From assembly GCA_040381655.1 (NCBI GenBank), contig JBEIGW010000002.1:1-35810 (forward strand): a stretch of DNA of 35,810 nucleotides, read 5' to 3'. Of the stretch, positions 1 to 35,810 are shown one piece after another. Positions within the stretch are counted from its first letter, which is position 1. Every line of letters begins with the position of its first letter. The stretch is from Deltaproteobacteria bacterium (GTDB taxonomy: Bacteria > Bdellovibrionota_B > Oligoflexia > Oligoflexales > RGVZ01). Both the position numbers and the translations under genes were made by a program. The notes under the pieces were generated by a model. It ran no database searches. It had not been told where the DNA came from and saw nothing but the letters and a program-made list of their open reading frames with translations.

Positions 1-32
1 CTGTCGGGATCGGACTCGATTTTAATGAGTTC

Positions 33-800
33 TTGATGACAGAAGTAGCTATCGCTGGGCAAGGGGCTGCGATGTACGGTGACCGTGCCGAAGATCTCAT
101 TGAACCACTTGAGGCAGAAGTCGGACTGCTAAAGAATTTAGTCTGGCACGAAATGTCGTTACAAATACACGGCGAGTTCGGACATTGGACTGTACACAAT
201 CCTTACGCAGCCATTGAGCCTGGACAATGGCGATTGCCATCCCTTGCAAACCAATCAGAAGCATGGATAGCGCTATCGATCCCCATGCCAGAAGCGATCA
301 CAGCACAATCAGATTCATCTAACAATAGTGCATTGCAAATCTCGATAAGAGCAAAGAATGCTGATGGCGATGTTCACGTGGTCCGCGCCTCATTGCCAAA
401 TCTTCCGGTAGTCAGCCTCCAGGAATTTAATGATCATTCCGAGGATAAATTCGTCGGTCGTCGTTTTATAGAGATCGAAGCAGCAGAAATAAAGCGGCAA
501 GCCTATCGCGCTGCTGGTATGCGTCAATGGACGCGGCTTTCTCAATTACTAGACCAGCTTGAGGCAAAAGCAAACGATAACCCCTGGCTATCAGAAACAG
601 TAGTCGTATTGCGTCGATTATTAGAGGCGCGCGATCAAGCGCGGCTTGAAAAAGAACTGATGTATGCATCTCACAGCCTATCTTCGCGGTTGACGGAGTT
701 GGACGAGGGTATAAGTTTTAGTCAGCGCGGCGAACTCGACAAGGCGGCTTTTTTAAGGCGTAAAACCCAACAAGGACGGCGTTCGGGAAGTGATATGTAA
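33..800 (+). CDS. hypothetical protein, possibly 5'-truncated by the window edge
   Basis: 255-aa ORF from the track, starting at TTG 33 / ATG 36. The same frame has no stop codon back to nt 3, so the gene may begin upstream of the window. I see no recognisable catalytic motif. The C-terminal third is charged and helical. Confidence 0.55.
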   Translation: MMTEVAIAGQGAAMYGDRAEDLIEPLEAEVGLLKNLVWHEMSLQIHGEFGHWTVHNPYAAIEPGQWRLPSLANQSEAWIALSIPMPEAITAQSDSSNNSALQISIRAKNADGDVHVVRASLPNLPVVSLQEFNDHSEDKFVGRRFIEIEAAEIKRQAYRAAGMRQWTRLSQLLDQLEAKANDNPWLSETVVVLRRLLEARDQARLEKELMYASHSLSSRLTELDEGISFSQRGELDKAAFLRRKTQQGRRSGSDM

Positions 801-898
801 TTTATGAACGGTCGGCATTGAGAAAGATAACAACTTAATCAAAAATGACATTAGCAGCGCTGAAAAAAATCAAATTATAAAAAAATTCAAGGTTAAAA

Positions 899-2068
899 AT
901 GAACGATATCACTTGTCCAAGTTGTGAAAAGTCCTTCAAACTCGACGAGGCCGGCTATGCGGATATCGTCAATCAGATCCGTGATCGAGAATTCGAAGCA
1001 GAGCTTCGGGACAGACAGCAATTATTCGAAAACGAAAAGAAAACAGCAATCGAATTAGCAGAGCTAAAAATCTCTTCTGAGAAACATCAAATCATTACTC
1101 GGCTTAACGCGAGTCTTGATCAAGCTGATAAATCAAAGCAGCATGCGCTGTCTGAGGCTGTTCGTGCAATCGAAAAGGAGCGAGATGATCTCAAGCTTCA
1201 ATACTCCCAGCAAGAATTGAAAAGCCAACTGTCAGAAGAAGCATTAAAAAAGACATACGAACTTCAACTCAGGGATCGCGACGAGGAAATCAAGCGTATG
1301 CAAGAGATGAAGGCTCGCCTATCAACCAAAATGATTGGTGAGACGCTTGAGCAACACTGCGAAACGCAGTTCAATTTAATTCGATCTACAGCATTTCCGA
1401 ACGCGTATTTTGAAAAAGATAATGATGCAAAGACAGGCAGCAAAGGTGACTATATCTTCAAAGATCTTGATGAATCAGGAACAGAAATAGTTTCAATAAT
1501 GTTTGAGATGAAAAATGAAGATGATCGAACATCCAACAAAAATAAAAATGAAGACTTTTTGAAAGAATTAGATAAAGATCGAAATGAAAAAGGCTGTGAG
1601 TATGCAGTCCTTGTTTCACTACTAGAGTCGGATAGCGAGCTTTATAACGCAGGAATAGTCGACGTTTTTCATCGATATCCAAAGATGTATGTTATTCGTC
1701 CTCAGTTTTTCATTCCCATCATTACGTTACTTCGAAACGCAGCACTTAATGCACTTAAGTACAAGGCTGAGCTTGCGTTGATCAAAGCTCAGAGCATTGA
1801 CGTAACAAAATTTGAATCTGAACTTGACGCATTTAAAACTGCATTTGGCCGTAACTACGAACTCGCGTCGAAACATTTTCAAACAGCAATCGCTGAAATA
1901 GATAAATCTATCGATCATCTTCAAAAAACAAAGGATGCCCTTCTAGGAACCGACCGAAATCTTCGTTTGGCTAATGATAAGGCTCAGGAAGTTACAATCA
2001 AGAAACTAACACGTGGAAATTCGACAATGAAAGAAAAATTTGCGCAACTAACGCGTGATGCAGAATAA
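899..2068 (+). CDS. DUF2130-family protein (zinc-ribbon start, coiled coil, possible PD-(D/E)xK-like C-terminal core)
   Basis: 389-aa ORF with an AAGG Shine-Dalgarno (SD) sequence just upstream of the ATG. The N-terminus [24 protein letters not shown], a long charged coiled coil, and the GDYIF...IMFEMK block match the layout I recognise as DUF2130. The D...E-x-K spacing suggests a restriction-endonuclease-like fold (inference). Confidence 0.8.
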
Positions 2069-2139
2069 GTAACGATCAGAGCTTTCAAAGAAATAAATGA
2101 GATTGCACAAGCTCCAAACCTACAAAAAATAGGAGCCCT

Positions 2140-4002
2140 ATGAAAATCGATGGTGTAGAAATTCCAGAGAATGTGATAACTGCCTGGCTGACTCAAATTC
2201 AACATTTGCAGCCGGATAGCCTTCGTCTGCTAGCGGTTGGTCGTCCATCGCTAATGCAAGGCTTTCGTCCGGATTCATTCAAAGCGGCGATTATTCGAGA
2301 CCGACTAAAGTCAATCTTAAATACTTCGAACGAATTACCCATCGATATTCGAGACCAATTGCGCAACAATGGTCTTGCAACATCGTTACTGATTGTTTTT
2401 TCAGAAAGAGCGCTTCAGGAAATAGCAGAACCTATAGCTGATTTTTTTGGTTATGAAGAGACAGTTGCCGCGCTACTGTTAGATGATCGCCAGCCTGTTC
2501 GAGCTATAGGACTATTACTGATTGCTAAGCGCGAAGGAGCGGAGCCCACTCAAACTAAAGAAGAAGCTGCCGTTAGTATTGTTTCAGCAGTCCGTCCTTT
2601 TCTCACTCACATACAACTGCTTTTGCAGTACCAAGACCACATTGCGTTAGGTACTACATCTGAAACAGCTCAAGCTACTGGCTCGAATGCCACCGGTGTT
2701 GCAAAAGCATTACCAAGAGCGCCACGACCTCGTCGAGAGGCCGAGTTGGTGACCGTTCTTCGTAAAAAAAGGCAAGAGGCGAACCGTTTGAATAAAGAAA
2801 ATAGTGTTCTTAACTCTCGACTGAATGCATCTACTACCGAGGCAACTTCCACGTTAATCAGCCTCGCAGAGACAAGGAACCAACTGGCATCCACATTGAA
2901 GGAGCTTAACGAGCTAAGGACTCAATTTGACGCCAAAGTTGACGATGCGATCGGCAAACGCTTGGATAGCAAGCTATTTCCTTGGCTCGAGCCGGCTGAG
3001 GCAATAGAGCAGGCATCACATTCACTGGGAGTTTTTGCGTATCAAAAAGGCCTTACTACAAACGTTGTGGAAGGCACTTTAGAATCAGAGCAAATCCGTG
3101 TAGCTGAAACGTTGCTAGTCCGTCAGAGGGAATCAGATAGGCGGTACGGTCTACGAAGTGCGCTCCAAGCTGAAGGCGCCCGCTGTGTATCGCTATTAGA
3201 GTCTCTCCGCGAGGCACAGCGTGACTCCTTTCGGCCTCTGCCGGAGCTGGCCGATGGAATCAAGGCACTGGAAGGGCGTATTTCTAAGATTAATGAGGCG
3301 CTAGGAATAAATCCAAGCGAGCCTGTCAGAGCAAGCAATAATCTTTTGAGTATTGAGGCTGCTATTGTACAAGCCGACTCGTTGGAAAAGTTGTCCGCTT
3401 TGCGTCAGCGATTGATAGCAAGTGAGCCGCTTGGCCTGCTTAATGATGAAGAGCTTGACCAAGCATATTATCTATTGGGTCAGGCCACATCAATCGCATA
3501 CGCGCGCGTCGGAGTAGGACGCGGGTGGTCGGTGGGCAGAGAGGATTTGGTCGACCTGCCGCTTTACGCGCTGCAGGCAAGTTTAAGCCAGGGTGACCAG
3601 TGTGTATTGGTTGTTGACGGCCACAACGTGCTTTGGAAGGTGCCTACACTTTTCCGAACGGAGTTTGAGTATGGACAGCCAGGAGCGAAAGCGCGTAAAG
3701 TACTTGAGAAAGCCTTGTTGGGGCTTTCGAAACGATATCCAAGCTTGAATGTTGAATTGTGGTTTGACAGTAATGATCCGGAAGATCGGACCATCGCTGA
3801 AAACTTTCGTATTCACTTCTCTGGCGGTAGGGGCGCTAACCGCGCAGACCAACAAATACTCGCATACCTCTCACATATGGAAATATCAGGTGGTGGGCTA
3901 GTCCGCTCAGTAGCAACCGCCGATATGGGCATTGCGACAAGTGCTCAGGCGTCGGGGGCATTTGTCATAACGCCTCATGAGCTCGCAATCTTGCTAGCCT
4001 GA
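2140..4002 (+). CDS. large coiled-coil protein with C-terminal YacP/Rae1-like NYN (PIN-like) ribonuclease domain
   Basis: 620-aa ORF with an AGGAG SD 5 nt upstream of the ATG. The C-terminal ~130 aa (CVLVVDGHNVLW...VELWFDS...RIHFSGGRGANRADQQILAYL...VATADMGIATSAQASGAFVITPHEL) follow the YacP-type NYN pattern: LLVDGYN, VVFD, a conserved acidic residue before the last helix, and TSD. The N-terminal ~450 aa are unknown, with a Ser/Thr/Ala-rich linker and a coiled coil. Confidence 0.75.
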   Translation: MKIDGVEIPENVITAWLTQIQHLQPDSLRLLAVGRPSLMQGFRPDSFKAAIIRDRLKSILNTSNELPIDIRDQLRNNGLATSLLIVFSERALQEIAEPIADFFGYEETVAALLLDDRQPVRAIGLLLIAKREGAEPTQTKEEAAVSIVSAVRPFLTHIQLLLQYQDHIALGTTSETAQATGSNATGVAKALPRAPRPRREAELVTVLRKKRQEANRLNKENSVLNSRLNASTTEATSTLISLAETRNQLASTLKELNELRTQFDAKVDDAIGKRLDSKLFPWLEPAEAIEQASHSLGVFAYQKGLTTNVVEGTLESEQIRVAETLLVRQRESDRRYGLRSALQAEGARCVSLLESLREAQRDSFRPLPELADGIKALEGRISKINEALGINPSEPVRASNNLLSIEAAIVQADSLEKLSALRQRLIASEPLGLLNDEELDQAYYLLGQATSIAYARVGVGRGWSVGREDLVDLPLYALQASLSQGDQCVLVVDGHNVLWKVPTLFRTEFEYGQPGAKARKVLEKALLGLSKRYPSLNVELWFDSNDPEDRTIAENFRIHFSGGRGANRADQQILAYLSHMEISGGGLVRSVATADMGIATSAQASGAFVITPHELAILLA

Positions 4003-4136
4003 TTTGCTTTTCGTAAAATTTGTAATTTTTTTATCCAACCACTATCTTGAAAATTAATCCATAGTCTTTGATGGTCAACGTCAAAGAAGTCAGTTAACTT
4101 AATTCTTAATTGGTAAGTCTCGTACATTTGCTAGGA

Positions 4137-4652
4137 TTATTTTTTTAAAGGGAAAAAACCATTTTTAACATTAAGTTCTTCCAGCGATTTTAATACGAGT
4201 ACACTTGATCCGTGTCCTAACACCCATGCATCAGAGTCGAGATAAATTAGAAATAAACTTTTCTCTTCACAGGTAATCTCCACATAAACCACGCTTTCAG
4301 TATCGTCGCATATGGTATCAATAATTATTGATTTTAAATTTTTTTTATTCTTGAAATACTTTTTTGGCGTAAAAAAACTAGTTAAAAATTCTGAATCATC
4401 TCCATCATCATATGGTGATATGTTATTAATTAATCCTTGCTTTATATCGTCACACCAGCATTCAAATTTTTTCCAGTCTGTAAATGTGGCTTCAGGTAGT
4501 CTGGGGTAGCTGAATTCAATTGCTTCGGCATGTTCAAAATGACTGAAAAAAACTTCATAGATATAACTCAAACCATCCTTGTCAGGCTTTACAAAACTGC
4601 CGCAGCCAGCTTCGAATTCTTTAAATAATTCCGGTGGACACTTTGCGCTCAT
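4137..4652 (-). CDS. hypothetical protein (acidic, Cys/Trp/Phe-rich, AT-rich gene)
   Basis: 171-aa ORF in a clearly AT-richer stretch. It has no SD and no recognisable motif. Confidence 0.55.
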   Translation of the reverse strand: MSAKCPPELFKEFEAGCGSFVKPDKDGLSYIYEVFFSHFEHAEAIEFSYPRLPEATFTDWKKFECWCDDIKQGLINNISPYDDGDDSEFLTSFFTPKKYFKNKKNLKSIIIDTICDDTESVVYVEITCEEKSLFLIYLDSDAWVLGHGSSVLVLKSLEELNVKNGFFPLKK

Positions 4653-4775
4653 AATTAGATCTTTTAAATTAGAGGGAGTAAACTAATTTTTTTGGTACCA
4701 AAAATTCATCTGACTCAATAAGTCTCTCTTGAATTCCCGTAAGATTCAATATTTTTCCAGTTAAATTTAATTTGC

Positions 4776-5327
4776 CTAATCGCGCATCTCATCCACCCAT
4801 TTTTTGAAGTGTGGAATCAATCGTTTGGGAATAAATTCAGGAAATTTATTTATGGCATCGTATTTGTGTATGAGCGTATAACCGATTGCGCCTGGGTCTG
4901 CTACGCCGCACTGTTCGATAGCCCACTCAAATACGTCCGTTGGAAAATCTGGATCATCCCAGGGCAAGTTAGTTATATCTAACAAATGCTCATCCCATGC
5001 CTCGCATTCATCAATACAAAATTGTTCAATACTGTTCAAATTTGACCACGTAAATGTTTCCCTGATCGTTATTAGATTTAAGCTATCAGGAAAAAATCCA
5101 ACTCCAAAATTTTCATCGTATGCAAAAAGCTCATGGTGTCTTTCGTCATGAACGGCAGGATCTGAAATAAAGCTATATTCAACGTTTAAAGTTAAAGACT
5201 GAATATCGAGCTTTATAATTTTTAGGCCATATTGAATGTCTTCAAATCTAAAATAATCTTCACTATATCTTTTCAAAAGACCATCTTTTACTTGATCAAC
5301 CGATGGCTTTTTAACATTTGCGTTCAT
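4776..5327 (-). CDS. hypothetical protein (acidic, AT-rich gene)
   Basis: 183-aa ORF on the same strand as its neighbours. It has no SD and no recognisable motif. Confidence 0.55.
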   Translation of the reverse strand: MNANVKKPSVDQVKDGLLKRYSEDYFRFEDIQYGLKIIKLDIQSLTLNVEYSFISDPAVHDERHHELFAYDENFGVGFFPDSLNLITIRETFTWSNLNSIEQFCIDECEAWDEHLLDITNLPWDDPDFPTDVFEWAIEQCGVADPGAIGYTLIHKYDAINKFPEFIPKRLIPHFKKWVDEMRD

Positions 5328-5400
5328 TTTTGTATTTATAAGAGAGATAACTTCAATGATTACAGACTATTTTTTTAAAAACAGTGATTCAAATAGTTAT

Positions 5401-6354
5401 CTAGTCACTGATACCCAATAGTCTTATAAAAGCACTTTGCGTTCGGATCTCTTGTTCGTCGACGGAGTCCGGTTGGTAACCACGAGTCCGCCAAGAATTG
5501 TAGCTATCAAAGTCTAACCATCCGAACAATGTGGCGAGCGCGTGGAAAGGTCCGCCTTGGTGCATGCCATTCATCAAAACGAATTGAGTGAATTGAATCG
5601 AAGATAAATTGCTAAAAGCTTTGAGAAAACTGTTAAACAACAATTCCTCGCTTGTCTCTAGGCCAGGACCCCAATATCGGTCGCCCCATAAGCGTTCTTG
5701 GATATCAAAGACTGAATCCCAATAAGAATCGTCTCCAAACGAATTGGGATCCCAAGATGCCATTTCTTTTGCCATGCCTCTCGCGATACTATTTTTCTTC
5801 GTTGGATCATCTCGAAGAAAATCACGCCAAGTGCAATACGCTGAGTAAACAGAAAAATTACTTGGATCTAAAAAGCCCCGCGACTTTCGTTCGAATGCAA
5901 TGGCTTCAGCTAAGCTTCGCTGCTCGGTGATAAGTGGAAAGCCAGCCGAGGTCTTTGCTTCTAATACTGCAAAACCCTCATCTTCGAAACGCACGGACGT
6001 TAAAGAATTTTTTAGTAAAAATAAATCTTTACGTATTATTTCAACTAAATTCTTTGGAAGGCAGTAAGAACGATCATTAAAAGAGATATGAATCTCATCT
6101 CCCTCGGAGTGTATTTCATGCTGCGTAAGAAGCTCAGGGATTGGATTTTCTGCAGAAAAAGTAAGTGCGCGGGCTATTTCAAAGCGTGGCACGTGGAACT
6201 GACTAATATCAATCTGCTGAAAATTTGAATTTTTATTCTTGATACTTGCGTGAACAAAATGAAAGACATCTTGTCGTTCGGCTGCGAACACAGATGTGCT
6301 CTCGTCTTCAAAGATGAGTTCAACATCAAAATCGTTGGGAATCATAGATAGCAT
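5401..6354 (-). CDS. hypothetical protein
   Basis: 317-aa ORF. A strong AGGAG SD sits 9 nt upstream of the ATG, overlapping the end of the upstream gene (stop at 6372), which implies co-transcription. Confidence 0.7.
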   Translation of the reverse strand: MLSMIPNDFDVELIFEDESTSVFAAERQDVFHFVHASIKNKNSNFQQIDISQFHVPRFEIARALTFSAENPIPELLTQHEIHSEGDEIHISFNDRSYCLPKNLVEIIRKDLFLLKNSLTSVRFEDEGFAVLEAKTSAGFPLITEQRSLAEAIAFERKSRGFLDPSNFSVYSAYCTWRDFLRDDPTKKNSIARGMAKEMASWDPNSFGDDSYWDSVFDIQERLWGDRYWGPGLETSEELLFNSFLKAFSNLSSIQFTQFVLMNGMHQGGPFHALATLFGWLDFDSYNSWRTRGYQPDSVDEQEIRTQSAFIRLLGISD

Positions 6355-6371
6355 AATTATTTTTCTCCTAA

Positions 6372-7121
6372 TTACATTCGATAACGAATCAATGCTGGTT
6401 GCTTCTCTTGAATCAACTTCGAAATCAATTTGCTCGTGACACCAGTATCTTGATTGTTAACTGTCGAGATCATTTTTTCTGCTTCAGTAAATCGCTGTTG
6501 TTCTCTATATAACTCAGCAAGATTTATGTTGTACCAAGAACGTGAATTATTGTACCAATCAAGTAATATTTCGCACAGTCGGTCCATATTCTGCAGTTGC
6601 TCATGGGACGGTTCAAATTCCGGAACAGTAAATCGCGATACTTCCGTCCTCACGTAGGTGGATGCTTTACGGCCTCGCAATTTATCCCACCATGTTCTGC
6701 GATCTGGGTTTTGTGCTTCCCATTCAGCTTTATTGTCGGCTTCTTCGGCATCACGGTGAATGCGATAGCGTTCTCTGTACGCATGGTTTAATTCGCGCCA
6801 GTATTCAAGTCTTGCTGCAACTTCAAGCTCTTCGTTTTCAGAATTGTCTATGCATACTGGCAGTAGTTCAGGGGACACTCTTTTTATAAAAGGAAGATCG
6901 CTACCCTCGGCAGAGTCAATTTCGACCAAATCTTTAAAAAGAGTAAATTTTCCGCAGCTGCATTGACGCAAGCCTTCGCCATTTGGCATTAGAGAATGCT
7001 CTCTCCAACCGTCAGTCCAAAATGCATATGCTGAAAAATTCATTGATAAATAGCGAGGTGCGGAAAATCTAGCGCCACAACATGGCGCAGCCATAATGCG
7101 CACTCCTCTGGTAATTGTCAT
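6372..7121 (-). CDS. hypothetical protein with N-terminal Cys-cluster (CCG...CSCG, zinc-ribbon-like)
   Basis: 249-aa ORF. The N-terminus MAAPCCGARF...QCSCGKF suggests a four-Cys metal site. The rest is Trp/Arg/Glu-rich and helical. An alternative start lies at Met10. Confidence 0.65.
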   Translation of the reverse strand: MTITRGVRIMAAPCCGARFSAPRYLSMNFSAYAFWTDGWREHSLMPNGEGLRQCSCGKFTLFKDLVEIDSAEGSDLPFIKRVSPELLPVCIDNSENEELEVAARLEYWRELNHAYRERYRIHRDAEEADNKAEWEAQNPDRRTWWDKLRGRKASTYVRTEVSRFTVPEFEPSHEQLQNMDRLCEILLDWYNNSRSWYNINLAELYREQQRFTEAEKMISTVNNQDTGVTSKLISKLIQEKQPALIRYRM

Positions 7122-7165
7122 CTGTTGGTGTTCCTATTGCAGATACTGTGTTCTTAGATTTTTGA

Positions 7166-7744
7166 TTACCTTGCAGTTTCTTCTGCAAGTTGCTTTATTC
7201 TTCTAACGGTATCGGCAAGCGATTTAGCAATCGGCGTTCCTCGTTTTGAAAAAATTTCCGCTAAGCTCTCGTAATACCAAATTGTTTGCGCTTGGGTCGC
7301 AGTGAATCGATCGAAAACAGAAGGGCCTATGTTGAGAATATCTTCTACGATAGCTCTAGCATTATGAAGTTTGTCGGAACCGCTGACTAAAAGAACATCG
7401 TCCGACGAAGTCTTCAGGTGTGCAATGTATCGTTCTTTGCGGGGAAGCCATGCTTCCTTTATGCCGTTAGTGTCTGGTACACCGTCGGTACAACCATCGA
7501 CAATGTCTGCGACCCTATCGCCGAACTGATCACGAATAATTTTCGCGTAATGCTGCCCCCCATCTTCGACGGCGTCGTGAAGTAACGCTGCCATCGCCTG
7601 ATCTTCATCTGCACCATGATCTAAAGCAATCGAGGCAACGCCCATCGGGTGTGCAATGTAGGGTATCTCTGTACCTTTTCTTTTTTGACCATCATGTGCC
7701 TCGATAGCGAGAGCTAGTGCATGTGCAATTCGTTCCGTTAGCAT
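7166..7744 (-). CDS. HD-domain phosphohydrolase, RelA/SpoT-type (p)ppGpp-hydrolase-like, stand-alone
   Basis: 192-aa ORF. EAHDGQKRKG..PYIAHP...LLHDAVEDG...DKLHN is the classic H-HD-D signature of the RelA/SpoT hydrolase domain. No synthetase domain is present. Confidence 0.85.
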   Translation of the reverse strand: MLTERIAHALALAIEAHDGQKRKGTEIPYIAHPMGVASIALDHGADEDQAMAALLHDAVEDGGQHYAKIIRDQFGDRVADIVDGCTDGVPDTNGIKEAWLPRKERYIAHLKTSSDDVLLVSGSDKLHNARAIVEDILNIGPSVFDRFTATQAQTIWYYESLAEIFSKRGTPIAKSLADTVRRIKQLAEETAR

Positions 7745-7787
7745 GGGGACCTTTAATTTATTCTGTTGTTAATTTATTTTAATTAAT

Positions 7788-8183
7788 CTAGGAAGCATCT
7801 TTTACCCACTGAGGCAATGGGCAATCTGCCTGCGTTACTGATTGCAATCCTTCCGAGTGAAGCCATTCCAGATGAGATTCCCAAGAAGGTGTTGGTAACA
7901 CTGCTTTGCCTCCCAGACTCAGCCTTGGACAAGTTGGCTCAATACGCGTGATGTAGCTAAGCGCGTCGTCCATTGTTTCGAATTCATCGGTGCGTACAGC
8001 AGGAAGACTATGTGTATTACGGTAGGTGATTAGTAAGACTGCGCCTTCGAGATCTCGGAGTCTATCCTGGCTTATTGCCGCACTAATCACCCCATCATTC
8101 GATTTCTTAAAGTTTGATGATATTCGCATCACATACATACGGTCGTCCCGGTATTCGTGCGCAATTGGCATTGCATTTCTCAT
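7788..8183 (-). CDS. hypothetical protein, first gene downstream of palindrome site 1 on the minus strand
   Basis: 131-aa ORF 43 nt upstream of the HD gene on the same strand. The start is uncertain (Met1 or Met5). No motif recognised. Confidence 0.6.
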   Translation of the reverse strand: MRNAMPIAHEYRDDRMYVMRISSNFKKSNDGVISAAISQDRLRDLEGAVLLITYRNTHSLPAVRTDEFETMDDALSYITRIEPTCPRLSLGGKAVLPTPSWESHLEWLHSEGLQSVTQADCPLPQWVKDAS

Positions 8184-8240
8184 GAGTCTATTTATCCCAT
8201 TAGCCGTTAACAGCCAAATAATTTTCGATAGCTATTATTT

Positions 8241-8270
8241 TGAGCCACCTACAGGCTCAATATCTGAGCT
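8241..8270. promoter_or_regulatory. operator-like palindrome, site 1 (AGGCTCA-ATATC-TGAGCT) plus an extra upstream TGAGCC half-site
   Basis: Core at 8254-8270, with an additional TGAGCC at 8241-8246. It lies in the divergent intergenic region between 7788-8183(-) and 8312-8971(+). AATAAT/TAATCT -10-like sequence lies 11-13 nt downstream in the + direction. Confidence 0.65.
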
Positions 8271-8311
8271 AGCCATAGCGAAATAATCTCCTTTTGACGA
8301 CAGGGGGCGCG

Positions 8312-8971
8312 ATGAGGCTGATTTTCTGCGTGCGAGATCACACGTTCGATGAAATCTGCATGGGACACCAGCTGGGATTTCCTGCAATCCGTGGGGTAGA
8401 TGCTATTTCCGCAACAGCTAATGCTCGGGGATTTACCCCACTAACAGCGATTGCAAGGACCTTCAGTTGGCAGCGTGATGTCCTAGAGGCCGCCGCTGCT
8501 GAATGCAATCAGCGCCGTGAAGTTGCAGTCCTCAATACCTTGACCCCCAATTTACTGCTTGTCCCAAAGACGCGAGGGGATGGTGGCTGGCTACCGGATG
8601 TGGATCACCTGCTAACAGATCTGATTGCAGCAGTTAATCATCTACAGGTCAGGTCTTTGCATTTCACTCACTTCGGATTTGTGCAGGGCCGGCCGCCCGA
8701 GATGGAGATGCGAAGAATTTTGGAACTATGGCTGAGTCCGTTACAAGAATCCACGCTCGACGTGCTTTATTGGGATGTCGATCGGCGGGGCCTAAATACA
8801 CTGACCAACCTATATGCGGTGGTGGCTCGTCAGTATCGTTTCAAGTGCACTCAGCCAGAAATTTATGTCGCGCCAAGTTTTACATGGCAAGAAATTGATT
8901 CAACGCCGCGAGGTAATTCAGTGCACATATTTACTGAGGGCAGAGACGATCATTTCCCTAGATTTCATTAA
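8312..8971 (+). CDS. hypothetical protein (GC-richer than neighbours)
   Basis: The track ORF starts at TTG 8294. I prefer ATG 8312 because AGGGGG (8302-8307) sits 4 nt upstream of it. No motif recognised. It lies 42 nt upstream of dnaB on the same strand. Confidence 0.65.
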   Translation: MRLIFCVRDHTFDEICMGHQLGFPAIRGVDAISATANARGFTPLTAIARTFSWQRDVLEAAAAECNQRREVAVLNTLTPNLLLVPKTRGDGGWLPDVDHLLTDLIAAVNHLQVRSLHFTHFGFVQGRPPEMEMRRILELWLSPLQESTLDVLYWDVDRRGLNTLTNLYAVVARQYRFKCTQPEIYVAPSFTWQEIDSTPRGNSVHIFTEGRDDHFPRFH

Positions 8972-9013
8972 ATCTATGTGCAATCAAAACAATAAATAAT
9001 AAAGAAGATAAAT

Positions 9014-10393
9014 ATGTCTGCAAGCCGTGATCCTGAATTTGAGTCATTAAAACTTCCACCGCACTCCCTTGAAGCTGAACAGTCTGTATTGGGTGGCTTG
9101 TTGTTAGACAACGCAGCATGGGACAGGATTGTCGATATCTTGAAAGAGTCCGATATCTATCGAGAAGATCATCGACTGATCTTTCGGCACATCGGTCAAT
9201 TAGTGTCTGCAGGTAAACCAGCGGATGTCATTACGGTATTTGAGTCGCTCCAGTCTGTCCATAAAGCCGCGGATATTGGTGGAGTTGGCTATTTGAATTC
9301 GCTTGCCCAGAATGTACCTTCCGCTGCCAATATTAGGCGCTATGCCGAATTGGTGCGCGATCGAGGGATTCTAAGAAAGCTGATCGGCATCGCTGACGAA
9401 ATTTCCAGCTCCGCATTCAATACCAAGGGTAAGCCAATAAACGAATTGTTGGACGAAGCTGAGGCAAAGATATTTTCCATTGCCGAAGAGGGGTCACGAG
9501 GCACAAAGGGGTTTGCAGACATCCAATCCTTAATGACTGGGGTCGTTGAGCGTATCGATGAGCTCTACAGCAGGGAGGGTGACAACGAGGTCACGGGGGT
9601 TCCTACTGGTTTCGCAGACTTGGACAAAATGACTTCTGGTTTGCAGGAGGGCGATCTGATCATTGTTGCCGGCCGCCCATCCATGGGAAAGACCGCTTTC
9701 TCAATCAATATTGGCGAGCATGTTGCGATGGATACGGGTTTGCCTGTGTTGGTATTCTCCATGGAAATGGGGGGATCGCAATTAGCCATGCGTATGCTGG
9801 GCTCAGTGGGGCGGTTGGATCAAAATCGACTTCGGACCGGACGTCTCAATGATGAGGATTGGCCACGTCTTACCCATGCCATTCAAAAACTCAACGAAAC
9901 ACAAATCTACATCGATGAGACACCGGCATTGACTCCAGTAGAGTTAAGGGCAAGAGCCCGAAGGCAGGCACGTCAATGTGGCAAGTTAGGATTGATTATT
10001 GTCGACTACTTACAGTTGATGTCATCGAACTCGCATGGCGAAAATAGAGCGACCGAGATCTCCGAGATCTCTAGAAATCTTAAAGGATTGGCGAAAGAGC
10101 TCAATTGCCCTGTGATTGCGTTATCGCAGTTGAATCGCTCTCTTGAACAACGACCAAACAAGCGTCCCATCATGTCGGACCTGCGTGAATCGGGTGCTAT
10201 TGAGCAAGATGCGGACTTGATTCTCTTTATCTATCGCGATGAGGTCTACAACCCGGACTCAGCAGATATAGGAACAGCAGAAATCATTGTTGGTAAGCAG
10301 AGGAATGGACCAATTGGGCATTGTCGTTTGACGTTTATTGGGCAATTTACAAAGTTCGAGAATTTCGTCAGCGGTGGGCCTACTTACAATTAA
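9014..10393 (+). CDS. dnaB: replicative DNA helicase DnaB
   Basis: 459 aa. N-terminal PPHSLEAEQSVLGGLLLDN, Walker A GRPSMGKTAF, Walker B LIIVDYLQLM, SQLNRSLEQR, and IVGKQRNGP. Normal length, so no intein. Confidence 0.95.
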   Translation: MSASRDPEFESLKLPPHSLEAEQSVLGGLLLDNAAWDRIVDILKESDIYREDHRLIFRHIGQLVSAGKPADVITVFESLQSVHKAADIGGVGYLNSLAQNVPSAANIRRYAELVRDRGILRKLIGIADEISSSAFNTKGKPINELLDEAEAKIFSIAEEGSRGTKGFADIQSLMTGVVERIDELYSREGDNEVTGVPTGFADLDKMTSGLQEGDLIIVAGRPSMGKTAFSINIGEHVAMDTGLPVLVFSMEMGGSQLAMRMLGSVGRLDQNRLRTGRLNDEDWPRLTHAIQKLNETQIYIDETPALTPVELRARARRQARQCGKLGLIIVDYLQLMSSNSHGENRATEISEISRNLKGLAKELNCPVIALSQLNRSLEQRPNKRPIMSDLRESGAIEQDADLILFIYRDEVYNPDSADIGTAEIIVGKQRNGPIGHCRLTFIGQFTKFENFVSGGPTYN

Positions 10394-10616
10394 AAAAGTA
10401 GAGTGCTAATCATCCAGTGAGAAGCTATGTACTTGGACGAATTTTTCTTCCTCGCGGCGTACACGTTTTTCTGTTAAACAAAACAGCATCAAAAATACGA
10501 CAAGGAACACAACGCTGAAGTTTTTCTTGGTTTGTCGGTGTAATAGAATCGACGTCCCAAATGCGAGTGAAACGATAAGAATAAAAGCTGCCATTTGTTT
10601 GTATTGTAAGGTCAGC

Positions 10617-11282
10617 TTAGTTTGCGTATTTTAAAAATGCACTACGTACGAATGGGTCGGTATTGGGCTGGTCCAGTAACCATCTTGCGTAATCTCTAGG
10701 CACCTCAGCGATTGGTGTGCCTTTGTGTTTCCCAAAGGGCATGTGCGTCGGTGTGCGCGCATCTTCCGATTTTTGCCAAAGTACTTCGATCGAATCGATG
10801 TCCCGTTCTTTGCAGATATGCTCGAGTATCGTTGCGCAAATTCGAACGTCTGCGCCTGCAGAGTGAGCATTCCGTAGACGCTGTTTAGCGTTCTTCCTAT
10901 CCAAAAAATAAAGTATGGCGCTTTGGCTATGGGATTGGAGTTCTGGCCAAACGGCCCTAGCCAAATTGAGTGTGCAAACCCGCCGCACATTGGGTGATCC
11001 AATAACAGCCCAGTCAAAATCGACATTGTGTCCGATTAGGTATTGAACGCCTTCAGGCAAATTAAATGAAGCCGAGGGCGGACAATCAGTCAGCTCTTCG
11101 TCAAGGATATGGTGAATAGCCAAGGCCGCCAAGCCGATTGATTTACTGGGCTTGTATCGGTGTTCAAAACACTCGCCAAAGATAAGAGGCGAAAGGGAGC
11201 GAAGTTCCAACCAGGCGGCTTCGATGATTTCTGGGGCATCAAGCCCCGTAGTTTCGGTATCAAATATGATTGCTTTAGACAT
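10617..11282 (-). CDS. DEDDh 3'-5' exonuclease, ExoX-like, with C-terminal FGKHKG...YxxWL tail
   Basis: 221 aa. Exo I IIFDTETTGL, Exo II LIGHNVDFDW, Exo III HSAGADVRI. The C-terminal MPFGKHKGTPIAEVPRDYARWLL resembles the small C-terminal domain of ExoX-type proteins. Confidence 0.85.
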   Translation of the reverse strand: MSKAIIFDTETTGLDAPEIIEAAWLELRSLSPLIFGECFEHRYKPSKSIGLAALAIHHILDEELTDCPPSASFNLPEGVQYLIGHNVDFDWAVIGSPNVRRVCTLNLARAVWPELQSHSQSAILYFLDRKNAKQRLRNAHSAGADVRICATILEHICKERDIDSIEVLWQKSEDARTPTHMPFGKHKGTPIAEVPRDYARWLLDQPNTDPFVRSAFLKYAN

Positions 11283-11290
11283 GGACTAAA

Positions 11291-11800
11291 TTATTCTGAT
11301 CTGGGAAAAATCCGCTCGTTTAATTTGTGCTCTTCATAGAAGCCTTTGAGCGTATCAACAAATTTTCGGATGCAAAAAATAAGGTTGGGCATGTTTAGGC
11401 CAAAGGGGTAGTAAATGACATGATTACCAATCAGTCCGACATCACCGTCATCCCACCGATGGGCAACGTATCGCACCATGAATCCTCGGTAGTTCGCGTT
11501 AGCTGAGATTCTCTGTATTTCTTCATCAGTGAGTTCGCTATTCAATGTCAAATGACCTCTGATCATCATCGATGCATAGTCTGGATAAAGGATGATGCGA
11601 AGGTTGATCCAAGTTCCCAAGACATACAGATCGCCGTCTTCCTCGAGTTTTGTTTCGTACCCAGCCTCCTCAAACCTGGCCTTCAATAGTTCACTGGTGA
11701 CGTTTTCACGTGCGATTTCACGGGCCATCTCAAGCTCCAATGGGATGTGCTTTTGCAGTGGCTGGGTTGGCAATTGCAGCAATTTGAATTTGTCGGTCAT
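11291..11800 (-). CDS. hypothetical protein, tentatively YbjN / T3SS-chaperone-like
   Basis: 169-aa ORF, 8 nt upstream of the exonuclease gene and 15 nt downstream of the Gly-rich gene. The family assignment is only an impression from EEAGYE...DGDLYV...I.LYPD. Confidence 0.6.
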   Translation of the reverse strand: MTDKFKLLQLPTQPLQKHIPLELEMAREIARENVTSELLKARFEEAGYETKLEEDGDLYVLGTWINLRIILYPDYASMMIRGHLTLNSELTDEEIQRISANANYRGFMVRYVAHRWDDGDVGLIGNHVIYYPFGLNMPNLIFCIRKFVDTLKGFYEEHKLNERIFPRSE

Positions 11801-11815
11801 GGCTTCCTATCATTG

Positions 11816-12148
11816 TTATCGGCGCGGCCAACGCTCTGAAGGCGGAAAAGGACGCATCGTTCGGGGATCAAGCCCCCGCGAGCGATCTCTGTCGATCGCA
11901 AGACCGCCGTCTGGGCCGATGGATAATCCACCGCCTGGACCGATCGATTGACCGCCACCTGGGCCAATCGACTGGCCGCCGCCTGGACCGATCGACTGTC
12001 CTCCTCCCGGGCCAATAGATTGACCGCCGCCCGGACCTATCGAATCACAACCGCCGGGGCCGATGGAGCCTGGGATGCAGTCGCGCCAAGCTTGGGCATG
12101 TGCCGATCCTAGGGTGAGTAAAGCAAGCGTGATCAAGATAGTTTTCAT
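11816..12148 (-). CDS. small secreted Gly-rich tandem-repeat protein (SIGPGGGQ x7) with basic C-terminal tail
   Basis: The track ORF runs to 12205. The start is reassigned to ATG 12148, giving MKTILITLALLTLGSAHA|QA, a Sec-type signal peptide with an AHA cleavage motif. Seven 8-aa repeats follow, then RDRSRGLDPRTMRPFPPSERWPRR. Confidence 0.7.
   Translation of the reverse strand: MKTILITLALLTLGSAHAQAWRDCIPGSIGPGGCDSIGPGGGQSIGPGGGQSIGPGGGQSIGPGGGQSIGPGGGLSIGPDGGLAIDRDRSRGLDPRTMRPFPPSERWPRR
11900..12067 (-). repeat. seven tandem 24-bp coding repeats (SIGPGG[GC][QDL])
   Basis: The units are read directly from the sequence. They differ mainly at synonymous third positions (Ser TCC/TCG/TCT, Ile ATC/ATA/ATT, Pro CCC/CCG/CCA). 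Confidence 0.9.
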
Positions 12149-12220
12149 GGTTAGGTAGCGTGCGTTTTTAAAATTGCAATATTGAGCGTGCAGTAAACAA
12201 ATCACAGTTTGACCTCTGCG

Positions 12221-12238
12221 AGGCTCATTTACTGAGCC
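12221..12238. promoter_or_regulatory. operator-like palindrome, site 2 (AGGCTCA-TTTAC-TGAGCC)
   Basis: Perfect 6+6 inverted repeat between the Gly-rich/ExoX operon (-) and the WYL-1 operon (+). GATAAT (12249-12254) lies exactly 10 nt downstream, and the WYL-1 ATG is at 12308 after an AGGGGGA SD. Confidence 0.75.
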
Positions 12239-12307
12239 AGGTAACCTAGATAATCAAATCTAACTATTTGATAACAATGACGGGTTTGGTTATTTCAGGG
12301 GGAATTC

Positions 12308-13279
12308 ATGGGCCGTACCGAGCGCCTGTATAAAATTCAGCGCTTGCTCAATAGCGGGCAGGCAGTCGCTATGGCTCGTTTCCTTGAGGCGCTAGAGATC
12401 TCCAAAGCGACATTCAAGCGCGATCTGGAATACCTGAGAGATCGGTTAGGTGCTCCCATCGTTTGGGATTCAGAGGCAAGCGGCTACCGGCTAGAGATTT
12501 CTGCTAACGAGCGCATCCATCCGCTACCAGGCCTTTGGCTCAATGAGCCTGAGATTTATGCGCTTCTAACGGGTATTGAATTGCTGGGAAATTTGGAGCC
12601 TGCACCGCTAATAGGGCGGCAGATCAGACCACTTAGAGAGCGACTTGAAAAAATCCTGGAGCTCGGTCAATTCTCGACAGAGGACATCCGACGCCGTATT
12701 CGCCTCGTGCCCATGGGAGCGCGTCAGCCTAGTAGCGAGCATTTTCAGGCGATTGCTCATGCGCTTCTGTCTCGCAAGCGCTTGAAACTTCGCCACTTCG
12801 GTAGGCTTGATGCTACGGTCACTGAGAGGGAAGTGTCGCCGCAGAGGCTAGTTTATTACCGCGATAATTGGTACCTGGATGCGTTTTGCCATCTGAGGGA
12901 CGATATACGATCGTTTTCAGTCGATGCGATTGAAGAGGCGACTCCAATTGATAAAAATGCCGTATCTGTGGACGATGTCGTACTCGCGACCGAGTTAGAT
13001 GCTGGCTATGGAATATTTTCCGGCGGGACGACAAAAGTCGCCAAACTTAAATTCTCGCCATTCAAGGCGAGGTGGGTGGCCCGTGAATACTGGCATAAAA
13101 ATCAAAAAGGTGAGATTTTGGACGATGGTAGCTACTTGCTCGACGTGCCATATTTCGATGATCGAGAGCTCATCAACGATATATTGCGGCATGGGAGTCA
13201 AGTTGAAGTGCTCGGCCCAGAAGAATTAAAAACTCGTTTGAAACAGGAAGCGCAGCTGATTTTGGCAAAGCTTCAGTGA
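12308..13279 (+). CDS. WYL-domain transcriptional regulator (wHTH-WYL-C-terminal extension), paralog 1
   Basis: 323 aa. N-terminal HTH RTERLYKIQRLL...ISKATFKRDLEYLRDRLGAPI, WYL signature SPQRLVYYRDNWYLDAFCHLRDDIRSFSVDAI, and a C-terminal extension YGIFSG...LKFSP..ARWVA...DDRELINDILRHGSQVEVLGPEEL. Confidence 0.9.
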   Translation: MGRTERLYKIQRLLNSGQAVAMARFLEALEISKATFKRDLEYLRDRLGAPIVWDSEASGYRLEISANERIHPLPGLWLNEPEIYALLTGIELLGNLEPAPLIGRQIRPLRERLEKILELGQFSTEDIRRRIRLVPMGARQPSSEHFQAIAHALLSRKRLKLRHFGRLDATVTEREVSPQRLVYYRDNWYLDAFCHLRDDIRSFSVDAIEEATPIDKNAVSVDDVVLATELDAGYGIFSGGTTKVAKLKFSPFKARWVAREYWHKNQKGEILDDGSYLLDVPYFDDRELINDILRHGSQVEVLGPEELKTRLKQEAQLILAKLQ

Positions 13280-13312
13280 TATTGAAATATCGCCAAATAA
13301 AAAGAAAAAATT

Positions 13313-13753
13313 ATGCTGCTTAGAATAATTGCCTACATCGCCAGCATCACTACAACCTGGCATCTGGTCGAATACGTATTCACACGGAATCAGATGGCTG
13401 GAATCTATCCGCCCGAGGCCGATAGTATCTCTATTCCGATCATCACAAACCAAGCACTGCTATTGGCGCTCGTAGTTTTGATTCTTCCTACTGCACTGTT
13501 AGGGAGTGCTTGGGTGATGAAAAAATTAAGCAGCTCCAGAACGCTTCTACAAATATTATTTTTGATACCTTGCGCCGGACTTTATGGGATCTCGATACTG
13601 ATTTGCATAAGTATGGCTCTTTCGTCTGCAGACGGAGCGCATTTCGAAATAGGAATGAGCTACGCTGTGATGTTAGCGTTGATCTCTGCAGCCCTTATTT
13701 TTGATGTAATCCGTCTTTATCGTCGTTTGTATAAAAAACAGATTCCTCAATAG
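13313..13753 (+). CDS. small integral membrane protein (about 4 TM helices)
   Basis: 146-aa ORF with four hydrophobic stretches: IIAYIASITTTWHLV, ALLLALVVLILPTALLGSAWV, LLQILFLIPCAGLYGISILICISMAL, and YAVMLALISAALIFDVI. It lies 33 nt after the WYL gene and 16 nt before the nuclease-helicase gene. Confidence 0.65.
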   Translation: MLLRIIAYIASITTTWHLVEYVFTRNQMAGIYPPEADSISIPIITNQALLLALVVLILPTALLGSAWVMKKLSSSRTLLQILFLIPCAGLYGISILICISMALSSADGAHFEIGMSYAVMLALISAALIFDVIRLYRRLYKKQIPQ

Positions 13754-13769
13754 GAAATCAGATAAAAAA

Positions 13770-16700
13770 ATGCAAAAAATAAACGGGCAAGTCATTTTTT
13801 CCGCCTCGGATCTTGTGCACTTCATGGAGTGTGAGCACCTAAGCATATTAGATCGCCTGCACTTGGATAAGCCTATGGAAAAGGCGAAAGATAGTGAAGA
13901 AGCTGAGCTGATTCAGAATCGAGGATTTGCCCATGAAAAAGCCTATCTCGAGAAGGCTAAAAGTACCGCAAAAAGCTATATAGACATTGCAAAAGCGGGA
14001 GAGTCACGTGATGCGAGAGTTGCGGCGACTGTCGTGGCAATGAAAGAAGGCGTAGATCTTATCTATCAAGCGGCTTTTTACCAGGCGCCGATGATTGGAT
14101 ATGCAGACTTCTTGAAGCGGGTGGACAAGCCGTCAAATCTTGGTCGCCATAGCTACGAAATTATTGATACAAAATTATCCAAAAAATCACGAGCGAAATT
14201 TATCATTCAGCTAGCGTTCTACGCAGATCTTTTGGAAGGGGTGCAAGGAATTGCGCCAGATTGCGTGTCCGTAGTTCTAGGCGACGGTTTTGAAGAAAAA
14301 TTTCAGCTTTCCGACTATCGCTACTATTACCAGTCATTGAAGCAGCGCTTTTTACAATTCCTGGCGAAATCTCAGGAGCAGGGGGTAGCAGAGTTTGCTG
14401 CATCTTCAAATCCATTTCCGTGTGATAAGTGCGATCTGTGCCATTGGCGGGATCGATGTAATAACTGGTGGGATGAAACTGACCATCTGACGCAAGTAGC
14501 AAATATCTTAAAAACACATATCCATAAACTTAATGCTGTTGGCATAAGTACGGTTGAACAATTGGCTAATGTGCCACCGAGCGCTCGAATTCTCAAAATT
14601 CCTGATCCAGTATTACAAAGGCTAAGGCATCAGGCCCAACTTCAGCATAAGGCAAAGACAACCGGAGAACGGTTTGTCGAGTTAATTACGGTTAATCCTG
14701 AGCAGACAGCCGAGCCGGGACCGCGAGGATTTGGCAGGCTCCCTAGGCCTTCACCGCATGACCTTTTTTTTGATATGGAGGGATTTCCCCATGTTGAAGA
14801 TGGCCTGGAATACTTGTTTGGGCTGTATTACATCGATGGATCTAATGGAGGTGTCTTTAAACCCTTTTGGGGACACGATCGCGCAGGAGAAAAGCGAGCC
14901 TTTGAAACTTGGGTAGATTTTGTTATTGGCCATCTTGATCAGCATCCAGAGGCACGTATTTACCATTATGCGGCCTACGAAAAAACGGCTTTACGTAAGT
15001 TGATGCGCCTACACGGGACGCGAGAAACAGAGATTGATCGCTTACTTAGAGAAAACAAGCTGGTGGATCTATATCAGGTTGTGCGAGAGGCTATTCGGAT
15101 TTCGGAGCGGTCATACTCCATCAAGTATGTTGAAAAATTTTATCTCGCTGGACGTAGTTCTGAAGTCAAATCGGCAGGATCGAGCATCGTTGCTTATCAA
15201 AAGTGGCGCGACAGTAATCCTAAAGAGCAAGTGATTCTCGATGAGATTGAAAAATACAATGAAGAAGATGTCATCTCCACCTTTGAGCTCTTGAGATGGC
15301 TCCATAAGCAGAAACCCACGGGCTTACTTTGGTACGGAGAACATCTTGATGACGCCTCGTTAGAGCTCAACGGGGGTCGATCTGAAAAAGCACTGACATT
15401 TGAGAAGCGACTAGCAACTTTATATGCCCAATTAAGCCACCATATTCCTGAAGATATATCAGTACGAAACGCTTTGCAAATTCATGCGTCTGTTGTTCGA
15501 GATCTACTAGATTTTCATCGACGTACTACCAAGCCACAGTGGTGGGCTGTATTCGATCGTCAAGCAAAGAGTTTTGAAGAGCGTGTAGAGGAAGTAGATT
15601 GCGTCGCAGGTGCTTGGCCATTGGAAAATTGTCCACCAGTGCCGGAAAAGCAGTCCCTACGTTATACCTATCAATATCCTGCACAAGAGATCAAACTTAA
15701 GACAGGCGACAACGTTGTATTGGTAGATAGCCTAATGGGTTTATCCGACTTCACGGTGGATCCAGAGCAAAGAGTTGTGACTTTCAAGCTAGGTAAAAAG
15801 CGCGAATTTACGCCTGGAGCTATCGACATTGGCGCTGGCACGCCTATCGATCAAGGGGTTCTCCAGAATGCACTGTTTCGTTATGCTGAAAGCTTGATAC
15901 AAGCGCTTAATGCCAGAGCAGTCAATCCTTACGCCGCCATCGATGCGCTAATACGCCGTGAGTTTCCCGCAGTTTCAGGCATTGAGTCCGGAGCGCCTCT
16001 CCTCACTGCAAATGCTAATGTCAGCGATATTGCCTCAGTGATCAGACGGCTTGATCACAGCGTGATCTTTATTCAGGGGCCGCCGGGGGCAGGGAAGACC
16101 TACACCGCCTCGCATGTGATACTGGATTTACTGAAAGCGGGTAAACGCATAGGGGTATCTTCAAACAGCCATAAGGCTATCGTCAACTTGCTGGAGGCCG
16201 TAGAGAAGGAAGCCAAAGATTGTGGTTTCACGTTCAGTGGCGTGAAAAAATCTGACCCACTAGACGAATCTCAGTGTGTTAACGGCGAGTACATCAAAGA
16301 TATAAAAGATAAAGAAGGAATCATCGCGGCTGACGCTCAGCTCGTTGCCGGGACAGCTTGGCTTTTTGCGGACCAAGAATTTGATCAACAGTTTGATTAT
16401 CTGTTTGTCGATGAGGCAGGCCAAGTCGCCCTAGGTATGCTAATTCCTATGGCTACTTCAACAAAAAACATCGTGCTGCTTGGCGACCAGATGCAGTTAT
16501 CCCAGCCGGTAGAAGGGGTGCATCCGGGAAGTTCGGGGGACTCGGTGCTGGATTATTTATTACAAGGTGAATCCACGATCGCCTCGAATAGAGGTATCTT
16601 CCTCGAGAAAACTTGGCGTATGCATCCTGAGGTATGCGATTTCATTTCTGAAGCGATCTACGACGGAAGATTGGATTCGCATCCAAAAACAAAAAATAGA

Positions 16701-17258
16701 TTCATCGTATGTGGTAAGGAAGCGGATCCCGCTTTGCGGTCATGTGGGATAGTTTTTGAATCTGTACACCACAATGGGTGCTCACAAGACAGTGATGAGG
16801 AGGCAGCCAGGGTGAAAGAAATCTACGATAGCTTGCTGCAGCAAAGCTATGTCGATGACAAAGGAGTTCATCGCCAGATCATGCCTGAAAACATTCTAGT
16901 GGTCTCTCCTTACAATATGCAGGTGAATCTGCTGAAGCAATATCTCGGCAGTGAAGCCAGAGTAGGAACGGTTGATAAGTTTCAGGGGCAGGAGGCAGAA
17001 GCAGTCATCATTTCTATGGCTACGTCGAGCGGCGAGGATTTACCGCGCAATATTGATTTCTTATTTAGCAAAAATCGATTAAACGTGGCCATATCCCGAG
17101 CTAAATGCTTAGTTATTCTGGTAGCTTCTCCCATGCTTCAAGCTGTGAATTGCCGAACCCCAGAACAAATTCGCTTAGTGAATACCATTTGCTGGGTTAG
17201 CCAGTATTCTAAATTGCGTCCACACTCTACAGAAAAACAAAATTATTTTTTGGATTAG
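13770..17258 (+). CDS. RecB/Cas4-like PD-(D/E)xK nuclease + RNase-H-like domain + Upf1/Dna2-like SF1B helicase fusion (TM0106-type)
   Basis: 1162 aa. N-terminal FMECEH...GYADFL...EIIDTKLS...QLAFYADLL plus the Cys cluster CDKCDLCHWRDRC (Cas4/AddB-type Fe-S arrangement). Middle block FFDMEGFP...YHYAAYEKTAL...YNEEDVIST. Helicase motifs IQGPPGAGKTYT, YLFVDEAGQ, LLGDQMQLSQP, VDKFQGQEAEAVIISM, and LNVAISRAKCLVILV. Confidence 0.9.
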   Translation: MQKINGQVIFSASDLVHFMECEHLSILDRLHLDKPMEKAKDSEEAELIQNRGFAHEKAYLEKAKSTAKSYIDIAKAGESRDARVAATVVAMKEGVDLIYQAAFYQAPMIGYADFLKRVDKPSNLGRHSYEIIDTKLSKKSRAKFIIQLAFYADLLEGVQGIAPDCVSVVLGDGFEEKFQLSDYRYYYQSLKQRFLQFLAKSQEQGVAEFAASSNPFPCDKCDLCHWRDRCNNWWDETDHLTQVANILKTHIHKLNAVGISTVEQLANVPPSARILKIPDPVLQRLRHQAQLQHKAKTTGERFVELITVNPEQTAEPGPRGFGRLPRPSPHDLFFDMEGFPHVEDGLEYLFGLYYIDGSNGGVFKPFWGHDRAGEKRAFETWVDFVIGHLDQHPEARIYHYAAYEKTALRKLMRLHGTRETEIDRLLRENKLVDLYQVVREAIRISERSYSIKYVEKFYLAGRSSEVKSAGSSIVAYQKWRDSNPKEQVILDEIEKYNEEDVISTFELLRWLHKQKPTGLLWYGEHLDDASLELNGGRSEKALTFEKRLATLYAQLSHHIPEDISVRNALQIHASVVRDLLDFHRRTTKPQWWAVFDRQAKSFEERVEEVDCVAGAWPLENCPPVPEKQSLRYTYQYPAQEIKLKTGDNVVLVDSLMGLSDFTVDPEQRVVTFKLGKKREFTPGAIDIGAGTPIDQGVLQNALFRYAESLIQALNARAVNPYAAIDALIRREFPAVSGIESGAPLLTANANVSDIASVIRRLDHSVIFIQGPPGAGKTYTASHVILDLLKAGKRIGVSSNSHKAIVNLLEAVEKEAKDCGFTFSGVKKSDPLDESQCVNGEYIKDIKDKEGIIAADAQLVAGTAWLFADQEFDQQFDYLFVDEAGQVALGMLIPMATSTKNIVLLGDQMQLSQPVEGVHPGSSGDSVLDYLLQGESTIASNRGIFLEKTWRMHPEVCDFISEAIYDGRLDSHPKTKNRFIVCGKEADPALRSCGIVFESVHHNGCSQDSDEEAARVKEIYDSLLQQSYVDDKGVHRQIMPENILVVSPYNMQVNLLKQYLGSEARVGTVDKFQGQEAEAVIISMATSSGEDLPRNIDFLFSKNRLNVAISRAKCLVILVASPMLQAVNCRTPEQIRLVNTICWVSQYSKLRPHSTEKQNYFLD

Positions 17259-17260
17259 AT

Positions 17261-17671
17261 ATGTATTTACGCAATTTATATTTCAAAGACCTTGATGTGC
17301 TTCGTCAATTCTCTCAGTCTGTTAATTTAAATTTGCTTTTGAAATATGTAGAAAATATTGATCAAGCACAAGATGCGGAAAATGCATTTAAAAAAATACA
17401 AAAAGAATTGAATAAAATTTTGCCACCATCAGGTGGAGGTAAATTTTTTGATAAAGATTATCCAGATGGCGCTTTAAGCTTTGATGTTGTCTTGAGTAAA
17501 AATGAGAGGATTGCATTAAAAAATTTTTCCGAAAATATAGGATTGGAATCGCTCGTTGATCATTTTCATGACACATCTCTAGCTAATAATGCGATGCGAA
17601 CTATGCAAGCTATTTTTGATGCGTTAATTTTTGGAGATATGTTCGATGATGAGGGGAATTTAAAAATATAA
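17261..17671 (+). CDS. hypothetical protein (AT-rich, translationally coupled to the nuclease-helicase gene)
   Basis: 136-aa ORF. Its ATG lies 2 nt after the helicase stop (TAGATATG, 17256-17263). No motif recognised. Confidence 0.6.
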   Translation: MYLRNLYFKDLDVLRQFSQSVNLNLLLKYVENIDQAQDAENAFKKIQKELNKILPPSGGGKFFDKDYPDGALSFDVVLSKNERIALKNFSENIGLESLVDHFHDTSLANNAMRTMQAIFDALIFGDMFDDEGNLKI

Positions 17672-17703
17672 ATTTTATCGTATATATTTTTACATAAGTT
17701 CAT

Positions 17704-18135
17704 TTGATTATCGGAGGAGTTTTGAAAAAATCTTTAACTGAAAAAGTTGACCTTCTAGAGATTTCTAAGGTGCTTACCGAAGTCGAAGAGATACGAAGTG
17801 TAATTTCTGAAAATGTTAGTGAAGAAGAATTTAAAAAAACTTTAAAACAAGTAAAAGAGGGAAAGCTCGACGGTTTTCGAGGCGAAGTCATATACGGATT
17901 CATTGAGGACTGTATACGCGAGGGAGGAGAAGAGGTTGATTCCTTTAGCATAAATCGGGGCGGAATCGACCATCAAGTTGAATTAGTTATTTATGAATAC
18001 TTCGGAATTTATTTTATCGAGGGAATGTACCTTGATCCAATTGGATATTTTTATACGAAAGAAGCTGCAATTTCCTTTGCTTACCATCATTGGAATAAAG
18101 ATAAAAAAACGCAAGATTGGCGCCAGGATTTATAG
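17704..18135 (+). CDS. hypothetical protein (AT-rich)
   Basis: 143-aa ORF with a TTG start at 17704, or TTG at 17722 preceded by GGAGGAG (17713-17719). No motif recognised. Confidence 0.5.
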   Translation: MIIGGVLKKSLTEKVDLLEISKVLTEVEEIRSVISENVSEEEFKKTLKQVKEGKLDGFRGEVIYGFIEDCIREGGEEVDSFSINRGGIDHQVELVIYEYFGIYFIEGMYLDPIGYFYTKEAAISFAYHHWNKDKKTQDWRQDL

Positions 18136-18225
18136 CGGTGAATTTTAATGAATATTCTATAGTCAATATGAATTTTGATAAAAATTTCAAAAAATTTATA
18201 GTCGTCGACATTCAGGCTGCCACAG

Positions 18226-18702
18226 CTACATATCTTTTCTGTAAACCAAAACAGATTTCTTGAGAATCTCTTGGTGTTCTTCAAAACGCTTTTTCTGATT
18301 TTGCTTGGCCATTAATATAGCTTCCATTGTCGCTGTCCTGACTGGTATTCCATCAATACTGCCAGCCTTTGAAAGCACCATCAAATCGTCAATCAAATCT
18401 GAACCAGCAAAAGATAGATGTAAGGTGACGCCCTCAAGGTTAGGTACATCATTCGATGGTTTTCGAAATGCAAAAGCGTGTGAATCCATGATCAGATCTT
18501 TTGCATGGTTCTTGTTGATGACAATTAATGCTTCTGGGTGATTGTCCGGCGTACTGGCACTGAGTAAGTCTTGGGGGATGCTGTTAGGTTTTTCCTTCAG
18601 CATAAAAATGTTTTCGCTAACAACGACGAAATCCCCTTGCTTAAAACTCGCAAGGCAGCGCTTTACTTCGCTAAAGCCAACCACATAAGATTCGATTAGC
18701 AT
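18226..18702 (-). CDS. hypothetical protein, last gene of the vWA/transglutaminase-like operon
   Basis: 158-aa ORF whose ATG lies 9 nt after the transglutaminase-like gene stop. No motif recognised. Confidence 0.6.
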   Translation of the reverse strand: MLIESYVVGFSEVKRCLASFKQGDFVVVSENIFMLKEKPNSIPQDLLSASTPDNHPEALIVINKNHAKDLIMDSHAFAFRKPSNDVPNLEGVTLHLSFAGSDLIDDLMVLSKAGSIDGIPVRTATMEAILMAKQNQKKRFEEHQEILKKSVLVYRKDM

Positions 18703-18711
18703 GTCATTACC

Positions 18712-20616
18712 CTAGTTCGATTGGTTTGTCGAGAATACTACCGACGTACGATGGTCTGCCCGTATGGTGCGAATAGCCTCAAGTAGCTCAGGATACATTT
18801 CAGGTGTGCACTTACGACTCGGATATTGAAATATTAATTTTCTGGTGATTTCCAATGACTGTCCCTCCAATTGGTACTCGGAGGTGTATTGAATATGCTT
18901 GGATTCATAACTAGCGTTTACCGGCAAGGATTCGATGCTGATATGGTCTGGTAGTTGAATCGAGTACTTGTCTTCGGTGGTGTTGGAATCGCAGACATAA
19001 GAAAACACTTTAGTATCAAGAGGTTTGTAGATGGTCATGGATGCGATATGACCCGGGGATACGCCGACAGGTGGGATGAACGCCCCTTTTTTTCTCAAAT
19101 CAGTAATGGAATCAAGCTTGAATGTCGATTGCCATGTAAATGGCGCTTCAATATTTTTAGGCGATGTATAGTTGATATTTCCTGAGCCAATTTCATTAAA
19201 TCGATACAGCATATCGTTGACCGTCTTCTCCATTGATTCCGTCATTTCCGAGAATCTCGCTAATCGATAATTGATCTCCATGGTTCCTGTAAGCACAGAA
19301 TCATTTTTACCTTCTACACTTCCATCAGAATGAATCTTCATATGCGTGTGGGACGTGAGCTTGTTTTCATCAGCAAACATCTTCGGCGTCCTGCCGTAAC
19401 GATTTAGCGACACAAGGACAGTCGGCTTATCAATGACTTGGTCATCGAGTTTGCCGAATGGGACAAATTGGGCTGTAGAGTCGAGATATAAGTCGAGGGA
19501 AGGTATGTAGGTGAGTACGTGATTGATTGGGCTATGGCCAGCCGGACCTTCTGGTAATTCAAAAGCATCGCCAAGGTTGATCAGTGCAGCTGTACTTTCA
19601 ATGCCGACTGCCCTAAGCATTGCTTCTAGAAGAACTACATGATCTTTGCAGTCTCCGAATCTGCGATTGAATATATAAGCAGAGTCACGAGGGACGAGTC
19701 CGCCGTCATCGACGGTCGTTGAAATATAGCGGATATTTTTTGAGACCCAAGTATAAAGTGCCTTTGCTTTTTCTTGATCTGTAATTGCATTGGCAGCTAA
19801 ATCATGGGCAAACTTCGAAATCTCGGGAGTAACTCGAACTTTTTGTTTAGAAGCTTTCTGGTATTGACGGCCGATATCCAGATAGTCTTTTGCTTGAGTG
19901 ATGATGACAAAGGGTGAGGAATCTGAGCTATCGACGCTGCCATCTTCTTTTTTTTGTGCAACTGCTTGCTGAATTTGGTAATGATAGACGATGTGCTTTT
20001 TTGATTCCGATACTACGCCTCCAGAAAATCCACGATGATTTACCATCAAATTTAATGATTTTGGTACCTTGATCGTAAGTTGAGCGTCTTCATACACCAG
20101 GTGCGGTGACAAGCCAAATTTCAAATCAAATTCACCTGGTTTTTCTGGTTTGAAATGTCTCATGCGGTATTTGCTGCGCAGGCGGCTACCAATTTCTACT
20201 TGCGGAAATACAATGGTGGTCGTGGTTTTATCGTCAAAGTGTCGTCCATTCCTCTGTTCACCTTCTGACCGCTTGATCCAATCCGGCGCAAGATGAATAG
20301 ACTTTCCGTTTGGTAGCAAGCTGCTGGCCGAGAGGATCTTGAAAGATTCTTGTGTGGATTTTGTTTCAAAGACATGATTTCCAAGAAAATCAACGCCATA
20401 CTCTGAAACAATACGTGTCACACGCTCAACTGTTTCGGAATATCTCCCGCGTTCATCAATATCGATATAACGATGTACTTTTTCATGAACAATGGGCGGA
20501 TCGTAGGGTACTGCCAATACAGCTGGTACTGCTGCGATTCCTGCAAGGATTAAAAATAACTTGGCGTATATCCGGATCATAGGTTGTTCTTTTTTCTCTT
20601 GATGATTTTTATCCAT
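18712..20616 (-). CDS. exported transglutaminase-like protein (DUF3857-like N-terminal region + transglutaminase core)
   Basis: 634 aa. Signal-peptide-like MIRIYAKLFLILAGIAAVPAVLA (the start may be Met13 at 20580). The catalytic-Cys context RRFGDCKDHVVLLEAMLRAVGI is typical of bacterial transglutaminase-like cysteine proteases. Confidence 0.8.
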   Translation of the reverse strand: MDKNHQEKKEQPMIRIYAKLFLILAGIAAVPAVLAVPYDPPIVHEKVHRYIDIDERGRYSETVERVTRIVSEYGVDFLGNHVFETKSTQESFKILSASSLLPNGKSIHLAPDWIKRSEGEQRNGRHFDDKTTTTIVFPQVEIGSRLRSKYRMRHFKPEKPGEFDLKFGLSPHLVYEDAQLTIKVPKSLNLMVNHRGFSGGVVSESKKHIVYHYQIQQAVAQKKEDGSVDSSDSSPFVIITQAKDYLDIGRQYQKASKQKVRVTPEISKFAHDLAANAITDQEKAKALYTWVSKNIRYISTTVDDGGLVPRDSAYIFNRRFGDCKDHVVLLEAMLRAVGIESTAALINLGDAFELPEGPAGHSPINHVLTYIPSLDLYLDSTAQFVPFGKLDDQVIDKPTVLVSLNRYGRTPKMFADENKLTSHTHMKIHSDGSVEGKNDSVLTGTMEINYRLARFSEMTESMEKTVNDMLYRFNEIGSGNINYTSPKNIEAPFTWQSTFKLDSITDLRKKGAFIPPVGVSPGHIASMTIYKPLDTKVFSYVCDSNTTEDKYSIQLPDHISIESLPVNASYESKHIQYTSEYQLEGQSLEITRKLIFQYPSRKCTPEMYPELLEAIRTIRADHRTSVVFSTNQSN

Positions 20617-20693
20617 TGGTCACTACATCCATGGAAGAAGCGACCTAGATTATTTATATATTCGTACATCTTTTGAACGATTTTGGATTGCTG

Positions 20694-20722
20694 AGGCATG
20701 GGCGTTCTGCTTGCCCATGCCT
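20694..20722 (-). terminator. 10-bp GC-rich hairpin between the vWA and transglutaminase-like genes (attenuator/terminator candidate, no U-tract)
   Basis: AGGCATGGGC-gttctgctt-GCCCATGCCT, 44 nt downstream of the vWA stop on the minus strand. No T-run follows on either strand. Confidence 0.35.
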
Positions 20723-20765
20723 ACAGACGATGATCGTTGAATCACTTCAAGCTTTTTTGGCGAAT

Positions 20766-23075
20766 TTAGAGGTTTTGCCTAATGATCAATTCATTAAAGT
20801 CTAGTGTCTTAGGATCATCTTCCAGTGTGCCCCAGCGATCTTCATGAACCTCTGGCAAACAGGCGCTGAGACGATCATGGATTTCGTCTTTTATGTCGTC
20901 CTGTAAGACGGAAAGAGTATGGTCTAACAGTCGCTTGACCTGCCGAGGGGCGACCTTTGTGTGGTCCAAGGCGCCGATGAGCCAGTCGAGGAATACAGCC
21001 CATGCGAGAACGCGATCATTGAGCTCGGTAGAAATTACACCGATCAGCTCTTCAATCTCCGATGGCAAGCCACAATTCAAAAAGCGGGTGATGGCATCTT
21101 CAAAGTCAGTGTAAGTTAGTGCCACATCCTCCAAGATAGACAATAAGGCCATTGGCTCAATGCCGAACATCTCAGGATCAGCTTGCCGCCGCATATAGCT
21201 GGGAGTCTCGGAGCTTGAAAGGAATTGAGCCATTTTGGACGATCGTAGTGGGGCAGAATATGCCATCGAATACAACACCCTGCTAGCTGATATCTGCACT
21301 GGCCGGACCGATCCCAATCCATGCCAACCGGCGGCCACCATTTGCTGTATTTGGTGCGGTTCTGGTAAACCTAGTGCTTTGTCATCCGAGACACGTTGAA
21401 CTACCATGAAGAGGTTGGTGTGCTCGGTAACGAGCTGATACTTTATTGCTATCTGACTTGCAGCTTCGGTGTCGGCAGCATCACGCAACAGTTTGGCACC
21501 TACGATTCGTGTGAGTGTGGATGTTGTCGGGGCTAAATCTAATCCGGCCTGAGGGGCTGCTGCGCCGTCAGTAGTTGACGACAAGATGAGGTTGATTGCA
21601 GCAGCAGTAACTACCGGCACTTCGCTGGGCTTGTCTTCAAGAATTGCAGCTAGATGGATCATCTCTCCTGGGTAGACGACTTTCGGGACTGGGGAGTGCC
21701 AGACAACTGACGTATGCCAATTTACAGATAGTCCGGCCACGATGCCTTGGCGCATTCGGTTAACCATGCGCTGCATAGCCGCGGCCATGTCCTCATTCGG
21801 TGACACAAACGCGCAAGCGCCATCACTATGTTCAGTAATCTCGCGCAGCAGACTTTCAGCTGGGGAGCTACCTACGCCAATCGCAAAGATTCTATGATTG
21901 GATTCCCTAGCAGACTGAATGATATTCTCAATATCCCAGACCTCGCCGTCCGTAATTAACAGTACATTGACCGGCCGCTCTCTGCGCTCACTCGTGATGT
22001 TGAATGTGTCCGTTAGTGCAGCATGCATCTCCGTGCCACCGAGATCGGCGGAGGTTTTATCAATGGCAGGCTCCAGAGATTTTGCCTTGAACTCAGTCGT
22101 TGCTGATGTGAGTTTCCCAACCACGCGACGGGGCTGGCTGCCAAACAGGCTGTAAGAGACTTTGTCTGCAGAGCTCAATAATGGCATGAGCGTCCTCAAG
22201 CCATTGCGTGCAAGCTCAATACTGTCACCTTCCATCGATCCCGAGCAGTCAACCAAGATCTTCAACTCAATTTCGGAAGAAAGTGTATTGGCCTCTTCAT
22301 TGAATACAGGAGTAAAACTTAATAGTGCTGGATACTCATCACCGTCCTTTGCCAGGGAAAAAACACCTTGGCTTTGAACGTCATCAATGACGATGACCAG
22401 ATCGCGATCGAGATAGCCTTCTCGACTCATGCTGACTACGGACTGATCATTGTCGTTGTGAATACTGGTTTGATGACTCGGGCAACTGATCGTACCTTTT
22501 GCAAGGTCTCCACCAATAGTAAGAGTCAATGACAATGGATAAGAAGCTGCGAGACTGGCATCCACAGAAGCAGGTTTTTTTAATTTGCCTGTTTTGAAGG
22601 GATCGCCATAACGAGGCGCGACAGTTGTTGGGATAGACAGACGCACCTGGCCTTGTTCGATTCTCAGCAATTGCGCGTATTCGATTTCAATCATGGCCTC
22701 TTCATCAGGCTTTAAGTTGCCCATGTGAGCCGTATATAGACCTTCGCCTGATTTCTCGACCATGATCGGCGTGTCGCCTTCTTTAATAGCCTTCTCGTAA
22801 TTTTCTTCGGCTTCAGTTTTCGGTAGAACAGTACCTTGCCAGGTTTTTCCTGCCATCGTAGCGGTCAGGCCCAGTAACGTACATTCCCAAGCCAACGGAA
22901 AGGTATAAATCGTCTCGATATTCTTCTTTGTCGTGTTCTTATAAAACTGACGTGCCTTAACTGTGAAAAGTAGGCCATCAACGCTTGCTACGATGTCGAC
23001 CTTTTGCAGCAGTACAGGCTGACCTTTCGTTCCTTCAAGTATGGATTTTTGAATTGTTTCGGTGGATGCAGACAT
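20766..23075 (-). CDS. VIT + von Willebrand factor A domain protein with unknown ~300-aa C-terminal region
   Basis: 769 aa with a GAGGT SD. The N-terminal VIT-like region is VDIVASVDGLLFTVKARQFYKN...YTFPL...EKSGEGLYTAHMGNLKPDEEAMIEIEY. The vWA MIDAS motif is LVDCSGSMEG, followed by ...LITDGEVW. No signal peptide. Confidence 0.85.
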   Translation of the reverse strand: MSASTETIQKSILEGTKGQPVLLQKVDIVASVDGLLFTVKARQFYKNTTKKNIETIYTFPLAWECTLLGLTATMAGKTWQGTVLPKTEAEENYEKAIKEGDTPIMVEKSGEGLYTAHMGNLKPDEEAMIEIEYAQLLRIEQGQVRLSIPTTVAPRYGDPFKTGKLKKPASVDASLAASYPLSLTLTIGGDLAKGTISCPSHQTSIHNDNDQSVVSMSREGYLDRDLVIVIDDVQSQGVFSLAKDGDEYPALLSFTPVFNEEANTLSSEIELKILVDCSGSMEGDSIELARNGLRTLMPLLSSADKVSYSLFGSQPRRVVGKLTSATTEFKAKSLEPAIDKTSADLGGTEMHAALTDTFNITSERRERPVNVLLITDGEVWDIENIIQSARESNHRIFAIGVGSSPAESLLREITEHSDGACAFVSPNEDMAAAMQRMVNRMRQGIVAGLSVNWHTSVVWHSPVPKVVYPGEMIHLAAILEDKPSEVPVVTAAAINLILSSTTDGAAAPQAGLDLAPTTSTLTRIVGAKLLRDAADTEAASQIAIKYQLVTEHTNLFMVVQRVSDDKALGLPEPHQIQQMVAAGWHGLGSVRPVQISASRVLYSMAYSAPLRSSKMAQFLSSSETPSYMRRQADPEMFGIEPMALLSILEDVALTYTDFEDAITRFLNCGLPSEIEELIGVISTELNDRVLAWAVFLDWLIGALDHTKVAPRQVKRLLDHTLSVLQDDIKDEIHDRLSACLPEVHEDRWGTLEDDPKTLDFNELIIRQNL

Positions 23076-23187
23076 TTTTACCTCACGAGTAAGTGGGATA
23101 CATCAATCAGATTAGTAACTGGATCAAGCACTGCCTTAAAGTAGGTAGAGCGTGTGTTGCAAGGTGTGATTCGCGGCCTACATAAAA

Positions 23188-23577
23188 TTATTGATTGAAC
23201 ATTGCCGGTTCGCGACCGACGACGTGTGAGCCTGGATCATCAATGTGGGCAACGGAGGAGGGTCCATTGGGGATGAGCCAAGCACAGGGAAGAGTGAGTC
23301 CGCCGAACATGGATTCGTACACACAAAAATCCACCCAGCACAATTCCCCGCCTACCTGCGCGCGGCCCGTTAAGCCTAGTCGTGTCCATTGATCTACCAG
23401 AGCTGCGATACCAGAAGGGCTCATAGCGCCGTCACGCAGCAAATACTGGTCATGCCACACTCGTCCCCCAATCAAATGGGCATGGTCTTTCAAACAACGC
23501 TCCCAACCGCCGGGATATTTGGCGCGTATTGCGCTGATGTTGACGATGAAGTCGATGAATTCGGTCTGAATCGCCAT
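23188..23577 (-). CDS. hypothetical protein (GC-richer), downstream of palindrome site 3
   Basis: 129-aa ORF with a GAGG SD 6 nt upstream of the ATG. No motif recognised. Confidence 0.65.
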   Translation of the reverse strand: MAIQTEFIDFIVNISAIRAKYPGGWERCLKDHAHLIGGRVWHDQYLLRDGAMSPSGIAALVDQWTRLGLTGRAQVGGELCWVDFCVYESMFGGLTLPCAWLIPNGPSSVAHIDDPGSHVVGREPAMFNQ

Positions 23578-23654
23578 GGCTAGCCTCGGTCAGTTATAGA
23601 TTTGTAAATAAACACGCATCATCGTGCGCGTTAAGAATCGTTATACCGACCATC

Positions 23655-23672
23655 AGGCTCAAAGACTGAGCT
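23655..23672. promoter_or_regulatory. operator-like palindrome, site 3 (AGGCTCA-AAGAC-TGAGCT)
   Basis: An 11/12 match. On the minus strand, TATAAC (23645-23640) lies 10 nt from the core and points at the 129-aa ORF. Confidence 0.7.
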
Positions 23673-23698
23673 AGCAAATTTTCACAAAAATATATTTC

Positions 23699-23716
23699 TG
23701 GCTCAACTAATGAGCC
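23699..23716. promoter_or_regulatory. operator-like palindrome, site 4 (TGGCTCA-ACTAA-TGAGCC)
   Basis: Perfect 6+6 match. TATACT (23727-23732) lies 10 nt downstream and points at the SprT-like gene (ATG 23779). The centre of this site is 44 bp from the centre of site 3. Confidence 0.75.
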
Positions 23717-23778
23717 TGGCGATTTTTATACTGATCTTAGAAACAAAGTTTAAATATCTATCAATTTCGAGGTCTTGA

Positions 23779-24366
23779 ATGGCGATAAAACCCACAACCC
23801 GGGAGTCTTGGCTGGAAGCTGCGGTTCAGGAATTAATACCGATTTTTGCCAAAGCTGGCTTCGCGGTCCCTTTGTGTAGGGTGTCCTGTGGATTTGCGAG
23901 CACTGGGACAAGGAGCGGCCATATTGGCCAGTGCTGGAGTACGAAAGCGAGCAAAGACGGAATAAACCAGATCTTTGTGTCCCCTGCATTGGAGGACGCC
24001 ATTGAGGTGCTCGATACTTTGGTCCACGAACTAGTTCATGCCGTGGACGATTGCCAGCATAAGCATGGCAAAGAGTTTAAAAAAATAGCAATTAAATTAG
24101 GAATGACTGGGCCAATGCGCAGCGCAGGCGCCGGACCAATATTGAAAGAGAAACTAAAGGAGGTGGCGGGCAGGCTTGGGGCTTATCCGCATGCCAGGCT
24201 ATCCGTACCCATGAAGGCCGTGACCAGATCGCCGCGGCCACGAGCAAAGTGCCAAAAATGTGGATTCACAGTCCCAATGCTAAAAGACTTTTTGCATTAT
24301 GGGCCGCCAATATGCCCGAAAGACCGGGTAGAGATGGATGCGATCGGCGATTGGGAAATAGCTTAG
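23779..24366 (+). CDS. SprT-like zinc metallopeptidase domain protein
   Basis: 195 aa with a GAGG SD. The HExxH motif sits in LDTLVHELVHAVDD, followed by HGKEFKKIA. The N-terminal GFAS...GQCW...IFVSP pattern and a C-terminal CQKCG...ICP zinc-ribbon remnant are typical of SprT-family proteins. Confidence 0.75.
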   Translation: MAIKPTTRESWLEAAVQELIPIFAKAGFAVPLCRVSCGFASTGTRSGHIGQCWSTKASKDGINQIFVSPALEDAIEVLDTLVHELVHAVDDCQHKHGKEFKKIAIKLGMTGPMRSAGAGPILKEKLKEVAGRLGAYPHARLSVPMKAVTRSPRPRAKCQKCGFTVPMLKDFLHYGPPICPKDRVEMDAIGDWEIA

Positions 24367-25340
24367 CGTTCGTATTGCCGGGAGGCGGCTTCATGCTCCC
24401 GGTGTACCTTGTCACGCAGGGCTTTGGGAGAAAGGACCTTAACTGCAGCACCATGTTTGGCGATATCAAGCAGGAGTTCGCGGTCGTCAGAATAGGGGAA
24501 TTCAAGAATATAAGCGCCAGACTCATCAAATGAGCCCCTTTGGTCAGGATGCCAAAGCTCAGCAGCTACCCAGCGGGCGCGCTCAGGGGTAAATTTCAGT
24601 TTTGCAGTATGTTTGGATTTACCTGCAAAGATGCCGTAGCTGACAGCAAGATATTGGTCGAGAGATTTGATGGATACATCGATAGCTTTTTTATTGACAG
24701 GGTTGATAGCGCGTATGCCATCCAGAGAAAACCCGCGGAGTCCGTCTCTTAGATGACACCAGGCATCCAAGTACCAGTTGTCTCGATAGTGAATTAAACG
24801 CTGAGGAGAGATTTCGCGGAGGGTGATTTCGTTACTTGCTCGAGCATAGTATTGGATTTCGATGCGTTGTCGCTTGAAAAGGGCAACCCCAACTTCGGAG
24901 AAGAAATGACTGCCTTGAACGCGACGGCCCATATCAACCAGCTTAATTCGCTTGCGAATTTCTTTGGACGAGGATTCGCCTTCGCCAATGACTGCATCGA
25001 GACGCGATAGAAAGGGTTGAATATGTGGCCCGATGATACTGCCTTGATCGAGGTTCTCGAGCAGCTGCTGCATGGTGATTAGCGCAAAGATCTCTTGCTC
25101 GGAGAACCAAAGACCGGGAAGTGAAAACTTGTTCTTGCTGTTATTGGTGCTCTCGTAGCGATATCCCCGAAGGTCGGTGTCGTAGACCACCGGAGCGTTA
25201 AAGCGATCGCGCATATATTCAAGGTCGCGCTTGAATGTGGCAAGCGACACTTCAAGAATCGAAAGAAAAGAGTCACGACTGACGATTTTTCGATCTTGAA
25301 GAACTTGATCGATTTTATAGAAGCGTTCGAGGCGGTTCAT
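24363..25340 (-). CDS. WYL-domain transcriptional regulator, paralog 2
   Basis: The track ORF runs to 25379. I prefer ATG 25340 (MNRLERFYKI...) because GAGGA sits 7 nt upstream and the resulting length (326 aa) matches paralog 1. Motifs are VSLATFKRDLEYMRDRFNAPV and SPQRLIHYRDNWYLDAWCHLRDGLRGFSLDGI. Its stop overlaps the SprT-like stop (TTAG at 24363-24366). Confidence 0.9.
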   Translation of the reverse strand: MNRLERFYKIDQVLQDRKIVSRDSFLSILEVSLATFKRDLEYMRDRFNAPVVYDTDLRGYRYESTNNSKNKFSLPGLWFSEQEIFALITMQQLLENLDQGSIIGPHIQPFLSRLDAVIGEGESSSKEIRKRIKLVDMGRRVQGSHFFSEVGVALFKRQRIEIQYYARASNEITLREISPQRLIHYRDNWYLDAWCHLRDGLRGFSLDGIRAINPVNKKAIDVSIKSLDQYLAVSYGIFAGKSKHTAKLKFTPERARWVAAELWHPDQRGSFDESGAYILEFPYSDDRELLLDIAKHGAAVKVLSPKALRDKVHREHEAASRQYER

Positions 25341-25404
25341 TAAATTTTCCTCATATTTTAACCACCGGCCTAGGATCACTCCAGAGTTAACGAGCTTAAA
25401 GACC

Positions 25405-25442
25405 CTTCATCAAAAAATGTGGCCACTATTTTTTAAATGAAG
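25405..25442. other. AT-rich imperfect palindrome between the ATPase gene and WYL paralog 2
   Basis: CTTCAT-CAAAAAATGTGGCCACTATTTTTTAA-ATGAAG, centred on GTGGCCAC. It could be a weak terminator or a protein-binding site. Confidence 0.3.
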
Positions 25443-25561
25443 AAACAAATAAAAAAATAAACTGTTTTTCAATTTAACCGATGTAACGAATACAACTTGC
25501 TACACAACTAGTTTACCTCTGACTAAGGTTTCAAAAAACGTGCAAAAAAGAGGCTCAATAA

Positions 25562-26884
25562 CTACCGGAGAGGTGATGAAAGCGACCGTATGATGGGCTG
25601 CTGCATCTCAGTTCTTGGCCAGTCCGCAGCAGGAGTTGTACCCCCCAATGCAACTGCCATACGAGCTCGTGATGCATCAACCTCAAAACCTCTTGGTGTA
25701 GTCACCTCTGTCTGTGATGAAGTTAACTTTGCATCCCCCATAGCGACAATGCCACCGACAATTTTTCTTAAGAACTGAAGATTTGCGCCTCCGCCTGCGA
25801 AAACTACGTCAAGATGAGAAATGCCGTGGTTTGAAGCGTGAAGTTGTGCTTTAAAGCGGGAGCCCGCGTCCTCAAGCATTTCCCTGATTGCCGTTTTTAA
25901 ACCACTTGCCATTTTTTGGAGTTTGTCTGTGCGGACGAGTTCTTCTCGCGAAATTTGTACCTGCCGGAAAACCAGATTGCCAGTCTCGAATAGCGTTTCT
26001 TTAGAGCGGCGAATATCATTTTTCAGTGCTGCAAGGTCAATACCGCTATTTGGACCGAGCCTTTCTGCAACTAATTTTATTAGAGCGTGGTCGATTTCAT
26101 CTCCTGCACCGAACAAGCTACGTGCAGGTGTCATCGGAATAAGCTTTCGGGTTACCTTCGAATATTCATCTGGTAAAACAGAGACAAATAGACCGAGGTC
26201 GATGGTGCCCGCCCCGACATCCACGACTAAAGTTGCGCTACGATTGTTTGGGGAAGGATCTTGAAGCAACTCAAGCGCCGCAGCAACAGGTTCTTCAACC
26301 TCAACATCGAAGGATGGTTTTTTTGATGCTTGACTTGCTTTTTTATACCAGAGGTTAAATTGATCAGTACTCATCTCTTGCATTATCGTAGACCCAGTAG
26401 CGCTGAATGCGATACGTCCGAGTTGATCGTAAACAACGGCTATTTTTTGTCGATCTGAGGTACTCCAGACGGGATGACTTATGCGATACGAGAGAGTGCT
26501 AGTTTTTAACTTGAAAATATTTTTACCTGCAGCTATGGAGTCTTGTACTGCCAGCGCTAGTAAACCAGCGATTAGTTGAAATCGGGGAAATGGTGCGCTA
26601 CTTACTTCCGACTGATATATCTTAGAGATGTTTGAGGGACTGAGCCAGGATTTTGGGCTTGATTCAAAAAGCAATCGTGGCTGGGCAGAAAGACCTGCCT
26701 CAAGTGCTTTGTCACCAAAGAAAATCTTATCGCCAGCAATTGGAATAAAGATAGCGCTAGGGATAGATGCATTATCAATTTGACTTCTAGGTGCAATTGC
26801 AAGCGGATGCGATACCGAATCCTTTTGTTTTCGTATTGCGGCTCTAATAGAACTGGTCCCGAAATCAATGCAAAGAGTGTCCAC
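25562..26884 (-). CDS. Hsp70-family (DnaK/YegD-like) nucleotide-binding-domain-only ATPase
   Basis: 440 aa. GTG start with an AAGGTG SD 5 nt upstream, 11 nt after the stop of the preceding gene. Motifs: CIDFGTSSIR (phosphate-1), VEEPVAAALE (the Hsp70 EPTAAAL motif), VVDVGAGTIDLG (phosphate-2), FGAGDEIDHALI (GGxDFD-like), and VVFAGGGANLQFL (adenosine). No substrate-binding domain. Confidence 0.85.
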   Translation of the reverse strand: MDTLCIDFGTSSIRAAIRKQKDSVSHPLAIAPRSQIDNASIPSAIFIPIAGDKIFFGDKALEAGLSAQPRLLFESSPKSWLSPSNISKIYQSEVSSAPFPRFQLIAGLLALAVQDSIAAGKNIFKLKTSTLSYRISHPVWSTSDRQKIAVVYDQLGRIAFSATGSTIMQEMSTDQFNLWYKKASQASKKPSFDVEVEEPVAAALELLQDPSPNNRSATLVVDVGAGTIDLGLFVSVLPDEYSKVTRKLIPMTPARSLFGAGDEIDHALIKLVAERLGPNSGIDLAALKNDIRRSKETLFETGNLVFRQVQISREELVRTDKLQKMASGLKTAIREMLEDAGSRFKAQLHASNHGISHLDVVFAGGGANLQFLRKIVGGIVAMGDAKLTSSQTEVTTPRGFEVDASRARMAVALGGTTPAADWPRTEMQQPIIRSLSSPLR

Positions 26885-26895
26885 AAAATCACCTT

Positions 26896-28245
26896 TCAGT
26901 TCACTGGGAAGACCAATGCACGAGTCAGAACTCTTTGGGAATTATCGCTTCTCAACAGTCGAACGCCAGGTATTTCAATGCGAACGTTAGTTGGTGGTTG
27001 CGCGCTGCTATCTCCAAGAAAATGTTGAAGCGGCTGATACTGAACTAAATCTCCCTTTGAACCATACATTTCTATTTTTGCTTTGCTCGCAACTAGATTA
27101 ACTAAAGCACTCACTTCTTTTGCGACAGACGGATCGGGAAGATCGGAGCAGTACCGATACCAAGAAATCAAAAGGGCCGCTATTTGTTCCTGAATTCCGG
27201 AATGAGCGGATAGTTCATCGCTGTCTTCAATCGCAGGATCTTTAGTCGGTAAAAGGATGGCTTTAACTAGTTCTCTATCTGATAGAAATTTTGCCGAAAT
27301 TTTTTCTATTGGTAAGCAATGGGAGGCAAATGCTAATAGCTCTCTGACCTCGACAGTATTATTCATGCCATGCATTTTTACGTGCTGTAGCACAGTGCTT
27401 ACTATTCGCGAGCTTAGAGGGTTAAGATTTTTTTGTAGTGGTTTCGGTAAACCGCCTGGCTGCCTCGAAAAGATTGTCAGGCCTTGAAGCGTTTTTTCAC
27501 TAAGCAGTATTGTCGGCTCGCGAGCGCTTATCGTTTCCAAAATTCCGAGCGTAGATTTTTGAATTTCAATAATAGCTTTCGAAGAATAGTGAGTTCTTTG
27601 ACTAAGGTCGACTACCGACGAAGCCAAATTAGAAAACTCCTCCCCGAAATAACCACCTGATTCGATTTCGCGCGATGGTAACAACTTAGCTACTAATTTA
27701 AGTACTTGATTAACGCGATCAAGATCGGTTGTGTGATCCGCCCGAATTATGCTCGACAGTTCCTTGACTAAATCAGCATACGTAGTGCTGGACCCGATAG
27801 CCAATTTTACGAGTTCGTTGGCAAGTACTTTGCTTGTTTGTGTATTTATTGCTTCTTTTAGGGCATAAGAAATCTTCCAGCTTGCTTTTAATGGTCCCAA
27901 AAATTTGATAGCGCCAATCCGCTCGTCATCGTTAGCTAAGGTGTTCAAGGCGGGTGGAGCAGTATCAATCCACCGTAGCGGTCGGATTTTTTGCTTGGCA
28001 GCAGACTTGCTACCTTTAGCGATCGCCAATCCAATAAGCCCGAGGCACTGATACGCAAGTACTTCATCGGTTTCTTTTTGAAGTTTTATTGCAAGCAGAT
28101 TCACCTTCCGATCGATTTCGTCACCGAACTTCTGGTCAATCTTTTTTTTGTTCAGTGGTAGCAGCGATCGCAATGTAGCAATGATTTCGACTGTATCTGC
28201 TTCGTTGCTTGCGGGTGAATTCGAAGATGGGGTAGATGTAGTCAT
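26896..28245 (-). CDS. hypothetical 449-aa protein, predicted all-helical, partner of the Hsp70-like ATPase
   Basis: Long uninterrupted ORF, translationally coupled to the ATPase gene. Ser/Thr-rich N-terminus, then Leu/Ala/Lys-rich segments. No catalytic motif recognised. Confidence 0.75.
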   Translation of the reverse strand: MTTSTPSSNSPASNEADTVEIIATLRSLLPLNKKKIDQKFGDEIDRKVNLLAIKLQKETDEVLAYQCLGLIGLAIAKGSKSAAKQKIRPLRWIDTAPPALNTLANDDERIGAIKFLGPLKASWKISYALKEAINTQTSKVLANELVKLAIGSSTTYADLVKELSSIIRADHTTDLDRVNQVLKLVAKLLPSREIESGGYFGEEFSNLASSVVDLSQRTHYSSKAIIEIQKSTLGILETISAREPTILLSEKTLQGLTIFSRQPGGLPKPLQKNLNPLSSRIVSTVLQHVKMHGMNNTVEVRELLAFASHCLPIEKISAKFLSDRELVKAILLPTKDPAIEDSDELSAHSGIQEQIAALLISWYRYCSDLPDPSVAKEVSALVNLVASKAKIEMYGSKGDLVQYQPLQHFLGDSSAQPPTNVRIEIPGVRLLRSDNSQRVLTRALVFPVN

Positions 28246-28392
28246 TTTATTATCGTTTTGTGTGCCGTAACCGCATCATTATCAATATAAATCTCAGTCT
28301 CAGCGAACTGCGATGTTTTCAAAAAAATAAAAATCATTAATCAACGTAAAAATCTGACGTTGCTGAGAACTAGAACAATTCTTGCTCACAGC

Positions 28393-28410
28393 AGGCTCAT
28401 CAAGTGAGCC
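28393..28410. promoter_or_regulatory. operator-like palindrome, site 5 (AGGCTCA-TCAAG-TGAGCC)
   Basis: Perfect 6+6 match in the 488-bp divergent region between the 449-aa/ATPase operon (-) and the PLD-SNF2/MTase operon (+). AAGAAT (28383-28378, minus strand) lies 10 nt from the core. The weaker CATCAT (28421-28426) lies 10 nt away on the plus side. Confidence 0.75.
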
Positions 28411-28498
28411 TAGTATTGACCATCATTTCCTTTGATTCAATTAGACAATTTTGGCCTGCTTTCCAATATACTGGAAGCAATATTTTTTTAGAGAAATA

Positions 28499-28705
28499 AT
28501 GATGGCTAAGCAGCCGTTCACCGCCTCCACCGTTCGAGACGTTTTCGGCGTTCCTGCCTGTTAACGAAAAAACGATCTATAGGCTTCCCCAAAAAGGAAA
28601 TCTTCTCAGTTTTAAGGTGTCGGATGCTTGGCGTTTTCGGCGCCAGACCTAGATGCTTGAATTGTTGATCGCAAAGTTTTGGCCTCAGGTGGCAAGCGGA
28701 CTTGA
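28499..28705 (+). pseudogene. decayed excisionase-family (HTH_17/AlpA-like) helix-turn-helix gene
   Basis: Three frames together read MMAKQPFTASTVRDVFGVPA / VNEKTIYRLPQKGNLLSFKVSDAWRFRRQ / DLDA*IVDRKVLASGGKRT. That requires a +1 shift near 28555-28562, a second shift near 28645, and a TGA (28658) where this family has Trp (DLDAW). The EKTIYRL...FKV...WRFRR..DLD.W pattern is the hallmark of the family. Confidence 0.55.
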
Positions 28706-28733
28706 AACCCTAAGCTAAGCCACAGGAAAAACT

Positions 28734-31700
28734 ATGCCAAGAATATTTGACAACATCGAAAAGCAACTCCTCCCCGCGCTGCAGGAGACAATGAAGGTTG
28801 CTGAACGCGCCGATTTTTGCGTGGGCTACTTCAATTTGAGAGGCTGGAGGAATCTGTCGCCGCATGTTGAAAAATGGAACGGTAGTGATGGTAATTGCTG
28901 CAGATTGCTTGTTGGAATGCATGTAAATCCGAGCGATGAGCTGAGGCAGTCGCTTCGCCAACGCGAGGATGATGAAGGGTTAGATAATCAGACGGCAGTT
29001 CGAGAAAAACGTCGTATTGCAGAAGAGTTCAAGCAACAATTAACATTCGGAGTCCCGACCAACGATGATGAAGCATCACTTCGACAGCTGTCCCATCAAA
29101 TCAGAAGCAAGAAACTGGTTGTCAAGGTCTACCTGCGTCATCCCCTGCACGCAAAACTCTATTTGCTTCACCGAAATGATGTAAATAATCCAGTCACTGG
29201 ATTTTTAGGGAGCTCGAATTTAACGCTCGCTGGTCTGTCAAGGCAGGGCGAGCTCAATGTAGATGTCTTAGAACACGATGCATGCAACAAGCTAGTCGAT
29301 TGGTTTGAAGATCGATGGAAAGATCGATGGTGTGTTGATATTTCAAAGGAGCTGGCCGACATCATTGACGAAAGTTGGGCTGGTGAGCGACTTATTTCTC
29401 CATACCATGTCTATTTAAAGATCGCTTATCACTTGGCCCAAGAGGCGCGCGCCGGGCTCTCCGAATTCACGATTCCGAAAATATTCGGCAAGGAGCTTTT
29501 TGATTTTCAGGTTGCGGCGGTAAAGATTGCTGCCCACCATTTAAATAAAAGAGGTGGCGTACTCATTGGCGACGTCGTTGGTTTGGGTAAGTCCATGATG
29601 GCAACTGCACTTGCCAAGGTTTTCGAAGAAGACCATCAAACCGAGACGTTGATCCTTTGCCCTAAAAACCTGGTTCCAATGTGGGAAGACTATGTCTTTC
29701 GCTACAGACTTCAGGCAAAAGTTCTTTCGCTATCGAAAGCCATGGCAGAGCTGCCAGAAAAGACACGTCGCTACCGGGTCGTGTTGGTTGATGAATCGCA
29801 CAACTTGCGCAACAAAGAAGGCAAGCGCTACAAGGCAATCCGGGAGTACATAGAGCGGAACGACAGCCTATGCATTCTTCTGTCTGCGACCCCCTACAAC
29901 AAGACATACATCGATCTCTCATCGCAACTCTCTTTGTTTCTCAGAGAAGATGCCGACATTGGTATTCGACCCGAGAAGTTAATTAGCCACCTCGGCGGAG
30001 AGCATGAATTCATTCGACGGTATCAGTGTGCCGTGCGATCGCTTACAGCTTTTGAAAAGAGTGATGATGCAGACGATTGGCGCGACTTGATGCGCCTATA
30101 CATGGTGCGTCGTACGAGAGGCTTCATCATGCAGCACTATGCAAAAAGCGATGAACGGGGGAAGTACCTGCTGTTCTTAGATGGAACTAAGTCATATTTT
30201 CCCAAGCGAATACCTAAAAATTTAAAGTTCTCCATAAAAGGGGCAGACAAGTCCGATCCTTACGCTCGCTTTTACTCAACGACAGTAGTCGATGCAATCA
30301 ACGCCCTGGCATTACCCCGATATGGGCTGGGCAATTACGTCGCGAACAAACCAAAATCACCCCCAACACCAAATCAAGCGCACGTCATTGAGGGCCTTTC
30401 GCGTGCGGGCACACGATTGATGGGTTTTTGCCGCACCAATTTATTCAAGCGACTCGAAAGCGCAGGCCCCACCTTTTTGCTTTCAATTGAGAGGCATGTC
30501 TTGCGAAACTTTATTGTGATGCACGCAATAGAAAATGGCTTTGATATCCCATTAGGCACACAGGGGGCCGAACTACTGGACACCCAAACAAATGATGAGG
30601 ATCCAGACGATATTTTGGCGGGAGCGGAAGATGAAGAAGACGTATCAGGCGATGAAGAGGTCGTCACCAACATAACAACGTCCCTGCGCACAGAGGATGC
30701 CTTCCGTGCCCGTGCTGCCAAAGCGTATACGGCTTACTCGGGGCCTTTTAAGAAGCGATTTAAATGGCTGCCTAGCTCTTTGTTCATGGGCGATCTATTT
30801 AAGGACTTGCAGGCAGATGCATTAAGCCTCATGGCTGTCTTGCAACATTGTGGCGAATGGGATCCAGCCAGAGACTCAAAACTCGCCGAGCTAGCAAAAT
30901 TGGTTCGCACAACACATAGCAAGGAGAAAATTTTAGTCTTCACTCAATTTGCCGATACAGCGCGTTACGTCAAAACACAGTTAGCTGCGATGGGCGTTAC
31001 GCAAATCGAAGACGCAACGGGAAAGACTGGCGACCCTACCAGCCTTGCATGGCGATTCTCACCAGAATCAAACAAGAAGCTGGACACCATTAAATCATCC
31101 GATGCGCTGCGCGTATTGATTGCCACTGACGTGCTCTCCGAAGGCCAGAACCTACAAGATGCGCACATTGTCGTTAACTACGATTTACCTTGGGCCATCA
31201 TCAGACTAATCCAACGCGCTGGTCGTGTAGACCGGATTGGCCAAAAGGCAGATGAAATTTTCTGTTACTCATTTGTTCCGGCAGACGGCGTTGAGACTCT
31301 ACTTCAATTGCGTGCCCGTGTCCGCAAACGCCTAAAAGAGCAAGGCGAAGTTGTAGGATCTGATGAGACCTTTTTTGATGACGAGACAAACGAGCAATCT
31401 ATACGAGACCTGTATACCGAGAAGAGTGGGATTCTTGATGACGATGGGGATAACGAAGTGGACTTAGCTTCTTATGCCTACCAAATTTGGAAAAACGCTA
31501 TTGACGCAGATCCAGCCATTGCCGCGGCCATCGAAGCTATGCCTGATGTCGCATATGCCACCAAAGCTCACGTCGAGACGCCAAAGGCCCCTAAGGGAGC
31601 CTTGGTCTACATGCGTACTGCGCAGGGTAACGATGCGCTGGCTTGGATTGATCGAGCCGGTGAGTCAGTTACGCAATCTCAACTGACCATTTTGCGAGCA

Positions 31701-32129
31701 GCGGCATGTGCTCCCAATACCGAAGCGCTGCCACGCACTGAACATCACCATTCCCTTACACAAAAGGGGTTGGCGCACATTATTCAAGAAGAGAAATCAT
31801 TTGGTGGTGCATTGGGACGCCCGTCGGGGGCTCGTTTCAAGACCTACGAACGCATCAAGCGTTACCGCGACAAGTTAGGCAGCGCGAGAGACCTCTTTAT
31901 TACTGATGACCATGTCAGGCGCATTGAACGTACGCTTGAGGAAATTTATAGATTTCCTTTGTACCAGACAGCGACTGACACACTGAATCGCCAAATCAAA
32001 ACAGGCCTTGCAGATCAGGAGTTGGTTGATCTCGTACTTTCATTGCGTGAAGATGGTCGCCTGTGCTTGATAGATGAACAAGAAGCCAATCGTGAATCTA
32101 AGCTGATCTGCAGTATGGGCTTGGCTTGA
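28734..32129 (+). CDS. PLD-family (HKD) nuclease domain fused to SNF2-family helicase/translocase
   Basis: 1131 aa with an AGGAAAA SD. N-terminal PLD motif HPLHAKLYLLHRND...GFLGSSNLTLAGL (H139/K141 at nt 29148). SNF2 motifs LIGDVVGLGKSMMA, VVLVDESHNLRN, and LLSATPYNK. Helicase-C motifs KILVFTQFADTARYV, LIATDVLSEGQNLQDA, and LIQRAGRVDRIGQ. Confidence 0.92.
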   Translation: MPRIFDNIEKQLLPALQETMKVAERADFCVGYFNLRGWRNLSPHVEKWNGSDGNCCRLLVGMHVNPSDELRQSLRQREDDEGLDNQTAVREKRRIAEEFKQQLTFGVPTNDDEASLRQLSHQIRSKKLVVKVYLRHPLHAKLYLLHRNDVNNPVTGFLGSSNLTLAGLSRQGELNVDVLEHDACNKLVDWFEDRWKDRWCVDISKELADIIDESWAGERLISPYHVYLKIAYHLAQEARAGLSEFTIPKIFGKELFDFQVAAVKIAAHHLNKRGGVLIGDVVGLGKSMMATALAKVFEEDHQTETLILCPKNLVPMWEDYVFRYRLQAKVLSLSKAMAELPEKTRRYRVVLVDESHNLRNKEGKRYKAIREYIERNDSLCILLSATPYNKTYIDLSSQLSLFLREDADIGIRPEKLISHLGGEHEFIRRYQCAVRSLTAFEKSDDADDWRDLMRLYMVRRTRGFIMQHYAKSDERGKYLLFLDGTKSYFPKRIPKNLKFSIKGADKSDPYARFYSTTVVDAINALALPRYGLGNYVANKPKSPPTPNQAHVIEGLSRAGTRLMGFCRTNLFKRLESAGPTFLLSIERHVLRNFIVMHAIENGFDIPLGTQGAELLDTQTNDEDPDDILAGAEDEEDVSGDEEVVTNITTSLRTEDAFRARAAKAYTAYSGPFKKRFKWLPSSLFMGDLFKDLQADALSLMAVLQHCGEWDPARDSKLAELAKLVRTTHSKEKILVFTQFADTARYVKTQLAAMGVTQIEDATGKTGDPTSLAWRFSPESNKKLDTIKSSDALRVLIATDVLSEGQNLQDAHIVVNYDLPWAIIRLIQRAGRVDRIGQKADEIFCYSFVPADGVETLLQLRARVRKRLKEQGEVVGSDETFFDDETNEQSIRDLYTEKSGILDDDGDNEVDLASYAYQIWKNAIDADPAIAAAIEAMPDVAYATKAHVETPKAPKGALVYMRTAQGNDALAWIDRAGESVTQSQLTILRAAACAPNTEALPRTEHHHSLTQKGLAHIIQEEKSFGGALGRPSGARFKTYERIKRYRDKLGSARDLFITDDHVRRIERTLEEIYRFPLYQTATDTLNRQIKTGLADQELVDLVLSLREDGRLCLIDEQEANRESKLICSMGLA

Positions 32130-32133
32130 TCAC

Positions 32134-35100
32134 GTGCTTAATAACAAAGAAAAAATGACCATTGACGCCGCTCAATTTCAAAAACTCCTGAATGAGTTTC
32201 AACTCAGCCGCTTATTTGTCAACGAACTTGGCTGGGACAACCCCAACCTGCGGGACCAGCCTGTACTGGTCAATGGTCATACCTTTACGTTAACGCACGT
32301 TGCACACAAACGTGGTGTCGCTGTCTTTATGTGCTCACCAGATGCCTTGGGGTCTGTTCCACCTAGAGCCACGCTCCTAAAAATTGAGAAGGAGGCCACC
32401 AAGCTTTCTTATGAACATTTATTAATTTTTGTCGATTCTTCGCAAAAGGTGATGACATGGTTATGGGTAGCTCGTGTACCTGGCCAACCCGCAGCAACTA
32501 GAACCCACACGTGGCACAAAGGCACCAGCGGCGAAGCATTGCGCCAAAAGCTAAATCAAATCGTCTGGTCCCTGGAGGAGGAGGAGGCTATTACCTTGAC
32601 GGATGTCATCAAGGGTCTGCGCAGTGCCTTTGATCGTGACCGTGTTTCTAAGCGTTTCTACGATTATTTTAAGAGCGAGCATCAAGCCTTTTCCGAGTTC
32701 ATTCAAGGAATAGAAGCAGCGACGGATCAAGCTTGGTATGCCTCGCTGATGCTTAACCGCTTGATGTTCGTGTACTTCATCCAGCAAAAAGGGTTTTTGG
32801 ATGGTAACCCGAACTACCTTTCGGATCGGATGGCAACTGTGCGCGAGCAGGCCGGAAAGGGAAAATTCCATACCTTTTATCGTCAGTTTCTGCTACGACT
32901 TTTCCATGAAGGACTAGGGCAACACAAAAGAACTCGCGTCACTGATCTGTCAAAACTGATCGGTGACGTACCCTACCTCAACGGAGGACTTTTTGACGTG
33001 CATGAGTTGGAAGTCGCCCACCCTGACATCGACATCCCAGATGAAGCCTTTCAGCGACTGTTCACTTTTTTCGATGCCTACGACTGGCATCTTGATGACC
33101 GGCCTCTGTCTTCGGGCAGCGAGATTAACCCCGACGTACTCGGCTACATCTTTGAGAAGTACATCAACCAGAAGCAGATGGGGGCTTACTACACGAAGGA
33201 AGATATCACAGAGTACATCAGCAAGACCACCGTTATACCGCATCTGCTCGATCAGGCGCGGGAGCGCTGCAAGGTAGCCTTCGAAGGCGATTCGTCTGTT
33301 TGGTCTCTGCTCAAGTCTGACCCTGATCGTTATATTTATCCAGCCATGAAAATAGGTGTCATTGATGCCTGTGCTGAGGTTGTTCCCGTAAATGTACTTC
33401 CCGACTTTGTGCAAACTGGAATATTCAATCCCACGGCGCGTATGTTTGAGCGGAGCTACAACCTAGGCGAAGCCGCCTTCCAGTTTACGGCTAGCAATGG
33501 CGTAATGCAGCGCGGTACTCTTCCCACAGAAACTTGGCGAGAATATGTAGAGCGCCGGAGCCGTTGTTTGGCTATCCGGGACAAGTTGTCCAGAGGGGAA
33601 GTGAAAAGCGCTGAAGACCTTATCACGCTGAATCTCGACATCCGCCAGTTCATGCAGGACCTGATAGACACCTGCAACAGCCCCGATCTGTTACGCGCGA
33701 TCTGGCAAGCCATCGTTGGACGCCTAGCGGAGAGGTCTAACGATAAGTTCCGCCACGGTATTGCCATCCTCGATCCCACCTGTGGCTCAGGCGCTTTTCT
33801 CTTTGCCGCACTCAACGTGCTTGAGCCGCTTTACGAGGCTTGCTTAGACCGCATGGAAGGATTTGTGGAGGACGCTAAGAAGCTAGGTAAATCGGGGGAT
33901 GCCGACTTCATTAAGATACTGGAGGAGGTGGGACACCATCATTCACGCAGCTATTTCATTTACAAAAATATTATCCTGCACAATTTATTTGGCGTGGATA
34001 TCATGGCTGAGGCAGTAGAAATTTGTAAGCTGCGCCTCTTCCTCAAGCTGGTGTCCCAAGTTGACGCCGGGCGCGAACTGGAACCGTTGCCCGACATCGA
34101 CTTCAATATCCGTGCTGGCAATACTTTGGTAGGCTATGCCACAGAAGCGCAGTTCGATGCCGCAAACACTCTCGCCAGCGACCAGACGCATCGGGCAGAA
34201 ATTAAGGCAAGTACTGCTGATTTGGCGGATGCATTTGATTTCTTCCGTCAACAACAGACTGTTCACGGAGGCAAAGTCACGGCAGATGACAAGCGCAAGT
34301 TGCGCGACAAGTTGAACGGCCTGAGCCTGGAACTTGATCGCTACCTCGCGCAGGACTATGGCATCGACCCAAAAAAGAAAAATGAGTTTACCGCCTGGCG
34401 AGCAAGTCATCAGCCTTTTCATTGGTTTGCTGAATTCTATGGAGTTATGCGTGATGGCGGCTTCGATGTGGTGATCGGGAACCCGCCATATCTAGAAGTG
34501 CGTGAAGTCGAGTACTCACTTGGCACATTCGCTTCCCGAGACACGAACGCCATACATGCAATGTGCATGGAAAGAAGCTGTGATCTCTTGTCGCCTAGTG
34601 GAGCGATAAGCATGATTGTTCCGCTTGCGCTGCCTTCAACTCAAAGGATGCAAGTAGTTCAAAAGATTATTGAACAGAAACGTTCTGCATGGTTCTCAAA
34701 CTTTGCTTGGCGACCTGCTAAGCTCTTCGACACTGTCAACCGAGCGTTGACTATATTTGTTGCACTCTCGTCTACTGCTCCTAGAAGTGCCTCAACAAAA
34801 TACATTAAGTGGACAAGCACTGATCGCAACGGGCTTTTTGAGCGCCTTGTTTATGCCGAAGTAGATCGTATAAGACCATCGTTTTGGGTTCCAAAACTAG
34901 GGACGTCAATAGAGACAACCATTCTAAGTAAACTCATGTTAGCTGACTCAAAGGCTAGAAACTTTTTTGGACGGTCGCAAGGACGAGTCTATTACCGTTC
35001 AACTGGAGGACTGTATTGGAAAGTATTCACAGATTTTGCCCCCGCTTTCTCTGTAAATGGGAAATCCGGAAGCAGTAGCCGTGAAACTAGCTTTTCTACG

Positions 35101-35493
35101 GTAGCTATCGAAAATGCCACTGTATTGGTTGGTATTTTGAGTAGCAATCTTTTCTGGTGGTGGTACACCATCACATCAAACCTGCGCGATCTAAATCCAA
35201 CCGACATTCAGGAGTTTCCTTTGCCTCGCGCAGCCTTAGCTTCGCCAGAGATCAAATCTTTGTCAATGGAATACATACAAGATTTGAAGCGAAATAGCGT
35301 AATGCTTGCGCGAAATCAAAAGTCTACGGGAAGAACTGAAACCCAAAGTTTCAAAATTAGAACATCAAAATCCATAATAGACAGCATTGATATCGAGCTT
35401 GGGAAACTACTGTGTTTAGGAGATGATGAGATCGATTTCATAGTCAACTATGACATAAAGTATCGTATGGGCACGTCCGACGAGGAAGAATGA
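32134..35493 (+). CDS. large N6-adenine DNA methyltransferase (Eco57I/type IIG-like MTase + target-recognition region, no nuclease domain recognised)
   Basis: 1119 aa. GTG start at 32134, 4 nt after the SNF2 stop, with an alternative ATG at 32155. Motifs: LMLNRLMFVYFIQQKGFL...YLNGGLF, GAYYTKEDIT, motif I ILDPTCGSGAFLF, FGVDIMAEAVEICKLRLFLKL, and motif IV VVIGNPPYLE. The C-terminal ~350 aa are variable and TRD-like. Confidence 0.92.
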   Translation: MLNNKEKMTIDAAQFQKLLNEFQLSRLFVNELGWDNPNLRDQPVLVNGHTFTLTHVAHKRGVAVFMCSPDALGSVPPRATLLKIEKEATKLSYEHLLIFVDSSQKVMTWLWVARVPGQPAATRTHTWHKGTSGEALRQKLNQIVWSLEEEEAITLTDVIKGLRSAFDRDRVSKRFYDYFKSEHQAFSEFIQGIEAATDQAWYASLMLNRLMFVYFIQQKGFLDGNPNYLSDRMATVREQAGKGKFHTFYRQFLLRLFHEGLGQHKRTRVTDLSKLIGDVPYLNGGLFDVHELEVAHPDIDIPDEAFQRLFTFFDAYDWHLDDRPLSSGSEINPDVLGYIFEKYINQKQMGAYYTKEDITEYISKTTVIPHLLDQARERCKVAFEGDSSVWSLLKSDPDRYIYPAMKIGVIDACAEVVPVNVLPDFVQTGIFNPTARMFERSYNLGEAAFQFTASNGVMQRGTLPTETWREYVERRSRCLAIRDKLSRGEVKSAEDLITLNLDIRQFMQDLIDTCNSPDLLRAIWQAIVGRLAERSNDKFRHGIAILDPTCGSGAFLFAALNVLEPLYEACLDRMEGFVEDAKKLGKSGDADFIKILEEVGHHHSRSYFIYKNIILHNLFGVDIMAEAVEICKLRLFLKLVSQVDAGRELEPLPDIDFNIRAGNTLVGYATEAQFDAANTLASDQTHRAEIKASTADLADAFDFFRQQQTVHGGKVTADDKRKLRDKLNGLSLELDRYLAQDYGIDPKKKNEFTAWRASHQPFHWFAEFYGVMRDGGFDVVIGNPPYLEVREVEYSLGTFASRDTNAIHAMCMERSCDLLSPSGAISMIVPLALPSTQRMQVVQKIIEQKRSAWFSNFAWRPAKLFDTVNRALTIFVALSSTAPRSASTKYIKWTSTDRNGLFERLVYAEVDRIRPSFWVPKLGTSIETTILSKLMLADSKARNFFGRSQGRVYYRSTGGLYWKVFTDFAPAFSVNGKSGSSSRETSFSTVAIENATVLVGILSSNLFWWWYTITSNLRDLNPTDIQEFPLPRAALASPEIKSLSMEYIQDLKRNSVMLARNQKSTGRTETQSFKIRTSKSIIDSIDIELGKLLCLGDDEIDFIVNYDIKYRMGTSDEEE

Positions 35494-35810
35494 AACCTAC
35501 GCCTATTCTCTTTTTTGAGGCCTTTCAAATTAGTGCATCAAGAAAAGATGCTTTGAAAAGACCGTCCGATGGAACACTACTACAAATTTAATTGAGACAT
35601 TCTTGAGGGAGTGACGGCCATAGGAAAAAATACGACATAGTATTGGGCTCTGAGGTCCTTAAAAAACGGATCAAATTCTCAGGATTTGTATTTGCAGGCC
35701 AAACACACCTAACCACTAATTTTGCTCTGGTCAAGATACTGTGCTGTTTGGTGTGACCTGATATTCGAATCACTGTATGGGATTGAAAGCTTGCACGAAA
35801 AGGTAGGCAA

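Follow-up and report, generated by a model that had tools for sequence, protein, structure and literature searches.

Two described WYL regulators come closest to the system considered here. DriD of Caulobacter crescentus is a WYL activator of an SOS-independent DNA damage response; in the promoter oligonucleotides used with it, the 15-bp core contains the engineered -35 (positions 4-9), and the -10 begins 11 nt beyond the core (PMC9186387, PMC10853764, PMC13004042). DdaA (Acinetobacter/Moraxellaceae) is a WYL activator with the palindrome CGWCA-N5-TGWCG, and outside the core Moraxellaceae it is described as regulating a few neighbour genes, including recA, recC, sbcC and an N6-methylase gene (PMC12392091, PMC13010146). 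BrxR and CapW, on the other hand, are WYL proteins that repress BREX, CBASS and further defence islands (PMC9122601).

In the present work, these systems are compared with a palindrome found in a 35,810-nt stretch of contig JBEIGW010000002.1 (the window). We think it rather likely that this palindrome, GGCTCA-N5-TGAGCC, is the operator of an uncharacterised clade of DriD/DdaA-like WYL regulators, which would activate transcription at promoters devoid of a -35 element and whose ligand is probably single-stranded DNA (ssDNA).

Recurrence of the palindrome in the window

The pattern GGCTCA-N5-TGAGCY gave eight strand-matches, as compared to 0.02 expected from shuffles of the window. As the earlier note had reported, the exact palindrome recurs five times at N5 spacing, with three perfect 6+6 sites and two 11/12 sites (Table 1), and all five are intergenic, in a window with 8.1% intergenic DNA (chance about 3e-6). 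Conservation of the core reaches farther, approximately to cAGGCTCA-N5-TGAGCCtg. The additional statement that half-sites inside coding sequences have no partner at N5 is not quite right, because a sixth copy with one mismatch lies within the WYL-2 gene; a phased -10 was looked for at this copy and none was found.

Table 1. Coordinates of the palindrome copies, of the WYL genes and of the -10-like hexamers in the window.
Feature	Position	Strand	Sequence	Remarks
Site 1	8254..8270		GGCTCAATATCTGAGCT	11/12; same in contigs L081-L085; 131-aa gene (-) on one side, 219/225-aa gene and dnaB (+) on the other
Site 2	12222..12238		GGCTCATTTACTGAGCC	perfect
Site 3	23656..23672		GGCTCAAAGACTGAGCT	11/12; retained in L164
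Site 4	23700..23716		GGCTCAACTAATGAGCC	perfect
Site 5	28394..28410		GGCTCATCAAGTGAGCC	perfect
Sixth copy	24520..24536		GACTCATCAAATGAGCC	one mismatch
WYL-1	12308..13279	+	recognition helix S-K-A-T-F-K-R-D	wHTH-WYL-WCX regulator; heads a string with a membrane protein (13313-13753) and a RecB-like nuclease / SF1 helicase (13770-17258)
WYL-2	24363..25340	-	helix A-T-F-K-R-D-L-E-Y	WYL-1 paralogue, 47% identity
-10-like, site 1	8282..8287	+	AATAAT	11 nt past site; faces the 8312-8971 gene and dnaB (9014-10393)
-10-like, site 1	8237..8242	-	CAAAAT	11 nt past site; faces the 7788-8183 gene, behind which come the HD_4 gene (7166-7744) and further genes down to 4137
-10-like, site 2	12249..12254	+	GATAAT	10 nt past site; faces WYL-1
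-10-like, site 3	23640..23645	-	TATAAC	10 nt past site; faces the 129-aa gene (23188-23577), the VIT-vWA gene (20766-23075) and the transglutaminase gene (18712-20616)
-10-like, site 4	23727..23732	+	TATACT	10 nt past site; faces the SprT-like gene (23779-24366)
-10-like, site 5	28378..28383	-	AAGAAT	10 nt past site; faces PDC-M61A (26896-28245), PDC-M61B (25562-26884), then WYL-2
-10-like, site 5	28421..28426	+	CATCAT	10 nt past site; faces a split HTH ORF, the PLD-SNF2 gene (28734-32129) and the type IIG methyltransferase/nuclease gene (32134-35493)

Both WYL genes had been described as lying directly beside sites. This holds for WYL-1, next to site 2, and does not for WYL-2, whose own upstream region (25341-25561) contains no palindrome. 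The sites nearest to WYL-2 are site 4, past its 3' end, and site 5, which is 3 kb upstream, where the M61A-M61B-WYL-2 gene string begins. The recognition helix is identical in the two proteins.

Conservation around WYL homologues and the putative binder

We collected 157 loci (1.54 Mb) around homologues of WYL-1 and WYL-2 (47-92% identity) from Beta- and Gammaproteobacteria; in most of these relatives there is a single WYL gene within the fetched 6-kb flanks. At N5 there were 65 copies of the perfect palindrome, and at each other gap from 0 to 12 there were 0-1. When one mismatch was allowed, as the earlier note had proposed for a search of relatives, 129 sites were found at N5 as compared to 1-13 at other gaps. 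Counts throughout this analysis are inflated by orthologous promoters from related genomes assembled from metagenomes. The proposal that the motif is an operator is supported by the use of one spacing only and by its concentration beside WYL homologues across about 100 other genomes.

These data also bear on the reading of the palindrome as a dispersed repeat or as an RNA hairpin (a terminator, a REP-like element or a leader structure), which we find hardly credible. The 6-bp stem with its 5-nt loop would be able to fold, and in several relatives copies occur just past the WYL stop codon. However, spacings other than N5 are absent, the half-site sequence itself is conserved over some 130 sites, the palindrome is not followed by a T-run, and copies have a phased -10 and genes downstream. 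Moreover, departures from the consensus are one-sided and uncompensated (18 AGC/GGC pairs as compared to 3 AGC/AGC pairs).

The identity of the binder is suggested by the recognition helix. Among homologues carrying K or R at the [K/R] position of A-T-x-[K/R]-R-D, 67 of 117 have a site within 400 nt, whereas none of the 35 with N or C at the same position does (Fisher p = 3e-11); the latter bear GT(A/C)TCA-type half-sites in place of GGCTCA. Since half-site and recognition-helix residue change together, a WYL protein is the likely binder, in line with the candidates named by the earlier note, and on these sequence grounds WYL-1 and WYL-2 most likely bind GGCTCA-N5-TGAGCC. About 43% of the K/R-class homologues are without a site within 400 nt, and this counts against the explanation that we prefer.

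Alternatively, the palindrome might be bound by another host protein, or be the -35-like element of an alternative sigma factor, its proximity to WYL genes reflecting a shared island context. The observation that 39 of 60 exact composite promoters (see below) lack a WYL gene within the fetched stretch of at most 8 kb goes in this direction, although distant targets are expected of a global regulator, as with DdaA and DriD. Such a binder would not account for the covariation with the WYL recognition helix (0/35 vs. 67/117), and a symmetric palindrome is sized for dimeric wHTH proteins, unlike sigma-factor elements. We regard this possibility as very unlikely.

Geometry of the proposed composite promoter

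The position of -10-like hexamers was analysed in 130 non-redundant sites, using a loose criterion (at least 4 of 6 positions). Of the flanks, 68 have such a hexamer beginning at offset 10 and 34 have one beginning at offset 11; the figure elsewhere is about 3.7 per offset. At least one hexamer 10-11 nt past the core is present in 86 of the 130 sites, which supports the phasing proposed earlier, and 16 have one on both sides; the 44 sites where the phased -10 is missing are to be counted against the preferred explanation. The 70 one-sided sites all have a -35 slot that agrees with TTGACA at 0-2 of its 6 positions. On the preferred explanation, the site belongs to a composite promoter, tGGCTCA-YNNNR-TGAGCC followed after 10-11 nt by a -10 hexamer, in which the palindrome spans approximately -39 to -23, in place of the absent -35 element.

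In the window, GATAAT, TATACT, TATAAC, AAGAAT and CATCAT were all found where the earlier note had placed them, each 10 nt from the core. The claim of a distance of exactly 10 nt applies to sites 2-5; at site 1, good hexamers are present on both sides at 11 nt. Promoter prediction gave no canonical sigma-70 promoter for the window's four intergenic regions.

Comparison with DriD, DdaA and PafBC

In DriD promoters, too, the palindrome lies over an empty -35 slot, and its distance from the -10 does not vary. A -10 beginning 11 nt after the 15-bp core of DriD begins 10 nt after a 17-bp core, so the geometry is the same as here. The palindromes are of equal overall length, CGAC-N7-GTCG being rewritable as 5+5 with a 5-bp spacer, and in both systems many relatives have a site near the start codon of the regulator gene itself. 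The proteins share the domain order wHTH, three-helix bundle, WYL and WCX. The AlphaFold model of WYL-2 (pLDDT 77) gave full-length DriD as top match (E = 5e-14, TM 0.55) and PafBC as the next, as compared to E of about 1e-8 and TM of about 0.38 for CapW and BrxR. Replication and repair genes are targets in both cases (dnaG, recJ and recA for DriD, dnaB in the window, recA and recC in relatives).

The differences concern the half-site, (ata)CGAC in DriD and GGCTCA here, the taxonomy (Alphaproteobacteria as compared to the Beta- and Gammaproteobacteria of this clade), the presence of two paralogues in the window, and the window targets, which are mainly island cargo and defence candidates. Because a wHTH profile of the clade, run against PDB sequences, detected neither DriD nor PafBC, residue-by-residue correspondences are inferred from the helix alignment, by which the first base-reading arginine of DriD is apparently replaced by Ala34 and its Glu40 by Lys37. 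Among 49 homologues, Y164, R175, Y190, R202 and Y235 are invariant or nearly so, with the spacing of the ssDNA contacts of DriD. WYL-1 has His-Phe where WYL-2 and DriD hold an ssDNA-contacting Tyr, a further point against the preferred explanation.

DdaA, according to its published description, is also a WYL activator whose palindrome ends in CA-N5-TG, and it places DNA-repair genes and anti-phage systems under one regulator; outside the core Moraxellaceae its regulon consists of neighbour genes, as in the present loci. Unlike here, the outer half-site bases are CG instead of GGC, and DdaA retains the helix arginines R47 and R51. Its motif is not enriched in the window. The DdaA sites are reported to lie about 50 bp, even 160 bp, upstream of their targets, which also counts against our explanation.

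PafBC of Actinobacteria, which the earlier note had offered as an analogue, is the top PDB sequence match (E = 1e-18). It activates -35-less promoters whose motif stands at a fixed distance from the -10, and two paralogous WYL chains are present in both systems. It is nevertheless not the best analogue, DriD and DdaA being closer: PafBC is an obligate heterodimer or fusion acting on an asymmetric motif, whereas the palindrome here is symmetric and the flanks fetched from most relatives hold one WYL gene only.

Activation or repression

The WYL proteins could instead act on the same operator as repressors, in the manner of BrxR and CapW, blocking the polymerase over the -35 until a phage or damage signal de-represses the island. 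The centre of the site near -31, which overlaps the polymerase contact region, is a classic repressor position, and the genes form a defence-type island, the usual setting of BrxR and CapW. These studied defence-island regulators repress; they are homodimeric wHTH-WYL-WCX proteins coded within such islands, with highly variable cargo adjacent and inverted-repeat operators with a 5-bp spacer, and CapW likewise binds ssDNA (PDB 9c5g). Furthermore, in several relatives the WYL start codon and the site are separated by about 24 nt, an arrangement that looks autorepressive; autorepression has likewise been proposed for driD (PMC9186387, PMC10853764, PMC13004042). On the other hand, a repressor could do without a constant distance of 10-11 nt to the -10, and repression gives no account of the missing -35 match at all 70 one-sided promoters. 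The geometry is that of DriD-activated promoters, whereas the BrxR box, with 11-bp arms, blocks the polymerase from downstream of the -10 (PMC9122601). In sequence and fold, DriD and PafBC are nearer than CapW and BrxR, whose sequence match is the more distant (E = 4e-3), and recA and recC are among the targets elsewhere. Repression thus appears doubtful, though a possibility of some weight.

The earlier note had left the mechanism open. The evidence favours activation at -35-less promoters, because the distance to the -10 is fixed and the -35 slot is empty, and because DriD, the closest fold match, shares this promoter geometry. Judging by DriD of Caulobacter and DdaA of Acinetobacter, a ligand-bound dimer of the clade, which has the wHTH, three-helix bundle, WYL and WCX architecture and includes WYL-1 and WYL-2 with their common recognition helix, would occupy the palindrome and hold RNA polymerase at an otherwise weak promoter, turning transcription on. 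The ligand would probably be ssDNA arising from DNA damage or from phage or plasmid attack. Binding by the WYL proteins, activation and this ligand are inferred; the sites, their conservation and spacing, the promoter geometry and the covariation with the protein are seen in the sequences. The five sites would provide up to eight outward-facing promoters covering nearly every gene from 4137 to 35493: the HD-domain string, dnaB, the exonuclease, the WYL-1 / nuclease-helicase string, VIT-vWA, transglutaminase, the SprT-like protease, PDC-M61A, PDC-M61B, WYL-2, and the PLD-SNF2 and type IIG methyltransferase pair. If this is true, one signal could switch on most of a repair/defence island.

No description of the palindrome was found in the searchable literature, in agreement with the earlier note. 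What is new is the operator sequence; the principle is already known, having been published for DdaA in 2025 (PMC12392091, PMC13010146).

Putative targets in other genomes

A search of 596 Gb gave 61 occurrences of the exact composite GGCTCA-N5-TGAGCC-N10-CATACTG, as compared to about 4 expected, almost all of them in Beta- and Gammaproteobacteria. The target genes across relatives resemble the DdaA regulon of Acinetobacter. Exact composites precede recC (4), vWA (4) and DUF4258 (4) genes, and also recA, DUF2130, HD_4, HNH and HIRAN genes, and WYL-adjacent sites precede cas3, recC, SbcD-like and toxin-antitoxin genes, as well as the WYL gene itself.

Operator copies and gene layout of the window

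The palindrome GGCTCA-N5-TGAGCY, five intergenic copies of which an earlier note had put forward as a candidate operator, was found by pattern search at the same places (8254, 12222, 23656, 23700 and 28394; sites 1 to 5), as compared to 0.02 matches expected in the shuffled sequence of the window. Three sites are perfect 6+6 palindromes and the other two end in TGAGCT; including the flanks, the symmetry reaches approximately cAGGCTCA-N5-TGAGCCtg. All five exact sites are located in intergenic DNA, which makes up 8.1% of the window (chance of about 3e-6), and the centre-to-centre distance of sites 3 and 4 is 44 bp. When up to two mismatches were allowed, a single copy was added, GACTCATCAAATGAGCC at 24520-24536, within the coding sequence of WYL-2 (one of the two paralogous WYL-domain regulators of the window, the other being WYL-1). 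This copy, which has one mismatch, is retained in two related contigs (L001 and L164), and no -10 element was found at offset 10 or 11 from it.

Genes and operator sites of the window
Feature	Position	Strand
Six-gene string including HD_4 gene	4137-8183	-
Site 1	8254-8270	
219-aa gene, then dnaB	8312-10393	+
RNase T-like exonuclease, 169-aa gene, Gly-rich secreted protein	10617-12148	-
Site 2	12222-12238	
WYL-1, membrane protein, TM0106 RecB-like nuclease fused to MkoA/DNA2-like helicase, two small genes	12308-18135	+
158-aa gene, DUF3857-transglutaminase, VIT-vWA protein, 129-aa gene	18226-23577	-
Sites 3 and 4	23656-23716	
SprT-like metalloprotease	23779-24366	+
WYL-2, PDC-M61B (Hsp70/actin-like), PDC-M61A	24363-28245	-
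Site 5	28394-28410	
Frameshifted excisionase-type HTH ORF, HKD(PLD)-SNF2 protein, type IIG methyltransferase/nuclease	28501-35493	+

At most eight candidate promoters point outward from the five sites, with reasonable hexamers at six, and jointly they would cover nearly every gene between 4137 and 35493. WYL-1 lies directly behind site 2, through which it is probably autoregulated; WYL-2 has no operator of its own upstream. We rejected the idea that inserted PDC-M61 genes had separated WYL-2 from an ancestral operator, because WYL-2 of the related contig L164 likewise lacks an upstream site and its identity with the window stops exactly at the WYL-2 start codon, upstream of which there is a different gene.

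Cargo is swapped at fixed junctions between related contigs and the window. In the near-identical contig L081 (20985-21380), a Peptidase_S24 gene stands beside the transglutaminase gene in place of VIT-vWA (window 20766-23075), and in L164 (2226-2517, as compared to 25341-25561 of the window) another gene replaces PDC-M61B upstream of WYL-2. It follows that the cargo varies around regulators and operators that stay in place. The near-identical contigs come from freshwater-lake metagenomes, and the closest named relatives are metagenome-assembled genomes of Polynucleobacter and Oxalobacteraceae; when assemblies were looked up for the identical WYL-2 protein, translated from either of two alternative start codons, no record was returned.

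Conservation of the palindrome beside WYL genes

We fetched 160 loci around homologues of WYL-1 and WYL-2 (47-92% identity) from Burkholderiales, Rhodocyclales, Nitrosomonadales, Chromatiales and relatives. The motif counts leave out five loci that are near-copies of the window and refer to the other 1.54 Mb, in which the perfect palindrome occurred 65 times at a gap of 5 bp and 0-1 times at any other gap between 0 and 12. With one mismatch allowed, the counts were 129 at gap 5 vs. 1-13 at the other gaps, and the everted arrangement of the half-sites stayed at background level. In the relatives, copies cluster a few tens of bases from the WYL start codon or just beyond the WYL stop, and no other perfect gapped palindrome upstream of WYL homologue genes comes near GGCTCA with a gap of 5 in frequency. 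This gap specificity, together with the clustering at WYL genes, refutes a chance occurrence or a generic dispersed repeat; the palindrome is a phylogenetic footprint tied to the WYL family, of the kind that the earlier note had proposed to look for. Where sites depart from the consensus, they mostly do so in one half only (18 AGC/GGC pairs vs. 3 AGC/AGC pairs), which argues against an RNA stem; on this ground, and on that of the single conserved gap, we rejected an RNA hairpin or terminator as the source of the symmetry. The WYL/YafY clade comprises at least 7,995 protein clusters at E ≤ 1e-10, from Beta- and Gammaproteobacteria, among which uncultured bacteria of fresh water are numerous. 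Cultured carriers include Polynucleobacter sp. AP-Melu-500A-A1, Azohydromonas and Azonexus fungiphilus, and the clade is present in the complete genomes CP070653.1, CP070671.1, OZ239426.1 and OZ271845.1.

Covariation of the operator with the recognition helix

WYL-1 and WYL-2 are 47% identical and have in common the helix A-T-F-K-R-D-L-E-Y-(L/M)-R-D-R. Among the homologues, the recognition helix classes differ at a single position (A-T-x-[K/R/N/C]-R-D). The operator was present within 400 nt in 67 out of 117 K/R homologues and in none of 35 N/C homologues (Fisher p = 3e-11), the latter having instead TCA-N5-TGA palindromes with GTA, GTC or GTG as outer bases. A change in the helix thus goes with a change in the operator, which is what one would expect of a helix that reads the outer half-site. 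We regard it as very probable that GGCTCA-N5-TGAGCC is a WYL operator; to judge from this covariation, a WYL protein is its likely binder, which agrees with the designation of the two paralogues as candidate binders in the earlier note, whose operator interpretation is supported overall. No description of the operator sequence or of this WYL clade was found in the searchable literature, in accordance with the note, which did not recognise the motif as any described operator. The pairing of Lys37 with GGC and of Asn/Cys with GT offers a simple specificity rule, usable for regulon prediction.

In loci L098-L129 (Alcaligenaceae/Zwartia-like), Asn or Cys replaces Lys37, and GT(A/C)TCA-N5-TGA(G/T)AC lies about 120 nt upstream, with no GGCTCA, as if specificity had switched within the WYL family.

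The operator differs from that of DriD, ATACGAC-N7-GTCGTAT, which is read by Arg37 and Arg41. In DriD, G2 is read by Arg37 and the G opposite C4 by Arg41, with Glu40 in contact with C1 (PMC9186387, PMC10853764, PMC13004042), and DdaA retains both helix arginines, R47 and R51 (PMC12392091, PMC13010146). Our own alignment of the helix to DriD was anchored on the conserved Thr, and in it Ala34, Lys37 and Arg38 are invariant in 49 homologues of the clade; Lys37 and Arg38 would each contact a G. From this alignment we infer that the helix S-x-A-T-F-K-R-D carries an invariant Ala where the first Arg of DriD is expected; the bases would agree with it, C4 being kept, G2 changed to C and C1 to G (GGCTCA vs. 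CGWCA). The wHTH of the clade, searched against the PDB alone and then as a profile, matched NiaR/BirA-like HTH_11 proteins and not DriD. A sequence search with the driD promoter gave a sole match at a contig end, where the gene is cut after 7 codons.

Architecture of the WYL proteins

Pfam detected WYL and WCX domains in the WYL proteins, and NCBIfam holds no specific model for WYL-1 or WYL-2. WYL-2 was modelled with AlphaFold (AF2) from 49 homologues (pLDDT 77), and the model consists of a wHTH (residues 3-62), three helices (81-131), a WYL barrel (158-218) and a WCX domain (224-324). This order of wHTH, three-helix bundle, WYL and WCX matches that of DriD-type activators; in DriD, the three-helix bundle contacts RNA polymerase after ssDNA binding (PMC9186387, PMC10853764, PMC13004042). 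When the model was searched with Foldseek, full-length DriD was the best match (E = 5e-14, TM 0.55), as compared to E ~1e-8 and TM ~0.38 for CapW and BrxR. In terms of WYL-WCX sequence, PafBC came first (E = 1e-18), followed by DriD and then BrxR (E = 4e-3). BrxR and CapW are therefore not the closest relatives, either by sequence, where PafBC is closer, or by fold, where DriD is.

In WYL-2 and its relatives, residues spaced like the ssDNA contacts of DriD (Y164, R175, Y190, R202 and Y235) are conserved, which would indirectly support ssDNA-triggered DNA binding, and recruitment of RNA polymerase through the three-helix bundle, in the WYL clade. Residues 163-164 are His-Phe in the WYL-1 clade and Tyr-Tyr or His-Tyr in WYL-2 and most relatives. 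Since a Tyr at the equivalent position is needed for the ssDNA response in both DriD and DdaA (PMC9186387, PMC10853764, PMC13004042, PMC12392091, PMC13010146), the two paralogues may sense differently.

Promoter geometry and probable mode of regulation

We aligned 130 non-redundant sites and scanned both flanks for -10-like hexamers (4 or more of the 6 TATAAT positions, A2 and T6 being required). Of the flanks, 68 have the start of the hexamer at offset 10 and 34 at offset 11 (102 together), whereas the other 48 offsets have a mean of 3.7 hexamers and a maximum of 9. At least one phased hexamer accompanies 86 of the 130 sites, 16 having it on both sides, and the oriented consensus is tGGCTCA-YNNNR-TGAGCC-N10/11-(C/T)ATA(A/C)T-G. 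The 17-bp core spans approximately -39 to -23; its positions 5-10, the -35 slot given a 17-bp spacer, share no more than 0-2 of 6 positions with TTGACA in any of the 70 one-sided sites. A consensus scan of the four intergenic regions of the window gave no canonical -35/-10 pair. With this peak at offset 10/11 and the empty -35 slot, the phasing of palindrome and -10 described for the window therefore proves right and general.

The same register is found in DriD. In its promoter oligonucleotides (Methods), an engineered -35 occupies positions 4-9 of the 15-bp core and, in the driD-divergent and didA promoters, a -10-like hexamer begins 11 nt past the core (PMC9186387, PMC10853764, PMC13004042); on a 17-bp core this register is offset 10. 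The window thus shares with DriD a site over the -35 slot, a fixed distance to the -10 and promoters that lack a -35. Activation of this type by WYL-1 and/or WYL-2 is the reading that we favour, with moderate confidence. Its main rival, which we hold to be unlikely, is repression in the BrxR/CapW manner. BrxR and CapW are WYL regulators located in or beside a defence system, a feature common to the WYL genes of the window, which adjoin PADLOC matches (PDC-M61A/B, HKD+Snf2, type IIG enzyme and MkoA-like helicase). However, the BrxR/CapW operator lies over or after the core promoter, the R-BOX of BrxR (11-bp arms, 5-bp spacer) being downstream of the -10, where it blocks polymerase (PMC9122601), whereas here the -10 follows the site at a constant spacing. 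PafBC also differs, being a heterodimer of adjacent paralogues with an asymmetric motif upstream of the -10; the palindrome here is symmetric and WYL-1 and WYL-2 are 12 kb apart. A second WYL gene is present in only 3 of the 160 loci.

Genes putatively controlled by the operator in other genomes

Near WYL genes, the first genes downstream of phased sites encode the WYL protein itself, Cas3, RecC, SbcD-like phosphoesterase, DEAD/SNF2 helicases, HigB and PIN toxins, DUF4258, YfbR-like HD proteins and SbmA-like ABC transporters; SNF2/PLD and toxin-antitoxin genes are likewise downstream of sites in relatives. The exact composite GGCTCA-N5-TGAGCC-N10-CATACTG, searched in one genome per species (185,579 species), was found at 61 loci as compared to about 4 expected, almost all of them in Beta- or Gammaproteobacteria. 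Only 21 of 60 composite loci contained a WYL gene in the fetched DNA (up to 8 kb), so distant targets exist. The genes driven include recC (4; operator and -10 in L171, L173, L197 and L225), vWA (4), DUF4258 (4), recA, DUF2130, HD_4, HNH and HIRAN, and the vWA, DUF2130 and HD_4 families are present in the window too. The operator and -10 of recA (L181 5484-5517) belong to a metagenome-assembled genome of Nevskiales, and no LexA-like box was found within 300 nt of this promoter, which carries a WYL-type site. Since the motif also differs from the LexA/SOS box of the CTGT-N8-ACAG type, the statement that it is not the proteobacterial LexA box holds. In one betaproteobacterial metagenome-assembled genome, four vWA paralogues on four contigs (L190, L192, L211 and L224) have near-identical operator-promoter cassettes.

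To judge from the genes driven, the regulon resembles the one described for DdaA and seems to be a response to DNA damage or foreign DNA whose cargo varies. DdaA, a WYL activator of Acinetobacter/Moraxellaceae, binds CGWCA-N5-TGWCG, and its targets comprise DNA-damage genes as well as anti-phage systems; in lineages beyond the core group, it acts on a small number of genes in the vicinity of its own, among them recA, recC, sbcC and an N6-methylase (PMC12392091, PMC13010146, two papers of 2025-2026). The likeness lies in the joining of DNA-repair and anti-phage genes, with recA, recC, SbcD-like, cas3, toxin-antitoxin and SNF2/PLD genes in relatives and candidate defence genes downstream of the sites in the window. 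The DdaA motif itself is not enriched in the window (4 matches with up to one mismatch vs. 2.9 expected, none tied to promoters), and tblastn against plasmids gave no homologue from Acinetobacter.

The principle is already published for DriD and DdaA. What is offered here is a testable grammar of operator and promoter for a very large, unstudied WYL/YafY clade of Beta- and Gammaproteobacteria. The DriD/DdaA circuit, an SOS-independent one with an ssDNA-sensing activator, would reach well beyond Caulobacter and Moraxellaceae, and candidate defence systems would be induced jointly with repair and replication genes; PDC-M61, the PLD-SNF2 and type IIG pair, the RecB-like nuclease-helicase and the vWA/transglutaminase genes are predicted to be co-induced. 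More speculatively, and in our opinion quite improbably, the operator and -10 cassette could be a portable wiring unit for cargo, the alarm being read by two paralogues with the same specificity and diverged sensors. Through the cassette, recently gained cargo (candidate defence systems, vWA, DUF2130 and HD genes) would then be plugged into the SOS-independent damage alarm of the host, the same that would drive recA and recC in relatives, and WYL-1 and WYL-2 could form a heterodimer or antagonise each other, integrating two signals.

Additional elements beside the sites

Near an A-run, a frameshift splits a small gene of the excisionase HTH type (28501-28652), which is located between site 5 and PLD-SNF2. 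The gene reads MMAKQPFTASTVRDVFGVPAC*, followed in a different frame by ...NEKTIYRLPQKGNLLSFKVSDAWRFRRQT*; a pseudogene, an error of assembly and programmed slippage are all conceivable. In the leader between the minus-strand -10 of site 5 and the PDC-M61A start, there is a perfect inverted repeat, CAACGT-N9-ACGTTG (28343-28363), which could act as another operator or form a hairpin in the RNA. A terminator-like hairpin with a T-run (23614-23631, minus strand) lies directly downstream of the predicted transcript start for the 129-aa, VIT-vWA and transglutaminase genes, and may be a leader/attenuator or a chance match. Finally, the secreted protein encoded at 11816-12205 (minus strand) has five to six tandem GPGGGQSI repeats, and in L087 and L089, two loci of Oxalobacteraceae, a homologue of it adjoins the same operator.

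Follow-up and report, generated by a model that had tools for sequence, protein, structure and literature searches.

Five plus-strand ORFs lie downstream of a perfect palindrome within the window, the whole 35,810-nt stretch of DNA that was analysed (Table 1). They encode a WYL regulator (WYL-1), a small membrane protein, a 1162-aa nuclease-helicase and two small proteins. An ORF check confirmed all five, as they had been described in a sequence-only reading of this DNA, together with the intergenic gaps given there (33, 16 and 2 nt, then 32 or 50 nt) and the junction TAGATATG between the stop codon of the enzyme and the start of small ORF 1 (17256-17263). In agreement with the same reading, no terminator-like hairpins were found on the plus strand in any gap between the five genes. 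A convincing terminator was likewise not found 3′ of the last ORF (fold z-score -0.6). The two small ORFs are poorer in GC than the remaining operon genes (46-51%). An ExoX-like exonuclease gene is divergent from WYL-1.

Table 1. Positions of the operon features, of the enzyme domains and of further operator copies in the window.
Feature	Position	Strand	Remarks
Second operator copy, 1 mismatch	8254..8270		5′ of the 225-aa gene and dnaB
Operator, perfect palindrome GGCTCA-TTTAC-TGAGCC	12222..12238		6+5+6 inverted repeat, 17 bp
Predicted -10 hexamer GATAAT	12249..12254	+	10 nt 3′ of the operator
WYL-1 regulator, 323 aa	12308..13279	+	Pfam WYL and WCX, weak N-terminal HTH
Small membrane protein, 146 aa, 3-4 TM helices	13313..13753	+	Hydrophobic segments
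Nuclease-helicase, 1162 aa	13770..17258	+	COG2251 / TM0106 (TIGR03491) fused to SF1B helicase
N-terminal PD-(D/E)xK nuclease, Cas4/AddB type	13800..14462	+	PDDEXK_1 8e-6
RNase H-like fold, DEDD 3′-5′ exonuclease clade	14763..15302	+	PF13482 (RNase_H_2) 2e-23
SF1B helicase core, Upf1/IGHMBP2/Dna2-like	16038..17168	+	PDB matches, motifs
Small ORF 1, 136 aa, 30.7% GC	17261..17671	+	Start 2 nt past the enzyme stop codon
Small ORF 2, 137 aa, 35.7% GC	17722..18135 (alternative start 17704)	+	Revised TTG start
Two operator copies	23656-23672, 23700-23716		Divergent region; kept in L081 and L082
WYL-2, paralogue of WYL-1	24363..25379	-	47% identity
Operator copy	28394..28410		Between two divergent gene groups

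The largest protein had been read as a fusion of a Cas4-like nuclease, an RNase-H-like block and an SF1B helicase, and the domain matches agree with this three-part structure. Residues 11-511 match TIGR03491 (8e-92), and Pfam matches were obtained for AAA_12 (2e-31) and AAA_11 (8e-17). COG2251/TM0106 (TIGR03491) is a widespread and already annotated family that has been assigned to a 3′-5′ exonuclease clade (PMC3985635); no data on transcripts, on binding, on enzymatic activity or on phenotypes were found for it in the literature searched. The PD-(D/E)xK nuclease carries D113, D132-T-K134 and Q147..Y151. In the DEDD fold, D335-x-E337 and D500 are kept in at least 95% of the 76 homologues compared, and D433, with a putative role, lies within a conserved V-D-L block. 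The helicase contains the Walker A motif GPPGAGKT (769-776), DEAGQ (880-884), GDxxQL (904-909) and motifs V and VI, and its best PDB matches were IGHMBP2 (6e-21), Upf1/NAM7, Sen1 and Dna2. The proposed Cas4/AddB-type cysteines held for C21, C221, C224 and C230, each kept in at least 80% of the 76 homologues, but not for C218, which is not conserved at that level. Since these homologues keep the catalytic residues of both nucleases, the four Fe-S cysteines and every helicase motif, the enzyme is probably active. Staphylococcal Nhi had been offered as an example of such a fusion; the sole PADLOC Nhi match is a 40-residue Walker A stretch (E 1.4e-3), and the enzyme falls outside the Nhi family. 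None of the PADLOC models spans the whole enzyme, and the matches cover either just the helicase half or short stretches.

WYL-1 matches the Pfam WYL (PF13280, 5e-20) and WCX (PF25583, 3e-15) domains, and at its N-terminus HTH_11 (E 3e-3) and HTH_DeoR (E 5e-3), both sub-threshold for Pfam. Its sequence reads W188-Y189-L190 and R201-x-F203 at the WYL and RxF motifs, and its identity to the protein in syntenic relatives is 99%, 90% and 86%. The nearest solved structures are PafBC (1e-18), PafC and DriD (2e-5), to which WYL-1 is closer in sequence than to BrxR (4e-3) or to chain 7tb5 (6e-3), deposited merely as 'WYL domain-containing protein'. The ligand of DriD, PafBC and CapW has been shown to be ssDNA (PMC9186387, PMC11804915, PMC11662680), and WYL-1, in which the WYL and RxF motifs are kept, may also act as an ssDNA sensor. 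The recognition helix of WYL-2 is near-identical to that of WYL-1, and WYL-2 probably recognises the same operator. The palindrome could be read by WYL-1, by WYL-2, by both or by another factor.

The palindrome is the conserved block in the aligned WYL upstream regions of L081-L084, and the extended operator consensus is (C)AGGCTCA-N5-TGAGCCTG. In the window, six copies with at most two mismatches were found versus 1.1 expected, and none of 100 shuffles reached six. In Sulfuricella, Malikia, Craterilacuibacter and a gammaproteobacterial MAG, the palindrome likewise adjoins an orthologue of WYL or of the nuclease-helicase; it also lies beside orthologues in L005, L007, L011, L012, L088, L091 and L095, whatever the order of the genes. 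The order in L011 is operator, enzyme, WYL; in L005 the operator is immediately 5′ of the enzyme, with no WYL gene within the flanks of ~6 kb on either side. At L008, the locus of a WYL-1 orthologue, a recognisable operator was not found. The claim of an operator-fronted unit with a WYL gene and a nuclease-helicase was upheld, no intergenic element being better conserved among close relatives than the palindrome. Palindrome, HTH-WYL-WCX regulator and 1162-aa enzyme together form the conserved core of the locus.

The operator spans about -39 to -23 relative to the inferred transcription start, and no -35 consensus was seen by eye at its position. Of the 21 oriented operator sites, 16 have a -10-like hexamer at an offset of 10 or 11, every other offset accounting for 0 or 1 sites, and the ATAAT of the -10 element is kept in L082, L083 and L095. 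Fixed phasing of this kind is not required by repressors. The same operator/-10 geometry has been described for DriD-activated promoters (PMC13004042), and the arrangement recalls the sigma adaptation of PafBC (PMC11804915); what these promoters have in common with the present ones is a fixed operator-to--10 spacing and the absence of a -35 element. Because of these two features activation is favoured, and from promoter geometry alone we infer that the regulator activates rather than represses. WYL-1 had been expected to be autoregulated; simple autorepression fits this geometry less well than activation does.

It is nevertheless possible, if on balance unlikely, that the same parts work with WYL as a repressor that sits on the promoter, represses its own gene and is released by ssDNA, like CapW and BrxR. 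These wHTH-WYL-WCX proteins bind ~20-bp palindromes (PMC11662680; PMC9122601) and are repressors with an identical domain architecture. Moreover, a protein bound to the operator, which overlaps the core promoter, could keep RNA polymerase out, and the operon begins with the regulator gene, as is typical for autorepressed defence operons. However, the fixed 10-11 nt to the -10 at unrelated promoters, a phasing that repression does not need, and the missing -35 hexamer have the look of activator dependence (PMC13004042), and the similarity of WYL-1 to BrxR and 7tb5 is far weaker than that to PafBC.

Activation by a WYL regulator would extend beyond the operon, as we propose that at least four other transcription units in the window are under the control of the same operator. 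The four other promoters with an operator are those of the dnaB operon, the SprT-like gene, the vWA/transglutaminase operon, and the type IIG restriction-modification genes and PDC-M61 with WYL-2. The copy in front of dnaB has a -10 element at offset 11 and is kept at the equivalent place in L081, L082, L083 and L095; in L088, a homologue of the 225-aa gene lies directly 5′ of WYL and enzyme, all behind one operator. The paired copies are flanked by 129-aa, VIT-vWA, transglutaminase and 158-aa genes on the minus strand and by the SprT-like gene on the plus strand. The plus-side site has TATACT at offset 10; the minus-side site has TATAAC at offset 10, seen by eye and falling outside the strict T6 criterion. 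The remaining copy, flanked by PDC-M61A/B and WYL-2 (minus) and by HKD-Snf2 and the type IIG restriction-modification gene (plus), has -10-like hexamers at offset 10 in both directions. Of these, PDC-M61, a candidate system, and the type IIG system with its HKD-Snf2 helicase point to defence, and the SprT-like gene and the dnaB operon point to repair.

Homologues of the enzyme numbered 5146 at E<=1e-10, with the same length and architecture in all of the best 120. The family spans many phyla with a patchy distribution and occurs on 74 plasmids; no full-length copy was found in phages. The WYL gene is linked to the nuclease-helicase: it lies within 6 kb of the enzyme in 26 of 79 distant loci, adjacent in 13 of these, and WYL is the top family among the immediate neighbours. 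McrB and McrC are encoded 3′ of the enzyme on the same strand in about 10 of the 79 loci, at a distance of 0-20 nt in five and within about 900 nt in the others. Further neighbours are Wadjet JetD, BREX BrxC/D, type I restriction-modification, Mrr, Zorya ZorD, dGTPase and PDC-S02, as well as RmuC in five loci. Enzyme homologues usually lie in defence islands, and for many of them the defence context suggested earlier is borne out. On the Novosphingobium plasmid pSA2, the WYL-enzyme pair is located beside SRAP, AlkB, DinB and an error-prone polymerase (DnaE2). Among relatives with 65-95% identity, the pair is syntenic and stable. Such stability is less typical for fast-turnover defence genes.

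These neighbourhoods bear on an unlikely alternative, namely that the locus is a host module for DNA-damage repair or tolerance, in which WYL is a local PafBC or DriD, the enzyme resects broken ends or processes stalled forks of its own genome like Dna2, AddAB or AdnAB, and the membrane protein is a damage-induced division inhibitor like DidA and SidA. The resemblance of WYL-1 to PafBC and DriD would suit such a module, as would a promoter geometry that matches that of DriD (PMC13004042), the ExoX-like gene divergent from WYL-1, the RmuC and pSA2 neighbours and the stable synteny within the clade. The SprT-like gene and dnaB operon have a parallel in dnaG, recA and recJ, which DriD controls, and DidA, itself a small membrane protein, was the founding DriD target (PMC9186387). 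Against this, defence genes rather than repair genes dominate the neighbours over the 79 loci, a repair cluster adjoins the pair at one inspected locus alone, the family is patchy and also plasmid-borne, and the operator also fronts the type IIG system with HKD-Snf2 and PDC-M61.

The accessory genes vary more than the core. Three strong hydrophobic segments (48-66, 81-99 and 115-133) and a weaker N-terminal one are consistent with the four TM helices assigned to the membrane protein, which has a conserved loop, AGIYPPEADSISIPI. It belongs to no family in Pfam, PADLOC, NCBIfam or PHROG, and its homologues form just 76 clusters among 5.8 billion. Its gene sits between WYL and enzyme in L081, L082 and L095, is 3′ of WYL in L094, where the enzyme is missing, and is absent from L083 and L088. 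The protein had been described as conserved-looking, and relatives do carry it, but it is lineage-restricted rather than core. The solitary gene has an operator copy of its own in L091-L093, which makes lineage-restricted membership of the same regulon the better explanation.

Small ORF 1 has merely four homologous clusters among 5.8 billion, and all three of those looked up (P0122, P0123 and P0124) are just 3′ of a nuclease-helicase; its AF2 model (pLDDT 84.6, pTM 0.79) consists largely of helices and matched no PDB fold at E<1. In L081, where a methyltransferase is inserted mid-operon and a single small ORF is present, small ORF 1 is 54% identical versus 93% for the enzyme. Small ORF 2 most likely starts at the TTG at 17722, leaving a 50-nt gap to small ORF 1, because a GGAGGAG Shine-Dalgarno sequence precedes this codon and homologue N-termini agree. 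Its remote relatives number 24 among 1.8 billion representatives, and its AF2 model (pLDDT 87, pTM 0.78), a helical bundle with a beta-sheet, matched nothing in PDB or BFVD at E<=0.001. A 70% identical small ORF 2 homologue followed by a small ORF 1 homologue lies 3′ of the enzyme in L088; L090 has the same pair in the same swapped order, and two JGI contigs match it as judged by gene sizes and order. Toxin-antitoxin genes occupy the same site in further relatives, which makes it look like a cargo hotspot. From the models and homologues, the small ORFs are a real, well-folded, conserved yet optional gene pair: their AT-rich composition is as foreign as had been noted, but a conserved pair found elsewhere is not a random set of foreign ORFs.

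Following the neighbourhoods of orthologues, as the sequence-only reading had suggested, WYL is the commonest neighbour of the enzyme, and the 4-TM gene and the small ORFs are optional. It is therefore very improbable that all five genes form one obligate system in which the membrane protein and both small proteins are essential subunits or immunity factors, even though the genes are tightly spaced, stop and start codons nearly abut, the small-ORF pair is 3′ of the enzyme at every homologue looked up and the 4-TM gene is between WYL and enzyme in several relatives: L083, L084 and most of the 79 distant loci have none of the three accessory genes, L082 keeps the 4-TM gene without the small ORFs, L088 does the reverse, L081 is interrupted and has one small ORF, L091-L094 have the 4-TM gene without the enzyme, and the slot 3′ of the enzyme holds toxin-antitoxin cargo elsewhere.

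All in all, we give about an even chance to the reading of the locus as an inducible DNA-degrading module that is triggered by ssDNA, is activated by a WYL protein, lies on the border between defence and repair, and destroys invading or damaged linear DNA. WYL-1, possibly with WYL-2, would bind the 17-bp palindrome GGCTCA-N5-TGAGCC as a dimer, and this palindrome would stand in for the -35 element 10 nt 5′ of the -10 hexamer. Once ssDNA, arising from damaged DNA, replicating phages or incoming plasmids, occupied the WYL domain, the regulator would recruit RNA polymerase to an otherwise weak promoter, by analogy with DriD and PafBC. The transcript would cover WYL-1, providing positive feedback, the membrane protein and the 1162-aa enzyme, and here also the two optional small proteins. 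We infer that the enzyme would load onto ssDNA or DNA ends and travel 5′->3′ by its SF1B motor, the Cas4/AddB-type Fe-S nuclease cutting the tracked strand and the DEDD 3′-5′ exonuclease trimming the opposite strand, in a role of anti-mobile-element defence that would overlap with end processing. If this mechanism is true, the enzyme would be a single-polypeptide functional analogue of AddAB, RecBCD or Dna2.

The window contains five + strand open reading frames in the arrangement described by the sequence-only reading, with gaps of 33, 16, 2 and 32 or 50 nt, and none of these intergenic gaps carries a terminator-like hairpin on the + strand. The junction between the stop codon of the nuclease-helicase gene and the start of small ORF 1, TAGATATG, was confirmed at 17256-17263. 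A convincing intrinsic terminator was looked for at the 3′ end of the operon and was not found. Because a GGAGGAG Shine-Dalgarno sequence precedes the TTG codon at 17722 and this start agrees with the N-termini of the homologues, small ORF 2 most likely begins there, which corrects the earlier start. The two small ORFs were as AT-rich as had been noticed (30.7% and 35.7% GC, compared with 46-51% for the remaining operon genes).

The five genes had been read as one operon, and the composition of that operon varies in syntenic close relatives, which are uncultured Oxalobacteraceae. The closest relative (L081, enzyme 93% identical) carries the WYL gene, the 4-TM gene, an inserted AT-rich methyltransferase gene, the enzyme gene and a homologue of small ORF 1 (54% identical), while L082 (82%) carries the WYL, 4-TM and enzyme genes and nothing beyond. 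In L083 and L084 (76%) the WYL and enzyme genes are followed on the 3′ side by toxin-antitoxin genes, and in L088 (65%) a homologue of the 225-aa gene, the WYL gene and the enzyme gene precede homologues of small ORF 2 and small ORF 1, in swapped order. Since the accessories vary in this way around an invariant core, the five genes do not form a single obligate system. The unit comprises the operator, the WYL gene and the enzyme gene; the small ORFs, as a pair, are optional and occupy a slot that otherwise collects toxin-antitoxin cassettes. The insertion in L081, a 431-aa class I methyltransferase gene of 34% GC between the 4-TM and enzyme genes, indicates that the operon interior tolerates cargo.

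Gene neighbours were also surveyed at 79 representative loci, with a flank of ~6 kb on each side of the enzyme gene. The WYL regulator was the only recurrent partner (26 of 79 loci), lying adjacent to the enzyme gene in 13 of those 26, mostly in divergent orientation. The proposed linkage thus stands for the WYL gene, which pairs with the enzyme, and fails for the 4-TM gene and the small ORFs, which do not consistently follow it. The second commonest arrangement, in about 10 of the 79 loci (L010, L053, L059, L063 and about six more), places McrB-like (AAA_5) and McrC genes 3′ of the enzyme gene on the same strand, often with a WYL gene upstream. The gap measures 0-20 nt in five of these loci, and in most of the others it is no longer than about 900 nt. 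It is possible that WYL, nuclease-helicase and McrBC make up a four-gene system; the McrBC census paper mentions neither the enzyme family nor this arrangement. Further close neighbours among the 79 loci were of the defence-island type: Wadjet JetD, BREX BrxC/D, type I restriction subunits, Mrr, Zorya ZorD, dGTPase, PDC-S02 and RmuC. Among the loci inspected, one plasmid, pSA2 of Novosphingobium resinovorum, carries a divergent WYL-enzyme pair beside genes for SRAP, AlkB, DinB and an error-prone polymerase, a repair-type context unlike that of most other loci. Of the three genes divergent from WYL-1, the repeat protein gene and the 169-aa gene are kept beside WYL-1 in the inspected relatives, and the ExoX-like exonuclease gene was seen in L081 and in the related locus L095 and not in L082, L083 or L088.

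Positions of the features discussed, in the window unless another locus is named
Feature	Position	Strand	Description
DUF2130 protein and 620-aa protein	899-4002		left end of the window; DUF2130 match E = 1e-88; C-terminal YacP-like NYN nuclease domain in the 620-aa protein
Operator	8254		fronts 225-aa gene and dnaB
dnaB	9014-10393		42 nt after the 225-aa gene, which has an operator and a correctly spaced -10
Three genes divergent from WYL-1	10617-12148	-	secreted protein of GPGG(G/L)(Q/L)SI repeats; 169-aa protein of unassigned function; ExoX/DEDDh-like exonuclease carrying a QSregVF_b tail
Operator	12222-12238		perfect palindrome; fronts WYL-1
-10 hexamer	12249-12254		GATAAT
WYL-1	12308-13279	+	323 aa
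4-TM gene	13313-13753	+	146 aa
Nuclease-helicase (enzyme)	13770-17258	+	1162 aa
Small ORF 1	17261-17671	+
Small ORF 2	17722-18135	+
Genes of 129 aa, VIT-vWA (769 aa), DUF3857-transglutaminase (634 aa) and 158 aa	18226-23716	-	transcription unit appears to start at the 23656 operator
Operator	23656		fronts 129-aa, VIT-vWA, transglutaminase and 158-aa genes (-)
Operator	23700		fronts SprT-like gene (+)
WYL-2	24363-25379	-	WYL-1 paralogue
Region with WYL-2	24363-35493		HKD(PLD)-Snf2 helicase, 1131 aa; type IIG restriction-methyltransferase, 1119 aa (PADLOC E = 6e-276); two genes matching PADLOC candidate system PDC-M61 (A and B)
Operator-like site	24520		inside WYL-2
Operator	28394		exact copy; fronts PDC-M61A/B and WYL-2 (-), and HKD-Snf2 and type IIG restriction-modification enzyme (+)
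Methyltransferase insertion	L081:6614-7909
pSA2 WYL-enzyme region	L087:93547-104616		N. resinovorum plasmid
Split nuclease-helicase	L095:7451-10906		called as two ORFs
Small ORF 2 relatives in tandem	L096:181-1103		134 and 139 aa

The enzyme is a member of COG2251. The TIGR03491 profile ('TM0106 family RecB-like putative nuclease') aligned end to end, from position 2 to 462 of 462, with residues 11-511 and scored 308.6 bits against a cut-off of 97.45 (E = 8e-92). The domains follow the order DUF83/PD-(D/E)xK, PF13482 RNase H-like and tandem AAA helicase, the architecture that was catalogued in 2014 for this uncharacterised family, with the PF13482 middle domain assigned to a 3′-5′ exonuclease clade (PMC3985635). 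The top PDB matches of the C-terminal AAA_11/AAA_12 helicase were IGHMBP2, Upf1, Sen1 and Dna2. The description of the protein as a nuclease, an RNase-H-like block and an Upf1/Dna2-like SF1B helicase proved right, and all the expected catalytic residues were conserved across 76 aligned homologues drawn from many phyla. These comprise D113, D132-T-K134 and Q147..Y151 of the nuclease, the Fe-S cysteines C21, C221, C224 and C230, D335-x-E337 and D500 of the DEDD fold, and Walker A, DEAGQ, GDxxQL and motifs V and VI of the helicase. The PD-(D/E)xK and QxxxY motifs together with C21 and C221-x2-C224-x5-C230 give the N-terminal domain its resemblance to Cas4 in fold and motif. A Cas4 of CRISPR adaptation was rejected as an identity: no cas genes were present among the window ORFs scanned, and the PADLOC match to Cas4 was marginal (E = 5e-3).

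Homologues of the enzyme numbered 5146 at E≤1e-10, and the best 120 of these all had the same length and architecture. The family ranges from Proteobacteria to Chloroflexota, Actinomycetota and Cyanobacteria and is carried by 74 plasmids. A phage or prophage origin was rejected, a full-length copy being found in no phage record. In L095, the nuclease-helicase is split into called ORFs of 410 and 740 aa, which could reflect a frameshift, a pseudogene or an assembly error. No experimental work on the TM0106/PF13482/COG2251 enzyme family was found in the literature searched.

WYL-1 matched the Pfam families WYL (PF13280, E = 5e-20) and WCX (PF25583, E = 3e-15) above their cut-offs, and its N-terminus gave weak matches under the Pfam cut-offs to HTH_11 (E = 3e-3) and HTH_DeoR (E = 5e-3). 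Apart from this weak HTH match, it has the HTH-WYL-WCX architecture of the class that includes PafBC, DriD, CapW and BrxR. Its nearest PDB sequences were PafBC (6sj9, E = 1e-18), PafC and, for the WYL-WCX part only, DriD (E = 2e-5). Marginal matches were obtained with BrxR (7t8k, E = 4e-3) and with 7tb5 (E = 6e-3), a chain deposited simply as 'WYL domain-containing protein'. DriD, PafBC and CapW bind ssDNA in the WYL domain (PMC9186387, PMC11804915, PMC11662680), and WYL-1, as read from its sequence, has the motifs W188-Y189-L190 and R201-x-F203. WYL-2 is 47% identical to WYL-1. Because the recognition helices of the two proteins, ATFKRDLEY(L/M)RDR, are almost identical, both probably read the same operator.

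The operator GGCTCA-N5-TGAGCC, with at most two mismatches, occurs 6 times in the window, compared with 1.1 expected, and 0 of 100 shuffled sequences reached 6. Five of the six copies lie in promoter regions. The remaining site, 24520, has one mismatch, falls in coding sequence with no correctly spaced -10 and is probably inert. On the 5′ side of WYL-1, the palindrome stands as a conserved island within otherwise diverged intergenic DNA, and the sites at 8254 and 23656/23700 are kept at the same positions in relatives. Operators also accompany the genes in other lineages. In Sulfuricella (L005) the operator immediately precedes the enzyme gene, with no WYL gene in the ~6-kb flanks; in Craterilacuibacter (L011) the order is operator, enzyme, WYL; and in Malikia (L007) and a gammaproteobacterial MAG (L012) WYL orthologues adjoin the operator. 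A contig with a lone 4-TM gene, L091, holds five operator copies within 9.6 kb. They front the 4-TM gene, a WYL-1 orthologue and an operon whose last gene is homologous to the 158-aa gene.

The operators were then related to promoter elements. For sites oriented toward a gene, a -10-like hexamer, defined as having A in position 2, T in position 6 and four or more matches to the six bases of TATAAT, started 10 or 11 nt past the operator in 16 of 21 cases, and every other offset from 0 to 29 accounted for 0 or 1 site. This fixed spacing places the operator at about -39 to -23, in place of a -35 element, and reading the sequence at that position revealed no -35 consensus. In geometry, therefore, the sites are of the DriD/PafBC type, which is characterised by overlap with -35, a constant distance to -10 and no -35 consensus (PMC13004042), and their placement parallels that of the PafBC -26 element (PMC11804915). 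A simple sigma-70 promoter with TTGACC at 12209 as its -35 was rejected since the ~32 nt to any -10 is too long. From the operator standing in the -35 place at a fixed distance from -10, we infer that the WYL protein activates transcription, in which case WYL-1 would be under positive feedback. WYL-1 had been proposed to be autoregulated; the operator-promoter in front of the gene agrees with this, and by its geometry simple autorepression fits less well than activation. CapW and BrxR have the same domain architecture as WYL-1, yet they are repressors (PMC11662680). As both the operator and its fixed geometry can be read from sequence, co-regulated genes can be predicted in any related genome.

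Several observations concern the genes behind the operators. The homologue of the 225-aa gene in L088 lies directly before the WYL and nuclease-helicase genes, and the position of dnaB under a WYL-type switch parallels the control of dnaG by DriD. At the 28394 operator, -10-like hexamers are present in both directions. The homologue of the 158-aa protein in L091 is 51% identical, and the SprT-like protein (195 aa) matches the phage family phrog_6361 (E = 2e-39).

The 146-aa membrane protein has three strong hydrophobic segments, one weaker segment and a conserved loop, AGIYPPEADSISIPI, and its family comprises 76 clusters. The gene also occurs without the enzyme gene, either behind a WYL-1 orthologue (L094) or wholly alone (L091-L093). 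Because an operator copy fronts the lone gene in L091, the 4-TM gene is best explained as belonging directly to the operator regulon, and in the operon it is a lineage-specific addition. By analogy with DidA and SidA, its product could be a damage-induced division inhibitor, or else a membrane effector. Searches of PHROGs, Pfam, NCBIfam and PADLOC returned no family for this protein, for either small ORF, or for the 158-aa and 169-aa neighbours. AF2 models of small ORFs 1 and 2 were confident (pLDDT 85 and 87, pTM 0.79 and 0.78, respectively), and Foldseek retrieved nothing at E<1 from the PDB with the first model and nothing at E≤0.001 from the PDB and BFVD with the second. The beta-sheet half of small ORF 2 resembles a few uncharacterised phage proteins of ~70 aa (TMt 0.6, E = 0.04), a match that we judged uninformative, and no Pfam family common to 24 remote relatives of this ORF emerged from a scan. 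Both small ORFs encode genuine proteins of unassigned fold class. Only four clusters homologous to small ORF 1 turned up among 5.8 billion, and the three that were looked up all sit just 3′ of a nuclease-helicase gene. Remote relatives of small ORF 2 stand in tandem in an unrelated contig of 52% GC (L096), so its fold family exists outside the nuclease-helicase context. The small ORFs may modulate the enzyme, or they may form a selfish cassette of two genes.

We propose that ssDNA arising from damage, phage replication or plasmid entry would activate WYL-1 or WYL-2, and that the activated protein would induce the operon. The enzyme would then load onto ssDNA or DNA ends and move 5′→3′, its Cas4/AddB-type nuclease degrading one strand and its DEDD exonuclease the other, and it would thereby act as a functional counterpart, in a single chain, of AddAB, RecBCD or Dna2. 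Defence is favoured by neighbourhood statistics, plasmid carriage, coupling to McrBC and the fact that the operator also fronts restriction and candidate-defence genes, and we put the chances of a defence role that overlaps with end processing at about even. A role purely in repair, which we regard as less likely, is favoured by the resemblance of WYL-1 to PafBC and to DriD, by a regulon that takes in the SprT-like gene and dnaB, by the pSA2 context and by the stable synteny. The bolder proposal, that WYL activators and a palindrome replacing -35 direct an ssDNA-triggered, mixed immunity and checkpoint regulon with the enzyme as its defence effector, is put forward tentatively and is still open to doubt. 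Under this proposal, a counterpart of the PafBC and DriD responses, with one or two WYL paralogues, would exist in some members of the Burkholderiales and, it appears, in further Beta- and Gammaproteobacteria. Its immunity side would consist of the nuclease-helicase, the type IIG restriction enzyme with the HKD-Snf2 helicase, and PDC-M61, and its damage or replication checkpoint side of the dnaB operon, the SprT-like protease and the small membrane protein. If true, COG2251 would be an unrecognised and very widespread single-gene defence effector and a natural partner of McrBC.

The enzyme family is already annotated, yet unstudied, and the regulator class is known. As far as the literature searched shows, the WYL-operator-enzyme module is new, as are an operator sequence with DriD-like fixed geometry in Beta- and Gammaproteobacteria and a compact regulon in which genes for defence, replication and repair come under a pair of paralogous WYL proteins. 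COG2251/TM0106, a large orphan family present in thousands of genomes and on plasmids, gains the hypothesis of an ssDNA-induced, one-polypeptide degrader of DNA ends, which bears on the damage-inducibility of restriction-type immunity. If the enzyme restricts phages or plasmids, a common defence gene would be added and its repeated pairing with McrBC explained; if it is a repair enzyme, it would represent a bacterial Dna2 analogue under SOS-independent control.

Among known effectors, Dna2 likewise combines in one chain an N-terminal Cas4/AddB-type four-cysteine nuclease with a C-terminal Upf1/Dna2-like SF1B helicase. Unlike Dna2, the enzyme has a DEDD 3′-5′ exonuclease fold between the two, and identity with Dna2 was rejected, the alignment with PDB 5eaw covering residues 1037-1120 only, that is, the last helicase motifs. 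Nhi and Mokosh MkoA/MkoC are defence proteins that also pair a nuclease with a helicase and have an Upf1-like motor of SF1, and the helicase half of the enzyme matched the PADLOC models of MkoA, MkoC and DpdJ. Nuclease domains of the enzyme differ from those of Nhi and Mokosh. The sequence-only reading had named Nhi as an example of such fusions, and the similarity to Nhi does not extend to the full length: the match (PDLC02372, E = 1.4e-3) pairs residues 755-796 with positions 191-231 of a 470-position profile and is confined to 40 residues around Walker A. Mokosh was rejected as well, since the MkoA and MkoC matches are confined to residues 850-1133 and neither the enzyme nor the operon has a PLD domain. 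No PADLOC v2 profile covered the enzyme from end to end.

As for the switch, CapW-CBASS and BrxR-BREX also have a WYL-WCX regulator that heads, or diverges from, a defence-type effector, and a palindromic operator. CapW is freed by ssDNA (PMC11662680), and defence-island surroundings are likewise found (PMC9122601). Those regulators are repressors of CBASS or BREX, whereas the geometry in the window suggests an activator and the effector is a single nuclease-helicase. PafBC of Actinobacteria, a WYL heterodimer that works through sigma adaptation and the best PDB match of WYL-1 (6sj9, E = 1e-18), is activated by ssDNA and acts at a promoter element directly 5′ of -10 that replaces -35 (PMC11804915). 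The paralogous WYL-1 and WYL-2 recall the PafB/PafC pair, although, unlike PafBC, they are unfused and non-adjacent, lying 11 kb apart. The PafBC motif is asymmetric and read by one HTH, whereas the symmetric palindrome of the window points to a dimer that places both of its HTH domains on DNA. DriD of Caulobacter crescentus, which activates a damage response independent of SOS, is close to WYL-1 in length (327 and 323 aa) and shares the WYL and WCX domains, with the HTH match weak in WYL-1. In both cases a palindrome overlaps the place of the -35 element, which these promoters lack, and its distance from -10 is constant (PMC9186387, PMC13004042), and several promoters are controlled, including those of a replisome gene (dnaG for DriD, the dnaB operon here) and of a small membrane protein (DidA for DriD) (PMC9186387). 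DriD differs in its low sequence similarity and its other operator sequence. It does not regulate itself, whereas WYL-1 appears to sit behind its own operator-promoter, and the restriction, candidate defence and nuclease-helicase genes present in the window regulon are not reported for that of DriD. WYL proteins that sense ssDNA are known from three settings: Actinobacteria (PafBC), Caulobacter (DriD) and defence operons repressed by CapW or BrxR. The window locus suggests a fourth that mixes features of both kinds, activator and repressor of defence operons.

Follow-up and report, generated by a model that had tools for sequence, protein, structure and literature searches.

What do two adjacent genes, one encoding an Hsp70-like ATPase and the other a 449-aa protein in which a first-pass annotation could recognise no motif, do together in a bacterial genome? 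We analysed this pair, here genes A and B, within the 35,810-nt stretch of DNA that contains it (the window). The annotation had called for structure prediction and profile searches of the 449-aa protein, and for counts of how often homologues of the pair are adjacent and have defence or SNF2 genes as neighbours; the results of all of these are given below.

Gene structure and linkage

26896..28245, minus strand: gene A, open reading frame of 449 aa with an ATG start
25562..26884, minus strand: gene B, open reading frame of 440 aa with a GTG start
26885..26895, minus strand: A-B junction of 11 nt, AAGGTGATTTT, read from the sequence and including the Shine-Dalgarno motif AAGGTG

Read on the minus strand, the stop codon of A and the start codon of B are joined as TGA-AAGGTGATTTT-GTG, with AAGGTG 5 nt ahead of the GTG. 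The GTG start is confirmed by homologues of B, which begin M-x-T-[LI]-C-[IV]-DFGTSS, and the reading frames, 11-nt gap, Shine-Dalgarno motif and start codon first proposed for this locus all stand. A and B are a tightly linked pair, with A upstream in every locus where this could be checked: it lies immediately 5' of B in all of the approximately 20 distinct loci with checkable order and directly upstream of it in 43/43 metagenomic loci. The gap between the genes is short in nearly all relatives: most loci fall between -65 and +53 nt, and the close ones have 11-12 nt.

Protein B is modelled as an Hsp70-type nucleotide-binding domain

The five nucleotide-binding signatures previously reported in the 440-aa ATPase are all present in the translation (DFGTS at residues 7-11, EEPVAAALE at 197-205, DVGAGTID at 222-229, GAGDEID at 259-265 and FAGGGANL at 362-369), and D7, G9, T10, K78, E198, D222, G224, G226, T227, D229 and G364-366 do not vary among 40 B homologues. 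When the AF2 model of B (pLDDT 88.5, pTM 0.88) was compared with the PDB using Foldseek, the top 50 matches were all Hsp70-family chains (E ~2e-14, TM 0.58-0.69), and the matches include DnaK, BiP, Hsp72, Ssb and the Hsp110 Sse1 (3c7n). The substrate-binding domain (SBD) is absent from B, as the annotation had stated: the model ends after the nucleotide-binding domain (NBD), and the Foldseek matches are NBD-only chains. Identity to Hsp70 is ~15%, the Pfam HSP70 threshold is not reached, and sequence-level matches to MreB, MamK and DnaK are all sub-threshold. B models as an Hsp70-type (ASKHA) NBD that lacks an SBD and retains invariant catalytic residues.

Polymerisation is common among ASKHA ATPases that have no additional domains, and the best sequence-level matches of B are MreB, MamK and actin-like ATPases, so that B might be conceived as an actin-like filament ATPase (MreB/ParM/MamK-type) with A as its adaptor, the two together positioning or segregating either a mobile element or some structure in the cell. 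We consider this very improbable given the uniformly Hsp70-family structural matches, the restriction-like systems that neighbour the pair, the lack of any homologue in 72,556 plasmids, 50,697 phages or IMG/VR contigs, and the fact that no centromere-like repeat array was seen beside the pair.

Protein A combines a helical solenoid with a GrpE-like C-terminus

27241..28218, minus strand: A residues ~10-335, HEAT/ARM-like solenoid, helical throughout (DSSP assignment from the AF2 model)
26905..27231, minus strand: A residues ~339-447, GrpE-like putative nucleotide-exchange module (AF2/DSSP and hhalign)

That A has no recognisable motif holds for the domain databases, as the 449-aa protein has no match in Pfam or NCBIfam, but not for its predicted structure (AF2 model pLDDT 90.2) and profile comparisons, which reveal an alpha-solenoid and a GrpE-like C-terminal domain. 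The family-invariant residues R91 and W123 fall in the best-conserved stretch of the protein (aa ~47-237). Foldseek with the whole of A against the PDB returned nothing beyond weak matches to helical-repeat proteins (TSC, Ric-8A and importins; E 2e-3 to 8e-2, TM ~0.2-0.3), and GrpE is missing from this list because the solenoid dominates.

In the AF2 model, the C-terminal domain comprises helices 339-367 and 372-388 followed by a seven-strand beta domain, and the predicted helix-helix-beta strand order agrees with that of GrpE. Using hhalign, this domain (A3) aligns with GrpE at P 3e-4 over 90-92 columns (GrpE residues 86-190), with an hhalign probability of only 40%; the collinear register (LLPxxD / GVE / DPxxH / G / RxL..AxV) spans both bundle helices and the beta domain, and the score of 28.3 compares with at most 20.5 in 31 reversed or column-shuffled controls. 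An A3 HMM also matches real GrpE sequences (E 3e-4 to 9e-3, set of 83), and the weak NCBIfam matches of the C-terminus (n = 16) include three different GrpE models (best E 0.001), GrpE being the only family to recur among them. Searches of A for GrpE with Pfam and with HMMER against the PDB were both negative. The GrpE likeness falls below the level of proof, and the C-terminal domain is probably a built-in nucleotide-exchange factor. The annotation had also raised the prospect that the 449-aa protein might prove a known co-chaperone; what emerges is a resemblance to GrpE at the level of one domain, and not a housekeeping GrpE.

The natural reference is DnaK-GrpE (PDB 1DKG), an Hsp70 NBD with its nucleotide-exchange factor. 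In B, both the fold and the catalytic residues are those of an Hsp70 NBD, and the C-terminal ~105 residues of A align with GrpE 86-190, with LLPxxD, GVE, DPxxH and R..A.V in order. Unlike that system, B has no SBD, the window pair has no J-protein, and A has a 330-residue solenoid in place of GrpE's long dimerising N-terminal helix; DnaK-GrpE is moreover housekeeping, whereas the window genes are accessory and rare.

The pair is a short-form member of PDC-M61

The annotation knew of no described system built on this pair. The pair is not unprecedented, because its family is already in PADLOC as a defence candidate: A matches PDC-M61A (E 5e-13, aa 47-237) and B matches PDC-M61B (E 3.3e-35, aa 190-416). 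PDC-M61 is a predicted guilt-by-embedding candidate, defined from its occurrence inside BREX, DISARM or type I RM systems (Payne et al. 2024, bioRxiv 10.1101/2024.01.29.577857); our literature search turned up neither a fold nor a mechanism published for it, and another PDC pair, PDC-M63AB, was assayed without activity.

Canonical members and the window pair have in common the order A then B, tight spacing, helicase-methylase embedding, the A C-terminal beta domain and the B ASKHA core. They differ in length, canonical PDC-M61A being ~490 aa and PDC-M61B ~560-590 aa; each window protein matches its PADLOC model only partly, and window B lacks a ~100-120-aa N-terminal extension. The DPxxH motif of the GrpE register is degenerate in canonical M61A (APKYF), a point against the GrpE likeness. 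HMMs from the window-pair clade recover canonical M61 pairs (L011, L012 and L016; PADLOC E 1e-106 to 1e-164), and PADLOC misses A of the close relative L048 altogether. By these profile matches, the A-B pair is a shorter, divergent clade of PDC-M61.

A search of 1.84 billion proteins yielded 116 cluster representatives homologous to A at E<=1e-3, nearly all of them full length at 430-455 aa. The pair is found in ~10 of 185,579 species genomes, chiefly Burkholderiales; it is rare, patchy and accessory rather than core.

Genomic context varies around a constant pair

28734..35493, plus strand: PLD-SNF2 of 1131 aa (28734..32129) and Eco57I/type IIG-like methyltransferase of 1119 aa (32134..35493), seen by Pfam and PADLOC

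As first described, the pair lies in an accessory setting, with no DnaJ, GrpE or Hsc family matched among the 29 window ORFs scanned, and is divergent from the PLD-SNF2 and methyltransferase operon. A and B themselves have no recognisable nuclease, toxin or other effector domain. Across 38 lineages, an SNF2 helicase occurs within 10 kb of the pair in 19 and directly downstream in 12, and the same number (12/38) carry a co-directional four-gene cassette of A, B, a DrmD-like SNF2 and a second B paralogue; elsewhere the partners are Hma, BREX or PLD-SNF2/MTase. The pair's context is thus accessory and defence-like.

These associations bear on the possibility raised by the annotation that A, B, PLD-SNF2, methyltransferase and WYL regulator act as one multi-gene system, taken here as an obligate restriction-like one under a shared operator, a reading also encouraged by the recurrence of the window's PLD-SNF2 and methyltransferase cassette in locus L047 and by the embedding that defines PDC-M61. 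Other loci speak against it. In L046, a pair at least 90% identical with the same right-hand flank has BrxA/B/C in place of PLD-SNF2 and methyltransferase, so the pair and the operon do not make up a single obligate system; L001 carries another cassette (HKD-SNF2/DUF4391/MTase/Res); in L048 the pair sits by itself among metabolic genes without a defence neighbour; and WYL genes are near the pair in only 7/38 lineages. Between the window PLD-SNF2 and the DrmD-like helicases found in the four-gene cassette there is, in addition, no more than a generic similarity (E ~1e-22). We judge the single-system reading distinctly unlikely, and treat the divergent operon as the occupant of a variable defence slot, context rather than part of the module.

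Two described groups of systems offer partial parallels. CoCoNuT CnuD/CnuCD proteins join an Hsp70-like NBD/SBD to HEAT-like repeats in type IV McrBC-like systems, and resemble the window pair in placing these elements in restriction-type defence loci and in their higher-order links to SNF2/PglX-type systems (PMC11090510). Compared by published description rather than by sequence, CnuD is one polypeptide that keeps its SBD and has degenerate Walker-like motifs, whereas the window has two proteins, no SBD and invariant catalytic residues; neither McrB/McrC nor a HEPN or coiled-coil nuclease was found in the window by Pfam or PADLOC. GAP1-N2 GTPase-centric conflict systems, mainly of Actinobacteria and Firmicutes, recruit HSP70, GrpE and NBD-only HSP70 (Kaur et al. 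2020, PMC7159879), providing a precedent for Hsp70, GrpE and an SBD-less Hsp70 paralogue in predicted conflict systems, but they comprise TRAFAC GTPases, FNIII/DnaJ/TPR proteins and a bona fide GrpE, none of which is in the window.

A conserved operator and its candidate regulators

28394..28410, no strand assigned: operator palindrome GGCTCA-N5-TGAGCC, GGCTCATCAAGTGAGCC, centred at the expected -35 position
28378..28383, minus strand: putative -10 hexamer AAGAAT, on the A-B side, 10 nt past the palindrome
24363..25340, minus strand: WYL2, WYL+WCX transcription factor and candidate regulator (Pfam WYL 1.2e-17, WCX 6.6e-15)

The palindrome and the AAGAAT 10 nt from it on the A-B side, both previously noted, are present on the minus strand. 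Allowing at most one mismatch, the window holds six palindrome sites against a shuffle mean of 1.1 (0/100 shuffles reached six). In five loci the palindrome lies ~165 nt upstream of A (164-185 nt in L001, L046, L047 and L142) with invariant arms and a variable N5 spacer, and [AC]AGAAT occurs at the same spacing in 4/5 of the aligned loci. Four other window sites combine the palindrome, 9-10 nt and a TAnnnT-like hexamer (GATAAT, TATAAC, TATACT, TATTCT), and the site at 8254 has an AATAAT-like hexamer 10-11 nt from the palindrome. A simple sigma-70 scan found no consensus promoter at the operator/AAGAAT site; PafBC promoters have the operator directly upstream of a -10-like hexamer and no -35. 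Judged by this recurrence, the palindrome is a genuine operator, conserved between loci, that belongs to a six-site regulon under PafBC-like WYL regulators; the WYL protein or proteins of the island probably bind it.

Of the shared operator first proposed, the palindrome itself is thus real and conserved, and the SNF2 operon may use it too: 10 nt away on that side there is a -10-like hexamer matching at 4/6 positions (CATCAT in the window, TATGCT in L047), which leaves room both for co-regulation of the pair with this operon and, to that extent, for the single-system reading. Against the latter, L046 has a second palindrome of its own on the BREX side.

The window encodes two HTH-WYL-WCX regulators, of which WYL2 follows B, as annotated, 221 nt downstream, with no terminator-like site in the interval; in L001, two opposite-strand genes separate B from WYL. 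Its start is most likely ATG 25340 (325 aa, as in homologues) rather than GTG 25379. The palindrome at 24520 falls inside the 3' end of the WYL2 gene. For both regulators the nearest solved relatives are PafBC/PafC, with DriD matched as well; for WYL2 they comprise PafBC 6sj9 (1.3e-18), PafC 7p5x, CapW 7tb5 and DriD. WYL2 is a candidate regulator of the palindrome regulon and no obligate part of the pair. PafBC and DriD are WYL activators of DNA-damage regulons, and BrxR/CapW-type WYL regulators control (repress) defence systems; the window resembles both in its HTH-WYL-WCX regulators and in a palindromic operator repeated at six promoter-like positions, and differs in the operator sequence, GGCTCA-N5-TGAGCC, which to our knowledge agrees with none of the published motifs.

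This regulatory arrangement also suits a role in tolerance of DNA or protein-DNA damage rather than in anti-phage defence, with the pair belonging to a PafBC/DriD-type regulon for DNA damage or ssDNA stress. The nearest relatives of the two regulators and the operator-hexamer layout without a -35 are as expected of such a regulon, and the other palindrome-controlled window genes are DNA-metabolism-like (among them a SprT-like gene; an SF1 helicase that also carries PD-(D/E)xK and RNase H-like domains; a 225-aa gene that DnaB follows), SprT-like homologues being near the pair in 10/38 lineages. DNA-metabolism proteins among the co-regulated genes suit a DNA-damage regulon no less than defence, which weighs against the defence reading. 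BrxR/CapW-type regulators, however, with CapW 7tb5 among the matches, govern defence too. Beyond the close clade, loci lack the palindrome and WYL genes yet still have defence neighbours, and the scarce, patchy occurrence of the pair is not that of core genes. We therefore consider a damage-regulon role unlikely as the sole account, while noting that damage and defence roles are not mutually exclusive.

A proposed self-contained switch module

The best explanation of these observations is a self-contained, horizontally mobile accessory module consisting of A and B, whose autonomy is illustrated by L048. Our preference, held with slightly more confidence than doubt, is for a short-form PDC-M61 module in defence islands, in which an Hsp70-NBD switch, B, is served by a dedicated solenoid/GrpE-like partner, A. 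With an intact catalytic site and no client-binding domain, B is most likely an ATP/ADP-driven conformational switch and not a folding chaperone. The solenoid of A (~330 residues) would be the likely binding platform for a target or partner machine, and its C-terminus looks like the region with which GrpE opens the nucleotide cleft of Hsp70. By physically binding B, this domain would act as an exchange factor that governs how fast ADP leaves and ATP rebinds, and whatever the solenoid binds would in this way be coupled to B's nucleotide state. The output might be handed to the DNA-translocating restriction-like machines frequently linked with the pair, or the pair may work by itself; in either case it could serve an anti-phage role. 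In this lineage, the GGCTCA-N5-TGAGCC operator would take the place of the -35 region in the operon promoter and serve a PafBC/DriD-like WYL regulator, so that expression of the module is probably induced by nucleic-acid stress, such as phage infection or DNA damage.

Gene layout and the identity of the ATPase

The pair comprises two adjacent genes on the minus strand, here called A and B, with an operator palindrome upstream of A:

28394..28410, operator palindrome GGCTCATCAAGTGAGCC, followed by 10 nt and AAGAAT on the A side
26896..28245, minus strand, gene A, 449 aa, ATG start
25562..26884, minus strand, gene B, 440 aa, GTG start

On the minus strand the A-B junction reads TGA AAGGTGATTTT GTG, a gap of 11 nt with AAGGTG 5 nt ahead of the start codon. 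The sequence bears out the first-pass annotation on ORF positions and lengths, the gap, AAGGTG and the GTG start, as well as on the palindrome with its AAGAAT, and the five ATPase motifs that it quoted are all found in the B translation. The GTG start can be considered correct because B homologues begin M-x-T-[LI]-C-[IV]-DFGTSS. Pfam and PADLOC confirm the divergent PLD-SNF2 and Eco57I/type IIG-like methyltransferase genes and the WYL+WCX regulator after B.

By sequence, B is a distant member of the ASKHA superfamily, with only sub-threshold matches to MreB, MamK and DnaK: it has no match to PF00012 (Hsp70), and scores about 19 bits against DnaK NCBIfam models with cut-offs of 648-822, 17 bits against MreB_Mbl (cut-off 27) and 28 against MamK (cut-off 400). 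When its AlphaFold2 (AF2) model (40 homologues; pLDDT 88.5, pTM 0.88) was compared with the PDB using Foldseek, the best 50 matches were all Hsp70-family chains (DnaK, BiP, Hsp72, Ssb, Hsp110 Sse1), with E about 2e-14, TM up to 0.69 when normalised on chains of the nucleotide-binding domain (NBD) only, and about 15% identity. The residues that correspond to the catalytic ones of Hsp70 (D7, K78, E198, D222, T227, D229 and G364-366) are invariant in the 40 homologues, and the phosphate-1, connect, phosphate-2 and adenosine motifs show no variation in homologues down to 31% identity. The chain stops about 25 residues past the last NBD element, and the C-terminal substrate-binding domain is absent. 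Taking together the predicted fold, the invariant catalytic residues and the chain ending after the NBD, B is an ATPase like the Hsp70 NBD, lacking a substrate-binding domain and probably active, as its nucleotide-binding signatures had first suggested.

An actin-like filament system, in which B would be an ATPase of the MreB, ParM or MamK type, could draw on the MreB and MamK matches; these are sub-threshold and the structural neighbours are Hsp70 proteins, so we rejected this assignment of B and regard a filament system as very improbable.

Some B homologues are longer, at 480-914 aa (proteins P0060, P0067, P0069 and P0076; loci L010, L167-L169 and L186-L189). Pfam PF23548 is precomputed on some homologues of ~483 aa, and one sequence of alignment A1 has an N-terminal extension with a zinc-ribbon-like CxxC...CxxC motif.

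A solenoid protein with a probable GrpE-like tail

The first-pass annotation saw no recognisable motif in the 449-aa product of A, a description that structure prediction and profile comparison now replace with a solenoid and a probable GrpE-like tail. Searches of Pfam and NCBIfam with A returned no match, and an exhaustive phmmer search of 1.84 billion proteins returned 116 cluster representatives, nearly all of 430-455 aa and matching over their full length. In the AF2 model of A (60 sequences, pLDDT 90.2) an entirely helical part, residues ~10-335, is weakly like HEAT/ARM-type solenoids (Foldseek, E 2e-3 and worse) and precedes a tail, residues 339-447, of two helices and then seven short strands.

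Across the family this tail has the consensus ..A.LLPAWD.F ... GVE.fG..GEvv.YDPL.H.L ... P..V.I.rPGV...R.DGS.RVL.kALV, in which a likeness to GrpE was first noticed by eye and then tested, the signature sought being [FL]DPxxH ... G ... R.A.V after two bundle helices. GrpE alignments were made from 8, later 83, real sequences taken from PDB alignments and a genome scan; a homologue search with E. coli GrpE gave only relatives of at least 88% identity, of little use for a profile. Against these alignments hhalign matched the tail over 90-92 columns to GrpE residues 86-190 (P 3e-4, probability 40%), with the LLPxxD, GVE, DPxxH, G and R..A.V motifs in collinear order and a score of 28.3, compared with at most 20.5 in 31 controls (one reversed and 30 column-shuffled). 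The tail HMM matches GrpE sequences from the set of 83 at E 3e-4 to 9e-3. When 52 A tails were compared with 18,950 NCBIfam models, GrpE was the sole recurring family among 16 weak matches, through three different models at E 0.001-0.1. The predicted order of secondary structure is also that of GrpE, two bundle helices and then a small beta domain.

Other searches gave no such signal: Pfam GrpE matched neither A nor the 52 C-terminal domains, profiles of whole A and of the C-terminal domain searched against all PDB sequences with HMMER found designed helical bundles and noise only, and Foldseek with the whole A model gave only weak helical-repeat matches. The long N-terminal dimerising helix of GrpE is absent from A, where the ~330-residue solenoid stands in its place, and the DPxxH motif is degenerate in the canonical (longer) homologues described below. 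Weighing these results, we consider it likely that the tail of A is a GrpE-like exchange-factor domain.

Relationship to PDC-M61 and distribution

The first-pass annotation knew of no described defence or repair system built on this pair; A and B do match the two components of PDC-M61, an existing PADLOC phage defence candidate. [quoted passage not shown] 2024). A matches the PDC-M61A model PDLC04730 at E 5e-13 over aa 47-237 only, and the PDC-M61B model PDLC04731 matches B at E 3.3e-35, its positions 323-556 (of 588) aligning with aa 190-416 and its N-terminal ~120 positions having no counterpart in B. Because model coverage is partial, the PADLOC call of the window pair is uncertain. Canonical M61A is picked up by the A-family HMM built here (E 1e-10 to 1e-23), and the PDC-M61 arrangement, with A and B neighbours on one strand, is present in the window with an 11-nt gap and kept in all informative relatives. 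In canonical members (L011, L012, L016) A is about 490 aa and B 550-585 aa, with PADLOC matches of 1e-106 to 1e-164 and about 100-120 additional N-terminal residues in B relative to the window protein. PADLOC did not detect the A of L048, a relative locus. On these comparisons the window pair is best placed as a shorter, divergent clade of PDC-M61.

The sole paper we found naming PDC-M61 just tallies it in Pseudomonas genomes, and we found no experimental report of phage protection by it, nor any earlier account of the GrpE-like domain, of the four-gene cassette described below or of the WYL regulon geometry. The pair is a member of a catalogued candidate family that is mechanistically unannotated.

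The adjacency seen in the window holds in all informative loci. With A and B HMMs run on all fetched loci and true B defined by E < 1e-25, every true B is directly preceded by a co-oriented A-family ORF, the canonical clade included, and A lies directly upstream of B in 43/43 metagenomic loci with upstream DNA present. Clade-specific patterns located the pair in about ten species genomes out of 185,579, mostly Burkholderiales. No homologue turned up on mobile elements, whether by tblastn with A as query on plasmid and phage collections or in an IMG/VR scan. The distribution of the pair is rare and patchy.

An initial scan of genomes using the B alignment was dominated by a generic DxGxGT pattern; most of what it returned were ~350-aa actin/MreB-like proteins lacking an A partner (L017-L045), which were discarded as unrelated. 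Two relatives bear unexpected labels: L046/L133 (JAIXQF010000007.1), labelled 'Actinomycetales bacterium', shares the window pair and flanks at high identity, other relatives being in Burkholderiales, and L048/L135 (CAMATZ010000026.1) is an environmental contig labelled 'Bordetella parapertussis'. Both labels are likely to reflect mis-binning or mislabelling.

Genomic context

Clustering of the loci at 90% identity in B gave 60 groups, of which the 38 with at least 8 kb of sequence were used for neighbour counts.

Neighbours of the pair among 38 lineages
Any SNF2 helicase within the locus: 19/38
A-B, then a co-directional DrmD-like SNF2 helicase and a ~540-600-aa protein: 12/38
Hma-like embedding (DUF1156 methylase, DUF499 ATPase, GmrSD): 4-5/38
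BREX (BrxA/B/C, PglZ, BrxL): 4/38
WYL regulator near the pair: 7/38

The association of the pair with SNF2 machines is too frequent to ignore. In the four-gene cassette the DrmD-like helicase is about 1040 aa (PADLOC DrmD, E 3e-301), and the ~540-600-aa protein, which has no Pfam or PADLOC match, is a distant B paralogue (hhalign probability 97.8%, E 8e-13, 375 columns) that keeps the ASKHA motifs.

L004:8640-16234, four-gene cassette; present also in L052, L140, L162, L173-L175, L177, L178, L181, L008, L146 and L150

The cassette is also found without nearby defence genes.

Among the closest relatives the right flank is kept (WYL, SprT-like gene, 129-aa gene, VIT-VWA, transglutaminase-like gene), and the pair itself, adjoining a variable slot on its left, stays 84-92% identical. 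The left slot contains:

window 28734-35493, and L047: PLD-SNF2 and type IIG-like methyltransferase
L001, 1-8380: HKD-SNF2/DUF4391/MTase/Res
L046, 127-5199: BREX (BrxA/B/C), beside a pair at least 90% identical to that of the window

Because the slot varies while the pair and right flank are kept, the pair is an autonomous unit beside a defence hotspot rather than a required component of the PLD-SNF2/MTase operon. The proposal that A, B, PLD-SNF2, the MTase and the WYL regulator act as one multi-gene system is not supported by this comparison: BREX occupies the slot in L046 and another cassette in L001, the pair stands by itself amid metabolic genes in L048, and a WYL regulator is near it in 7/38 lineages. 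We rate an integrated PLD-SNF2/MTase system that includes the pair as rather improbable, even though its cassette recurs in L047.

PADLOC found none of the DISARM core genes DrmA, DrmB (DUF1998) and DrmC in the scanned region 18226..35493, where likeness to DISARM is confined to partial DrmD-like and DrmMI-like similarity in the PLD-SNF2 and MTase genes. In the Pfam and PADLOC scans of window ORFs, neither the McrB-like NxD GTPase nor the McrC/DUF2357 partner of CoCoNuT systems was matched.

Two further operons lie in the window:

18226-23577, minus strand: 129-aa, VIT+VWA (769 aa), DUF3857+transglutaminase-like (634 aa) and 158-aa genes, behind the palindrome at 23656; the 129-aa/VIT-VWA operon is syntenic in L001, L046 and L047
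12308-18135, plus strand: operon of WYL1, the first of two WYL+WCX regulators, including a 1162-aa SF1 helicase that carries PD-(D/E)xK and RNase H-like domains at its N terminus and whose helicase part resembles Mokosh MkoA (PADLOC 7.9e-51)

Operator and regulation

The palindrome upstream of A is one of six GGCTCA-N5-TGAGCC sites in the window (at most one mismatch), where 1.1 are expected and 0/100 shuffles reached six:

8254-8270
12222-12238
23656-23672
23700-23716
24520-24536
28394-28410

They precede the WYL1/SF1-helicase and 129-aa/VIT-VWA operons, a 225-aa gene with DnaB behind it, the SprT-like gene and A-B; two of them, 44 bp apart, go with the 129-aa and SprT-like genes, which are divergent. 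In the window, L001, L046, L047 and L142 a palindrome with invariant arms and a variable spacer lies 164-185 nt 5' of the A start, and no other block upstream of A is as well conserved. A TAnnnT-like hexamer (GATAAT, TATAAC, TATACT, TATTCT or AAGAAT) lies 9-10 nt from the palindrome at 5/6 sites, and an AATAAT-like hexamer lies 10-11 nt from site 8254. As these -10-like hexamers sit 9-11 nt from the palindromes, the operator may take the place of a -35 element, and the six sites appear to form a regulon.

The palindrome at 24520-24536 and its downstream TATTCT lie within the 3' coding end of WYL2, the regulator downstream of B, and are kept in L001:14922 and L046:9162. A transcript from this site would be antisense to the SprT-like gene, which is convergent with WYL2 (4-nt overlap), and the site may act as a promoter, internal or antisense.

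The solved structures nearest to the two HTH-WYL-WCX paralogues of the window are PafBC/PafC; DriD and, for WYL2, CapW also match. PafBC and DriD are ssDNA-sensing activators with sites just upstream of the -10 element, and CapW and BrxR repress defence systems. A DNA-damage-regulon function of the pair would follow the PafBC and DriD likeness and the spacing of the sites; set beside the CapW match of WYL2 and the SNF2, Hma-like and BREX neighbours of the pair, we think it unlikely.

On the SNF2 side of site 28394 a -10-like hexamer with 4/6 matches lies at 10 nt (CATCAT in the window, TATGCT in L047), and control of both A-B and the SNF2 operon from this palindrome is possible. We had entertained a palindrome serving one direction only, leaving the SNF2 operon outside co-regulation, and dropped this because each side has a 4/6 hexamer 10 nt away. 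A separate palindrome is present on the BREX side of L046. Between the A and SNF2 genes a simple sigma-70 scan detected no consensus promoter.

The probable WYL2 start is ATG 25340, 221 nt past B. The spacer (25341-25561, 221 nt) is AT-rich with T and A runs, and simple scans found no terminator-like site or consensus promoter in it. Since two opposite-strand genes intervene between B and WYL in L001, co-transcription of B and WYL is not a conserved feature. The window contains no Rfam families or tRNAs.

A proposed role for the pair

The pair is real and more structured than is visible from reading the sequence alone. Hsp70 machines are protein-folding chaperones. We tentatively put forward, as a possibility to which we give less than even weight, that the pair is the core of an unrecognised class of immune ATPase switch: a minimal Hsp70 cycle, made of an NBD-only ATPase and a solenoid sensor joined to a GrpE-like exchange factor, that is detached from folding and licenses or assembles SNF2-type translocases (the DrmD-like helicase with its second Hsp70-like paralogue; Hma, BREX and PLD-SNF2), switched on here by an ssDNA-sensing WYL activator. 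Apart from this bolder reading, we favour, as somewhat more likely than not, a mechanism in which A would bind B through its GrpE-like domain and control nucleotide exchange, and its solenoid would bind a target or partner machine. The nucleotide state of B would then gate the output, most plausibly acting on SNF2-type translocases. No effector domain is evident in A or B, which is the main gap of this mechanism.

If the pair is such a switch, a widespread bare Hsp70 NBD with a dedicated exchange factor, serving as an immune signalling or licensing switch, would be a new use of the fold, and it would give a first mechanistic handle on PDC-M61, a candidate already tallied in genome surveys. The recurrent cassette of A, B, SNF2 helicase and B paralogue offers an inroad to the control of helicase-methylase defence (DISARM, Hma or BREX-like), and the putative six-site palindrome regulon an accessible example of a defence hotspot expressed under WYL control.
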